In this document: positions 1-64,000 of the stretch, piece by piece | How the letters are laid out: the number at the start of each line of letters is the position of its first letter | How positions within the stretch are numbered: position 1 is the first letter of the stretch | Source of the DNA: an uncultured delta proteobacterium | GTDB taxonomy: Bacteria > Desulfobacterota > Binatia > UBA9968 | Direction of reading: 5' to 3' | Assembly (NCBI GenBank): GCA_963847445.1 | Contig: CAWJZV010000045.1 | Location: 168,525-232,524 of the forward strand | DNA: 64,000 bases | Position numbers and translations under genes: made by a program | The notes under the pieces: model-generated | Told to the model about the DNA's origin: nothing | Seen by the model: the letters and a program-made list of their open reading frames with translations, nothing else | The model's database searches: none

Positions 1-16564: not shown

Positions 16565-18332
16565 GTGATTAAGATCAACCAACTATCTAAGTCGTATTTC
16601 GCGCGCGAGCTGTTCACTGAAGTTACCTTTCAGATGAATGCTGGCGACCGGTTGGGCCTGGTCGGGCGCAACGGTCACGGCAAGTCGACGCTGTTCAAAC
16701 TTATTTTGGGCGAGGAAGAGCTCGATTCCGGCGATATCACCATCCCGCGCAACTATCGGATTGGCCATCTCGAACAGCATCTACACTTTACTCAACGGAC
16801 GATTCTGGATGAAGCCGTATTAGGTCTGCCGGAAGAAGAAGCCCATTCGATCTACAAGGCCGAAGCGATTCTGTTTGGACTGGGGTTTTCCCAGACCGAT
16901 CTGGAAAAAGCGCCGGGCGAGTTTTCCGGCGGCTTTCAAATTCGCATCAACCTGGCGAAACTCCTGCTCTCCGATCCCAACCTGCTTCTGCTCGACGAAC
17001 CGACCAACTACTTGGACATCACCTCGGTGCGATGGATCGCCAAGTTTCTGACCAATTTCAAGGGCGAGCTGATTTTGATCTCCCATGATCGCGACTTCAT
17101 GGACAGCGTCACGACCCACACGGCGGTGATCCATCGGCAAAAGATTCGCAAATTCGAAGGCGGCACGGCCAAGGCTTACGCGCAGATCGTCCTCGAGGAC
17201 GAGATCCATGAGAAGACCCGGGCCAACGAAGACCGCAAACGGGCTCACGCCGAGGCGTTCATCAATCGTTTCCGCGCCCAGGCGTCCAAGGCCAAGATGG
17301 TCCAGTCGCGCATCAAGATGCTCGAGCGGCTGCCCAAGCTCGACGACCTTGCTGAGATCGAGTCGTTGGATTTTGAATTTCGCTATGCCCCGTTCGCCGC
17401 GAAAACTTTTCTTGAAGCGCGCGATATCTCGTTCGGCTACACGAACGACAATCTGTTGTTTAAGGACATCAACCTGTCCATCAACGCCCGCGACCGCATC
17501 GGTGTGATCGGCAACAACGGCAAAGGGAAGTCGACGCTGTTAAATGTTCTGTCCGGCGGGCTCACACCGCTGACAGGCGAAATCAAAACTCACCCCGATC
17601 TGAAGCCGGGCTTCTTCGGCCAGACCAACATACAACGGCTCGATCCCAAGCTGACCATCGAACAAGAAATCGCAAACGCCAACCCGGCACTGACGCGCAC
17701 GCAGGTGCGCAACATTTGCGGCACGATGATGTTCGGCGGCGACCTGGCGCTGAAGAAAGTGACGGTGCTCTCGGGCGGCGAGAAAAGCCGCACGCTGTTG
17801 GGCAAGATTCTCGCTCATCCGTCCAATCTGCTTTTGCTCGACGAACCCAACAACCATCTCGACATGGAGTCCATCGACGCTTTGATCGAGAGCCTGCAAG
17901 ATTTTCCCGGAGCATTTCTGATCGTCACCCACAACGAAGGCATCCTGCGCGCCCTGGCGACCAAACTGATCGTCTTTCACCGCGGCAAAGTCGATGTCTT
18001 CGATACCAGTTACGACGAGTTTCTCGAAAAAATCGGTTGGGAGGACGAGGAGCCAGGGCAACGGCAAGGCCAACGGCGTCCAGAAGAAACCGACGACGCG
18101 AATCCATCACGACGAGAAAAAAGAACGGGCAAAGGTCGAGCGCAAGGAAAAAGCCCGCATCGAAAAGCTCGAAGCGCAGATCATCAAGAACGAAACCGCA
18201 TTGAAGAAATACAACGAGCAACTCGTGCTCGAAGCCAATCGCAATAATCTTGGGCAAATGCGCGAACTGTCGGTGAAAATCAGTCAGGTGAAGCGGGAAA
18301 TCGATGATTTGTATGGCCAGTATGCGGAGTAG
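16565..18332 (+). CDS. ABC-F family ATPase (frameshift near 18060)
   Basis: Two ABC domains (GRNGHGKS, FSGG, LLDEPTN; GNNGKGKS, LSGGE), no TM; coiled-coil tail in ORF 17994..18332. Confidence 0.92.
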
Positions 18333-18974
18333 AGGCCGCATCATTGGACGAGATAAAGCCCGTCAAGAATGAAGGTATGCTGAAGCATCCCTGTTTAGTT
18401 TTAGCCGATGCCGGCGGCTTAAAATCTTTCCATTCTGCCGGCCAGTTCCAAAAACCTCCGGATCGAATGAAACGTGCCCGTGTGAAATTTGCGTAACTTG
18501 ACTCGCGCCAACCTTTGCGGGATAAAAACTTTTGCGTAGGCGGTAATCGGCATCATGTACGTAGCGACGATGATCGCCCGCTTCGTCTCAATCTAAATTT
18601 GCTCTGACCAGCCGGAACTAGCCGCGCAACTGCAGAAACCCGGGTGTAGATCCGAGGTGAAAACTACGGCGATAGAAACCCTTGGAAATAACCAATGATT
18701 GCGCGCAAGGATCGTTCGGACAGCGCGACATCAACACGGCGGCGGGCGCCACGCATGAATTGATTTGCCGTGGTCGAGGTTGTCAAATTCCAGCGTTAGA
18801 TTTCTTAGGGATAGATTGCCGGTCAATAGTGGGATACGGCGCCACGCCGGCAGAAATTGCCGGAAAACCTGGCTTGAGTTTCAATTCGGCGGTGAGTGAA
18901 ACGGTGCGACAAGTTCCTGGCAAGATCTGTTGGTCAGTCCAAACCACTGCGCAACAAACTAGGAGGAATCAATC

Positions 18975-19598
18975 ATGAGCACATCGTTCAAGTACAATAG
19001 ACTATCGAAAGATGACGCTGCTTGTCTGCTGGTCGACCACCAGGCCGGTCTGATCTCGCTGGTGCAGGATTTCTCGCCGGGCGAGTTCAAGAACAATGTC
19101 CTGGCGCTGGCGGCCAGTGCGCACTATTTCAAGCTACCCACGATCCTGACTACCAGTTTCGAGAACGGCCCCAACGGGCCGCTGGTGCCGGAACTAAAGG
19201 AAATGTTCCCGGACGCGCCTTACATCGCGCGGCCCGGCAACATTAACGCCTGGGACAACCAGGATTTTGTCGACGCGGTGAAGAAGACCGGGCGCAATCA
19301 ACTCATCATCGCCGGCGTGGTCACCGAGGTCTGTGTCGCCTTTCCGGCGCTTTCCGCCATCGAAGCGGGCTACGAGGTGTTCGTGGTCACCGATGCCTCG
19401 GGCACGTTCAACGACGTGACCCGTCACGCCGCCTGGGCGCGAATGGCGTCGGCAGGGGCGCAAATGATGAGTTGGTTTGGGGTGGCTTGCGAGCTGCACC
19501 GCGACTGGCGCAATGACATCGAGGGCCTCGGCGCGCTCTTCTCCAGTTACATTCCAAACTACCGGAATCTGATCACCAGCTATCTCGCCAAGAAGTAG
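18975..19598 (+). CDS. ycaC: YcaC-like isochorismatase family hydrolase
   Basis: LLVDHQAGL, TTSFENGPNGP, GVVTEVCVAFPA. Confidence 0.92.
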   Translation: MSTSFKYNRLSKDDAACLLVDHQAGLISLVQDFSPGEFKNNVLALAASAHYFKLPTILTTSFENGPNGPLVPELKEMFPDAPYIARPGNINAWDNQDFVDAVKKTGRNQLIIAGVVTEVCVAFPALSAIEAGYEVFVVTDASGTFNDVTRHAAWARMASAGAQMMSWFGVACELHRDWRNDIEGLGALFSSYIPNYRNLITSYLAKK

Positions 19599-19645
19599 GG
19601 GTGGCGGGCGCGCGATCCTGCGGATTCCAATTGAAGAGGTGAGCG

Positions 19646-20536
19646 ATGGCGCAATTAAGCGAAAAACCGCCAGTCAAAAAACTGCGCTGCATCCAGCGTA
19701 GCGTCGATCGACATTGGGTCGGCAACGGATTCCCGGTTCGGACGCTGTTCGCCTACCCCAACCTGGGACCGGTGCTCAGTCCGTTCCTTCTACTAGACTA
19801 CGCCGGCCCGAGGGAATTTCCTCCGACCCAAGAGCGCCTCGGCGTCGGCGAGCATCCGCATCGCGGCTTCGAGACCGTGACCATCGTCTACGACGGTGAA
19901 GTGGAACACCGCGACTCGGCGGGCGGCGGCGGCCGCATCGGCCCTGGTGATGTGCAGTGGATGACCGCCGCGGCCGGCATCGTCCACGAAGAATTTCATG
20001 GGCGTGATTTCGCCCGGCGCGGCGGCATGTTTGAAATGGTCCAGCTTTGGGTCAACCTGCCGACCAAGGACAAGATGGCGCCGCCGCGTTACCAGAGTAT
20101 TTTGAATAGTCAGATTCCCGCCGTCAGTTTGCCCGGCGGCCAGGGAACGGTGCGCGTGATCGCCGGTGAGTTCGGCGGAGCCAAGGGGCCGGCCATGACG
20201 TTCACGCCAATCCTGGTTTGGGATCTCCGCTTCGCCACTAACCAACGGACAGATATTACCGTGCCGGATGGTTACACGACCGCGCTCGTAGTGCTCAAAG
20301 GCTCACTGCGTGTGAACGCTACTGAAGCGATCGGGACGGCGGAGGTTGGACTGTTCGACCGCGCCGGCAAGAGCATCGGCATCGAATGCGTAAACGACGC
20401 CACCGCTTTACTGCTGTGCGGCGAGCCGATCGACGAGCCGATTGTCGGACAGGGGCCATTCGTTATGAACAGCTCCCAAGAGATTCGCCAGGCGATGGCC
20501 GATTACGCGAGCGGCAAGATGGGTCATCTGTCATGA
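19646..20536 (+). CDS. Pirin family protein
   Basis: HPHRGFETVT, QWMTAAAGIVHEE, GPFVMN. Confidence 0.93.
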   Translation: MAQLSEKPPVKKLRCIQRSVDRHWVGNGFPVRTLFAYPNLGPVLSPFLLLDYAGPREFPPTQERLGVGEHPHRGFETVTIVYDGEVEHRDSAGGGGRIGPGDVQWMTAAAGIVHEEFHGRDFARRGGMFEMVQLWVNLPTKDKMAPPRYQSILNSQIPAVSLPGGQGTVRVIAGEFGGAKGPAMTFTPILVWDLRFATNQRTDITVPDGYTTALVVLKGSLRVNATEAIGTAEVGLFDRAGKSIGIECVNDATALLLCGEPIDEPIVGQGPFVMNSSQEIRQAMADYASGKMGHLS

Positions 20537-20863
20537 CTGAAAGCGTGAAGGGTCGAGATTTTTGCGTTGTACTCACTGCCCGTTTCGCTATGGTAAGTAA
20601 TCAACACTCTTGCCTGTCGCTGGGTTAGCCGCCGATTTTGAAAACTTTCATTCTCGACCGGGCGACAGCCAAGCACTAAAAACTAAAGCATCCAGCAGGA
20701 CCTGATGGAGTGTCCATGCCGAAGCCAATTCGAGCGTAACTGCACTGTATAATCTCTGCTTCATCTGCGAGCTTCTTGAGTGGTGGATTACTGAAGAACG
20801 TAGAGTGATACTTGCCTCGCTCCAGGCTATGGTTGTCTGTTCGGGGAGTTAGCGAGACGCGCC

Positions 20864-22423
20864 ATGAAAAATCGTCAAATCGACGCCGCCTGGGTTTACC
20901 ATAACGGCACCAAACATTCGTATCAAAGCGTCCGGGCCAATCCGCACTATCTGGACTTTGACAACCAGCCGGTTTCTTTCAAAATTTACTCCGAGTTAGA
21001 GCCGATCGCTCTACCCCCGCATCTGTCCTCTTCGGGCATGCCATCCCTGGGCGCGATTTCGGCGGTTGCTGCGCGGCGGGATCGTCAAGCCGCTCTCAGC
21101 AAACAGACTCTCGCGGAGATTCTGTTTCTCGGCGCCGGCATCACCAGGCGGCGAAAATATCCGGGTGGAGAAATATTGTTTCGCGCCGCGGCTTGCACCG
21201 GCGCGCTGTATCACGTCGACCTGTATCTTGTCTGCGCCGAGCTCCAAGACATTTCCGCCGGCGTTTACCACTTCAGCCCCCATGACTTCGCGCTGCGCCG
21301 GCTGCGCCAGGGGGATTTCCGCGGCGTCCTGACGCGCGCGAGCGGTGCAGAGCCCTCGGTGGTCGAAGCCCCGGCAGTTTTGCTTTGCGCTTCGACGTTC
21401 TGGCGCAATGCCTGGAAATACCAAGCCCGAGCTTATCGCCACTGTTACTGGGACAACGGCACGATGCTCGCCAATCTTTTGGCGGCTGCGGCGGCGCGCG
21501 CTCTCCCGGCGAAAGTTGTCCTTGGTTTTGTCGATGGCGCGATCAGCGAACTGTTAGGGTTAGATCCCAAACGCGAGGCAGCGCTATCGTTGGTCTCTCT
21601 GGGTTGCGGTGCGGCACAGCCGGGCCTCTCATCGACGCCGCTAGAGCGGCTGGTTTTGCAAACCGAGCCGCTATCCAAGACCGAAGTCGATTACCCGGCC
21701 ATGCGGGCGATGCATGAGGCTTCGTCGTTGGAGAACGAAGACGAGGTGGTTCAGTGGCGTGCCGCGAGCGACAGTCACAGCGGCGCGCAAGAGGATCGAA
21801 GCGCGCACGGCAGCGGCCGACGAGTTTTCCTGCAAGCACCGAGCGATGACGACGTGCCATCCGCAACCATCGAGGACGTAATCGTTCGGCGCGGCTCGAC
21901 GCGCCGGTTTGCCCGCAAGTCGATTACCTTCGGGCAACTTTCCATGCTGCTCGACCGGGCGACCCGAGGCATCCTTGCCGATTTTCTCCAGGCGGGTGAT
22001 TCTCTCAACCGGCTATATTTAATAGTCCATGCGGTGGACGATCTTGCGCCCGGGGCTTACGTCTACCGGCGCGATCTGCATGCGCTGGAGTTGCTCAAGG
22101 AAGGCGACTTTCGCCGTCAAGCGGGCGATCTCGGCTTGGGTCAGGACATTCCAGCGGATTGCAGCGTCAACGTATATTTCTTGGCGGACCTCAACCGAGT
22201 CCTGGACCGTTTCGGCAACCGCGGCTATCGCGCCGCGCAGCTCGAAGCCAGCATCAGCGGCGGCAAACTTTATCTGGCGGCCTACGCCCAAGGCCTGGGC
22301 GCCTCCGGCCTGACCTTTTTCGATGATGACGTGACGGAGTTCTTCTCACCCCACGCGGCGGGCAAGAGCGTAATGTTTTTGATCGCTCTGGGAAAGTCGG
22401 TCAAACGCAAAAGCGAGCTGTAA
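20864..22423 (+). CDS. SagB/ThcOx-type dehydrogenase (tandem nitroreductase domains)
   Basis: YHNGTKHS, RAAACTGALY, WKYQARAYRHCYWDNG; second domain RRGSTRRF...RGYR. Confidence 0.85.
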   Translation: MKNRQIDAAWVYHNGTKHSYQSVRANPHYLDFDNQPVSFKIYSELEPIALPPHLSSSGMPSLGAISAVAARRDRQAALSKQTLAEILFLGAGITRRRKYPGGEILFRAAACTGALYHVDLYLVCAELQDISAGVYHFSPHDFALRRLRQGDFRGVLTRASGAEPSVVEAPAVLLCASTFWRNAWKYQARAYRHCYWDNGTMLANLLAAAAARALPAKVVLGFVDGAISELLGLDPKREAALSLVSLGCGAAQPGLSSTPLERLVLQTEPLSKTEVDYPAMRAMHEASSLENEDEVVQWRAASDSHSGAQEDRSAHGSGRRVFLQAPSDDDVPSATIEDVIVRRGSTRRFARKSITFGQLSMLLDRATRGILADFLQAGDSLNRLYLIVHAVDDLAPGAYVYRRDLHALELLKEGDFRRQAGDLGLGQDIPADCSVNVYFLADLNRVLDRFGNRGYRAAQLEASISGGKLYLAAYAQGLGASGLTFFDDDVTEFFSPHAAGKSVMFLIALGKSVKRKSEL

Positions 22424-22636
22424 GGCATCGTGTTGTCCGGCAGCAAAAACACCAATCGTTGCAAGCGATAGGCTGGATGACAATTCTCAAAAACAAAGAT
22501 GCGAACCCTTCGGCCGCGAGCTAAGCAAGGTCTAAGTCTCATCGCAATGACAACTCTCGCAGCGCGATTAGATCGCATCATACGCAGGGCCAATTAAGTT
22601 TAGGCACCGTTGAAATTCTATGAACTTCCCACAGCT

Positions 22637-23653
22637 TCAGCGAAAATAGCGCAGCATCTCGGCGTTATACTTATTGTAAACGGCGCTCGACGCCGGCTTG
22701 ATGACGAAGAGCTTGCGCCCTTGCATGAGCCGCGGCGGATTCGGCAGGACGTCCTTGCGCGCCGGAATGCGGCTCAGTTGACGCATGGAAGTTTGTCCTT
22801 CTTCGGAGAGAATGAAGTCGACGTAAAGCCGCGCCGCGGCGGGATGAGAATTCTTGGCGGTGACGGCGATGCCGATGGGGTAAACGAACCAGGGGTCGAG
22901 GGGCACCCAATCGATCGGCGCGCCGGTTTTTTTGAGCTCTTCGACGCCGGTCGGATACTGCGAGATCAACAAAGGAAACTCGCCGGCCATCATCAGCTGG
23001 TTCATCAGCGAGCTGCCGATCCGCGAGTGAATCTTTTGCTTGCTCAGTGCCTCCATGTATTGCCGCCCCTTGTCCTCGCCCATGGACTGGAGCATGGCGA
23101 AATACCATTCGGTATGGCTGAGGACAAAGCCCATCTTCTCCCGCCACTTCGGCTGCAGCAGCTCCTGGTAACTGTTCGGCACGTCATCGGGTTTCAGCAT
23201 CCGCGAGTTGTACGCCATGGTCACGGCATTCAAATACGTCGCGTGCCAATAACCGTCCTTGTCGCGCAGCGCTTCGATGTAACCGTCGCGCTCGGGGGAT
23301 TGGTACTTGGCCAGCAGTCCTTTCTCCACCAGGTTCATAATCGGAAATACGCTGGATTGATAAACATCGGCTAGGTTGGCGCCGGTGCGCGCTTCAAGCA
23401 GGTAGCGGGTCAAGAGCGCGTCCTTTCCCGAGCTATAGAACTCCATGTTGACGAAAGGATATTTTTTCTCGAAGGCGGCTTCTAGAGCCCTGGCGTCCGA
23501 AGCGTTGGAGGAGACGTAGACCATCACCTTGCCTTCTTTTTTCGCATCCTCGATGAGTTTGGCCCGCTCCTTCGTTTGCGCTGGGCCAATTCCAGGATTC
23601 GCCAAGGCAAGGGCGGTCAGTATGGCTATTGTCACAATGCGATTGATATTCAT
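22637..23653 (-). CDS. ABC transporter substrate-binding protein (Fe3+/thiamine-like, SBP_bac_6)
   Basis: Signal peptide, AKKEGKVMVY, YNSRML, HPAAARLYVDFILSEEGQ. Confidence 0.85.
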   Translation of the reverse strand: MNINRIVTIAILTALALANPGIGPAQTKERAKLIEDAKKEGKVMVYVSSNASDARALEAAFEKKYPFVNMEFYSSGKDALLTRYLLEARTGANLADVYQSSVFPIMNLVEKGLLAKYQSPERDGYIEALRDKDGYWHATYLNAVTMAYNSRMLKPDDVPNSYQELLQPKWREKMGFVLSHTEWYFAMLQSMGEDKGRQYMEALSKQKIHSRIGSSLMNQLMMAGEFPLLISQYPTGVEELKKTGAPIDWVPLDPWFVYPIGIAVTAKNSHPAAARLYVDFILSEEGQTSMRQLSRIPARKDVLPNPPRLMQGRKLFVIKPASSAVYNKYNAEMLRYFR

Positions 23654-24176
23654 GGGGTCCCCTCCGAGCACCGTTAAATTGTCTGATCACCACAGACAGC
23701 TTGCTGGGCTATGCGTAAACTAGGCAAAGCCGCGGCGTTCGTCAATGCGAAAATCGTCAGTGCATTTTCTCCGACACGCAGGTTGGTCCCAGCTCTCCAG
23801 ATCCTTCGGCGACAGCCGCGATCGGCTGATCAACGCCAGCGGCCGCCGGCGATCGCTCTATCGCAAATTCGATTTGACAAGGCCGACTCGGCGCTTGGCG
23901 TAAGACCGGCGGAGGCAATCGAGCGGGCGAAAAAGTTTCTTGCCAATTAGCTTTCACGCGGGAGGCGAAGCCGAACACCGCGTCTCTGCTCGCGGCGGCG
24001 GGTCTACGGTTGCTTAATGACAAATTCTAAGTAGCTTGCACATTGCAGGAACGCGCTGGCATAAAACGTCTGGTCGCTGTGCTCCGACCGGCGCTATAAC
24101 GGTAACAACCCGGTGCGCGTGGCCTGGGCTCACGCGGCTCTTGACCTTCGGTTCGATCCTGCGCTATACAGCGTCG

Positions 24177-24368
24177 ATGCCTATCCAATTCCTACTCCCG
24201 AAGAAGTTCACGCGCGCTCAGGTCGAGTGGCGCATGGACGAGTTGACGCTGCAATTTCAAGGCACGAAAGACAAGAAAATAATCGCCCGGATTGCCGCAC
24301 TCAACCGCGTACTCGCCAAAATAGATGTCCAGGGTTCGGCATCTTCCCAACCCAGGAATCGACAGTAG
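24177..24368 (+). CDS. Small hypothetical protein (63 aa), probably leaderless
   Basis: TTGACC-18-TATACA promoter 6 nt before ATG; helical ...TRAQVEWRMDELTLQFQGTKDKKII... Confidence 0.5.
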   Translation: MPIQFLLPKKFTRAQVEWRMDELTLQFQGTKDKKIIARIAALNRVLAKIDVQGSASSQPRNRQ

Positions 24369-24597
24369 CCTGCCTGATTAACTCTTGATTTTGTCGCTTC
24401 GCGTCGCTTTACTGAGCTGCATAGAAAGCCGGGACGATCCGAACGACTGCGCTTTTTCTGGCACCACAGCGACTTGAATCGCGCTGCAGGTTATTCAGTT
24501 ATGCGGTTAGGTTTGCCTTGCGGAGTTCACCTTGCGGCAGTTGACCTAAATGCCTTAGAGTCAGAGAGGGTAGAAACATCTCTTGCTGGAGGATTCT

Positions 24598-26508
24598 ATG
24601 CCCGCGTCCCTCGAGCATATCGGCGCTAACACCCCAATGGGCGCGAACCTGATCGGCGACGGCGCGACATTTCGCGTCTGGGCTCCCCATGCGAGTTCGG
24701 TGCATGTGATTGGCGATTTCAACAATCGGCAGCGTAATGCCAACAGTTTGCTGACACGGGATCACCAGGGTCATTGGCGTGGATTTATCCCCGGCGTTGA
24801 GGACCGCCAGCGTTACATGTTTTATGTGGTTGGCGAAGGCGGCGAGGGCCCGAAACGCGATCCCTATGCCCGCGAGCTCCAGACGCCTTTCCCGAGCGAG
24901 TGCGTCATTCGCAGAACCGACTTTCCCTGGCACGAAAGCGGTTACGCCACTCCAAAGTTTCATGATTTCGTGATCTACCAGCTCCATGTCGGCACATTTT
25001 TCACACCGAATCTGCCGCAAAAAGCCGGAACCTTTCTCGATGTCGCGAGAAAGATCCCGTACCTTGCTGATCTCGGCGTCACTGCGATCCAGCTGATGCC
25101 GATCCAGGAGTTCCAAACCGAGTTTAGCCTGGGCTACAACGGCACCGATTACTTCTCCCCGGAAATGGATTTGGCCGTCGAAGACGGCGACCTCGCGCCC
25201 TATGCGGCGGAGGTCAATCGGCTGCTCGATGCCAAGGGATTGCAGCGCTATCAAGTTGACGAGCTACGCGGTGAAATGAACCAGCTCAAGGCGCTGGTGG
25301 ATCTTTGCCACGTCTACGGACTCGCGGTCATACTGGATGTGGTCTATAACCATGCGGGCGGCGACTTCGGCGATCAAAGCCTTTACTTCTTCGACCGGCA
25401 GCCAAGCCAGGGCGGCAACCGCAATTCCCTTTACTTTACCGATAAAGGCCATGCCGGCGGCCTCGTGTTCGACTACGAAAAACCCGAGGTGCGCGAGTTT
25501 CTGATTCAAAACGCCAAGTTTTTTCTCGATGAATACCGCGTAGACGGTCTGCGCTACGACCAAGTGAGCGTTATCGATCATGACGGCGCGCCCCAGGGTT
25601 GGCGCTTTTGCCAGGATCTCACCTCGACGTTGCGCTTTCACAAACCGGCGGTGTTTGACAAGGCGGAATATTGGAACGTCAACCCCTATATCGTAAAGCA
25701 CCCGCCCGAGGGTGCGGGTTTCGATACCACGCTTACCGACGGACTGCGCATCGCTATCCGCGATGTTATCGGCAGTGCCAGCGCTCCCGATGACCGCCCG
25801 CTCGCTATGACCCGCCTGGCTCAGAGTTTGTGGCCGGAAGGTTTCGCCGAGCATTGGCAATTTGTCCAGGGACCGGAAAACCATGACATCGTATACCACG
25901 GCCGCGAACGGCGCGTCGCGCGACTGGGAGATCCGAGTAATCCTCGTTCCTGGTTTGGCCGCAGCCGGGCGCGCGTTGCCACGGGCATTAGCCTGACAGC
26001 TCCTGGCATCCCAATGTTATTTATGGGGCAGGAGTTTATCGAGGATAAACAGTGGTCCGATAATTTCGAGTTTCACCAGAACCTGCTGTTGCACTGGGCG
26101 GGAGTGGATTCGGGTGACAAGCAGATGCTCGATCACTTACGTTTCACTCGGGAACTAGTGAAGCTTCGCTGGCGCTTCCCCGGTCTTCGCGGCCAAGGAT
26201 TCCGCGTGGTTCATGGGCACGACCAAAACCGGGTGCTGGCGTTTCACCGTTGGCTGGAGGGCGAAGGTCGCGACGTGATCGTGGTTATCCACCTCGCGAA
26301 CCATAATCGCTTCGACTATCGCATCGGTTTCCCGGCCCAGGGTGAATGGCGCGAGGTTTTCAACAGCGATGTTTACGAAAACTGGGTTAACCCCGGAACA
26401 GTGGGCAACGGCGGACGCGTCCGCGCCGAGCCCCAACCGATGCACGATTTTGCCCACTCAGCAGCTCTAGTATTACCGGCGAACAGCCTTTTGGTGTTCG
26501 CGCGCTGA
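24598..26508 (+). CDS. GH13 alpha-amylase family / 1,4-alpha-glucan branching enzyme-like
   Basis: FRVWAP CBM48, IYQLHVGTF, DVVYNH, DGLRYD, ENHD, PMLFMGQEF. Confidence 0.9.
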   Translation: MPASLEHIGANTPMGANLIGDGATFRVWAPHASSVHVIGDFNNRQRNANSLLTRDHQGHWRGFIPGVEDRQRYMFYVVGEGGEGPKRDPYARELQTPFPSECVIRRTDFPWHESGYATPKFHDFVIYQLHVGTFFTPNLPQKAGTFLDVARKIPYLADLGVTAIQLMPIQEFQTEFSLGYNGTDYFSPEMDLAVEDGDLAPYAAEVNRLLDAKGLQRYQVDELRGEMNQLKALVDLCHVYGLAVILDVVYNHAGGDFGDQSLYFFDRQPSQGGNRNSLYFTDKGHAGGLVFDYEKPEVREFLIQNAKFFLDEYRVDGLRYDQVSVIDHDGAPQGWRFCQDLTSTLRFHKPAVFDKAEYWNVNPYIVKHPPEGAGFDTTLTDGLRIAIRDVIGSASAPDDRPLAMTRLAQSLWPEGFAEHWQFVQGPENHDIVYHGRERRVARLGDPSNPRSWFGRSRARVATGISLTAPGIPMLFMGQEFIEDKQWSDNFEFHQNLLLHWAGVDSGDKQMLDHLRFTRELVKLRWRFPGLRGQGFRVVHGHDQNRVLAFHRWLEGEGRDVIVVIHLANHNRFDYRIGFPAQGEWREVFNSDVYENWVNPGTVGNGGRVRAEPQPMHDFAHSAALVLPANSLLVFAR

Positions 26509-26717
26509 CCTGCCCGGTTAAAGCGATGGGTTGTGACCGGAATCGTTATTAATTTTTGCCATTGAACTTCGCGAGGCCTGTGAGCAAGCGGCCAAGTGTG
26601 GAGACCGATTCAGTCGAAGATGACTTCGGCGCTATCGCGGTTGGGGGTGCGGATACGCAGAGATGCCGAAGATTGTAATGACTGATATATCCGAACCCGA
26701 TCGTCCCCTTAAGTAAG

Positions 26718-26927
26718 CTAGTCGTCCAGGCGAAAGCCCAATTTGATCGTCACCTGCCAGTAGTCGACTTTATTGTCGGCGACGTAACCGCGGGTATCGA
26801 CGACTTGAAACCAGTGAATGTTGTGAAGCGTCTTGCCGGCTTTGGCGATGGCGTTTTGAATCGCCGCTTCCATGGAATCGTGGGAAGAGCCCGTGAGTTC
26901 GACTTGCTTGTAAGTATGATCATCCAT
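26718..26927 (-). CDS. Dodecin (flavin-binding)
   Basis: YKQVELTGSS...WFQV...WQVTIKLGFRL. Confidence 0.93.
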   Translation of the reverse strand: MDDHTYKQVELTGSSHDSMEAAIQNAIAKAGKTLHNIHWFQVVDTRGYVADNKVDYWQVTIKLGFRLDD

Positions 26928-26997
26928 TGGAGCCTCCCTTAAATGTAAAGTTGCTGGTTAAGTTCAACCACGACCGTCTGCTAGTAATTATTCAAGC

Positions 26998-27772
26998 ATG
27001 AAAAAATGTCGAGTCAAGTTTAAAGAATAAATTGTCGCGAGCTTGCTGTTAGCGACGATTCCCAGCGGACCGGCCACGGCGGGCGCGCGCGGCTTGCCGC
27101 TGAAAGTTATTTGCTTCACTTCAGTGAAACTCCAGCAGTGTTGGTGAGCCGGCCGGAAATCCTGGCGGTGAGCGATCTCGCCGGCAAAAGGATCGGCGCC
27201 GGGAGTCTTGGCACTCTGCTGGCCTATGAGGTTCGGGTGCTTATCGAGAAATATCATTTAGGCGCGAATACCATTATCGTCCCATTAAACTCGACCAACG
27301 ATCGGATGATTGCCACGCAACGTGGGGCCATCGATGCAACCGAGGTGCCTGTGCCGTCCGATTTGAAAACCGAAGAGCTGGGATTGAAACGGCTGCTGCG
27401 GATGGTTTCGATCCTGCCGATTCCACAAGCTGGTTTCGCCACCACCGAAGAAAAAATCAAGACCGGACGCCAGAAAATTTCGAACTCCTCAAGGCGACGA
27501 TCGAAGGCCTCGATTTCACTTGGACTCAACGCGAGGGGACCATCGATATCATCGCCAAGTGGATGAAGCTCAATCCATTGCAGGCGGCCAAGACGTATGA
27601 CTCCGTGCGCGACACGTTCTCAAAAATCGGCGTGCTCACGGAGGAGCAGGCGAAAGCTTACATCGCAATGTTCAGCTCGACGACGAGTTTGAAGGGAGAT
27701 CTTGCCGCCGCATCGATCTTCGATTTCTCGCTGGCCGCGGAGGCGGCCAAAGAAATGGCGCAGAAAAAATAA
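26998..27772 (+). pseudogene. Degraded NMT1/SsuA-type ABC substrate-binding protein
   Basis: Fragments DLAGKRIG, TQRGAIDA, IFDFSLA in different frames; also an apparent internal deletion after the signal peptide. Confidence 0.6.
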
Positions 27773-28045
27773 TCCGAAGAGGATGGCAGTTGTTACTCGC
27801 GTCTGACGGGAACAACCGCTATGCATTGCGCGTCGGCGAACCAACCAAGCGTGACTAGTGCGGCGCTGATGCACTCGCAGCCATCTCCTCTGGTCGCCGG
27901 AGAATAGTCAATACTCATGCCCTTCGGCTTGTCCCATCCTTGCCGAACGGTCGCCGGCGTATGACGCCGCCTTGACAAGCCGCCCGCCCTTCGGTAGCTC
28001 AACTTCATATTCGTACTAACTCGAGTCGGCGCACAGGGAGGAATC

Positions 28046-29182
28046 ATGTATCGGAGAGCTGAAACCAAAGCGGCGGAAGAAAAAGTCTACAAACAGCAGC
28101 AGATCGGCGAGTTCATGACCACCTGGAAGGACTTTCCCAGGCCCGGTTTGGCGGCTTGGGCTGAGCGTCAGAAGGCCGGTTTGATGGGCACGGCAAAAAG
28201 CACCCATTACACGCCGAGATTCCGCCCGTTCGATATGCTCAGTATTCCCAATCAGTCGTTGGTGATCCTCGAAAACGAATATCACCGCATCGGTGTCGAG
28301 AGCGTTGTCGGTGTGCAGGACAGCTTCCACCGCTACGTCGACTCGGACATGGTCTATTTCCAGTTTTGCGGCAGCAGCAAAGTGGAAACCGAATTCGGCG
28401 TCTATGAAATGGCGCCCGGCGAAGTGATGCTGGTTCCCGGCGGCATCGCCCATCGCTCCATCGGCGGCAACGACAGCCTGCGCTACTTCTGCCAAAGCCA
28501 CGAGGCGGTGGACTACGCGATGAACGAGGACCAGTACACGAGCCAAACCAGTTTCGAGGTCAAGCGCATCGGCGGCCCCAATTGGACGCCGCCGAAGGGT
28601 GCGAATGCGCCGACCAAAGGGCCGGTCATGGAAAAGATGCATTGCTGGGACGATGGTCCCGACGACCAGACGGTAGTGGAGCGCGATTACGAATCGCTCG
28701 TCGGCATCGCCGGAGTAGGACGAGGCAAGCCGGGAAGTCTGGTCTGCAAGCTGCGCGCCTTCGACCACTTCACGGCGATCGTCGGCAAGGGACGCGAAGA
28801 CGCCGGCACCCAGCCGCTGATGGAATCGGCCAATATGCGGATACGCACCTACAACATGCAGGACGAGCAGTTCGCCTTTCACCGGGCGCTGCGCAGCGAG
28901 GAAGTGCGAATTCAGTTTCGCGGCGACGCGCTGGATCTGTCCGAATTCGAAAACGTCGAAGTCTCGCCCGGCGAGATCACCATCATTCCGCTGGGCATTT
29001 CCCACAGCGTGATCAGCATCCCGCCGGAAGATGAGAATTTCCTACGGCTCAACTTCTACAGCAAGGTCCGCTGGCGCGTGCCGATCGATCCGACCAAGCA
29101 CTATTTCGACAGCAAGTTCGAGATTACGACGACGGTGCACAAGCAGGCCGAGTGGAGAGAGAAACTTGCGGCGGCGCGGTGA
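28046..29182 (+). CDS. Bicupin protein, homogentisate-1,2-dioxygenase-like fold
   Basis: Two cupin motifs: FHRYVDSD...PGEVMLVPGGIAH and FHRALRSEE...PGEITIIPLGISH. Confidence 0.65.
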   Translation: MYRRAETKAAEEKVYKQQQIGEFMTTWKDFPRPGLAAWAERQKAGLMGTAKSTHYTPRFRPFDMLSIPNQSLVILENEYHRIGVESVVGVQDSFHRYVDSDMVYFQFCGSSKVETEFGVYEMAPGEVMLVPGGIAHRSIGGNDSLRYFCQSHEAVDYAMNEDQYTSQTSFEVKRIGGPNWTPPKGANAPTKGPVMEKMHCWDDGPDDQTVVERDYESLVGIAGVGRGKPGSLVCKLRAFDHFTAIVGKGREDAGTQPLMESANMRIRTYNMQDEQFAFHRALRSEEVRIQFRGDALDLSEFENVEVSPGEITIIPLGISHSVISIPPEDENFLRLNFYSKVRWRVPIDPTKHYFDSKFEITTTVHKQAEWREKLAAAR

Positions 29183-29264
29183 AAGAGATGAAGTCAAAGT
29201 CTGACCAGGTTTGTCACCCCGAACAGGTCAGCGATACGACTCGCGTCAGAATGGGTTATTTGTG

Positions 29265-30173
29265 ATGTCAGACCCGATCAGCTTATCTTATCAATGGGAT
29301 TTGCGCCCACAGATTCCGCTCCGCCCGGAGTGGTTCCGTGCCTGGCCGAACGGCGCGACGATGGCGGTGCAGATTCTCATTCTCAACGAGTGGGAGTCCG
29401 TGCCGCGCCACCGCAAACGTCCGATGGCGGTTGATCTGCAAAACCGCCACGATCATCAAAACAAGTTCGATTTTCTTGCGCTCGGCGTGCGTGAATATGG
29501 CGCGCGCCACGGCATCTGGCGGCTGCTCGATGTACTGGACAAGCACGGGGTCAAGGCGACAATCCCAACGAACGGCTTGACCGCGGAACTCTTCCCGGCG
29601 ACCGTTCGCGCGAGCCGCGATCGCGGGCACGAGGTTGCCGCGCATCAATGGGACATGGCCGTATTTCCGCCGATGTTCACGTCGCGCGAAGAAGAACAAT
29701 CATCTCTCGCCAGAACCGTCGCGGCGATCGAAAACGTCATCGGCAGCAAGGTCCGCGGTTACCTGTCACCCGGTCCGCGTCCGACGCGCTTCACACTCGA
29801 TCTGCTGATGGAAAGCGGCTTTCTGTGGACGAGTGACTATGTCGATTCCGACTTTCCTTATGTTATTTCCCGCAATGACAAGCGAATCGTCGCGATCAGC
29901 TATGCCACGCCCGGCTACACCGATGGCGACCTCTCATCGCGCGGTATTATCCAGGGACTGGCGGAGATCAAATATGCTTTTGACGCGACATTCGAAGAGT
30001 CTAAACGTCATCCGATGAAATTCTGTTACGCCATCCATCCGCATGTGAGTGGCACGGTCGGCATGTCACGTCTCCTCGACGATTTTCTTGCCCATGTGCG
30101 CAGTCGCGGCGAAATCTGGTTTCCGACTTGCGGCGAGATCGCCGAGTTTTGGTCGGCCGGCGTGGACCAGTAG
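29265..30173 (+). CDS. Polysaccharide deacetylase / PuuE allantoinase-like hydrolase
   Basis: WPNGA, EYGARHGIWRLL, GHEVAAH, IHPHVSG. Confidence 0.85.
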   Translation: MSDPISLSYQWDLRPQIPLRPEWFRAWPNGATMAVQILILNEWESVPRHRKRPMAVDLQNRHDHQNKFDFLALGVREYGARHGIWRLLDVLDKHGVKATIPTNGLTAELFPATVRASRDRGHEVAAHQWDMAVFPPMFTSREEEQSSLARTVAAIENVIGSKVRGYLSPGPRPTRFTLDLLMESGFLWTSDYVDSDFPYVISRNDKRIVAISYATPGYTDGDLSSRGIIQGLAEIKYAFDATFEESKRHPMKFCYAIHPHVSGTVGMSRLLDDFLAHVRSRGEIWFPTCGEIAEFWSAGVDQ

Positions 30174-30201
30174 TCATGGGCACGATTCCAAAGATTTCTC
30201 C

Positions 30202-31413
30202 ATGACGATTTCCTTCCGGCCGCGCTGGTATTTTTTCGTCGCGCTGGTCTCCATCACCTTCATCGGGCCGCTCTCGCTCCATCTCTTCATACCCGCCATG
30301 CCGGCGGTGAAGGAAGCCTTCGGAGTCTCGACCGGCATGGCGCAGCTCACGATGTCGCTGGCGATGTTCTCCATGGCCTTTTTCACGGTTGCCTACGGCG
30401 GCTTGTCCGACCGCTTCGGGCGCAAGCGCGTGCTCCTGGGCGGGCTGGTGTTGTTTACCTGCGGCGCCGCCAGCTGCATGGCCGCCGCCAACATGCCGAT
30501 GCTGCTGGCGGGGCGCATACTGCAGGGAGCGGGGGCGGGCTGCGGCGTCGTGCTGGCACGCGCCATCGCCCGCGATGTCTACGGCCAGGACCGCGTTGCC
30601 CAGGTGATCGCCTATCTCACCGCCGCCTACGTGCTCGGGCCGATGTTTGCGCCGCCGATCGGCGGCCACTTGACTGTGCTGTTCGGCTGGCGCGCGCTGT
30701 TCGTGTTAGCGTCGGTTGTCGGTCTGGTGGTGATCCTCGCGGTGGCTTTCGCGGTGCCGGAAACCCGCACGCGCAGCGCCGGCGCGCCGCGCGGCGTATT
30801 CGCCGGCTATAAATCGCTTTTACGTCGCCCGCGCTTCGTCGGTTTCATGCTCCAGCCGGGAATGATGTCGGCCGCCTTCTTCACCCAGGCGACCGCGGCA
30901 TCATTTCTCGCCACCGAACATCTCGGCGCCGATGCCGCCAAGATCGGCCTGTGGTTCTTCGCCTTCCCGATCGGCTTCATGGCCGGGAGTTTCATCTCGG
31001 GCCGCGTCGGAGCCAGGCGTTCAATCGAATTCATGACCATCCTGGGCGGTGTGATAGGCGTCGCCAACGGCGCGCTGCTCATTGGCTGGCTTTATTTCGG
31101 CGGCATTTCCATGGCCGCGCTCTACATTCCGGGAATGTTCGTCAGCCTCGCCCAGGGCCTGTCCATGCCCTACGCTCAAGCCGGCGCAATGGCGGTCGAC
31201 ACCGAGCTTGCCGGTTCGGCGTCGGGCGCGGTGGTGTTCTCGCAGCTTTTCTGGCCGGCCGCGCTGCAGCAGCTTACCGGGTTGCTCGCGGACGGGACCT
31301 GGGTGCCGATGGCGACGGTGCACTTTGCCGCAGTGATCGTGGCGCTACTCGCCGGCTGGCTGGCGGCGCGGGCGGAGGGTGAGCGTTTTAATTCAGATAT
31401 GATCTCTTGTTAG
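30202..31413 (+). CDS. Bcr/CflA family multidrug MFS transporter
   Basis: LSDRFGRKRVL, GRILQGAG, ARAIARD, GPMFAPPIGG, VPET. Confidence 0.92.
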   Translation: MTISFRPRWYFFVALVSITFIGPLSLHLFIPAMPAVKEAFGVSTGMAQLTMSLAMFSMAFFTVAYGGLSDRFGRKRVLLGGLVLFTCGAASCMAAANMPMLLAGRILQGAGAGCGVVLARAIARDVYGQDRVAQVIAYLTAAYVLGPMFAPPIGGHLTVLFGWRALFVLASVVGLVVILAVAFAVPETRTRSAGAPRGVFAGYKSLLRRPRFVGFMLQPGMMSAAFFTQATAASFLATEHLGADAAKIGLWFFAFPIGFMAGSFISGRVGARRSIEFMTILGGVIGVANGALLIGWLYFGGISMAALYIPGMFVSLAQGLSMPYAQAGAMAVDTELAGSASGAVVFSQLFWPAALQQLTGLLADGTWVPMATVHFAAVIVALLAGWLAARAEGERFNSDMISC

Positions 31414-31500
31414 CGTCATGCCTTCCGCCCGGCTCTGTGGGTAATCCCAAATGATTCGCTCCGAACTAAAATGATCAGACCGTGCTCCGACGTTGGCTCA
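31272..31500 (+). repeat. Anchor repeat copy 1 (native Bcr-MFS 3' end plus downstream sequence)
   Basis: CTTACCGGGTTGCTCGCGGACGGGACCTGGGTGCCGATGGCGACGGTGCACTTTGCCGCAGTG...GATCTCTTGTTAGCGTCATGCC...GGCTCTGTGGGTAATCCCAAATGATT matches copies at 58586, 61762 and 62955. Confidence 0.85.
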
Positions 31501-31793
31501 TTCGAAACTTCACAGCAGCTTCGATCAAGTCCTGTACTTCGACATTACGGATCTGTCGGCCTCATCACGTGTTCAGCGCCGGCGAGGCGCTGGCGGAGCA
31601 AGCAATTAGCCGCGAACCCGTAATTGGCAAGGCCTTACTCAAAAGCCGGTAGACTACATTAAGGTTTTTAGATAGACAAATAGCCTGCAATGAGTTGTCA
31701 CTGAATTTTAAGCATCCTAATAACGGAACAAAACCGAAGTTCGGCGATACACGGTTAGTTGTGTTTTGCGCTTGATTGTCGGAGTAACTAAGA

Positions 31794-32768
31794 ATGCTTA
31801 TTCGAAATTTTGTACAGTGGGTCGTTTTTCTAACCGTCGTTGTCGGTTTGCTGCCCGCTCAAAGCGGTGCTCAGGTCGACTTTCCAATTGGCTACGTTTC
31901 ACGTGGAGGCACCTATGCGTTCATTAGCTTGATTGAACAGCATAAACTGCTCGAGCAGGAAGGCATTCGCCCGACGTTTGTCTACATAGGAGGGCCGCAA
32001 GTCTCGCAGGCGCTGATCTCGGGCGACATCAAGATGGCCATCGTCGCCGCGGCAAGCCCAATTCGTGCTGCAGCGCACGGCGCCGATCTCAGATTCGTTG
32101 GCGGGATTACCGACAAAGAAGTAGCCTCCTTTGTCTCTGCAGCGAATATCAAAACCCCCGCGGAGTTAAAAGGAACGCGTTTAGCTATCGATCGGCTCGG
32201 TGACTATAGCGACTTCCGCGCTAGGAAAGTGCTCGAAATGTTCGGATTGCAGGCTCAAAAAGATGTCACGTTGCTGCAAATCGGCTCCCAGACGGCGCGC
32301 TTCGCTGCCCTGAGGAACAACCAGGTGCAATCGACTTTTGTTGTTCCACCGCTGACACTGGTTGCAAGGAAGGCCGGTTTGCGCGAGCTAGCCGACCTCG
32401 GTGAACTTGGCTTTCCGTCATCGTCAGGAGCTTTCGTCGTAATGCAGTCGACTGTCGAGAGAAATCCCAAAGAAATTTATGGAGTGCTTCGCGCAGTTGC
32501 CAAGGCAATACGCATTTACAAGACCGACAAGGAACAAGCGTTGGGCGCTATCGCTCGCTTCATGAGGCTAAATGATAGCGAAGCCCTGGAAGAAACCCGG
32601 CGTATGAACGTGAACGTGCTCAAAGACATTCCTTCGCCGCCGGTAGCCGGTATAAGAGTCGTACGAGACTTTCTTGCCCAGACCGACCCTGAGGTCAAAA
32701 GCATGAATCTCGAGGCTTTCATCACCACCCAGTTCTCCGATCGCCTGCAAAAAGAGGGGCTCAAGTGA
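31794..32768 (+). CDS. NMT1/SsuA-type ABC substrate-binding protein
   Basis: Signal peptide, QALISGDI, IKTPAELKG, DVTLLQIG..RFAAL. Confidence 0.85.
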   Translation: MLIRNFVQWVVFLTVVVGLLPAQSGAQVDFPIGYVSRGGTYAFISLIEQHKLLEQEGIRPTFVYIGGPQVSQALISGDIKMAIVAAASPIRAAAHGADLRFVGGITDKEVASFVSAANIKTPAELKGTRLAIDRLGDYSDFRARKVLEMFGLQAQKDVTLLQIGSQTARFAALRNNQVQSTFVVPPLTLVARKAGLRELADLGELGFPSSSGAFVVMQSTVERNPKEIYGVLRAVAKAIRIYKTDKEQALGAIARFMRLNDSEALEETRRMNVNVLKDIPSPPVAGIRVVRDFLAQTDPEVKSMNLEAFITTQFSDRLQKEGLK

Positions 32769-32957
32769 AATTTCTGCGTGGCCGAAGTTTAAGCCGGACC
32801 GCCGATGGCCAGAATTACCGCTGTCGCGAGCGGACAAGCGAACGCAACGATCGTGCTGCCGGGGCAAAATAGCCGCGCTCAATGAATGGTTGGCAGCGGA
32901 GTGTGTAACGGATACTGTCTCAGCCTTGAGATCTCAATCTTGTGAGGAGAAGTTTTT

Positions 32958-33803
32958 ATGATGGCGTACCCCTATGATAATTCCAGTTTGATCTTAGCTC
33001 TGCAAATCGATCATTCGCGCGTGGCAGGTTACTTTGCCGCACACTGGGGGAATAAGGACTTTGATCGACCAACCCCTTACGCTTCGGTGGTCTTAGCTGC
33101 GGGTGAACACGACATCGGCTGGTGGGAGTGGGAGATGTGCCCGTCGACGCTGAACGAGAAGGGGTATCCGTTAGATTATCACGACGGCAGTTTAAAATAT
33201 TTGGGCCAATTGCGCCTCGATTTTTACAAAAACTCGGTGGACCGTGTAATGACTCGAGATCGGTATGCGGCCATGTTGATGGCGATGCACGGCGTGGCGT
33301 TGATGAACGCCGGCTACGGCAAATACGCCTATCCGCCGGACCGCACTTCGGACCCGCGCGTCAAAGCCTACGTCGATCATCAAGAAGCTCTCCGCTTGAA
33401 GCTGCTCGCGGAGCTGCGCCAGTCCGAGGAGTGCAAACAGCATTGTTCCGATGAGCAGATCTGGACCAACTATGAATATATGGAGGTCTTCGACCAGCTG
33501 GCCCAGTACGTTTGCAATCGCTATCCGTTGAACAGCAAGGCGCGCAAGCTCGGCCCAAGCGATAGTTTGAATGACGTCGATATTCCGACCAAACATGGCC
33601 AGCCGGCGGTAAAAATAAAGATCGATACGATCGCCGCGAACAAGGCGATCCTGCGCCCCTATCCGTTCGACATCGACCCACTGCCAGTTTCCTTCAGCGC
33701 GCGGCTGGTGCCGAACCGAGCCTATAAAGACGGCGAAGAGTTTCTCGGCGAGTTCTACCGCGCCGAGCGGATCACGGTAACGCATACGATCGCCTCCGCT
33801 TAG
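32958..33803 (+). CDS. DUF3891-like protein (paralog 1)
   Basis: QIDHSRVAGYFAAHWGN, EHDIGWWEWE, AMH, PYPF motifs recalled from DUF3891. Confidence 0.75.
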   Translation: MMAYPYDNSSLILALQIDHSRVAGYFAAHWGNKDFDRPTPYASVVLAAGEHDIGWWEWEMCPSTLNEKGYPLDYHDGSLKYLGQLRLDFYKNSVDRVMTRDRYAAMLMAMHGVALMNAGYGKYAYPPDRTSDPRVKAYVDHQEALRLKLLAELRQSEECKQHCSDEQIWTNYEYMEVFDQLAQYVCNRYPLNSKARKLGPSDSLNDVDIPTKHGQPAVKIKIDTIAANKAILRPYPFDIDPLPVSFSARLVPNRAYKDGEEFLGEFYRAERITVTHTIASA

Positions 33804-33991
33804 ATGGCGCAGAAACGGCGCCCGCGGGCCGTTGGTGACGAATGAATTGTTCGCACCGCCTGGTGGCCGAGCGAAACCGCGGCGTCGTAATGTAAAATGC
33901 CGGACGATTGCTTGACAGTTGAAAGCGCGGATTGATACGAGCAGGAAATGCGGCGTTTTTACGCTAGCGAATAGAAATCGAAAACATACTG

Positions 33992-34876
33992 ATGAAACCG
34001 GCAAATTTCGAATATCACGATCCGGCAACCATCGCCGAAGCGCTCGATCTCATGGCGCGCTTCGGCGATCAAGCCCGGCCATTGGCTGGCGGCCAGAGCT
34101 TGGTGCCGCTGATGAATTTTCGCCTGCTCCGGCCGGCCCATGTGATCGATCTCAATGGGGTTGGCGGTCTCGATTATTTGACAGTAGTCGACAGCGCGCT
34201 GCATATTGGCGCGATCACGCGGCAACGACAGCTTGAGAAATCAGACCTAGTCGCCCAGCACTGGCCGCTTTTGCGCGAGGCCACGGCTTTCATCGGCCAT
34301 ATTCAGATACGTAACCGCGGCACCGTCGGCGGCAGCCTGGCGCACGCCTTCCCGTCGGCGGAATTGCCGGTCGTCATGGTCACCCTGGGTGCGTCACTGA
34401 TCCTGCGTAACCAAACCGGTCAACGGACCGTCGCTGCCGAAGATTTTTTTGTTTCCTTCATGACCACCGCGCTCGAGCCGGCAGAACTGCTGACCGAGAT
34501 TCAAATTCCCGCCCCGCCAGTTCAATGCGGTTGGTCTTATCAAGAGGTGAGCCGGCGTCATGGCGACTTCGCCCTGGCGGGTGCCGCAGCGGTCATCGCT
34601 TTGGACACCAACGGGAAAATTACTCATGGCAGGCTGACACTCACGGGAACTACGCCTATTCGAGCCCGAAGTGTCGAAGAAGCGCTGCTCGGCGAGAAAC
34701 CGTCCGAGGCGCTTTTCCAGGCTGCTGCTCAGCGCGCCAGCGAAACGCTCGAACAGGAATCGGACATTCACGCCAGCGCGGAATACCGTCGCAGTGCTTG
34801 CACCGTGTTGGCGCGGCGAGCCCTCGTCCAGGCAGCCGAACGATCAGCAACATTGGTAAAAGGAACAGCGCGATGA
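33992..34876 (+). CDS. Xanthine dehydrogenase family FAD subunit (CoxM-like)
   Basis: MKPANFEYH, AGGQSL, QIRNRGTVGGSLAHA, RRHGDFA, DIHASAEYR. Confidence 0.93.
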   Translation: MKPANFEYHDPATIAEALDLMARFGDQARPLAGGQSLVPLMNFRLLRPAHVIDLNGVGGLDYLTVVDSALHIGAITRQRQLEKSDLVAQHWPLLREATAFIGHIQIRNRGTVGGSLAHAFPSAELPVVMVTLGASLILRNQTGQRTVAAEDFFVSFMTTALEPAELLTEIQIPAPPVQCGWSYQEVSRRHGDFALAGAAAVIALDTNGKITHGRLTLTGTTPIRARSVEEALLGEKPSEALFQAAAQRASETLEQESDIHASAEYRRSACTVLARRALVQAAERSATLVKGTAR

Positions 34877-35358
34877 GCAGCCGGCCAGTGCGCTTGACGA
34901 TCAATGGCCGCGAATACAGCGGCGACGTGGAGCCGCGCAAACTCCTGACGGATTTCTTGCGCGACGATCTCGGTCTCACCGGCACCCATGTCGGCTGTGA
35001 GCATGGCGTGTGCGGCGCGTGCACGATCTTGTTGAATGGCGAACCGGTGCGCTCCTGTTTGCTGTTCGCGGTGCAGGCCAATGGGACGGCAATAAAGACT
35101 ATCGAAGGGCTCGCGCCCAACCCCGACGAACTCCACCCGCTGCAAGAAAAATTCTGGGAACTGCATGGTTTGCAATGCGGCTTCTGCACGCCGGGAATCC
35201 TACTTACCGCCGAAGCTCTGTTAAAAGAGATACCGAACCCGAGCGAGGAAGAAGTGCGCGAATGGATCAGCGGAAATCTTTGCCGTTGCACCGGCTATCA
35301 AAACATCGTGACGGCGATATTGGCGACAGCCAAGCTAAAGAATAGCCCACAGTCCTGA
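34873..35358 (+). CDS. 2Fe-2S subunit (CoxS-like)
   Basis: GCEHGVCGAC, QCGFCTPG, GNLCRCTGY. Confidence 0.95.
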   Translation: MSSRPVRLTINGREYSGDVEPRKLLTDFLRDDLGLTGTHVGCEHGVCGACTILLNGEPVRSCLLFAVQANGTAIKTIEGLAPNPDELHPLQEKFWELHGLQCGFCTPGILLTAEALLKEIPNPSEEEVREWISGNLCRCTGYQNIVTAILATAKLKNSPQS

Positions 35359-35454
35359 ATATGGCTGAGAGTGCCCGTAACAAAAACCCTGGCGCAGCAT
35401 GATTTAGCAACAGAAAACCCAAAACTCTCGACTCTAAACCCGAAACTAATATTT

Positions 35455-37761
35455 ATGGCGTACATCGGTTCAAGAATTAGACGCAAAGAAGATTTGCGGC
35501 TTTTGCGCGGTATCGGCAAATACGTCGGCGACATCCACCGTCCCGGCATGGTGCACGCGGCGATTCTGCGCAGCACCCACGCCCACGCGCACCTGCTGAA
35601 GATCGAAGCTAGCGCGGCGCTCAAATTACCGGGCGTCATCGGCGTGCTCACCGCCGCCGACATGCCGGGAGTGAAGACCATCCCGATGCGCACCGGTGTT
35701 ATTCCCGGACTGGAGCGTTCGCAGCAGACACCCATAGCAACGACAAAAGTGCGTTACGTCGGCGACCCGATCGCCGTGGTGGTGGCCGAGAGCCGTTACC
35801 TCGCCGAAGACGCGCTCGAATTGATCGATGTCGAATACCATCCGCTGGGCGCGGTCACCGACGCGCGCGCGAGCATGCAACCCGGCGCGCCCCAACTGCA
35901 CGACGCGACACTGAATAACATTGCCGCCAACTTTCAAGTCAACGTCGGCGAAGTCGACGCGGCATTCGCGGCATGCGATCTGATCTTCGAAGAAAACTTT
36001 TCGACGCAGCGCCACTCCGCCGTGCCGCTGGAGAATCGCGGCCTGGTCGCCGAGTGGGACGAAGGCCGCGGGTTTCTAACCATGTGGGGACCGACCAAGA
36101 TGACCCACACCAATTGGCGCATTCTCTCGGATCTGATCGGCCTGCCGCAAAGCTGCATCCACTTCATCGAGCCTGAAGTGGGCGGCGGCTTCGGCGCGCG
36201 CGGTGAGTTTTATCCGGAGGACTTTTTGATCCCTTTCGCGGCGAGGCATTTTCGCAAACCGATCTGTTGGATCGAAGATCGGTCGGAAAATCTCAAGGCG
36301 ATGAATCAATCGCGCCAGCAAAACCACCGCGTCAGGATCGGCGTTAAAAGCGACGGCACGATTCTAGCGATGGATGCCGAGATTCTCTTCGACATGGGCG
36401 GCTATACTCGCACCCACGGCGGTGTGCCGGCGATCGCAGCCTCCGCCATGCTGCGCGGTCCGTTCCGGATCAAGAACTACCGCGCCAACGTCTTCTGCGT
36501 GCTCACCAACAAAACTCCGGTCGGCACCTACCGCAGCCCGGGACGCTACGAAGCGAATTTCGTGCGCGAGCGGCTGGCCGACATGATCGCTCATCGTTTG
36601 CGGCTAGATCCGGCGGACGTACGGCGGCGCAATTTGATTCGGCACGAAGAAATGCCCTATGACCTTGGCAAACATCCTTTTCATTACATGGTTTATGATA
36701 CCGGCGATTTTCTCGGCCAGATGAATCGAGCGCTGGAGCAGTTCGGCTATGACGACTGGCAAAAGAAAATTGCCGCGGCAAAGAGCGAAGGCCGCGCCAT
36801 CGGCGTCGGCATCGGCTGCTTCGTCGAAACCAGCGGCATCGGTCCCTGGGAATACGCCCGGATCGAGATCGATAATGGCGGCAAGGTGGTTCTCTACTCC
36901 GGCTGCAACTCTGTCGGCCAGGGCATTGCAACCGCGCTGAGCCAAATCGTCGCCGACGAGCTGCAATGTTCGATCGACGACGTAACCGTGGTGCACGGCG
37001 ACACCGCCAAAGTTCCCTACGGCAACGGCAGCAACGCCAGCCGCTCTACGGTGATGGCCGGCAGCGCCGCCGTCGGCGCGTCGCGCAAAGTCAAAGACAA
37101 ACTCCTGCGCCTGGCCTCGGCCAATCTGGAAATCGACGCGGCGGATTTGATTTTACGCGACGGTAAGATCGTCGCCAAAGGCGCGCCCGAGCGCTCGTTG
37201 ACCTTCACCGAGCTCGCGCGGCTTGCGCTCCCCGGTCCGGCACTAAAGGCGGGCATCACGCCGGGCATTTCGGAAGAAGACTTTTTTGCCACCGATAAAC
37301 GCCCATTTCCCTACGGTGTCCATGTCGCCGCAGTGGAAGTCGATAAGGAGACTGGCAAGATCAAAATTCTCGACTACCTGGTCACCGAAGATGTCGGCCG
37401 CAAAATCAATCCGATGATCATCGAAGGCCAGATGGCCGGCGGCTTGGCCCAGGGCATCGGCGGCGCGATATTGGAGGAATTCGTCTACAGCGAAGACGGC
37501 CAGCCGCTGTCGACCAATTTCATGGATTATTTGCTGCCGACGGCGATGGAAATGCCCAAGGCGCAGTTCATTTCGACGGAAGACTTCCCATCGCCGCACA
37601 ATCCCTTGGGCGTCAAAGGGGCCGGGGAGGGCGGGATTACCGCTGCCGGAGCGGCTCTAGCCAACGCGGTGTCGAACGCGTTGGCTGTTGAAGTAACCAA
37701 GTTGCCCTTGAAGCCGGATTATGTTTTGGAGCTGGTGCGGAAAAGCCGAGAAGCGACTTAA
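35455..37761 (+). CDS. Xanthine dehydrogenase family molybdopterin subunit (CoxL-like, not form I CODH)
   Basis: VGGGFG, active-site loop TYRSPGR, GQG, SRS, GVKGAGEG. Confidence 0.92.
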   Translation: MAYIGSRIRRKEDLRLLRGIGKYVGDIHRPGMVHAAILRSTHAHAHLLKIEASAALKLPGVIGVLTAADMPGVKTIPMRTGVIPGLERSQQTPIATTKVRYVGDPIAVVVAESRYLAEDALELIDVEYHPLGAVTDARASMQPGAPQLHDATLNNIAANFQVNVGEVDAAFAACDLIFEENFSTQRHSAVPLENRGLVAEWDEGRGFLTMWGPTKMTHTNWRILSDLIGLPQSCIHFIEPEVGGGFGARGEFYPEDFLIPFAARHFRKPICWIEDRSENLKAMNQSRQQNHRVRIGVKSDGTILAMDAEILFDMGGYTRTHGGVPAIAASAMLRGPFRIKNYRANVFCVLTNKTPVGTYRSPGRYEANFVRERLADMIAHRLRLDPADVRRRNLIRHEEMPYDLGKHPFHYMVYDTGDFLGQMNRALEQFGYDDWQKKIAAAKSEGRAIGVGIGCFVETSGIGPWEYARIEIDNGGKVVLYSGCNSVGQGIATALSQIVADELQCSIDDVTVVHGDTAKVPYGNGSNASRSTVMAGSAAVGASRKVKDKLLRLASANLEIDAADLILRDGKIVAKGAPERSLTFTELARLALPGPALKAGITPGISEEDFFATDKRPFPYGVHVAAVEVDKETGKIKILDYLVTEDVGRKINPMIIEGQMAGGLAQGIGGAILEEFVYSEDGQPLSTNFMDYLLPTAMEMPKAQFISTEDFPSPHNPLGVKGAGEGGITAAGAALANAVSNALAVEVTKLPLKPDYVLELVRKSREAT

Positions 37762-37870
37762 CGGTGATGCTACAGATTAGTTTCGCATTGTCCGCATCTC
37801 CGAGTCCTATCCTCTCCCCCTCGACGGGGAAGCAACGAATCGCATCGGGGGCGCACAGTCCGACTGACGA

Positions 37871-37920
37871 TTTGAACGGCTTGAACGGAGCGCAGCGGTT
37901 GAACGATTTGAACGCGTTCA
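37871..37920. repeat. Short tandem TTGAAC(G) repeat
   Basis: TTTGAACGGCTTGAACGGAGCGCAGCGGTTGAACGATTTGAAC; near-identical at 53726. Confidence 0.8.
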
Positions 37921-37930
37921 GGAGTCTGAG

Positions 37931-38884
37931 ATGATCATCGACGTTCATTCCCATGTTTACCCCGCCGGCTGCTTTACCGAAGTGCTGAAGGATCGCGCCG
38001 ACTTCAAACTCATCGACAATCCGCGCGGACAATCGCTGATCTACCGCGGCACTCATGTCATGTCGATGTCGACGGAACAAGATGACCTGCAAAAGCGCCT
38101 AGCGTCCATGGATGAGGCCGGCATCGATACAGCGGTGCTCTCGGTCGGCGCACTGAATATCGGTTGGGCGGGCGCGCGTGAAGCGGGCGCGGCGCGTGTG
38201 ATCAACGATGGCCTGGCCGCCGTGTGCCGCCAACATCCAGCGCGATTTCGTTTTGTTGCCGTCCTGCCGACAACCGACCGCTCTGAGATGGTGCGCGAGC
38301 TCGATCGCGCTCTCGGTCTCGGTGCCGCCGGCGTCGGCATAGCGACGAATATCGGCGACCATCAACTGCAGGCGCCGGCGGTGCGCCATTTTTGGCAGGA
38401 AATGAACCGGCGAAAATTGCTGGTGCTTGTCCACCCGACTTGTCCCTGCGACGCGCCGCAGAATGATCCTGGAACTTTTCTTGCGGTCGGTTATCCCAAC
38501 GAAACTGCCATGGCGGCGACCAAGCTCGCCCTGGCCGGGGTACTCGCTGAATGCCCCGATGTGAAAATCGTCTGGTCGCACTTGGGCGGCGGCCTGCCGA
38601 TGATTCTGGATCGGATCGACCGCGGCTATCAGCGGTTTTCCAGCTGTCCCCATCCACCGAGCTATTATCTGCGCCGCTGCTACTTCGATACCGCCTGCGC
38701 CCATGTGCCGGCGCTGCACTGCGCACGCGCGACCTGGGGCGTGAATCGGCTTGTGTTCGGCACCGATGTGCCCCATGTGCCGAACACGGAAAAGGAAACC
38801 ATCGCGGCGTTAAACGATACCGGTTGGTCGACATCTGAGCTCGATGATATTTTCGCTGCGACAGTGCGGAAACTTATGGCTTAG
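37931..38884 (+). CDS. Amidohydrolase_2 family (ACMSD/decarboxylase-like)
   Basis: IDVHSH, LVHP, SHLGGGLP, YFDT, FGTDVP. Confidence 0.88.
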   Translation: MIIDVHSHVYPAGCFTEVLKDRADFKLIDNPRGQSLIYRGTHVMSMSTEQDDLQKRLASMDEAGIDTAVLSVGALNIGWAGAREAGAARVINDGLAAVCRQHPARFRFVAVLPTTDRSEMVRELDRALGLGAAGVGIATNIGDHQLQAPAVRHFWQEMNRRKLLVLVHPTCPCDAPQNDPGTFLAVGYPNETAMAATKLALAGVLAECPDVKIVWSHLGGGLPMILDRIDRGYQRFSSCPHPPSYYLRRCYFDTACAHVPALHCARATWGVNRLVFGTDVPHVPNTEKETIAALNDTGWSTSELDDIFAATVRKLMA

Positions 38885-39111
38885 CGCGATTGGTTCAAGG
38901 GTTCAAAAGTTCAATCTGACTGCGGATTCTGACATTGAACCTGTGAACCCTTGAATCTAATATTCCCCGCAGCTTGCTGCGGGCACAAAATTGCTGGGGT
39001 TTCCAAAGGGGGTTGAACATCCCCTTTGGTCGCGAGCGGGGTTCATACCCCGATCGCGAAATGCCCGGTTGATCATTGAACGATACGATCCAGGCGAGAG
39101 GAGATCGCTCT

Positions 39112-39955
39112 ATGATGGTATCCTCATACGATGAAAATCGGCTGCTGCTGATTTTGCAGGTTGATCATTCCAAGATCACCGGTTGGTTGGCGGCGCATTG
39201 GGGCAATGACAATTTCGCCCAACCGGCGCCCTATACCGCCATGGTATTGGCGGCTCAGGAGCATGACACCGGCTGGTGGGATTGGGAGATCAAGCCGCAG
39301 GTCAATAGTGAAGGGATGCCACCGGATTACATCGGCAGCATTCGTCATCTCGGCGGTAAAGTATGGCTCGATTTTTACCGCCACGGGATCGAACGTCTCG
39401 CCGAACAAGACCCCTACGCGGGCTACATGGTTTCGCTTCACTCCGACGGTTTGCTTACCCAGGGTCGAGGCTTGCTGCCGTACATGCCGGATTTCCAGGT
39501 TTATCCGGAAGTCCGTGAGTTCATCGCAGAACAAGAGAGATACCGCGCTCAACTCTTGGAACAGCTCAAGAACTCGCAGATCTACCGCGACTTTGTTTCT
39601 GACGAACAGCTGTGGACCAATTTTAAATTGATGGAAGTTTACGACCAAATGGGCCAATTTGTCTCTAACCGCTATCCTTTCAACAACACCGCGCGCAAGA
39701 ATGGCCCAACCAACACGTTGAGTAATGTTCCGACACCGACGAGACCGGGCAAAGAAGATACGATTCTGACCTTCAACATCCAAGATGAGAGCCGGGCGAT
39801 CGTCACCCCCTATCCGTTCGACATTGATCCTCTTCCGGTATCATTTCAGTGCGCGTCTGGTGCCAAAGCGGCGGTACGAGACCCAAGACGAATTTCTCCA
39901 AGAATACTACCGCGCCGAACGATTGATGATTAATTATTCGCTTTCATCTCAATAA
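39112..39955 (+). CDS. DUF3891-like protein (paralog 2; frameshift near 39850)
   Basis: QVDHSKITGWLAAHWGN, EHDTGWWDWE, PYPFDIDPLPVSF; alignable to 32958 protein. Confidence 0.75.
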
Positions 39956-39983
39956 TTGGTTGTCCTTTCAATGCGTGCGTCGA

Positions 39984-40620
39984 TCACTCAGACCTGAGAG
40001 AAGCCATGTCGATGGAAAAGCGGTACTTCACATCGGACTTGAGCAGTCTCTCGTAGGCTTCGTTGACCTTCTGGATGGGGATGACCTCGACAGCGGCGGT
40101 GATGTTATGGTCCCCGCAGAAGTCGAGCATCTCCTGGGTTTCGGCGATGCCGCCGATGTTCGAGCCGGAGAGATTGCGCCGGCCCATGATCAGAGCGAAG
40201 GACGAGACGCCCAGCAGCTTTTCTGGAGCGCCGACCAGCGTGATGTTGCCGTCGCGACGCAGCAGATGGATGTAGGCGTTGATGTCGTGCTCGGCCGAGA
40301 CGGTGTCGAGAATGAAATCAAAACTGCCGGCGTGCTTCTGCATCTCGTCGGTGTTGCGGGATAAAATGACCTCGTCGGCACCGAGTCGGAGCGCGTCATC
40401 CTGCTTGCCAGGCGAAGTAGTGAAGACAGCGACGTGCGCTCCGAACGCATGAGCAAGCTTCACGCCCATGTGGCCCAGGCCGCCCAGACCGACGACTCCG
40501 ACTTTCGTGCCCTTGGTGACGCCCCAGTGGCGCATTGGCGAGTATGTCGTGATGCCGGCGCAGAGGAGCGGCGCGGCTCCGGCGGGAGCGAAGTTGGAGG
40601 GGACGCGCAGAACGAAGCGT
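39984..40620 (-). pseudogene. NADP-dependent Zn alcohol dehydrogenase (YahK/AdhC-like), N-terminal half missing
   Basis: APLLCAGITTYSP, GVVGLGGLGHMGVK, KSDVKYRFSID present; no upstream GHE/Zn domain. Confidence 0.8.
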
Positions 40621-40884
40621 TCATTGGGTCATGGCCGTGGTCGCCGTGGCGCCATGCCAATGCTTCTCATTCTGCGGGCACCAGACCACATCGCCCGGTC
40701 GTATTGATGGACTCGTTTAATCAATGCAGTCGCTCGTCTCTTTTTGTCCTATAAGGGAATATAACAGTTGCGGCGGCATGGGAATAGTAGGTAGATTTCG
40801 CTTGGATATTTGAGATGTTTTGATAATTGCAGCAAGTGCTTTTGAGCCCAATTGCCGTGGCGCTCAAGGACAAACGAGGAAAAA

Positions 40885-41349
40885 ATGACCAGCGAGTTTA
40901 CTCCGTTAGCAGGTGGATGCCGGTGTGGACAGGTACGGTTCCGCATCGCCGCGCCGCCGATAATCACGATGGCTTGCCATTGCACGGGATGCCAGCGAAT
41001 GAGTGCCAGCGCATTCTCTCTGAGCGCCGCGATTCCGAGCGCGGCGTTTCTAGTTACTCAAGGCGAGCCGGTTATCGGCGGCCTGCACGGTCCGACTCGG
41101 CACTTTTTCTGTCCCTACTGCATGAGCTGGATGTTTACTCGACCGGACGGCTTTGATGCGATCGTCAATATCCGCGTCACAATGCTCGACGATCCAAGAC
41201 CGTTCCCGCCATTCATCGAAACCTACATCAGCGAGAAGCTACCGTGGGCGAGCACGCCTGCAGTTCATAGTTTCGAGAAATTTCCGCCATTCGACAAGTA
41301 TGAGAGCCTCGCCAGAGACTATGCCGCGCACGCAAGCGCTCAGGTGTAA
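40885..41349 (+). CDS. GFA family protein
   Basis: GGCRCGQVRF, CHCTGCQR, FCPYC. Confidence 0.92.
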   Translation: MTSEFTPLAGGCRCGQVRFRIAAPPIITMACHCTGCQRMSASAFSLSAAIPSAAFLVTQGEPVIGGLHGPTRHFFCPYCMSWMFTRPDGFDAIVNIRVTMLDDPRPFPPFIETYISEKLPWASTPAVHSFEKFPPFDKYESLARDYAAHASAQV

Positions 41350-41429
41350 GCTGGCCGTCGCTGTGTCAGCTCGTCGCCGAAAGCACATGAATTAACAGTG
41401 TGACGGCGGCGCGGACTGAGACTTGAACC

Positions 41430-41520
41430 GACGCGCGGCGGTGCACATCTTCGCAGTGACAGGAGCCCTGCTCGCTGGCTGGATGGCGGTGCGGGATAAA
41501 AAACACAAGACTTGAAGCCG
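41430..41520 (+). repeat. Anchor repeat copy 2 (degenerate Bcr-MFS 3' end plus CAAGACTTGA motif)
   Basis: GCGGCGGTGCACATCTTCGCAGTGACAGGAGCCCTGCTCGCTGGCTGGATGGCGGTGCGGG resembles 31311-31372, then AAAAAACACAAGACTTGA. Confidence 0.7.
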
Positions 41521-41580
41521 ACGCCGGCTGTGACCCAACAAAGAGCTAAAAGCGGCCCCGACCTCGTCTCCCGCACTTCG

Positions 41581-42870
41581 TCAACGCAGCGGCGCTAGGA
41601 CTCGGTTCAAGTAATCGGCAACGGCGGCGCTTTGCAGGATGCTCGTGTGGGTTTCGTCGAAGCCACGCTCCGTGCGAGCTTCCTCTTGCGCCTCTTGACG
41701 AAGCTGGCTCGACAACGCGACGATTCCGTCGTTGGGCCCCGAGCCACGAAATCCGAACAGCAGGTGATATCTCATGGTCTCGGGCAGGCGGCGGCGTTTG
41801 GTCTTTCCGGCCGGATCCTCGTAGAAGAGTCCGTCGAGATACTCGCTACCGGGGGCCAGCCCGTACCACGAACGAACGACGATCGGGGACATCTCCACGC
41901 CTGTGCCGGCCGAGGCCATACCGCCCAGAGGTGACGAGATCGTCACGTAGGCGCGTACGACATCGGCTGCGTTGGTCTCGTAGTCTTGGAGCAAGAACCC
42001 GCGTGTCACGAGCCCGCCCATGCTGTGCGCGACGACCGCCGCCCGGTCGAAGCCGTACTGCACGCGAAGGCGAACGAAGAGTTGGGTCAGCAGAGCAGCT
42101 ACAGTCTCCAAGCGGGCTCCGGAAGGATAGTAGAAGACCCAAGGCTGGAAGCGCGTGTGATCCAGCCTGTCGATCAACGGCGCGAAGTCTAGCGGTGTCC
42201 CAGCGATTCCGTGGACGAAGAGCACCGGGATTTTTTTCGCATCGTAGGCCTGAAGGAAGTAGATGCCGGGTCGGGTATCGAGCAGGAAATCGTAGAACTG
42301 CCACATACCCTTGGTGGCAACCTCGCGGCGGAAGCGGGGATCGGCGAGGGTCGTCACCTGACCGGCCACACTGAGGGCAAACACACTGACTTGGTGCTGG
42401 TCCGCGGTATCGCGGGCCTGGAGGTCGCTTAGGGTAAACTTGTCGCGTGTGAAGCGCCCCTGCAACGGAATACGCAGCTCGACACCTTCCAGCTTCTGAC
42501 CGGTAGCGAGCGCAAAGGGCTGGTTCGGGTCGGGACGAAGGGCCGGTTCTTCGTCGTAGCGACCGTCACCGTCGATGTCCTCGAACGCCGCGAGCCAGTA
42601 CGTCCCGGGCTCTACGGCAAAGATCCAAGGGCCTGGCTTCTCCGTCACGAAGTGGTCGAGGAGGAGCGGACCCGACTTACCCTGGGCCAGGATCCCAACG
42701 ATGAGAGGACCCCGCGATTCATGATCGGTCGTCACTGTCCCACTGATGACGGCGTTCTGGTCCGCGCGCCGTTGCTGTTCGCGCACGGTTAGAATCGTCG
42801 AACAGCCGCTGCAAGCGATCGCGGTTCCGGCAAGCGCCAGTGCCAGCACGCCATGACACAAGCTGTTCAC
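41581..42870 (-). CDS. Lipoprotein alpha/beta hydrolase (PGAP1/esterase-like)
   Basis: Lipobox, PVLFVHGIAG, AHSMGG nucleophile elbow, NDG and H catalytic residues. Confidence 0.85.
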   Translation of the reverse strand: MNSLCHGVLALALAGTAIACSGCSTILTVREQQRRADQNAVISGTVTTDHESRGPLIVGILAQGKSGPLLLDHFVTEKPGPWIFAVEPGTYWLAAFEDIDGDGRYDEEPALRPDPNQPFALATGQKLEGVELRIPLQGRFTRDKFTLSDLQARDTADQHQVSVFALSVAGQVTTLADPRFRREVATKGMWQFYDFLLDTRPGIYFLQAYDAKKIPVLFVHGIAGTPLDFAPLIDRLDHTRFQPWVFYYPSGARLETVAALLTQLFVRLRVQYGFDRAAVVAHSMGGLVTRGFLLQDYETNAADVVRAYVTISSPLGGMASAGTGVEMSPIVVRSWYGLAPGSEYLDGLFYEDPAGKTKRRRLPETMRYHLLFGFRGSGPNDGIVALSSQLRQEAQEEARTERGFDETHTSILQSAAVADYLNRVLAPLR

Positions 42871-43185
42871 GAAAGATCCATTAAAAATTTAAACACCTTT
42901 TTCCTGAAGCGAGCTATAGCGCTGATCCGGTGAGCAGTCAATTTACAGTGGTTGCTAGCCGGGCACGGGGCGGAAACGACGGGTAGAGCTAAGCTTTACC
43001 TAAAGCATGCCGCGCCTGTTCTCTACTCTACCGGATACAGTTCACGAGACGAGCCGCGTCACGGATCTTGGGATACACGCGTCGACGAAATCCCGGATCA
43101 GTCGCGATAATTAATTCGCGCCATACGGAAATTTGCGCGGCTTGCGCAGGTTTTCCGGTAACGGGAACACTAGAACATAGGATTG

Positions 43186-43298
43186 ACTCTCGCCAAGGCG
43201 CAAAGCTCGCCAAGTTCTGAGGGAAGAGATGAATTATTTTGAAGAATTTTTTCACCGTTATTTTCCGACCTTTGCGGCCTTCGCGTCTTTGCGAGAGA
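43186..43298. repeat. Intergenic inverted repeat (CGCAAAG-type REP-like)
   Basis: CTCGCCAAGGCGCAAAGCTCGCCAAG ... CTTTGCGGCCTTCGCGTCTTTGCGAG. Confidence 0.7.
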
Positions 43299-43489
43299 TA
43301 TTCCGAGTTTCGGTTGCGGCTGTGCCGCGTTAGGCTGCGGTGTGGCTGGTCTGTGCTTCGGCTTCCATTCCTAAATCTCGACCGTGAGCGATGCAGACGG
43401 TCGCTTATCCCCAAACCTCACGCGCAGTCCTGACGACGAGTTCGAGCTTTTGCGTCTGTTCTTCAGACAGGTAAACTCATCAGCGGATA

Positions 43490-43600
43490 ACCAGCGCTTT
43501 CGGACGAGTTTGCCAGTTGCCCCGAGGTTTTACGGGCGCGCTTTGCGGACCGACCCTTGGGCATTGGTAGACCGACAAACATCCGCAATGGCAAAATCGG
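43490..43600 (+). repeat. Anchor repeat copy 3 (highly degenerate)
   Basis: CCAGCGCTTTCGGACGAGT and GGTAGACCGACAAACATCCGCAATGGCAAAAT resemble 57261 and 45892-45924. Confidence 0.55.
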
Positions 43601-43698
43601 ATCGGCCAGAGCGGAAAAGATTCCCGCAGCCTATTTCGTCTCAAGCTTCGAGTAATTGACGCTCGCATATCGAATCATATACTTTCTTCCTGTCCGAG

Positions 43699-43985
43699 GT
43701 GTTGCAGGGGGTCAAGGGTTTCGAGTGGGATGAAGGAAACGCCACCAAAAACGAAGCAAAGCATGGTGTGACGGAACGTGAGTCTGAGGAAATCTTTTTT
43801 AACAAACCGCTAGTTGTTACCCGGAGTTCAAAGGGGGGAAAGAAGATTCGGTACGTTGCGCTGGGGAAGACCTACGGCAGTCGGCTGTTGACCGTGGTGT
43901 TAACCTTCGCGCGCACCGGATACGCGTGATCAGCGCGCGCCCGATGAGCAGAAAAGAGAGGCAAGTGTATGAAAAAGAAAATTAA
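43699..43985 (+). CDS. BrnT family toxin (frameshift near 3' end)
   Basis: FEWDEGNATKNEAKHGV; IRVISAR in shifted frame; TTGACG..TATACT promoter at 43656-43683. Confidence 0.88.
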
Positions 43986-44256
43986 GCCGGTGCCGAAGTT
44001 CAGAAACGAGCAGGACGAGCGGGAATTTTGGCGCACCCATGACACCACGGACTACTTCGATTTTTCCAAGTCGAGCCGGGTCGAAATTGAATTTGATCGT
44101 GGCATCGAAGCTCCGGTGAAATCTATTTCGCTTCGACTGCCTCGCGAGATGCTCAATCAACTCAAGGTCCTGGCCAATAAAAAGGATATTCCTTATCAGT
44201 CGCTCATTAAAGTTTACTTGGCGGAAAAGATCGCCGAAGAACGGAAAGCGAGTTAG
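43969..44256 (+). CDS. BrnA/CopG family antitoxin
   Basis: PKFRNEQDEREFWRTHD, ISLRLP, KDIPYQSLIK. Confidence 0.88.
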   Translation: MKKKIKPVPKFRNEQDEREFWRTHDTTDYFDFSKSSRVEIEFDRGIEAPVKSISLRLPREMLNQLKVLANKKDIPYQSLIKVYLAEKIAEERKAS

Positions 44257-44521
44257 ATCCTATGGCTTGTAACGCAAGGAAGACCGAGCAGTCAGGGCCG
44301 AGGCAAGGGCGCGGCGCATTCTATGGCCGTAAGGGTGGGGCGATTTTCGGCCATCGGGCGTCGCAGGACGAACGAGACCATTTCTAAAGTCATTGCGGAT
44401 TTTTCGTTCAGGCTGAGCGTCTCCAAGCCCGGAGTTGGGTTATTCAACAGCCGGTAATGCCCTGAACCCATCGGCACCGTTGGCTCTGCTGCGAGTGCAC
44501 GCACAGCGCGGATGTTGCAGC

Positions 44522-45746
44522 ATGAATAGCCCACGACACTATCTGACCGCGATCCGCGCACTGGGTAAGGAACGCATCTGGCTCCTCGGCGTTCTCACCG
44601 CCGGCCATTTTGTCATTCACTGGTTCCAGCAGTTCTATCCGGTGATTTTGCCGGCGATCAAGTCGGGATTGAATCTGACCAACGTCGAAGTCGGCGCTCT
44701 GACTTCGGCCCAACAAGTCGTGGTTGGCCTCGGCCAGTTGCCCTTCGGCATGGTTGCCGATGCCATGGTGCGCCATCGCGGCGGCGATTCTCGCCTTGTC
44801 GCTGGTCTCCATGGGCGCGGCCTATTTTCTTCTGGCGATGCCGGCGTTTATCTGGGCCTTGCTCGGCTCGGCGCTGATCGGCTTGGGCACGGCAATGTGG
44901 CATCCCACCGCCGCGGCATCGTTGTCGAACCGCTTCCCGGAGCAGCGCGCCACCGCGCTGTCGATCAACGGCACCGGCGCGACTCTCAGCGACACGATAA
45001 CGCCGCTGTTGGTCGGCGTGTTGTTGGCAAATTTTTCCTGGCAGACGGCGACGCAGGTGCAACTGCTGCCCGGCTTGCTGTTCGCCTTTGTGCTCTGGCG
45101 CGCCCTGGCCGGCGTATTCAGCGACGGCGCCGCCCCGCGCCAGCGGGTTTCGGCGCAATTTCGCGACGTCGCCGCCGTCATCAAGAATACGGCGTTTTTA
45201 GGGTTGGCGGTTGCGACCGGCCTGCTGTCGATGTCGCGGTTGATCATCCTGACTTTTCTGCCGATCTACCTGCAGGAGGATTTACACTACACGAGCGTCT
45301 CGCTGGGAATTTACATCGCCCTGCTGCACGTCATGGGGACGATCTCGCAACCGGTTTTGGGCGTGCTCTCGGACCGCTTCGGACGCAAGGCGGTGCTGCT
45401 GCCATCATGCCTCCTGCTCGGATTATTTTTCGCCCTCCTGGCGGTGGCGCCGCCGGGCATTCCCCTCGGTCTGGTGATCGTCGCCATCGGGCTTTTTTTC
45501 TACACGCTGTTCAATATTTTCAATGCCGCGGTCATGGACGTCGCCGGCTCCAATGTCCAGGCAGCCACCTACGGGCTGACCTCGCTGATCACCCAGCTGG
45601 TGGTCATTCCGGCGCCGATGATCACCGGCTATTTGATTGGCGGGTTGGGGATCAAATTCGCGTTCGTCTTGGCGGGGATATTTCTGCTCATCGCCGGCCT
45701 GGTGCTCGCGCCGTTGCAGTTGTACCGGGGCACGCAGAATTCATAA
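44522..45746 (+). CDS. MFS transporter (Fsr-like; frameshift near 44780)
   Basis: GHFVIHWFQQFYP, MWHP, LSDRFGRK; ends LQLYRGTQNS. Confidence 0.88.
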
Positions 45747-45940
45747 CGGTGAATTTGGCCTGAGCGCTAGCGCTTTTAAATGGAGCCAACGCGACCGCTC
45801 TCTCGTTACCCGTCAGGCCTTGTGCCGGGCTCGGTGGGTGATTCCGAATAATTGGTCCAAAGCGAAACAACAGCTCTCAGGTTGACCTCGTGGTAAGACC
45901 GACGAAAATCCGCAATGTCAAAATAGAAGATTTGCCCCCG
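45569..45940 (+). repeat. Anchor repeat copy 4 (native Fsr-MFS 3' end plus shared downstream core)
   Basis: Duplicated at 57063; core GCGACC..TCTCGT..CGTCAGGCC..GGCTCGGTGGGTGATTCCGAATAATT..AAACAACAG..AGACCGACGAAAATCCGCAATGTCAAAATAGAAGATTTGCCCCC. Confidence 0.9.
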
Positions 45941-46065
45941 GTTTCCTGATAAGCAGCAAGGCTCGACATTCAGGGCAGGCCCTGTGCGAGTAGCGGAGAG
46001 AGAGCGCGTGCCAACTATTGCCGCCGCCGATCACTAAACGTCGACGGGTGTGCGAGAATTTACCA

Positions 46066-47997
46066 TTATCCGAGCAGGATACCTTCCGGCCAATACATGT
46101 TGAGCAGCCAGCTCATGACCAAGGTCACACCGACCAAAACACCGGTATAGATAGCGGCAGTAAACCAGCCGGTGCGGACCAACCCGTAAAGAAAACCGAA
46201 GGTGAAAAGCGCGGTGGCGATGCCGAAGCCGAAAAGCAGGATCAGCAAGAGATACACGACAAATGAGAAAAGATACCCCAGAGCCAACTTGGTTTTCTTT
46301 CCAGTCTCCGCTGCCGGCGCTTGCGCCGTTGCGCGCACTTCGAGAACGATCTGCGCCGCCGCCATGAAAATTGCCGGAATCGTCGCCGCCATCGGGAAAA
46401 TCGCGCCGAGGTAGGGGAACTCCTGCGCCTCATAAAGCGCTGCCGCGGAGACCGCTAAGACTAAAATCGTAAACAGCACCGACGGCAGCTTACCCAAGAG
46501 CACCGCGTCCTCGCCGGACTCCTCGCCGGCGATGTTGTTGCCGCCAAGTCGATGGCGGACGATCCAGACTATGGAAGCGAGCAACAGGATACCCATAACG
46601 ATGACTCCGGGACGCCACAGCCAATCGAAGCCATAGCGTTCAATCGATAGCCACAGATACTGTTCGGTCGGCTTGGTCAAAACGAAGCCGACGAGGAAAG
46701 GCGCGCGTGGCCATCCCAACTGTTTCATGAGCCAGCCGAGCAGTCCCAATCCGAGCATGGCGTAGATATCGCCGAACTGCTGGGAGCTCTGGAAGGCGCC
46801 GAAAAAAATCGTCACCACGATGGCGGGAGCCAGCTTTGCGAAGGGAAACCAGGTGAGCCGCGCCAGCGCCGGGCTTAAAAACAGACAGAGTGCGGCGCCG
46901 ACGGTGTTGGCGATGGCAAAGCTCCAGATGATGGTAAAAATCAGATCGAGATTTTCCTGCACCATGCGCGGCCCGGGCTGGATGCCGTAGAAATACAATG
47001 CGCCGAGCAAGATCGCGGACGGAGCGCCGCCGGGGACGCTGAACAACAGCGTCGGAATGAAATCGCCGGCCTCGACGGAATTGTTGGCGCTTTCCGGGCC
47101 GATCACACCGCGGATATCGCCCTTGCCGAATTTTTCGCGGTCGCGGGCCATGGCGACCACATGACCATAGGCCATCCAAGAGCCCGCGGTGGCGCCGATG
47201 CCGGGAAGAATGCCCGCCCACACACCGATGAGCGCGCCGCGCACGACGATGCCCCAATTTTGGATTACGTCTTTGACCCCCTGGAGCCAACCGCCTCCCA
47301 GAGGGATTCGCTCGGCGATTTGGCCGCCCTTGGCCAACAGACCGACGATCTCCGCGATACCAAAGATCCCCAAGGCCACTCCAGCCAGAGGAATGCCGTC
47401 CACCAGATACAGCTGGCCGAAGGTATAGCGATCAACGGCATCGGCGGGAGCCGCGCCAACGCTACCTAACAAGAGCCCCAAGCATGCCGCCAGTCCGCCT
47501 TTGAGCGGCGCGCCGCCGGTGAGAAAGCCCGCGAAGGAGAGACCGAGTACGCAGAGCATCAACAATTCGGGGGAGCCGAAGAGCAAAACCAGAGGCCGCG
47601 CGATGGGCAGGGAGAGAGTCAAAAAAACCGCGCCGATGAGGCCGCCGATCAATGACGACAAGAATGCCGCGCTCAAGGCCCTGCCGGCCTGGCCCTGCTT
47701 GGCCAGCGGATGACCGTCGAGAATGGTCGCCGCGGCCGCGGCGGAACCCGGCGTGCCGATCAGCACCGAGGTGATGGTATCGGAAGTATGAACCACCGCG
47801 AGCGATCCGACCAGCAGGATCATCGCCGTGTGCACGTCGAGCGTATAGATGAACGGCAGCAGGATGGCGACGCAGGCGATACCGCCCAGGCCCGGCAAGA
47901 TACCGATGACCGTGCCGGCGAGCACGCCGGCCATCAGCATGCCTAGATGAAGAGGATCGGCGAACCTCTCAAGAGCGATTAGGGCGGCGTCCCACAT
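46066..47997 (-). CDS. tctA: Tripartite tricarboxylate transporter permease TctA with C-terminal TctB-like extension
   Basis: GILPGLG, GTPGS, PESANN, 643 aa including extra TM block. Confidence 0.9.
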   Translation of the reverse strand: MWDAALIALERFADPLHLGMLMAGVLAGTVIGILPGLGGIACVAILLPFIYTLDVHTAMILLVGSLAVVHTSDTITSVLIGTPGSAAAAATILDGHPLAKQGQAGRALSAAFLSSLIGGLIGAVFLTLSLPIARPLVLLFGSPELLMLCVLGLSFAGFLTGGAPLKGGLAACLGLLLGSVGAAPADAVDRYTFGQLYLVDGIPLAGVALGIFGIAEIVGLLAKGGQIAERIPLGGGWLQGVKDVIQNWGIVVRGALIGVWAGILPGIGATAGSWMAYGHVVAMARDREKFGKGDIRGVIGPESANNSVEAGDFIPTLLFSVPGGAPSAILLGALYFYGIQPGPRMVQENLDLIFTIIWSFAIANTVGAALCLFLSPALARLTWFPFAKLAPAIVVTIFFGAFQSSQQFGDIYAMLGLGLLGWLMKQLGWPRAPFLVGFVLTKPTEQYLWLSIERYGFDWLWRPGVIVMGILLLASIVWIVRHRLGGNNIAGEESGEDAVLLGKLPSVLFTILVLAVSAAALYEAQEFPYLGAIFPMAATIPAIFMAAAQIVLEVRATAQAPAAETGKKTKLALGYLFSFVVYLLLILLFGFGIATALFTFGFLYGLVRTGWFTAAIYTGVLVGVTLVMSWLLNMYWPEGILLG

Positions 47998-48017
47998 GGG
48001 CAGGGGGAATTGGGGTC

Positions 48018-48098
48018 ATGGATTACTGGAATGGTGGAGTGCTGGGTGTCACCGACATCATTCCGTTATTGCACCACTCCAATACTCCATCACTCCAG
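48018..48098. repeat. TGGA/TCCA short tandem inverted repeat
   Basis: TGGATTACTGGAATGGTGGAGTGCTGG ... CCACTCCAATACTCCATCACTCCA between tctC and tctA. Confidence 0.75.
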
Positions 48099-48122
48099 TT
48101 GCTCCGTTGTCGATGCATCCGC

Positions 48123-49224
48123 TTAGTCGAACTTCACCCGATACTTCTTGCCCACCCATTCCTTGACGAATCGTTGGGTTTCCGCGTCGATCTGGAAAGC
48201 TTGCTGGATGGTTTTTTCCAGGCGATCGCCACGCAGCAGAGGATAGCCTCCTAGTATTTTTTCCGTCTTGGCGTGAAATTCTTTGTCTTTATCGAGCCGG
48301 TCGGCGGCCGCATAGAAGGCCTGCGGCGCCGCCGCTGGGGCATCACCCTTGATCCAAAGAATTTTCTGCACGGCAAACGCGGACGGCATGAAGATTTTGT
48401 AGGTCTCCCAGAACTTGCCCGAAGGCTTCTTGCCCTTGAGCTTTTCGTACACTTCGGGAACTGTCGGAAGATCAGGAACGGCCGGGTCCCTGACGATATT
48501 GCCGCTATCGTCGAGCTGGCCGAAGCTCATCAGCGGGATCGCTTTGCCTTCCTTGACCAACGGCACCACGCTGGCGTTGTAGGCTGGCGTGGTCTGATAA
48601 TCGATATTGAGTTCGCCCCGTTCAAAGGCGATCCGCGCGTCTCCCTTGCCTTTGAAACCAAGCACGCCTCTGGCATCCAGCTCCAAGAGCTCGAAACTGA
48701 TCAGCGGTATCATATCGAGCCCGATGGCGCTGATCCCGCCATAGATCAGATTCTTAGCTTTCGCCAGGTCCTCGATCCGTTTGACACCCGTGCCGGGAGC
48801 AATGTACACGACGCCGCCAACGGGATTTACCAGCAGCGGCTTCCACTGTTTAAAGTCGTACTTGGCGGCCTTGTCCCCCAATAGGACTGGAAAATAATTG
48901 GTCGCCGAGCTGACCAAAACCATGAGCCCATCGGGCTTCGCTTTATTGGCAAATTCCATCATCCCGGGGATGGATCTCCCGCCAGCGATGTTGCGAAAGT
49001 TGAATTTGGGATTGCCGGCAATATTTTTCTCGAGATACGGCGCTATCGTGCGAATCCAGACATCCGAGCCGCCGGCAACCCCGTACGGGATGATGACTTC
49101 GATAGTCTTCCCTTCATAATAAGCGGCTGCGCCGCATCGCCGGGCCGGCGAACGCCAGCGAAAGCGCAGAGAAAACCAGCCATCGACCGATCGATCGTTT
49201 GCTGTTGAAAGGGATTTTTTTCAT
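48123..49224 (-). CDS. tctC: Tripartite tricarboxylate transporter substrate-binding protein TctC (frameshift in 5' part)
   Basis: YYEGKTIEVIIPYGVAGGSD, KPDG, AFERGE, PDLPT. Confidence 0.85.
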
Positions 49225-49475
49225 GACACCCCCCTGGAAAAGGTTTCCTGTCCCTTACTGTCTTGGCCTGCTCCAGTCAAGAGCCAAAGCTTCACGGTCG
49301 CCCGCCGCGAAAGCCCTAGGCTAGACCGCTGCGCTGCTTGCCCCAAGCGTTAATTACGAGATAAGAACCTCCATGCGCTCGGACAATTTCCGGCGCGGGC
49401 ATTTCGCCTGGCGCAGTTCAGCGGGACGGCAGCGAGTCCGCCCCATAAACCATGATCAGATAAAGAGAACACGAT

Positions 49476-50889
49476 TTGGCGAGCGGAAAAACGACATTGC
49501 CGACCTTGGCGCGGACGATGGCGGAATTTACCTTTGCGCTTCGCTACGATGCCATCCCAGCGCAAGTTAAAGCGGCGGCGCGACGGCACCTGGCCGACAC
49601 CTTCGCCTGCGCTCTCGGCGCGCGCGCGGCGGCGGCTGTGCAAGCGCTGAAGAAACATGCGATCGCCCAGGGCGGTCGCGCCGATGCGACGATCATCGGC
49701 ACGGCGGAAAAAGTTCCCGCCGGACTCGCCGCGCTGGTTAACGGCACCATGGTCCGCTATCTCGACGCCAATGACATTTTCGTCTTGCGTCGCGGCGGCG
49801 CCTCGGGCCACTTCAGCGACGCCACGGCGGCGCTCCTCGCTGTCGCCGAGCGTTATCGGCGCAGCGGCGAGGAATTGCTCACTTGCATCGTCGCGTCCTA
49901 CGAGCTGCAAGGCGCCTTGGCCGAATCGCTCAATTTCTGGGAGCGCGGACTTCACCCATTGACCAACGTCGCCTGGGTCGCGCCCATCGTCGCCGCCCGG
50001 TTGCTCGGCGCAACGCCCGGCTGAAGCCGTGCACGCGTGCGGACTCTCCGTCGCAACCGGCACCGTGCTGAATACCTGGATCAGACCGGCAGAGACCATT
50101 CCCATGATCAAGAGCGTTGCGGTCGGCTTGGCTCTGGAGCGCGCGGTGGAGTCGGCCGAGTTGGCCGCGCTCGGCGTGACCGCCACGGACGATGCGTTGG
50201 AGATCGTTCTCGCGCATTTAAAATCGCCTCGCCGTTCCCGTTTCGATCCGCGACCAGTCCAACAACTCGGTCGACGCTGGACCATGACGCGAAATATGCT
50301 GAAGCTCTATCCGGCGCAGATCAACACACAGGCGGCCATCGAGGCGACCCTCCGTCTGCATCAAAACGGCGTCCGCGCCGAGCAAGTGCGAAAACTCATG
50401 CTCCATGGCCATCGCAACGTCTGCGGCGGCGTGCAGGGTTCGCCGCAAGCCTTTGCGCCGTCAAGCCGGGAGGCGGCGGACCACAGCACGCCCTACGTCA
50501 TGGCGATGGCGCTCCTGCGCGGCCGGTTGACGCCCTGCGAGTATGAAGCATCACCTTGGGAAACCACCGCGGTGAAGTCGGTGATGGCAAAAATAGAGTT
50601 GGTTATCGATGCCGCAAGAGACAGAGCTTTCGACACCGAGGGTATTCTCGGCGTGCGGCTGGTGGCGCAACTGAACGATGGGCGGATCGAAGAAATCATC
50701 GTGCATCAACCGAAGGGTCATCCGGACGCGCCGCTGAGCGACGCCGATTTGCTCGAAAAAATGACCTGGCTGCTGCAAACCCCGGCGACTGCGCTGGCGC
50801 CACGGCGATTGCTCGACCTCTGTAATCGCCTCACCACCGTCGAGGATCTCGCGGCACTCGTCGAGAGTTGCGGCGTCGAGCGGCAATGA
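49476..50889 (+). CDS. MmgE/PrpD family protein (frameshift near 50020)
   Basis: NGTMVRYLDAND, GHFSD, READHSTPY, PKGHP. Confidence 0.88.
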
Positions 50890-51034
50890 TCTTTCGGCCG
50901 CGTTCTACAATCACCATTGACTGGCACTGCGGTGCTGTATTAAACGAAATCACGCGGGATGCCTCACGTAAGCCTTTTGCGCGTGATGGGATCGAGAGCG
51001 TCATCGCTGGATTTTGACCGAATAGGAGGCGAAC

Positions 51035-52715
51035 ATGGCCCGAGTCACGGGAAGTCATCTGATCTGCAAAGCGCTCAAGTTGGAAGGCGTCAAAAATATC
51101 TTCGCTCTCGCCGGCGATCACATCCTGCCGGTGTTGGACGTGATGGCGGATCAGGACTTTCGCATCCTCGACACCCGTCACGAGCAGGCCGCCGTCCACA
51201 TGGCGGATGGCTGGAGCCGGATCACCGAGCAGCCCGGCGTCTGCATGTACACCACGCCGGGATTCGCCAACGCGATACCCGGCCTTACCAATGCGATGCA
51301 CACCGAGGGCACCGGTGATTTCCATCGCCGGTTGCGCCGACACCCATGATTTAGGCTGCGGCGCCCAACAAGAAATCAATCAAGTTGGCATGGCCGAACC
51401 CATGTGCAAGGGTTCGTTCATGGTTCCTGATGCGCGCAGGATTCCTGAATACATCGCCCGCGCGATGCGCCTGGCGTTCAGCGGGCGGCGCGGGCCGGTG
51501 CATTTGACGATTCCCATCGACGTGCAAGAGCAAAGCGTCGAGGAAAACGACGTGACGTTCATAGCTCCTGATGCCTACCGGCCTAAGGCTGCCGTGCTCG
51601 GCGATCCCAAACGGGTGCGGCAGGCGGTCGCGCTCTTGCGCCAAGCGCAGCGGCCGCTGCTGATCGCCGGCAGCGCCGCCGGCTACACGCTCTCGGGCGA
51701 GTCGATGCAGCGATTCATCGAAACGACGCGCCTGCCGATCGTGACCGAAGAGCAGTCGCGCGGTCTGGTTCCTGACGATCACCCGTACGTCTTCGGCTAC
51801 TTCGAGCGCGGCCTGAATCGCGCGGCGGCCAAAGTCCGCGACGCCGACGTGGTCGTGCTGCTCGGCCGCAAGCAAGACTTCGTCATCGGCTTTTGCCGCC
51901 CGCCGCATGTCGCGGCGAACGCCAAAATTATTCAGATCGATCCGTCGCCGTTGGAAATCGGCCGCAATCGCGGCGTCGACGTCGGCATGGCCGGCGATGT
52001 CGCGAGCATCCTGGAGCAGATGGCCGACGAGGCGGCGAAGTACGAGTGGAAAGATCTGCCGTGGTTGGACGACCTGCGCGCCGCGCGCGCAGCCCAGGCC
52101 GAGTGGGCGGAAAAGCTCGCGCAGCCGAAAACGCCGATGCACGCGCTGTTCGTCCACAAGACGCTAAAATCCATGCTCCGCCCCGACGACTGTCTGGTGT
52201 TCGATGGCGGTGATTTTTGCCACTTCGGCAGGTCTTATCTCCCTGCGGTCAAACCGAAGCACTGGTTCAACGTTTCCAGCCTCGGCATGTTGGGCTCCTC
52301 GTTGCCCACGGCGCTGGCGGCCAAGGTCGCTTATCCGAATTCGCGCGTCTTCATGCTCACCGGCGACGGCGCTTTTGGTTTCAACGGCATGGAATTCGAC
52401 ACCGCCGTGCGCCATGGACTGAATATCGTGGCGATCGTCGGCAACGATTCGGCGTGGGGCATCGACCGGCAGATCCAGCTCGGTCTCTATGGCCGCGCCG
52501 TCGCCACCGACCTGCGTCAAAGCCGCTACGAACAAATCGTCCAGGGACTCGGCGGCTACGGCGAGTTTGTCGAGCGTCCGGAGGATCTCAAACCGGCGCT
52601 GGAGCGCGCCCTCGCGGCCGGCAAGCCGGCGCTATTGAACGTCGCCGTGGAGCGCGCGATCAGCCCGCGAGCCGAGGCCGCCATCGGCCGGCGCAAAGCT
52701 GCTGCGCCAAAGTAA
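51035..52715 (+). CDS. Thiamine-diphosphate enzyme (acetolactate synthase/2-hydroxyacyl-CoA lyase-like; frameshift near 51310)
   Basis: TRHEQAAVHMADG, GPVHLTIP, GDGAFGFNGME...GNDSAWG. Confidence 0.9.
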
Positions 52716-52836
52716 GCGGCGCAAAAACCCGAGTCGTGAAATGCAAAAGCAGGGAATGCGACCGGTGGCGAAAAGGCGCAGCCGGCGAGATGAAGAAGGC
52801 GAGTTAGCAAGCTCGCATAGGTTTACGACGAACAGC

Positions 52837-52945
52837 AAAAGTAAAGACTTGAGACCCCCAAGGTGACACCACAGCCGCCCTGGTGCTCGTTACTTTGCAG
52901 TTGTACCGGCCACGCAGAATTCATGACGGCGAATTCGCGCTGAGC
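52837..52945 (+). repeat. Anchor repeat copy 5 (AAAGACTTGAGACCCC motif plus short Fsr-MFS 3' end)
   Basis: TGGTGCTCGTTACTTTGCAGTTGTACCGGCCACGCAGAATTCATGACGGCGAATTCGCGCTGAGC matches 45700-45765. Confidence 0.85.
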
Positions 52946-53197
52946 AAACCATTTAGATATATCCACAGGAACAAAGCAGGGGCGCACTGAGCCCTTGGTT
53001 TTTTCCGAGTTTATTTTTCCAGAGCTCTGCCGGTGTCGCCGTACCGTTCCAGACCGAGCGGCTGATGAATCGAAAGAGATTCACGGCGGTGTTCAAACGC
53101 GAAACGGTTCGGTCAAAGAAGAGTCTAAGCGGTCCACTTGTCGGTGCCATCGGTTTTGATACCGTTTAAATTAGCTCAGTAAGTTGAGAGGAAACCT

Positions 53198-53668
53198 ATG
53201 GATATATTCTGGGAGGAGTTGACGTCCGGCCTGCCTGACGCGAGGCAGCTGGTGCATGTGCTTATCCGAATGATCGCCGCTAGCGTCCTGGGAGCGGTGG
53301 TCGGGATGCAACGAGAGAAAGCCGGAAAACCTGCAGGGCTGCGCACGCACATGCTGGTGAGTCTGGGCACGGCGGTGATCGTCCTCGCTTGCTCCGGAGT
53401 CGGCATGTCATCTGAAGCCGTCTCGCGGGTTGTCCAGGGCATTGTCACCGGCATCGGCTTTCTCGGCGCCGGCGCCATCCTCAAGCTCGACCAGGAGCGC
53501 GAAATCCAGGGCCTGACCACGGCGGCCGGCATCTGGATGACCGCCGCCATCGGCGTCGCTGTCGGATTGGGCAGCCTCGGGGTCGCGTTGCTGAGCACGC
53601 TTTTCACGTTGGTCATTCTTGCGCTCGCAGGGCTGCTCGACAACGATCAACAGACGAAGAACCATTGA
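53198..53668 (+). CDS. MgtC/SapB family membrane protein
   Basis: KPAGLRTHMLV, GIGFLGAG, GLTTAAGIW. Confidence 0.93.
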   Translation: MDIFWEELTSGLPDARQLVHVLIRMIAASVLGAVVGMQREKAGKPAGLRTHMLVSLGTAVIVLACSGVGMSSEAVSRVVQGIVTGIGFLGAGAILKLDQEREIQGLTTAAGIWMTAAIGVAVGLGSLGVALLSTLFTLVILALAGLLDNDQQTKNH

Positions 53669-53725
53669 CCAGGACTGGACGGCCGCGCCGATCGATCGGC
53701 ACACAAGCTCTTAATCTTCCAACGC

Positions 53726-53812
53726 GTTGAACGGCTTGAACGGAGCGAAGCGGTTGAACGTTTTGAACACGCTCAATCCCCATGGCGCGAAGCGGTTGAA
53801 CGCTTTGAACGA
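53726..53812. repeat. Short tandem TTGAAC(G) repeat
   Basis: TTGAACGGCTTGAACGGAGCGAAGCGGTTGAACGTTTTGAAC...GAAGCGGTTGAACGCTTTGAAC. Confidence 0.8.
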
Positions 53813-53844
53813 GCTCGGAGTCCTTGGACAGGCTCAGCCGGAGC

Positions 53845-55132
53845 TCATGTTGATTTCGAGAACATCCGGTAAACAGCCTGGGCCCCCTCCAACAAACGGT
53901 GATCCTGGTTGCGGTGACCGATGAGCTGAATGCCGACTGGCAGACCGGACGGTCCGGTAAACACAGGCAGGGTGACGCAAGGAGTGTAGGTCCACGTCGA
54001 CAGGATATTGAACGAGGTGTCGCCCGTACTGGCCAGGCCTGCCGGAGCCTCTCCGAGAGCACTTGGCGTGAGCAGCAGGTCGAGATCCTTCATGGCGTCG
54101 GCGAGATGTCCGCGGCACTGAGCCAGCACGCCTTCGGCTTCTCGATATTGTTCGTAAGAGACATTGAGTGCGGCGAATTTGTCGCGCTGGAACTCGCTCA
54201 AAAGATTCCAATGATGATTCCGCTCCCAGGTGAGGCTACGAGAGAACTCGTAATCATTGATGCGCCGGCCGATGGCCTCGAAGTTTTCAAACGGCTTGCC
54301 GAGATCGAAGTCGGAGACCTTCGCTCCGGCCTTCGCCAGCGCGCTTGCGGCCTCTTCGAGAAATGTTTTCGTGTACTCCTCCGCACGGTCCCAGAACATT
54401 GCGGCAAAAGCCGATCTTGAGCTGGTTCACTGGAATGGCGGCCAGAGGTTTCGCGGCGAATCCTGTAAGCGCGGCGCGAAACAGAGCCAGGTCCTCGACC
54501 GCGCGAGCGAAAAGCCCCACGGTGTCGAAGGACGCGGTGTTCTGCTTCACGCCCTGGGTGCTCACTTCGCCGTAGCTCGGTTTGTAGCCGACGCAGCCGC
54601 AGAACGCTGCTGGACGGATCACCGATCCGACCGTCTGGGTGCCGAAGGCGAGCGGCACCATGCAATCGCCGACCGCGGCGGCGGAGCCGCTGGAGGAACC
54701 GCCGGGCGTATGCGCGGGATTGTGCGGATTGGTCGTGTTTCCCAATGGAGATCGACTGGCAAACTCGGTGGTCACCGTCTTGCCCAAAAGCACGCCGCCG
54801 GCAGCGCGGCTCAGCGCCACGCACGCCGCGTCCGCCATCGGACGGTTGCCTTTGTAGATGGGCGATCCGTACTCGGTGGGCAAGTCGGCCGTGTCCATGA
54901 TGTCCTTGGCCGCGAATGGCACTCCGTGCAGCGGACCGCGGTTCGCGCTCTTGTCGCATTCCCGCGCCTGCGCCAGGGCAAAATCGCGGTCTAAATGGAC
55001 CCATGCTTTGACTTGCGATTCCCGCGCATCGATCCGCTCGAGACAGGAGCGTACCAAAGCTTCGGACGTGAGTTTGCCTTCGCGAATCCGCGCCGCCGCC
55101 TCACTCGCCGATAACCGAAATAAATCCGCCAT
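53845..55132 (-). CDS. Amidase signature family protein (frameshift near 54400)
   Basis: GPLHGVPFAAKD, PGGSSSGSAAAV, GTQTVGS, GLPVGIQL. Confidence 0.92.
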
Positions 55133-55334
55133 GTGATTCTCCTTAGCCGAATCCGAAAAGCATTTGGCAACATAACCGAGCAGGCGTTGTGACTGCAACA
55201 AGAGCCGGTCTGGTCTACTGCCAGCGCCGCAAAAGACGGCGACCCCTAGTTTAACGGCTTGAAACGTTTGAAACGTCTGGAACGGTTGGAACAATGGATT
55301 GACCGTTAATCAAGTACCGTGGTAATTTAAGGTT

Positions 55335-55598
55335 ATGGCTTTGGCGCAATCAAAAGTGACGGCTCAGGGACAGATTTCCGTTCCGGTGGAAGTGCGACGT
55401 AAACTCGGTATCGGGCCGGGCTCGGTGCTGGAATGGGAGGAGGAAGGCGACGCCGTGGTCGTACGCAAAGCCGGCCGGTACACGTCGGAAGACATTCATC
55501 GCGCGATATTTCCGAAAGAGATACCGGCTGCGAAGAAGGTCGAAGAGTTCGATAAAGGCGTGCGGCGTTACATGAAGAAAAAGCATGCGCGCCGTTGA
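55335..55598 (+). CDS. AbrB/MazE-type antitoxin
   Basis: SKVTAQGQISVPVEVRRKLGI; overlaps PIN toxin. Confidence 0.9.
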   Translation: MALAQSKVTAQGQISVPVEVRRKLGIGPGSVLEWEEEGDAVVVRKAGRYTSEDIHRAIFPKEIPAAKKVEEFDKGVRRYMKKKHARR

Positions 55599-55965
55599 CA
55601 CCAACGTCTTGGTCCGTCTGGTCACGCGCGACGACCGGAAGCAGGTTGCTGCCGCGGAATCGTTCGTGAGTAAAGGGGCATGGGTGTCCACGCTGGTTCT
55701 CATGGAAGCGACATGGGTTCTCACCGCTGTGTACGACCTGACTCACGCGGAAATCGCGACGGCCATCGACATGCTTTTGCATCATCGAGATCTTACCATT
55801 CAAGAGTCCGATAGCGTGGCCGCAGCACTTGAGCAGTATCGCAACCGGCCGGCGTTGGGGTTCTCCGATTGTTTGATCCTCGAAACAGCTCGGAAAGCCG
55901 GCCACCTGCCGTTGGGAACCTTCGACCGAAATCTCGCCAAACTCGACGGGTCCGAAGGACTGTAG
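55585..55965 (+). CDS. vapC: VapC PIN-domain toxin
   Basis: AVDTNVLVR, GFSDCLI, TFD. Confidence 0.92.
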   Translation: MRAVDTNVLVRLVTRDDRKQVAAAESFVSKGAWVSTLVLMEATWVLTAVYDLTHAEIATAIDMLLHHRDLTIQESDSVAAALEQYRNRPALGFSDCLILETARKAGHLPLGTFDRNLAKLDGSEGL

Positions 55966-56105
55966 CCCTACCCCACGCGGCCCCTTCAGAAAAGTAGCGG
56001 GTCCTCCTTAAACTCCCCAGCGCCGATCTGTGACCATCAAGAGCCAAGGACGGGCTCGCCCCCTTTTGAGTTCTTGCAATCTTCAATCACCGGGCCGGCC
56101 ACAGT

Positions 56106-56819
56106 TTAAAGCGCGGCCGGAACTTTACGCTTCCAGAGCTCCCAAGTACGTCTGATCTGGGTGGCGTCCGGCCCTGAACGGGCGTTTACTTTCGTCGCTT
56201 CTTCCGGCGCCAAGTAGATCAACGGTCCGCTCAGCATCGCAGCCTGAAGCTGCAGCCGAGCATTGAGCTCCGTTTGGATCGCCCGATAGACGACTTGCTG
56301 CACAGTCTCTCCGACCACGACGTTGCCGTGGCCGCGCAGCAGTGCCACGGCACCTTGACCCAAGGTCTTGCCGAGGGCCTTGCCGAGCTCGCCGTTGCCG
56401 ATAAGCAAGTCCGTCATGCCGGCGACGTTACGGATATCAAAAACCGGCACCGAGGGAGAAAGGAATGCGGCGCCGTTAAACACCGGCTGCAGTGGTGTCC
56501 GGCTGATGCTGAATGGAATCGTGGTCGGGGAATGGCTGTGAATCACTGCCATAACATCGGGCCGCGCCTTGTACGCCTCGCCGTGGATAAACCGTTCGAG
56601 AAACACCTCTCGGCCTTGACGCTCGACGGCGTTGGAATCCAGGTCGTATTCCAGGACGTCGGAAGCCGTCACCAGAGCCGGCGCCAGGGAGCGCGACATC
56701 AGGTAACGCTGCGGATTATCCGGATGGCGCATGCTCACATGGCCGAGGCCGTCGAGGACGCCTTCGTTGGCGAGGATATGGCTCGCGGCTACGAGATTCC
56801 CGATGATCTGTTCGTCCAT
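56106..56819 (-). CDS. Class II aldolase/adducin family protein (copy 1)
   Basis: GHVSMR, ERFIHGE, HSHS, LLRGHG. Confidence 0.9.
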   Translation of the reverse strand: MDEQIIGNLVAASHILANEGVLDGLGHVSMRHPDNPQRYLMSRSLAPALVTASDVLEYDLDSNAVERQGREVFLERFIHGEAYKARPDVMAVIHSHSPTTIPFSISRTPLQPVFNGAAFLSPSVPVFDIRNVAGMTDLLIGNGELGKALGKTLGQGAVALLRGHGNVVVGETVQQVVYRAIQTELNARLQLQAAMLSGPLIYLAPEEATKVNARSGPDATQIRRTWELWKRKVPAAL

Positions 56820-57057
56820 GAAATCGCCTCCTTGACCGGGGTATGGTCGTTGCAAAATTGTCGGCTACCGCCAGGTGCAAGCTTTAGCAAAACTTAAGAG
56901 GATTGCGAACTCTGAGCCGCGTCTCGATGAGGTAACTATGCCTCAAGATATTGACGGTTAAGCGTGCCGTAGCCGGTGCCCATGGCCAAAGAAGCGCGGG
57001 TCATCTGTCGTCATCTCTCCTCGCTTCCTTCCTACAGCTCCTAGACTAGCCTGCCTC

Positions 57058-57240
57058 TTGGACTACGGGCTGACCTCGCTGATCACCCAGCTCGTGGTCA
57101 TTCCTGCGCCGATGGTTACCGGCTATTTGATCGGCGGGTTGGGGATCAAATTCGCGTTTGTCTTGGCGGGAATATTTCTACTAATCGCCGGTCTGGTGCT
57201 CACTCCGTTGCAGTTGTACCGGGGCACGCAGAATTCATAA
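57058..57240 (+). pseudogene. Duplicated 3' ~60 codons of the MFS gene at 44522..45746
   Basis: YGLTSLITQLVVIPAPMVTGYLIGGLGIKFAFVLAGIFLLIAGLVLTPLQLYRGTQNS nearly identical to its C-terminus. Confidence 0.92.
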
Positions 57241-57460
57241 CGGCGAATTCGGGCTGAGCACCAGCGCTTTTAGATGGAGTCGGCGCGACTGATCTCTAGT
57301 TGTTCGTATGGCCTTTTGCCAGGCTCGGTGGGTAATCCCGAATAATTTGTCCAAACTGTGACAACAGGACAGAGCTCTCCTGTTGAAATACTTGGTGTGA
57401 CCGACGAAAATTCAAAATTGCAGCATACAATGATTCACCTGCCGGCTCATACCTGACCCT
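57063..57460 (+). repeat. Anchor repeat copy 6
   Basis: MFS tail plus GGCTCGGTGGGTAATCCCGAATAATT..ACAACAG..GACCGACGAAAAT..ACCTGACCC. Confidence 0.9.
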
Positions 57461-57557
57461 GACGGTTTTAGATCTTTTCCCGCCAAGATGCATTTTCTCT
57501 ATATGATAAGATCGTGCCGTTTTACGTAAATCGTAAAATTTGGTAAAGTTTCAACAG

Positions 57558-57836
57558 ATGATCCGAAGCTTCAAGGACCGAAGAACGGAGAATTTCTTCG
57601 GTGGCGACAATGTCAGGCAGTTCTCAGGCGTCAAGAAGGCGGCGGAGCGCAAGCTGGTTATGCTGGATAGCGCGGTGAAGCTGGGCGACCTCGCCGCGAG
57701 TCCAGGAAATAGATTGGAAAAGTTATCGGGAGACAGGGCCGGACAATACAGTATCCGGATCAACGACCAATGGCGGATCTGTTTTACTTGGAAGGATGAC
57801 GGTCCGTACGACGTTGAAATCGTGGACTATCATTAA
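57558..57836 (+). CDS. higB: HigB/RelE toxin (plasmid maintenance killer type)
   Basis: MIRSFKD, PGNRLEKLSGDRAGQYSIRINDQWRICF, VEIVDYH; upstream palindrome TTTTACG..CGTAAAA. Confidence 0.93.
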   Translation: MIRSFKDRRTENFFGGDNVRQFSGVKKAAERKLVMLDSAVKLGDLAASPGNRLEKLSGDRAGQYSIRINDQWRICFTWKDDGPYDVEIVDYH

Positions 57837-57847
57837 GGAGTAACAAA

Positions 57848-58156
57848 ATGAAAAAGAATGGAATGCGACCGGTTCCGCCGGGTGAAATTCTCAACGAGGA
57901 GTTTTTGAAACCGCTGGGCCTGACGGCAAACGCGCTCGCGAAGGCGATCGGGGTGCCGCCCAACCGGATCACGGCAATTCTGAAGGATGAGAGAGGCATC
58001 ACAGGGGATACGGCGATCCGGCTGGGAACGTTTTTCAAAACATCGGCGGAATTCTGGATGAACCTGCAAATGACCTACGACCTGCGCAACGCCGAAAAGG
58101 CGCTGCCGGCCAGGGTGAGAAGGAGTATCGAAGGCAACAGGAGTGTGCTGGCGTGA
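57848..58156 (+). CDS. higA: HigA antitoxin
   Basis: PPGEILNEEFLKPLG, ITGDTAIRL, FWMNLQ. Confidence 0.93.
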   Translation: MKKNGMRPVPPGEILNEEFLKPLGLTANALAKAIGVPPNRITAILKDERGITGDTAIRLGTFFKTSAEFWMNLQMTYDLRNAEKALPARVRRSIEGNRSVLA

Positions 58157-58231
58157 TACGCAAGGTCGGCGACGGCAAAAGCCGAACCCCTAGTCGAGAA
58201 ATAGTGGCCGGCGACATAAGGAGTAAACGTC

Positions 58232-58564
58232 ATGGCAAAAGCAAAGAGGAAATCGAGCGCGGATGCAGTTGAAATTCTCCACCGTCGCTATTACGCCGGC
58301 AAGCCGCAGCGACTCGCCGCTTTGGAACAAGCGCGAGCGAACGACCACGTTGCTCGTAAGCTAACCGCACTGAGAATTTCACACGGGCTAAGCCAACGTC
58401 AACTGGCACAACTCATAGGAACCACAGCGTCGGTCATTTGTCGTCTCGAAGACGCCAATTATGAGGGCCATTCCCTGGCGATGCTTAATCGAATCGCCGC
58501 GGCCTTGAACCAACGCGTTGAGATTCGTTTTGTGCCGGCAGAACGACGCTTGCGTTCCGCATGA
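58232..58564 (+). CDS. XRE/HTH protein (orphan antitoxin-like)
   Basis: GLSQRQLAQLIGTTASVICRLEDANYEGHSL. Confidence 0.85.
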   Translation: MAKAKRKSSADAVEILHRRYYAGKPQRLAALEQARANDHVARKLTALRISHGLSQRQLAQLIGTTASVICRLEDANYEGHSLAMLNRIAAALNQRVEIRFVPAERRLRSA

Positions 58565-58585
58565 TTCCGACCGATTGGACAGGCA

Positions 58586-58830
58586 ACGGCACCTGGGTGC
58601 CGATGGCGACGGTTCAATTTGCGGCAATGACTACAGCACTTCTCGCCGTCTGGATGGCGATGCGTATTTTAAATAGAGTTGCGACCGATCTCTCGTCAGT
58701 CGTCAGGCCATCTGCCGGGGCTCGGTGGGTCATCCCGAATAATTGTCTAAACTAAAACAACAGTCGCTCTCACGTTGACCATGTGTTGAGACCGACGAAA
58801 ATCTACAATGTCAAAATACAAGACTTGACC
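58586..58830 (+). repeat. Anchor repeat copy 7 (Bcr-MFS tail plus full core plus CAAGACTTGACC)
   Basis: Encodes remnant GTWVPMATVQFAA matching the Bcr C-terminus GTWVPMATVHFAA. Confidence 0.9.
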
Positions 58831-58867
58831 ACAATGTCTGAATCTCCGTTGCGAATTGCTACGATTC

Positions 58868-58910
58868 TAGACCTGACCCCGTGGCTTGGCTTGACCCCGT
58901 GGCTTGGCTT
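58868..58910 (+). repeat. GACCTGACCCC motif with tandem 18-bp duplication
   Basis: AGACCTGACCCCGTGGCTTGGCT-TGACCCCGTGGCTTGGCTT. Confidence 0.8.
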
Positions 58911-59042
58911 GCCAATTCATTTTCCATTTGTGGGTCAACGTGGCCGGCCCGATGGGCGGTGCATCGTTTCTTTGACTTGAATACAATGGAGGTGTTAGTT
59001 TGCGCCTAGAAAAGCGTATACGTCGAAAGCAAGGAGGTAGCC

Positions 59043-60086
59043 GTGAATAAAGGCTCGTGTGCGATGCTGGCTGCGGTTTACGCAGTCGCCGTTTCGATTA
59101 GCTTTCCGTCGAGTTCTGAAGCCCAGAGCAAGAAAGTCACTGTTCAGCTCGCCTGGGTCATTGGCGGGCTCCACGCGGGATTTTTCGTCGCCAAAGAAAA
59201 GGGGTTCTACGCCTCCAAGGGCCTGGACGTGGCCATCAACCGCGGCTTCGGCAGCGGGGATACGGCCAAAGTGGTCGCCACCGGCGCGGCCCACTTCGGT
59301 GAGGTAAATTTGCCGACGGCGATTATCTCCCGCGGAAAGGAAATCCCATTGGGCATCCTCGGGGTTATCATCGGCAAGGCTCCGGAGAGTATCCTGGCCT
59401 TTGCAGAGAAAGGAATCCGCAAGCCCAAAGACGTGGAGGGGAAAACCTTTGCAGAGGCCTCCGGAGCGGCCATCATGGTTACCTGGCCCGCCTTCGCCAA
59501 GCTGGCGGGGATCGACATCAGCAAAGCGACCCATATCCCGGTGGAGGCCGCGGCCAAGCCCGCCGTTTTTTTCAGCGGCCAGGTCGACTGGGTCCCGGGC
59601 TTTCGGCCGGGCTTTGATGAACCGATCATACTCCGGGCCCAAAAGGAAGGAAAAAAATTATCCTTTGTACGTTGGGAAGACTTTGGCTGGAAGGTCTACG
59701 GCAACGGTCTCGTTACGCACCAGGACATGCTCAAGCGGGATCCCAAGACGGTGGCAGATTTTGTTGGCGCCACGATGGATGGCTATGCTTACGCCATCGA
59801 GCACTTTGACGAGGCCCTGGAGATCACGCTCAAGGCCAACCCGGAATTGGATCGGCAATCTGCCCGTCTCTCGCTGCTTTTCGCTCTCGACGCCATAATG
59901 ACGAAAGCTTCGAAGGAGAAAGGCTTGGGCTACATGGACGAGGATCGAATGGCCTTCCAGATAAAGCTAATGTCCGATCTGATGAAGTTCAATCCGCCCA
60001 AAAATATTTACACCAACCAATTTATACAAAAGAAACCGTTGACGGTGCCTCCAGCTCTTGCAGCGGAACTGGGCAAATTACCCTAG
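59043..60086 (+). CDS. NMT1/THI5-like ABC substrate-binding protein
   Basis: VQLAW...HAGFFVAKEKGFYASKGLDV, RGFGSG, YGNGL. Confidence 0.9.
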   Translation: MNKGSCAMLAAVYAVAVSISFPSSSEAQSKKVTVQLAWVIGGLHAGFFVAKEKGFYASKGLDVAINRGFGSGDTAKVVATGAAHFGEVNLPTAIISRGKEIPLGILGVIIGKAPESILAFAEKGIRKPKDVEGKTFAEASGAAIMVTWPAFAKLAGIDISKATHIPVEAAAKPAVFFSGQVDWVPGFRPGFDEPIILRAQKEGKKLSFVRWEDFGWKVYGNGLVTHQDMLKRDPKTVADFVGATMDGYAYAIEHFDEALEITLKANPELDRQSARLSLLFALDAIMTKASKEKGLGYMDEDRMAFQIKLMSDLMKFNPPKNIYTNQFIQKKPLTVPPALAAELGKLP

Positions 60087-60087
60087 T

Positions 60088-60861
60088 ATGCCGGAGTCGA
60101 TACGGGTCGAGCGGCTTTGCAAAATATACCGGTCGAGGGATGGAACGGAAGTCGATGCGCTTCGCCAGGTTTCCCTCACGGTGGGCCGCGGAGAATTTGT
60201 CTCCATCGTCGGCCAAAGCGGCTGCGGCAAATCCACGCTGCTTAAAATTCTCGCGGGCCTTCTTGCCAAGTCGAGTGGGTCGATCTTTATCGAGGGCCTG
60301 GACGTGGACGGGCCGCGCAGAGACATTGGCATCATGTTCCAAAAGCCGTTGCTTCTGGAATGGCGCCGGGTGTTGGACAATGTGTTATTGCCTGTCGAGA
60401 TTTATCGGCTCGATCGGAAGGAGTATGAGGAGAAAGCGCGCAGACTGCTCGGCACCGCCGGCCTGGCTGATTTCCTCAGTAAGTACCCGTTTGAGCTTTC
60501 CGGCGGCATGCAGCAACGGGTCGCTCTCTGCCGCGCGCTCGTGGCGGAGCCTTCGCTCCTCTTGATGGACGAGCCTTTCGGCGCCCTCGACACGCTCACC
60601 CGGCAGAAAATGGGCTTTGAACTCCTCCGACTCTGGGGAGAGTGGAAAAGCACGGTGTTGTTTGTCACCCACGATGTCGACGAAGCCGTGATGCTTTCCG
60701 ACAAGGTGCTGGTGATGTCTCCCCGTCCCGGAACGATCCTCGACGTATTTACGGTTGATCTTCCACGACCACGCCAGATTTTCGCCAAAGACACCGCCGA
60801 GTTCATTCACATTAGCAGCCGGATCAGGCGGTGTCTGTGGGAGGAACCCCCCGATGCCTGA
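60088..60861 (+). CDS. ABC transporter ATP-binding protein (NitT/TauT)
   Basis: GQSGCGKS, LSGGMQQR, MDEPFGALD. Confidence 0.95.
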   Translation: MPESIRVERLCKIYRSRDGTEVDALRQVSLTVGRGEFVSIVGQSGCGKSTLLKILAGLLAKSSGSIFIEGLDVDGPRRDIGIMFQKPLLLEWRRVLDNVLLPVEIYRLDRKEYEEKARRLLGTAGLADFLSKYPFELSGGMQQRVALCRALVAEPSLLLMDEPFGALDTLTRQKMGFELLRLWGEWKSTVLFVTHDVDEAVMLSDKVLVMSPRPGTILDVFTVDLPRPRQIFAKDTAEFIHISSRIRRCLWEEPPDA

Positions 60862-61624
60862 GCCGCTTCAAATCAGACGCATCCTGCGAATAACGGTCTT
60901 CTACGTCGCCGCGCTGTTCCTATGGGAAGGGCTGATCCGGCTGCTCCATGTGCCGGAATGGCTTGTGCCCGCGCCCTTGCAAATCATCGACGTAATCGCC
61001 GACAAAAATTCAATCATGATCTTCCATACGCTGGTGACGCTCACGGAGAGCGTGCTGGGCTTTGTTCTTGCTCTTGGTCTCGGCGTTATTTGCGCAATCG
61101 GGATCGTCCACTTTCCACTTCTGCGTGACACCCTCTACCCGACGCTGATCATGTTCAACTCTTTCCCGAAAATCGCGATCGCCCCGCTCTTTGTCGTGTG
61201 GATCGGCGTGGGTATCGAATCGAAGATCGCCAATGCCTTTCTCACCGCACTGTTTCCCATCGTGCTCAACACAATCCTGGGGCTCACCGCCATGGATCCG
61301 GAGCTGCTGGAACTTGTTCGGTCCATGTCGAGGAGCCGTTCGGTTTTGTTCTGGAAAATTCGTCTTCCTCATTCCCTCCCGTACCTCTTTGCCGGATGCA
61401 AGATCGCCATCTCTTTAGCCGTCATTGGAGCGATCGTCGGAGAGTTCATCTCCGGAAGATCCGGGCTGGGCTACTTGGTCCTCTCGGCCAACAACTACTT
61501 CAATACCCCAATGGCCTTCACGGCGCTTCTCTACCTGGTTCTGATGTCACTGGGTCTTTACGGCATGGTGATTTTGGCCGAGAAACTCACCCTTCCCTGG
61601 CACCGTCGGGAAACCTCGGGGTGA
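60854..61624 (+). CDS. ABC transporter permease (NitT/TauT)
   Basis: PKIAIAPLF, GAIVGEF, GLGY. Confidence 0.93.
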   Translation: MPEPLQIRRILRITVFYVAALFLWEGLIRLLHVPEWLVPAPLQIIDVIADKNSIMIFHTLVTLTESVLGFVLALGLGVICAIGIVHFPLLRDTLYPTLIMFNSFPKIAIAPLFVVWIGVGIESKIANAFLTALFPIVLNTILGLTAMDPELLELVRSMSRSRSVLFWKIRLPHSLPYLFAGCKIAISLAVIGAIVGEFISGRSGLGYLVLSANNYFNTPMAFTALLYLVLMSLGLYGMVILAEKLTLPWHRRETSG

Positions 61625-61761
61625 ACCGGGAATGGCCCGGCTTTTCGATCCGGCAGAATTTTTCCATTTCCCGTTAAAATTCGTTCTGCGGAAGAGCTCG
61701 ACGAGCCACAGGTAATTCAGATAATTGCGGCGAGAAAAATACTCCCGGTACATTTTTCTTT

Positions 61762-61948
61762 GCTCACCGGACTGCTCGCGGACGGTAGTTGGGTGCCGAC
61801 GGCGACGGTTCACTTTGCGGCAATGACTACAGCACTTCTCGCCGTCTGGATGGCGGTGCGTATTTTAAATAGAGTTGCGACCGATCTCTCGTCAGTCGTC
61901 AGGCCTTCTGCCGGGCTCAGTGAGTAAACCCGATTAATTCGCGCGAAC
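61762..61948 (+). repeat. Anchor repeat copy 8
   Basis: 61790-61915 nearly identical to 58594-58718. Confidence 0.92.
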
Positions 61949-61969
61949 TGTCACCGGGCCGGCCACAGT

Positions 61970-62683
61970 TTAAAGCGCGGCCGGAACTTTCCGCTTCCAG
62001 AGCTCCCAAGTACGTCTGATCTGGGTCGCGTCCGGCCCTGAACGGGCGTTTACTTTCGTCGCTTCTTCCGGCGCCAAGTAGATCAACGGTCCGCTCAGCA
62101 TCGCAGCCTGAAGCTGCAGCCGAGCATTGAGCTCCGTTTGGATCGCCCGATAGACGACTTGCTGCACAGTCTCTCCGACCACGACGTTGCCGTGGCCGCG
62201 CAGCAGTGCCACGGCACCTTGACCCAAGGTCTTGCCGAGGGCCTTGCCGAGCTCGCCGTTGCCGATAAGCAAGTCCGTCATGCCGGCGACGTTACGGATA
62301 TCAAAAACCGGCACCGAGGGAGAAAGGAATGCGGCGCCGTTAAACACCGGCTGCAGTGGTGTCCGGCTGATGCTGAATGGAATCGTGGTCGGGGAATGGC
62401 TGTGAATCACTGCCATAACATCGGGCCGCGCCTTGTACGCCTCGCCGTGGATAAACCGCTCGAGAAACACCTCCCGGCCTTGACCCTCGACGGCGTTGGA
62501 ATCGAGGTCGTATTCCAGGACGTCGGAAGCCGTCACCAGAGCCGGCGCGAGGGAGCGCGACATCAGGTAACGCTGCGGATTATCCGGATGGCGCATGCTC
62601 ACATGGCCGAGGCCGTCGAGGACGCCTTCGTTGGCGAGGATATGGCTCGCGGCTACGAGATTCCCGATGATCTGTTCGTCCAT
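61970..62683 (-). CDS. Class II aldolase/adducin family protein (copy 2)
   Basis: Near-identical to 56106..56819 (one amino-acid change, R to G). Confidence 0.9.
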   Translation of the reverse strand: MDEQIIGNLVAASHILANEGVLDGLGHVSMRHPDNPQRYLMSRSLAPALVTASDVLEYDLDSNAVEGQGREVFLERFIHGEAYKARPDVMAVIHSHSPTTIPFSISRTPLQPVFNGAAFLSPSVPVFDIRNVAGMTDLLIGNGELGKALGKTLGQGAVALLRGHGNVVVGETVQQVVYRAIQTELNARLQLQAAMLSGPLIYLAPEEATKVNARSGPDATQIRRTWELWKRKVPAAL

Positions 62684-62954
62684 GAAATCGTCTCCTTGAC
62701 CGGGGTATGGTCGTTGCAAAATTGTCGGCTACCGTCCCCACTTTCCTCTCCTGAAACGAAAACAGGGGCGCGTTACCGAAAGATCACGGTGCCAGCGACT
62801 TGAAGAAAAAGAATAGAGAAATTTATTTCACGGGAACGCCTGTGCCTACTTGACCTGCCGGCTAATGGGCGACCCCTTTTGGGTTCTCCTTTTGGATTCT
62901 TCATGTGGCGCTTCCATTTGCGGGATGATGTCAAGAAACGTCGTCGAAGTGAAG

Positions 62955-63135
62955 CGCCGGTTGGATAGCGGTGCGGGCTGAGCGTTAGAGCGTTTAAATG
63001 GATAAATAAAGTCAACGCGACCGATCTATCGTACGCAGCAGACCTTCTGACGGGCTCGGCGGGTGATCCCGAATAATTAGTCAAAGCGAAACAACAGAAC
63101 TGCGCTCTCACGTCGAAAAAGTAATGAGACCGACT
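62955..63135 (+). repeat. Anchor repeat copy 9
   Basis: GCCGGTTGGATAGCGGTGCGGGCTGAGCG..CGCGACCGATCT..GGGCTCGGCGGGTGATCCCGAATAATT..AAACAACAG..GCTCTCACGT..TGAGACCGAC. Confidence 0.85.
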
Positions 63136-63224
63136 CACGCTGCGTCTTCGCGCAAGGTTCGCCAGCCAGTCTACAGCTCCACGGTATCGACTTATCGAAC
63201 CAGGGCTCTGGGCGTTCAAACGGC

Positions 63225-63253
63225 TTGTTCCCAAAATGGGAAGGCGCTATTGT
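63225..63253 (+). promoter_or_regulatory. higBA promoter/operator (leaderless)
   Basis: TTGTTC-17-TATTGT with palindrome TTCCCAAAATGGGAA; GTG start 5 nt after the -10. Confidence 0.65.
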
Positions 63254-63258
63254 AGATT

Positions 63259-63552
63259 GTGCGAATTATATCGGTGAAGACACTGAAGTCCTTTTGGCAG
63301 AAGCATCCGGATGCCGAGAGTCCCTTAAGAGCATGGTATACAGAGGCCAAGAGAGCCGACTGGAGAAAGCCGCAGGACATCAAGACTGCGTACCGTGGGG
63401 CGAGCATTCTTCGCAACAACCGCGTCGTATTCAACGTTAAGGGAAATACGCACCGGTTGGTCGTAGCCGTCAAGTACGAGTTTCAGGTTGTGTATATCCG
63501 TTTCATTGGCACCCATACTGAGTACGACAAAATCAACGCAGAAGAGGTCTGA
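63259..63552 (+). CDS. higB: HigB (YgjN-type) mRNA interferase toxin
   Basis: MRIIS..LKSFWQKHPDA, RVVFNVKGN, IRFIGTHTEYDKI. Confidence 0.93.
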   Translation: MRIISVKTLKSFWQKHPDAESPLRAWYTEAKRADWRKPQDIKTAYRGASILRNNRVVFNVKGNTHRLVVAVKYEFQVVYIRFIGTHTEYDKINAEEV

Positions 63553-63553
63553 C

Positions 63554-63904
63554 ATGACGATCAAACCCATCAAAACCGAAAGGGACTACCAGAAAGCCCT
63601 TAAGGAGATTGAAAAGCTTTGGGACGCCAAGCCGAACACCGCAAAGGGCGACCGGTTGGACGTGCTGGTCACGCTGGTCGAGATGTATGAGCAGAAACAC
63701 TACAGGATCGACCCTCCCGATCCGATCGAGGCCATAAAGTTCCGCATGGAACAGCTTGATCTCAAGCCATCGGACCTGGCCGATATTCTCGGGGGCCGGA
63801 ACCGAGTGTCGGAAATTCTCAACAAAAAAAGGAAGCTGACAGTTGAGATGATGCGGTCTTTGCGCAAACGCCTCGCTATCCCCGCTGACTCGCTACTTGC
63901 ATGA
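63554..63904 (+). CDS. higA: HigA (YgjM-type) HTH antitoxin
   Basis: IKPIKTERDYQKAL, PDPIEAIKFRMEQ, VSEILNKKRKL. Confidence 0.93.
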   Translation: MTIKPIKTERDYQKALKEIEKLWDAKPNTAKGDRLDVLVTLVEMYEQKHYRIDPPDPIEAIKFRMEQLDLKPSDLADILGGRNRVSEILNKKRKLTVEMMRSLRKRLAIPADSLLA

Positions 63905-64000
63905 GCGTTAGTCTACCTTCTGATCACAGTCCAAGAACCAAAGCGTTGCATGAGTCCTTACACGTAACCGTGCGCCTACCGCTCCGCGATGGAGGAGCTT

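Follow-up and report, generated by a model that had tools for sequence, protein, structure and literature searches.

Sedentary chromosomal integrons and integrase-less attC clusters carry co-oriented repeats of ~100-200 nt between cassettes, many of which encode toxin-antitoxin systems, and their arrays differ between relatives. In XerCD-dependent elements at dif and in pdif modules, the modules, often toxin-antitoxin pairs, are moved without a recombinase of their own. In the tycheposon islands of Prochlorococcus, elements are described as integrating repeatedly next to a tRNA gene, with newer elements pushing older ones inward (10.1101/2020.12.28.424599). Hotspots without mobile elements are also on record: Oliveira et al. 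2017 (PMC5635113) propose host homologous recombination as their driver and model it as a double crossover in two flanking core genes. Finally, reused ("putative mobile") promoters have been reported as highly similar promoter-like sequences before unrelated genes (PMC3575422).

The locus described here, in a 64,000-nt stretch of DNA (the window), resembles each of these systems in part. Like sedentary integrons and attC clusters, it has co-oriented repeats, toxin-antitoxin cargo and arrays that vary between relatives; unlike integrons, it yielded no IntI, its repeats lack hairpin symmetry, its break points are scattered, and its modules comprise more than one gene and occupy both strands. As with XerCD-dependent elements and pdif modules, modules that often are toxin-antitoxin pairs would move without a recombinase of their own, but the repeat unit here has no dif-like site. 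As in tycheposon islands, so far as that account describes them, an intact target gene stands at the edge and partial 3' copies are scattered through a hypervariable island. However, the target here consists of a protein gene and the ~180 nt that follow it, the repeat ends vary, and no integrase or integrase fragment occurred in any array searched. With the hotspots of PMC5635113, as outlined there, it shares a conserved flank, accessory genes that change quickly from one relative to the next, and the lack of a detected integrase or transposase; unlike them, it also has copies of the flank-derived unit inside the hotspot, and its "flank" gene is exchanged across genera. Similar promoter-like sequence precedes unrelated genes, as in the cases given in PMC3575422, but here the promoter is a predicted one and all copies lie in one locus, with coding fragments of the upstream gene.

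A non-coding unit behind two unrelated transporter genes

The original prediction had listed nine places in the window that share a sequence in the same orientation. Self-BLAST of the window (E<=1e-4) returned 20 repeat pairs, 14 of which join these places, all +/+. Of the remaining six, two are internal to ABC-F, and one each comes from an inverted rRNA match, the DUF3891 paralogues, a TTGAAC-rich element and the aldolase duplicate. A core profile (nhmmer) matched six copies at E<=1e-19, all on the plus strand (Table 1). With reading of the sequence added, the repeat is present, in whole or in part, at all nine places. Their coordinates were good to about ±50 nt, apart from the left edge of the third, where only 43555-43600 of a proposed 43490-43600 matches. 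We conclude that the observation is confirmed; its interpretation is partly supported.

Table 1. Features of the array, in window positions (break positions are those of the profile model; gene families from Pfam)
Feature	Position	Strand	Content	nhmmer core match (+)
MFS-A gene	30202..31413	+	Transporter, intact; left neighbour of unit; last ~12 codons run into unit	
Copy 1	31272..31502	+	MFS-A 3' end + unit head; break near position 127, tail missing	31381-31498, E 1e-24
Module 1	31503..41409		NMT1-like binding protein, DUF3891 x2, Mo-hydroxylase FAD/2Fe-2S/MoCo subunits, amidohydrolase, Zn-ADH, GFA	
Inverted fragment	31523..31578	-	Tail-like, weak (nhmmer E 8e-4)	
Copy 2	41410..41530	+	MFS-A 3' fragment joined to last ~25 nt of tail (internal deletion)	
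Module 2	41581..43414	-	Alpha/beta-hydrolase, 128-aa ORF without family	
Copy 3	43555..43600	+	Tail only (E 0.005), immediately upstream of BrnT	
BrnT/BrnA pair	43699..44256	+	Toxin-antitoxin; BrnT_toxin, CopG_antitoxin	
MFS-B gene	44435..45746	+	Transporter unrelated to MFS-A; frameshifted, Pfam on two frames	
Copy 4	45569..45938	+	MFS-B 3' end + complete unit (from about 45751)	45769-45930, E 2e-47
Module 4	45939..52819		TctA/TctB fusion (-), 279-aa ORF without family, split PrpD, ThDP enzyme	
Copy 5	52820..52958	+	Degraded tail + 73-nt MFS-B 3' fragment (52874-52945)	
Module 5	53198..56855		MgtC, split amidase (-), MazE-like antitoxin + PIN toxin, class II aldolase (-)	
Copy 6	57063..57440	+	MFS-B 3' fragment + complete unit	57263-57431, E 3e-45
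Module 6	57540..58564	+	HigB-like toxin, HTH antitoxin, XRE-type HTH protein	
Copy 7	58566..58831	+	MFS-A 3' fragment + complete unit	58666-58823, E 6e-42
Module 7	59043..61624	+	ABC uptake operon: NMT1-type binding protein, ATPase, permease	
Copy 8	61762..61953	+	MFS-A 3' fragment + head only; cut at position ~99	61862-61952, E 1e-19
Aldolase duplicate	61951..62734	-	99% identical to 56087-56870	
Copy 9	62955..63139	+	Short MFS-A-like piece + unit cut at position ~147	63002-63138, E 2e-36
HigB_toxin/HTH pair	63259..63904	+	Toxin-antitoxin-type pair	

The repeat had been taken to derive from the 3' ends of MFS genes. Instead, the shared element is mainly a non-coding unit of ~170-185 nt, with a "head" and a "tail", found behind two MFS genes that are unrelated. 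Natively it sits right after MFS-A: full-length MFS-A runs directly into the unit in six genomes (G000, G004, G015, G018, G006 and G044). The extra copies come either with MFS-A 3' pieces of varying length (in the window at 31272, 41410, 58566, 61762 and, a short one, about 62955) or behind MFS-B (fragments at 45569, 52874 and 57063). MFS-A matches Pfam MFS_1 (E 6.5e-44) on ORF 30049-31413; cross-genus homology begins at window position 30201, and the start Met is residue 52 of the ORF. MFS-B is intact (407 aa) in G003 and G004 by tblastn and ORF tables.

Copies in the window are 70-92% identical to each other by self-BLAST, and paralogous units within one genome 70-85%. Copy 2 was found by BLAST (E 4.5e-6) and its MFS-A/tail join was read from the sequence. 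The junction of the Copy 3 tail with BrnTA is 90.6% identical in G004, where the same BrnTA stands behind a complete unit. In Copy 5 the MFS-B fragment matches at E 4e-12, and the degraded tail before it (~52820-52860) was read by eye; window 52781-52851 is present three times in G004. The cut in Copy 8 coincides exactly with the start of the aldolase duplicate. Partial units start and stop at many positions, with break points scattered along the unit, and the left ends of copies vary over about 35 codons, which argues against one regenerated att site. The right end is sharp: in 23 tails, information per column drops from 0.5-0.8 bit to about 0.1 bit, and these tails abut at least 12 unrelated downstream sequences.

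A perfect CGAAT-N-ATTCG palindrome, read from the alignment, is among the best conserved columns of the head. No hairpin was detected: the consensus fold of 20 copies reached -0.29 kcal/mol with no compensatory pairs, none of 10 tails folded better than shuffles at z<-1, and these tests revealed no inverted-repeat symmetry in the unit.

To judge by its sequence, the tail, with TTGACC-16-GAAAAT and then TGTCAAAAT, looks like an outward-facing sigma70 promoter. With TTGACC-16-GAAAAT at 45882-45909 in Copy 4 and the sites at 57383-57411 (Copy 6) and 58775-58802 (Copy 7), promoter-like hexamers occur in all three complete window tails scanned. The GTTG columns that resemble a -35 show no variation in sets of 16 and of 20 copies, tail-only copies tend to begin just upstream of the -35, and the tail ends sharply about where predicted transcription would begin. 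The next gene is co-oriented behind 18 of 27 complete tails versus 6 of 17 truncated ones (Fisher p = 0.06, with copies that are not independent), which weakly backs the promoter reading; a convergent gene faces 9 of the 27.

The unit is confined to one locus and shared within one family

BLAST of the core against the whole genome (word size 7; 48 contigs, 7.19 Mb) gave six matches, all on the contig of the window, which demonstrates a locus-restricted repeat as had been predicted, not a genome-wide MITE/REP. We observed the unit, with 1-6 copies clustered in each genome that has it, in 21 of the 31 genomes of the genus (its own included) and in 35 of 89 further genomes from the family; the relatives compared are mostly fragmented metagenome bins. 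It was found in none of 33 genomes of two sister families and in no plasmid records. Among contigs with at least two listed units, 12 of 13 from genomes and all 14 from metagenomes had them co-oriented. The proposed hotspot is common to one family of soil bacteria.

Modules turn over behind a conserved flank

The left flank keeps its synteny in G003 and G004, and module content and order to its right differ, as had been anticipated: modules are shared at 88-98% identity in changed order. The position behind MFS-A and the unit, the most variable one, holds six different sequences in seven genomes of the genus. G004 has Module 1 at 90-94% identity, and G003 lacks it at the corresponding place; Module 2 is 94.5% identical to G018:C28. 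An insertion/empty-site pair with a 73-nt repeat exists and agrees with the original prediction: G003 lacks 45766-52873, the whole of Module 4, and a 73-nt direct repeat (45693-45765 and 52874-52945) flanks the absent segment. In other populations, 45861 is joined to 58218 and a unit is joined to BrnA (contigs of other runs only).

Modules do lie between the copies, but many of those described as self-contained include broken genes, which are abundant by Pfam and ORF inspection. The Zn-ADH of Module 1 is truncated (39984-40535, minus strand), PrpD of Module 4 is two ORFs, and the ThDP enzyme there lacks its N-terminal domain. The antitoxin and PIN toxin of Module 5 form a VapBC-like pair. Junctions away from units resemble plain deletions. 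Because the contig stops at 64000, the array may continue beyond the last HigB_toxin/HTH pair.

Modules are 88-96% identical across genera versus 70-74% for the flanking genes; VapBC, BrnTA and part of HigA are 88-90% identical to G083. This similarity demonstrates transfer and is silent on mechanism. MFS-A itself is 88-90% identical across genera, and we therefore place it, with the unit, in the exchanged pool; it is no fixed chromosomal anchor, as had been supposed. The identity breaks inside the MFS-A 3' end of G003, which we read as a break by recombination. The unit is ~80-90% conserved across genera, above the flank genes. Across genomes, its copies cluster by module context, neither by genome nor by age order along the array, and the earlier reading of insertions of different ages is not supported.

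Searches for recombination machinery

We searched seven recombinase and transposase profiles (PF00589, PF00239, PF00665, PF01797, PF01609, PF01548 and, by chance, PF22483). No PF00589, PF00239 or PF00665 match lay near any array, and among the matches listed (150 of 219 in one search) no tyrosine or serine recombinase was within 40 kb of any unit. The whole G004 genome gave only four PF00589 matches and no PF00239 match, despite its 5-6 units. A home-made integrase profile of limited reach had no match in 690 kb of array DNA. No dif-like site was found in the unit or at arrays; the genome's two dif-like sites are on other contigs. These profile searches, with the fold tests, bear out the earlier statement that no attC or integrase is visible. 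The arrays showed neither hairpin nor integrase, serine recombinase or dif-like site, and break points in the unit are scattered; on these grounds the integron reading was rejected.

Proposed host recombination and the alternatives

We favour a hotspot of horizontal transfer that lacks mobility genes: a promoter-like unit derived from the anchor would move along with modules and provide portable homology. We hold this view with belief and doubt about equally balanced. Copies of the unit, carrying variable lengths of the MFS-A coding end before them, would have become linked to toxin-antitoxin pairs, to defence genes and to small operons for metabolism or transport, and would be inherited and exchanged together with these modules. 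As the only sequence common to otherwise unrelated modules and between genera, the unit could serve as portable homology. We infer a role for host homologous recombination, and a direction of events, as follows: unequal crossover between units, or circle excision and re-entry, would insert, delete and reorder modules, and illegitimate deletions, likewise frequent events, would leave units cut short and genes broken. Two observations weigh against this. At 70-85% identity, paralogous units are poor RecA substrates, and recombination between them should be rare; and a sharp right end beside so many unrelated sequences is hard to obtain by homology or random breakage alone and is expected of precise joining.

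Precise joining would be natural in a true cassette system, with the unit a recombination site like attI/attC. The site-specific enzyme would work in trans or belong to a kind that is not recognised; modules would excise with their unit as circles, with joining where the tail sharply ends, and go back in behind MFS-A or any other unit. Besides that end, the strict co-orientation of copies, the peak of variability directly behind MFS-A and the unit, the exchange of modules across genera and a cargo rich in toxin-antitoxin pairs, as in chromosomal integrons, speak for it, and conservation of the unit above the flank genes without RNA structure suits a protein-binding site. The lack of listed recombinases within 40 kb, their scarcity throughout G004, the many start and end positions of partial units, the varying left ends, the deletion-like junctions away from units and the lack of inverted-repeat symmetry or hairpins nevertheless make such a system unlikely. 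Could the unit be merely regulatory, the promoter and operator sites of one regulon, its border position a by-product with no role in rearrangement? The hexamers, the invariant GTTG columns, the head palindrome and the starts of tail-only copies would fit, and reuse of near-identical promoters before unrelated genes is on record, in the cases described in PMC3575422. Yet a third of complete tails face a convergent gene, the MFS-A coding pieces carried along have no regulatory purpose, every copy lies in one plastic locus instead of genome-wide, and copies flank indels; we regard this explanation as quite unlikely.

Scars of classical integrative elements that targeted the MFS-A 3' end and brought a surrogate one, their integrases decayed past recognition, would leave an intact target gene at one edge, partial 3' copies through the island and the break of identity seen inside MFS-A of G003. 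Partial tRNAs in Prochlorococcus islands form a like pattern, although those islands, as reported, have integrase-bearing elements and fragments (10.1101/2020.12.28.424599), and the arrays of genomes and contigs searched here have none. The repeat moreover continues for about 180 nt beyond the gene and occurs behind a second gene too, and its left ends are unfixed, so that we judge this origin improbable. A chimeric metagenome contig stringing together strain variants of one MFS locus is hardly credible. The genome is indeed a bin of 48 contigs at 6.9% contamination, the last copy lies 860 nt before a contig end that also closes the window, and the array contains the 99%-identical duplicate of 784 nt. 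However, co-oriented arrays of the same kind are present on 12 further contigs from 11 further genomes, some of them assembled into as few as 7 and 10 contigs, and on the 14 independent metagenome contigs, and the copies, at 70-92% identity, are not near-identical strain variants.

A co-oriented repeat on one contig

The window spans positions 168525-232524 of contig C45 in its genome (G000), and its right edge is where that contig stops. Compared with itself, it gave 20 repeat pairs (E<=1e-4), of which 14 join places at which the original prediction had reported a shared sequence; all 14 lie on the same strand. A profile built from the copies recovered six units in the window, at E values from 1e-19 to 2e-47, and three more places hold partial copies (see the table). 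Together these comparisons confirm that the repeats exist where they had been seen by eye. The core was matched six times in the 7.19-Mb genome (BLAST, word size 7), always on the window's contig and always on one strand. The core is thus not scattered genome-wide, as had been considered, and a dispersed repeat of the REP or MITE kind is ruled out by this distribution. A TTGAAC-rich element of the window, searched by BLAST in the same genome, gave 64 matches on 21 contigs; hence the method does detect dispersed repeats where they are present. This second element, TTGAACGGCTTGAACGG...GGTTGAACG.TTTGAAC, lies at window positions 37867-37920 and 53722-53816 and is dispersed genome-wide. Many metagenome contigs show a break inside it, at 53727-53768.

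Features of the array region (window positions unless a locus is named)
Feature	Position	Strand	Remarks
MFS-A	30202-31413	+	intact
MFS-B	44435-45746	+	frameshifted in the window; intact (407 aa) in relatives G003 and G004
Partial copy	41410-41530	+	MFS-A fragment fused to the unit's last ~25 nt
Partial copy	43555-43600	+	tail only
Partial copy	52874-52945	+	MFS-B fragment behind an apparent degraded tail (tail read by eye)
Zn-ADH, broken	39984-40535		N-terminal half missing
PrpD, broken	49476-50889		split in two ORFs
ThDP enzyme, broken	51207-52715		without N-terminal domain
Amidase, broken	53845-55294		split in two ORFs
Sigma70 promoter-like site	45882-45909		tail of window unit; consensus match
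Sigma70 promoter-like site	57383-57411		tail of window unit; consensus match
Sigma70 promoter-like site	58775-58802		tail of window unit; consensus match
rve/Mu-C insertion sequence	L084:7755-10300 (also L091), metagenome loci		end with three ~20-nt repeats (GGGTGGGTCC.TTC)

Anatomy and origin of the unit

The part shared by all units is non-coding. Its 172-position consensus starts at the stop codon of MFS-A and reads TAGCGCTTTTAAATAGAG...GCGACCGATCTCTCGTTACTCGTCAGGCC...GGGCTCGGTGGGTAATCCCGAATAATTCG...AAACAACAGGACCGCGCTCTCACGTTGAC.ACGTGGTGAGACCGACGAAAATCCGAAATGTCAAAATACAAGA, after which about 12 more bases, CTTGACCCCGA, are conserved. We refer to positions 1 to ~110 as the head and to the remainder as the tail. 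The head contains CGAAT-N-ATTCG. Two unrelated transporter genes, MFS-A and MFS-B, stand before units. Full-length MFS-A followed directly by a unit was found in the window's own genome (G000) and in relatives G004, G015, G018, G006 and G044; the intact gene sits at the edge of the island, and partial 3' copies of it lie inside. On our reading of the alignment, the first ~20 nt of the unit behind MFS-B still look like the final codons of MFS-A, which suggests the region downstream of MFS-A as the source of all units.

Of the unit's borders, the right end alone is sharp. Left ends and internal break points do not converge on a single crossover site: the starts of partial units lie at model positions 29-40, 57-60, 82 and 95-128, their ends at positions 60-67, 99-102, 112-128 and 143-156, and the left starts of MFS-A fragments fall at residues ~388-394, 403-411 and 415-422. 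Short motifs taken from the end of the tail, among them TTGACCCC and GACCCCGAC, occur 0-3 times in the array against 0.2-0.7 expected, showing no clear enrichment. We also noted a 784-nt duplicate, 99% identical between window positions 56087-56870 and 61951-62734, that carries a minus-strand gene for a class II aldolase. The left edge of its second copy is the point at which a unit is cut at model position ~99.

Distribution of the unit

The unit was found in 21 of 31 genomes of the genus, own genome included, with 1-6 matches each. In a scan of the order, 35 of the family's 89 other genomes, from nine genera, had the unit, which makes 36 carriers and 54 non-carriers once the window's own genome is counted; none of the 5 and 28 genomes of two other families had it. 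Two unpublished genomes are part of these tallies, G005 without a match and G082 with one. Where the order scan listed two or more matches on a contig, all copies lay on one strand in 12 of 13 cases. An exact-pattern scan of species genomes yielded 11 stretches, all from metagenome bins, one of them titled Candidatus Binatia and the rest filed under other depositor labels. The metagenome scan gave 35 contigs with the unit. Fourteen of these had two or more matches, co-oriented in every case; in three of the 14 the matches are two parts of a single copy with an internal deletion, and several of the contigs show one and the same locus from different samples. A plasmid collection gave no match to the unit.

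Between 26 and 40% of the words sampled from window positions 54000-63900 were present in 20 public runs from 10 studies of soil, sediment, permafrost and biofilter, and none of these runs holds half. Close relatives with other module sets appear to be widespread.

Modules differ among relatives

The left flank of the array (window 15.6-31.3 kb) is collinear with G003 and G004, at 78-100% identity by piece and 87-96% for long pieces. To the right of MFS-A, modules of the window recur in these relatives at 88-98% identity, but differently ordered and combined. In G004 the Mo-hydroxylase module is retained and the order is MFS-B, unit, BrnTA, as against tail, BrnTA, MFS-B, unit in the window. 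G003 has no Mo-hydroxylase module and also lacks 45766-52873, so that the 3' end of its MFS-B joins the MgtC flank directly; in the window, a 73-nt direct repeat stands at both sides of the DNA absent from G003. Identity between G003 and G000 breaks inside the MFS-A 3' end (~31290-31340), falling from 95% to 57% from ~31290. The original prediction had proposed gain and loss of cassettes at this locus, and module order and combination do differ in both relatives.

Variation extends beyond these two genomes. Six different sequences follow MFS-A and its unit in seven genomes of the genus, and eight in 10 contexts once three metagenome contigs are added. Further joints (for example 45861 to 58218, and unit to BrnA) occur in data from four public runs of four studies, all of them assembled contigs of other populations and not reads. 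The layout is integron-like, in that co-oriented repeats part cassettes that vary among relatives.

Across genomes, unit copies cluster by module context and not by genome (w57 with G003, w45 with G004). Because of this grouping, we infer that the units are old paralogues that travel with their modules, with no homogenisation. The modules span 0.7-10 kb, hold up to ~10 genes on both strands and contain several broken genes. Away from units, module junctions resemble plain deletions. No common motif was found at the junctions of toxin-antitoxin modules in G083 (a genome of another genus), G003, G004 and the window, and no unit remnant at a second recurrent break near window position 27055.

Exchange between genera

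For the window's flank genes, identity to G083, G077 and G115, which represent three other genera, is 70-74%; for MFS-A, it is 88-90% in G077 and G115. In the seven-contig assembly of G083 there are three to four units, all in one orientation and accompanied by MFS-A fragments, and no full MFS-A within 60 kb; its VapBC (89.7%), its BrnTA (88.2%) and part of its HigA (88.5%) are shared with the window. Given these identities, both the modules and MFS-A itself are part of a pool that is exchanged horizontally.

By Pfam, 20 ORFs of G004 and 10 of G083 that lie between or beside units belong to metabolic, transport and defence families only. An IrrE/M78 peptidase-Multiubiquitin-ThiF cluster stands directly right of the last G004 unit (L015:11182-15308, a stretch of that genome), and a 498-aa TIR-domain protein lies inside the G004 array (L014:9880-11376). 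Both are likely anti-phage defence cargo.

Recombination genes near the arrays

The original prediction had stated that no integrase was visible at the array. Profile searches agree: PF00589 has seven matches in G000, none of them on the window's contig, and none was found on the array contigs of G003, G004 and G014 or on contig G018:C28. In the genus scan, which listed 150 of its 219 PF00589 matches, no listed match lies closer than 43 kb to a unit. PF00239 (serine recombinase) has no match in G000, G003, G004 and G018, and its matches in G044 lie 215 kb from units. Within 12 kb of units, we found no PF00665 (rve), PF01609 (DDE_Tnp_1) or PF01797 (Y1_Tnp) in G000, G003, G004, G044 and G018; the nearest Y1_Tnp in this set is 12.8 kb from a unit, in G018. 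Matches of G000's Y1-type proteins beside units, obtained with phmmer, mostly dissolved on a Pfam scan, which divided seven such ORFs into one genuine Y1_Tnp (in G083, 9 kb away from a unit), one borderline case, one of Mrr/NACHT type and four with no family.

Genes of the IS110 family (PF01548) stand 5-6 kb right of the last unit, on the units' strand, in G004 (C9:1486921-1487415) and G018 (C28:25016-25441). They share no DNA similarity with each other, and we take them to be ordinary insertion sequences. Local searches of 690 kb of array DNA found one insertion sequence, encoding a 505-aa rve/Mu-transposase-C protein and a 258-aa neighbour; it resembles IS21. At one metagenome locus its repeat-bearing end adjoins the left end of an MFS-A fragment. 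Profile, Pfam and home-made-profile searches of the arrays, many of them in fragmented genomes, found no integrase-bearing elements or remnants. Overall, the loci combine a conserved flank and variable content with no mobility genes, except for the IS110 genes of G004 and G018 and the one metagenome insertion sequence.

Folding of the unit and a possible promoter in its tail

We found no conserved fold of the unit: the consensus of 20 copies gave -0.29 kcal/mol with three pairs, that of six copies gave -7.7 kcal/mol, and neither held a compensatory change. None of 10 tails folded better as DNA than its shuffles (all z > -1). No Rfam family matched the unit, and only rRNA and tRNA were matched in the window. 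With neither an Rfam family nor covariation, we reject a structured RNA.

TTGACC-16-GAAAAT is present in all three complete window tails scanned, in line with the -35 and -10 hexamers of a sigma70 promoter, for which a spacing of 16-18 nt is expected. No variation occurs in the GTTG columns of 16 and of 20 unit copies. The next gene is co-oriented behind 18 of 27 complete tails versus 6 of 17 truncated tails (p = 0.06, with copies that are non-independent). These consensus matches and the weak orientation trend suggest that the unit probably carries a promoter.

Known systems and models of module exchange

An integron with an attC cluster was rejected: there is no hairpin, and no IntI-type tyrosine recombinase stands beside the array. 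Integron cassettes are mostly single ORFs in one orientation, whereas here multi-gene modules lie on both strands. The integron-like array of the original prediction thus holds as a layout and fails in every defining molecular feature that could be tested. Arrays of integrative elements at a gene's 3' end share with our locus an intact target and partial copies of it, but here no integrase was found in the arrays searched, and borders are not fixed. One report (10.1101/2020.12.28.424599) describes partial target-gene copies scattered through an island next to tRNA genes, where integrases were found. None of the papers listed in the literature searches describes this architecture or this lineage's islands, though a description may exist in print. 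The feature is real and family-wide, and no known mobile element explains it.

The data fit a hotspot without mobility genes plus a linked flank-derived unit. Transfer hotspots lacking mobility genes are described by Oliveira et al. (PMC5635113), and the likeness suits our data; what is added here is the flank-derived unit linked to many modules. Such a unit, probably promoter-bearing, would lend homology to DNA that is otherwise unrelated, inside a genus as well as across genera. Modules would then be inserted, deleted and rearranged through homologous and illegitimate recombination. Two observations weaken the hotspot reading: paralogous units are only 70-85% identical, and the unit's sharp tail end adjoins at least 12 unrelated sequences. 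A precise joining reaction explains both better, and we therefore retain a cassette system with its enzyme in trans as an alternative, though an unlikely one. Spelled out, the unit would be the recombination site of a cassette system that does not encode its enzyme in cis. Toxin-antitoxin, defence and metabolic modules from a pool common to the family would be caught behind MFS-A, and a host-encoded or still unrecognised recombinase would carry them from genus to genus by joining precisely at the end of the tail (...AAGACTTGACCCCGA); the unit would also supply the caught module's promoter. We hold that complete scheme to be quite improbable.

Places where genes are gained without the help of mobile elements are common and poorly explained. 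On the hotspot reading, this one has a recognisable marker within it: a conserved unit that stands at the borders of modules and is common to genera of an uncultured soil lineage. With such a marker the process becomes traceable: insertions can be counted, donors found and long reads searched for junctions. Should the sharp end of the tail stem from a precise joining reaction, the array would represent a cassette system outside the integron paradigm; otherwise it would be a clear natural example of portable homology and a portable promoter organising an island of accessory and defence genes.

Other features of the genome

Modules of the Xer/dif type were also rejected for the array. Scanned with a dif motif, the unit has no dif-like 28-nt site, and such sites were found on contigs C1 and C37 only. 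The two sites (GATAAGATATATTATGT[AC]AAC), at C1:18114 and C37:7586, are nearly identical, have similar flanks and lie outside the window. They may reflect contamination, a terminus region present twice, or the integration of an element at dif. Inside the window, DUF3891 paralogues of ~60% DNA identity (32958-33803 and 39076-39933) flank the Mo-hydroxylase and amidohydrolase genes, and a complete rRNA operon (16S, two tRNAs, 23S, 5S) occupies 9512-14862, 16 kb left of the array.
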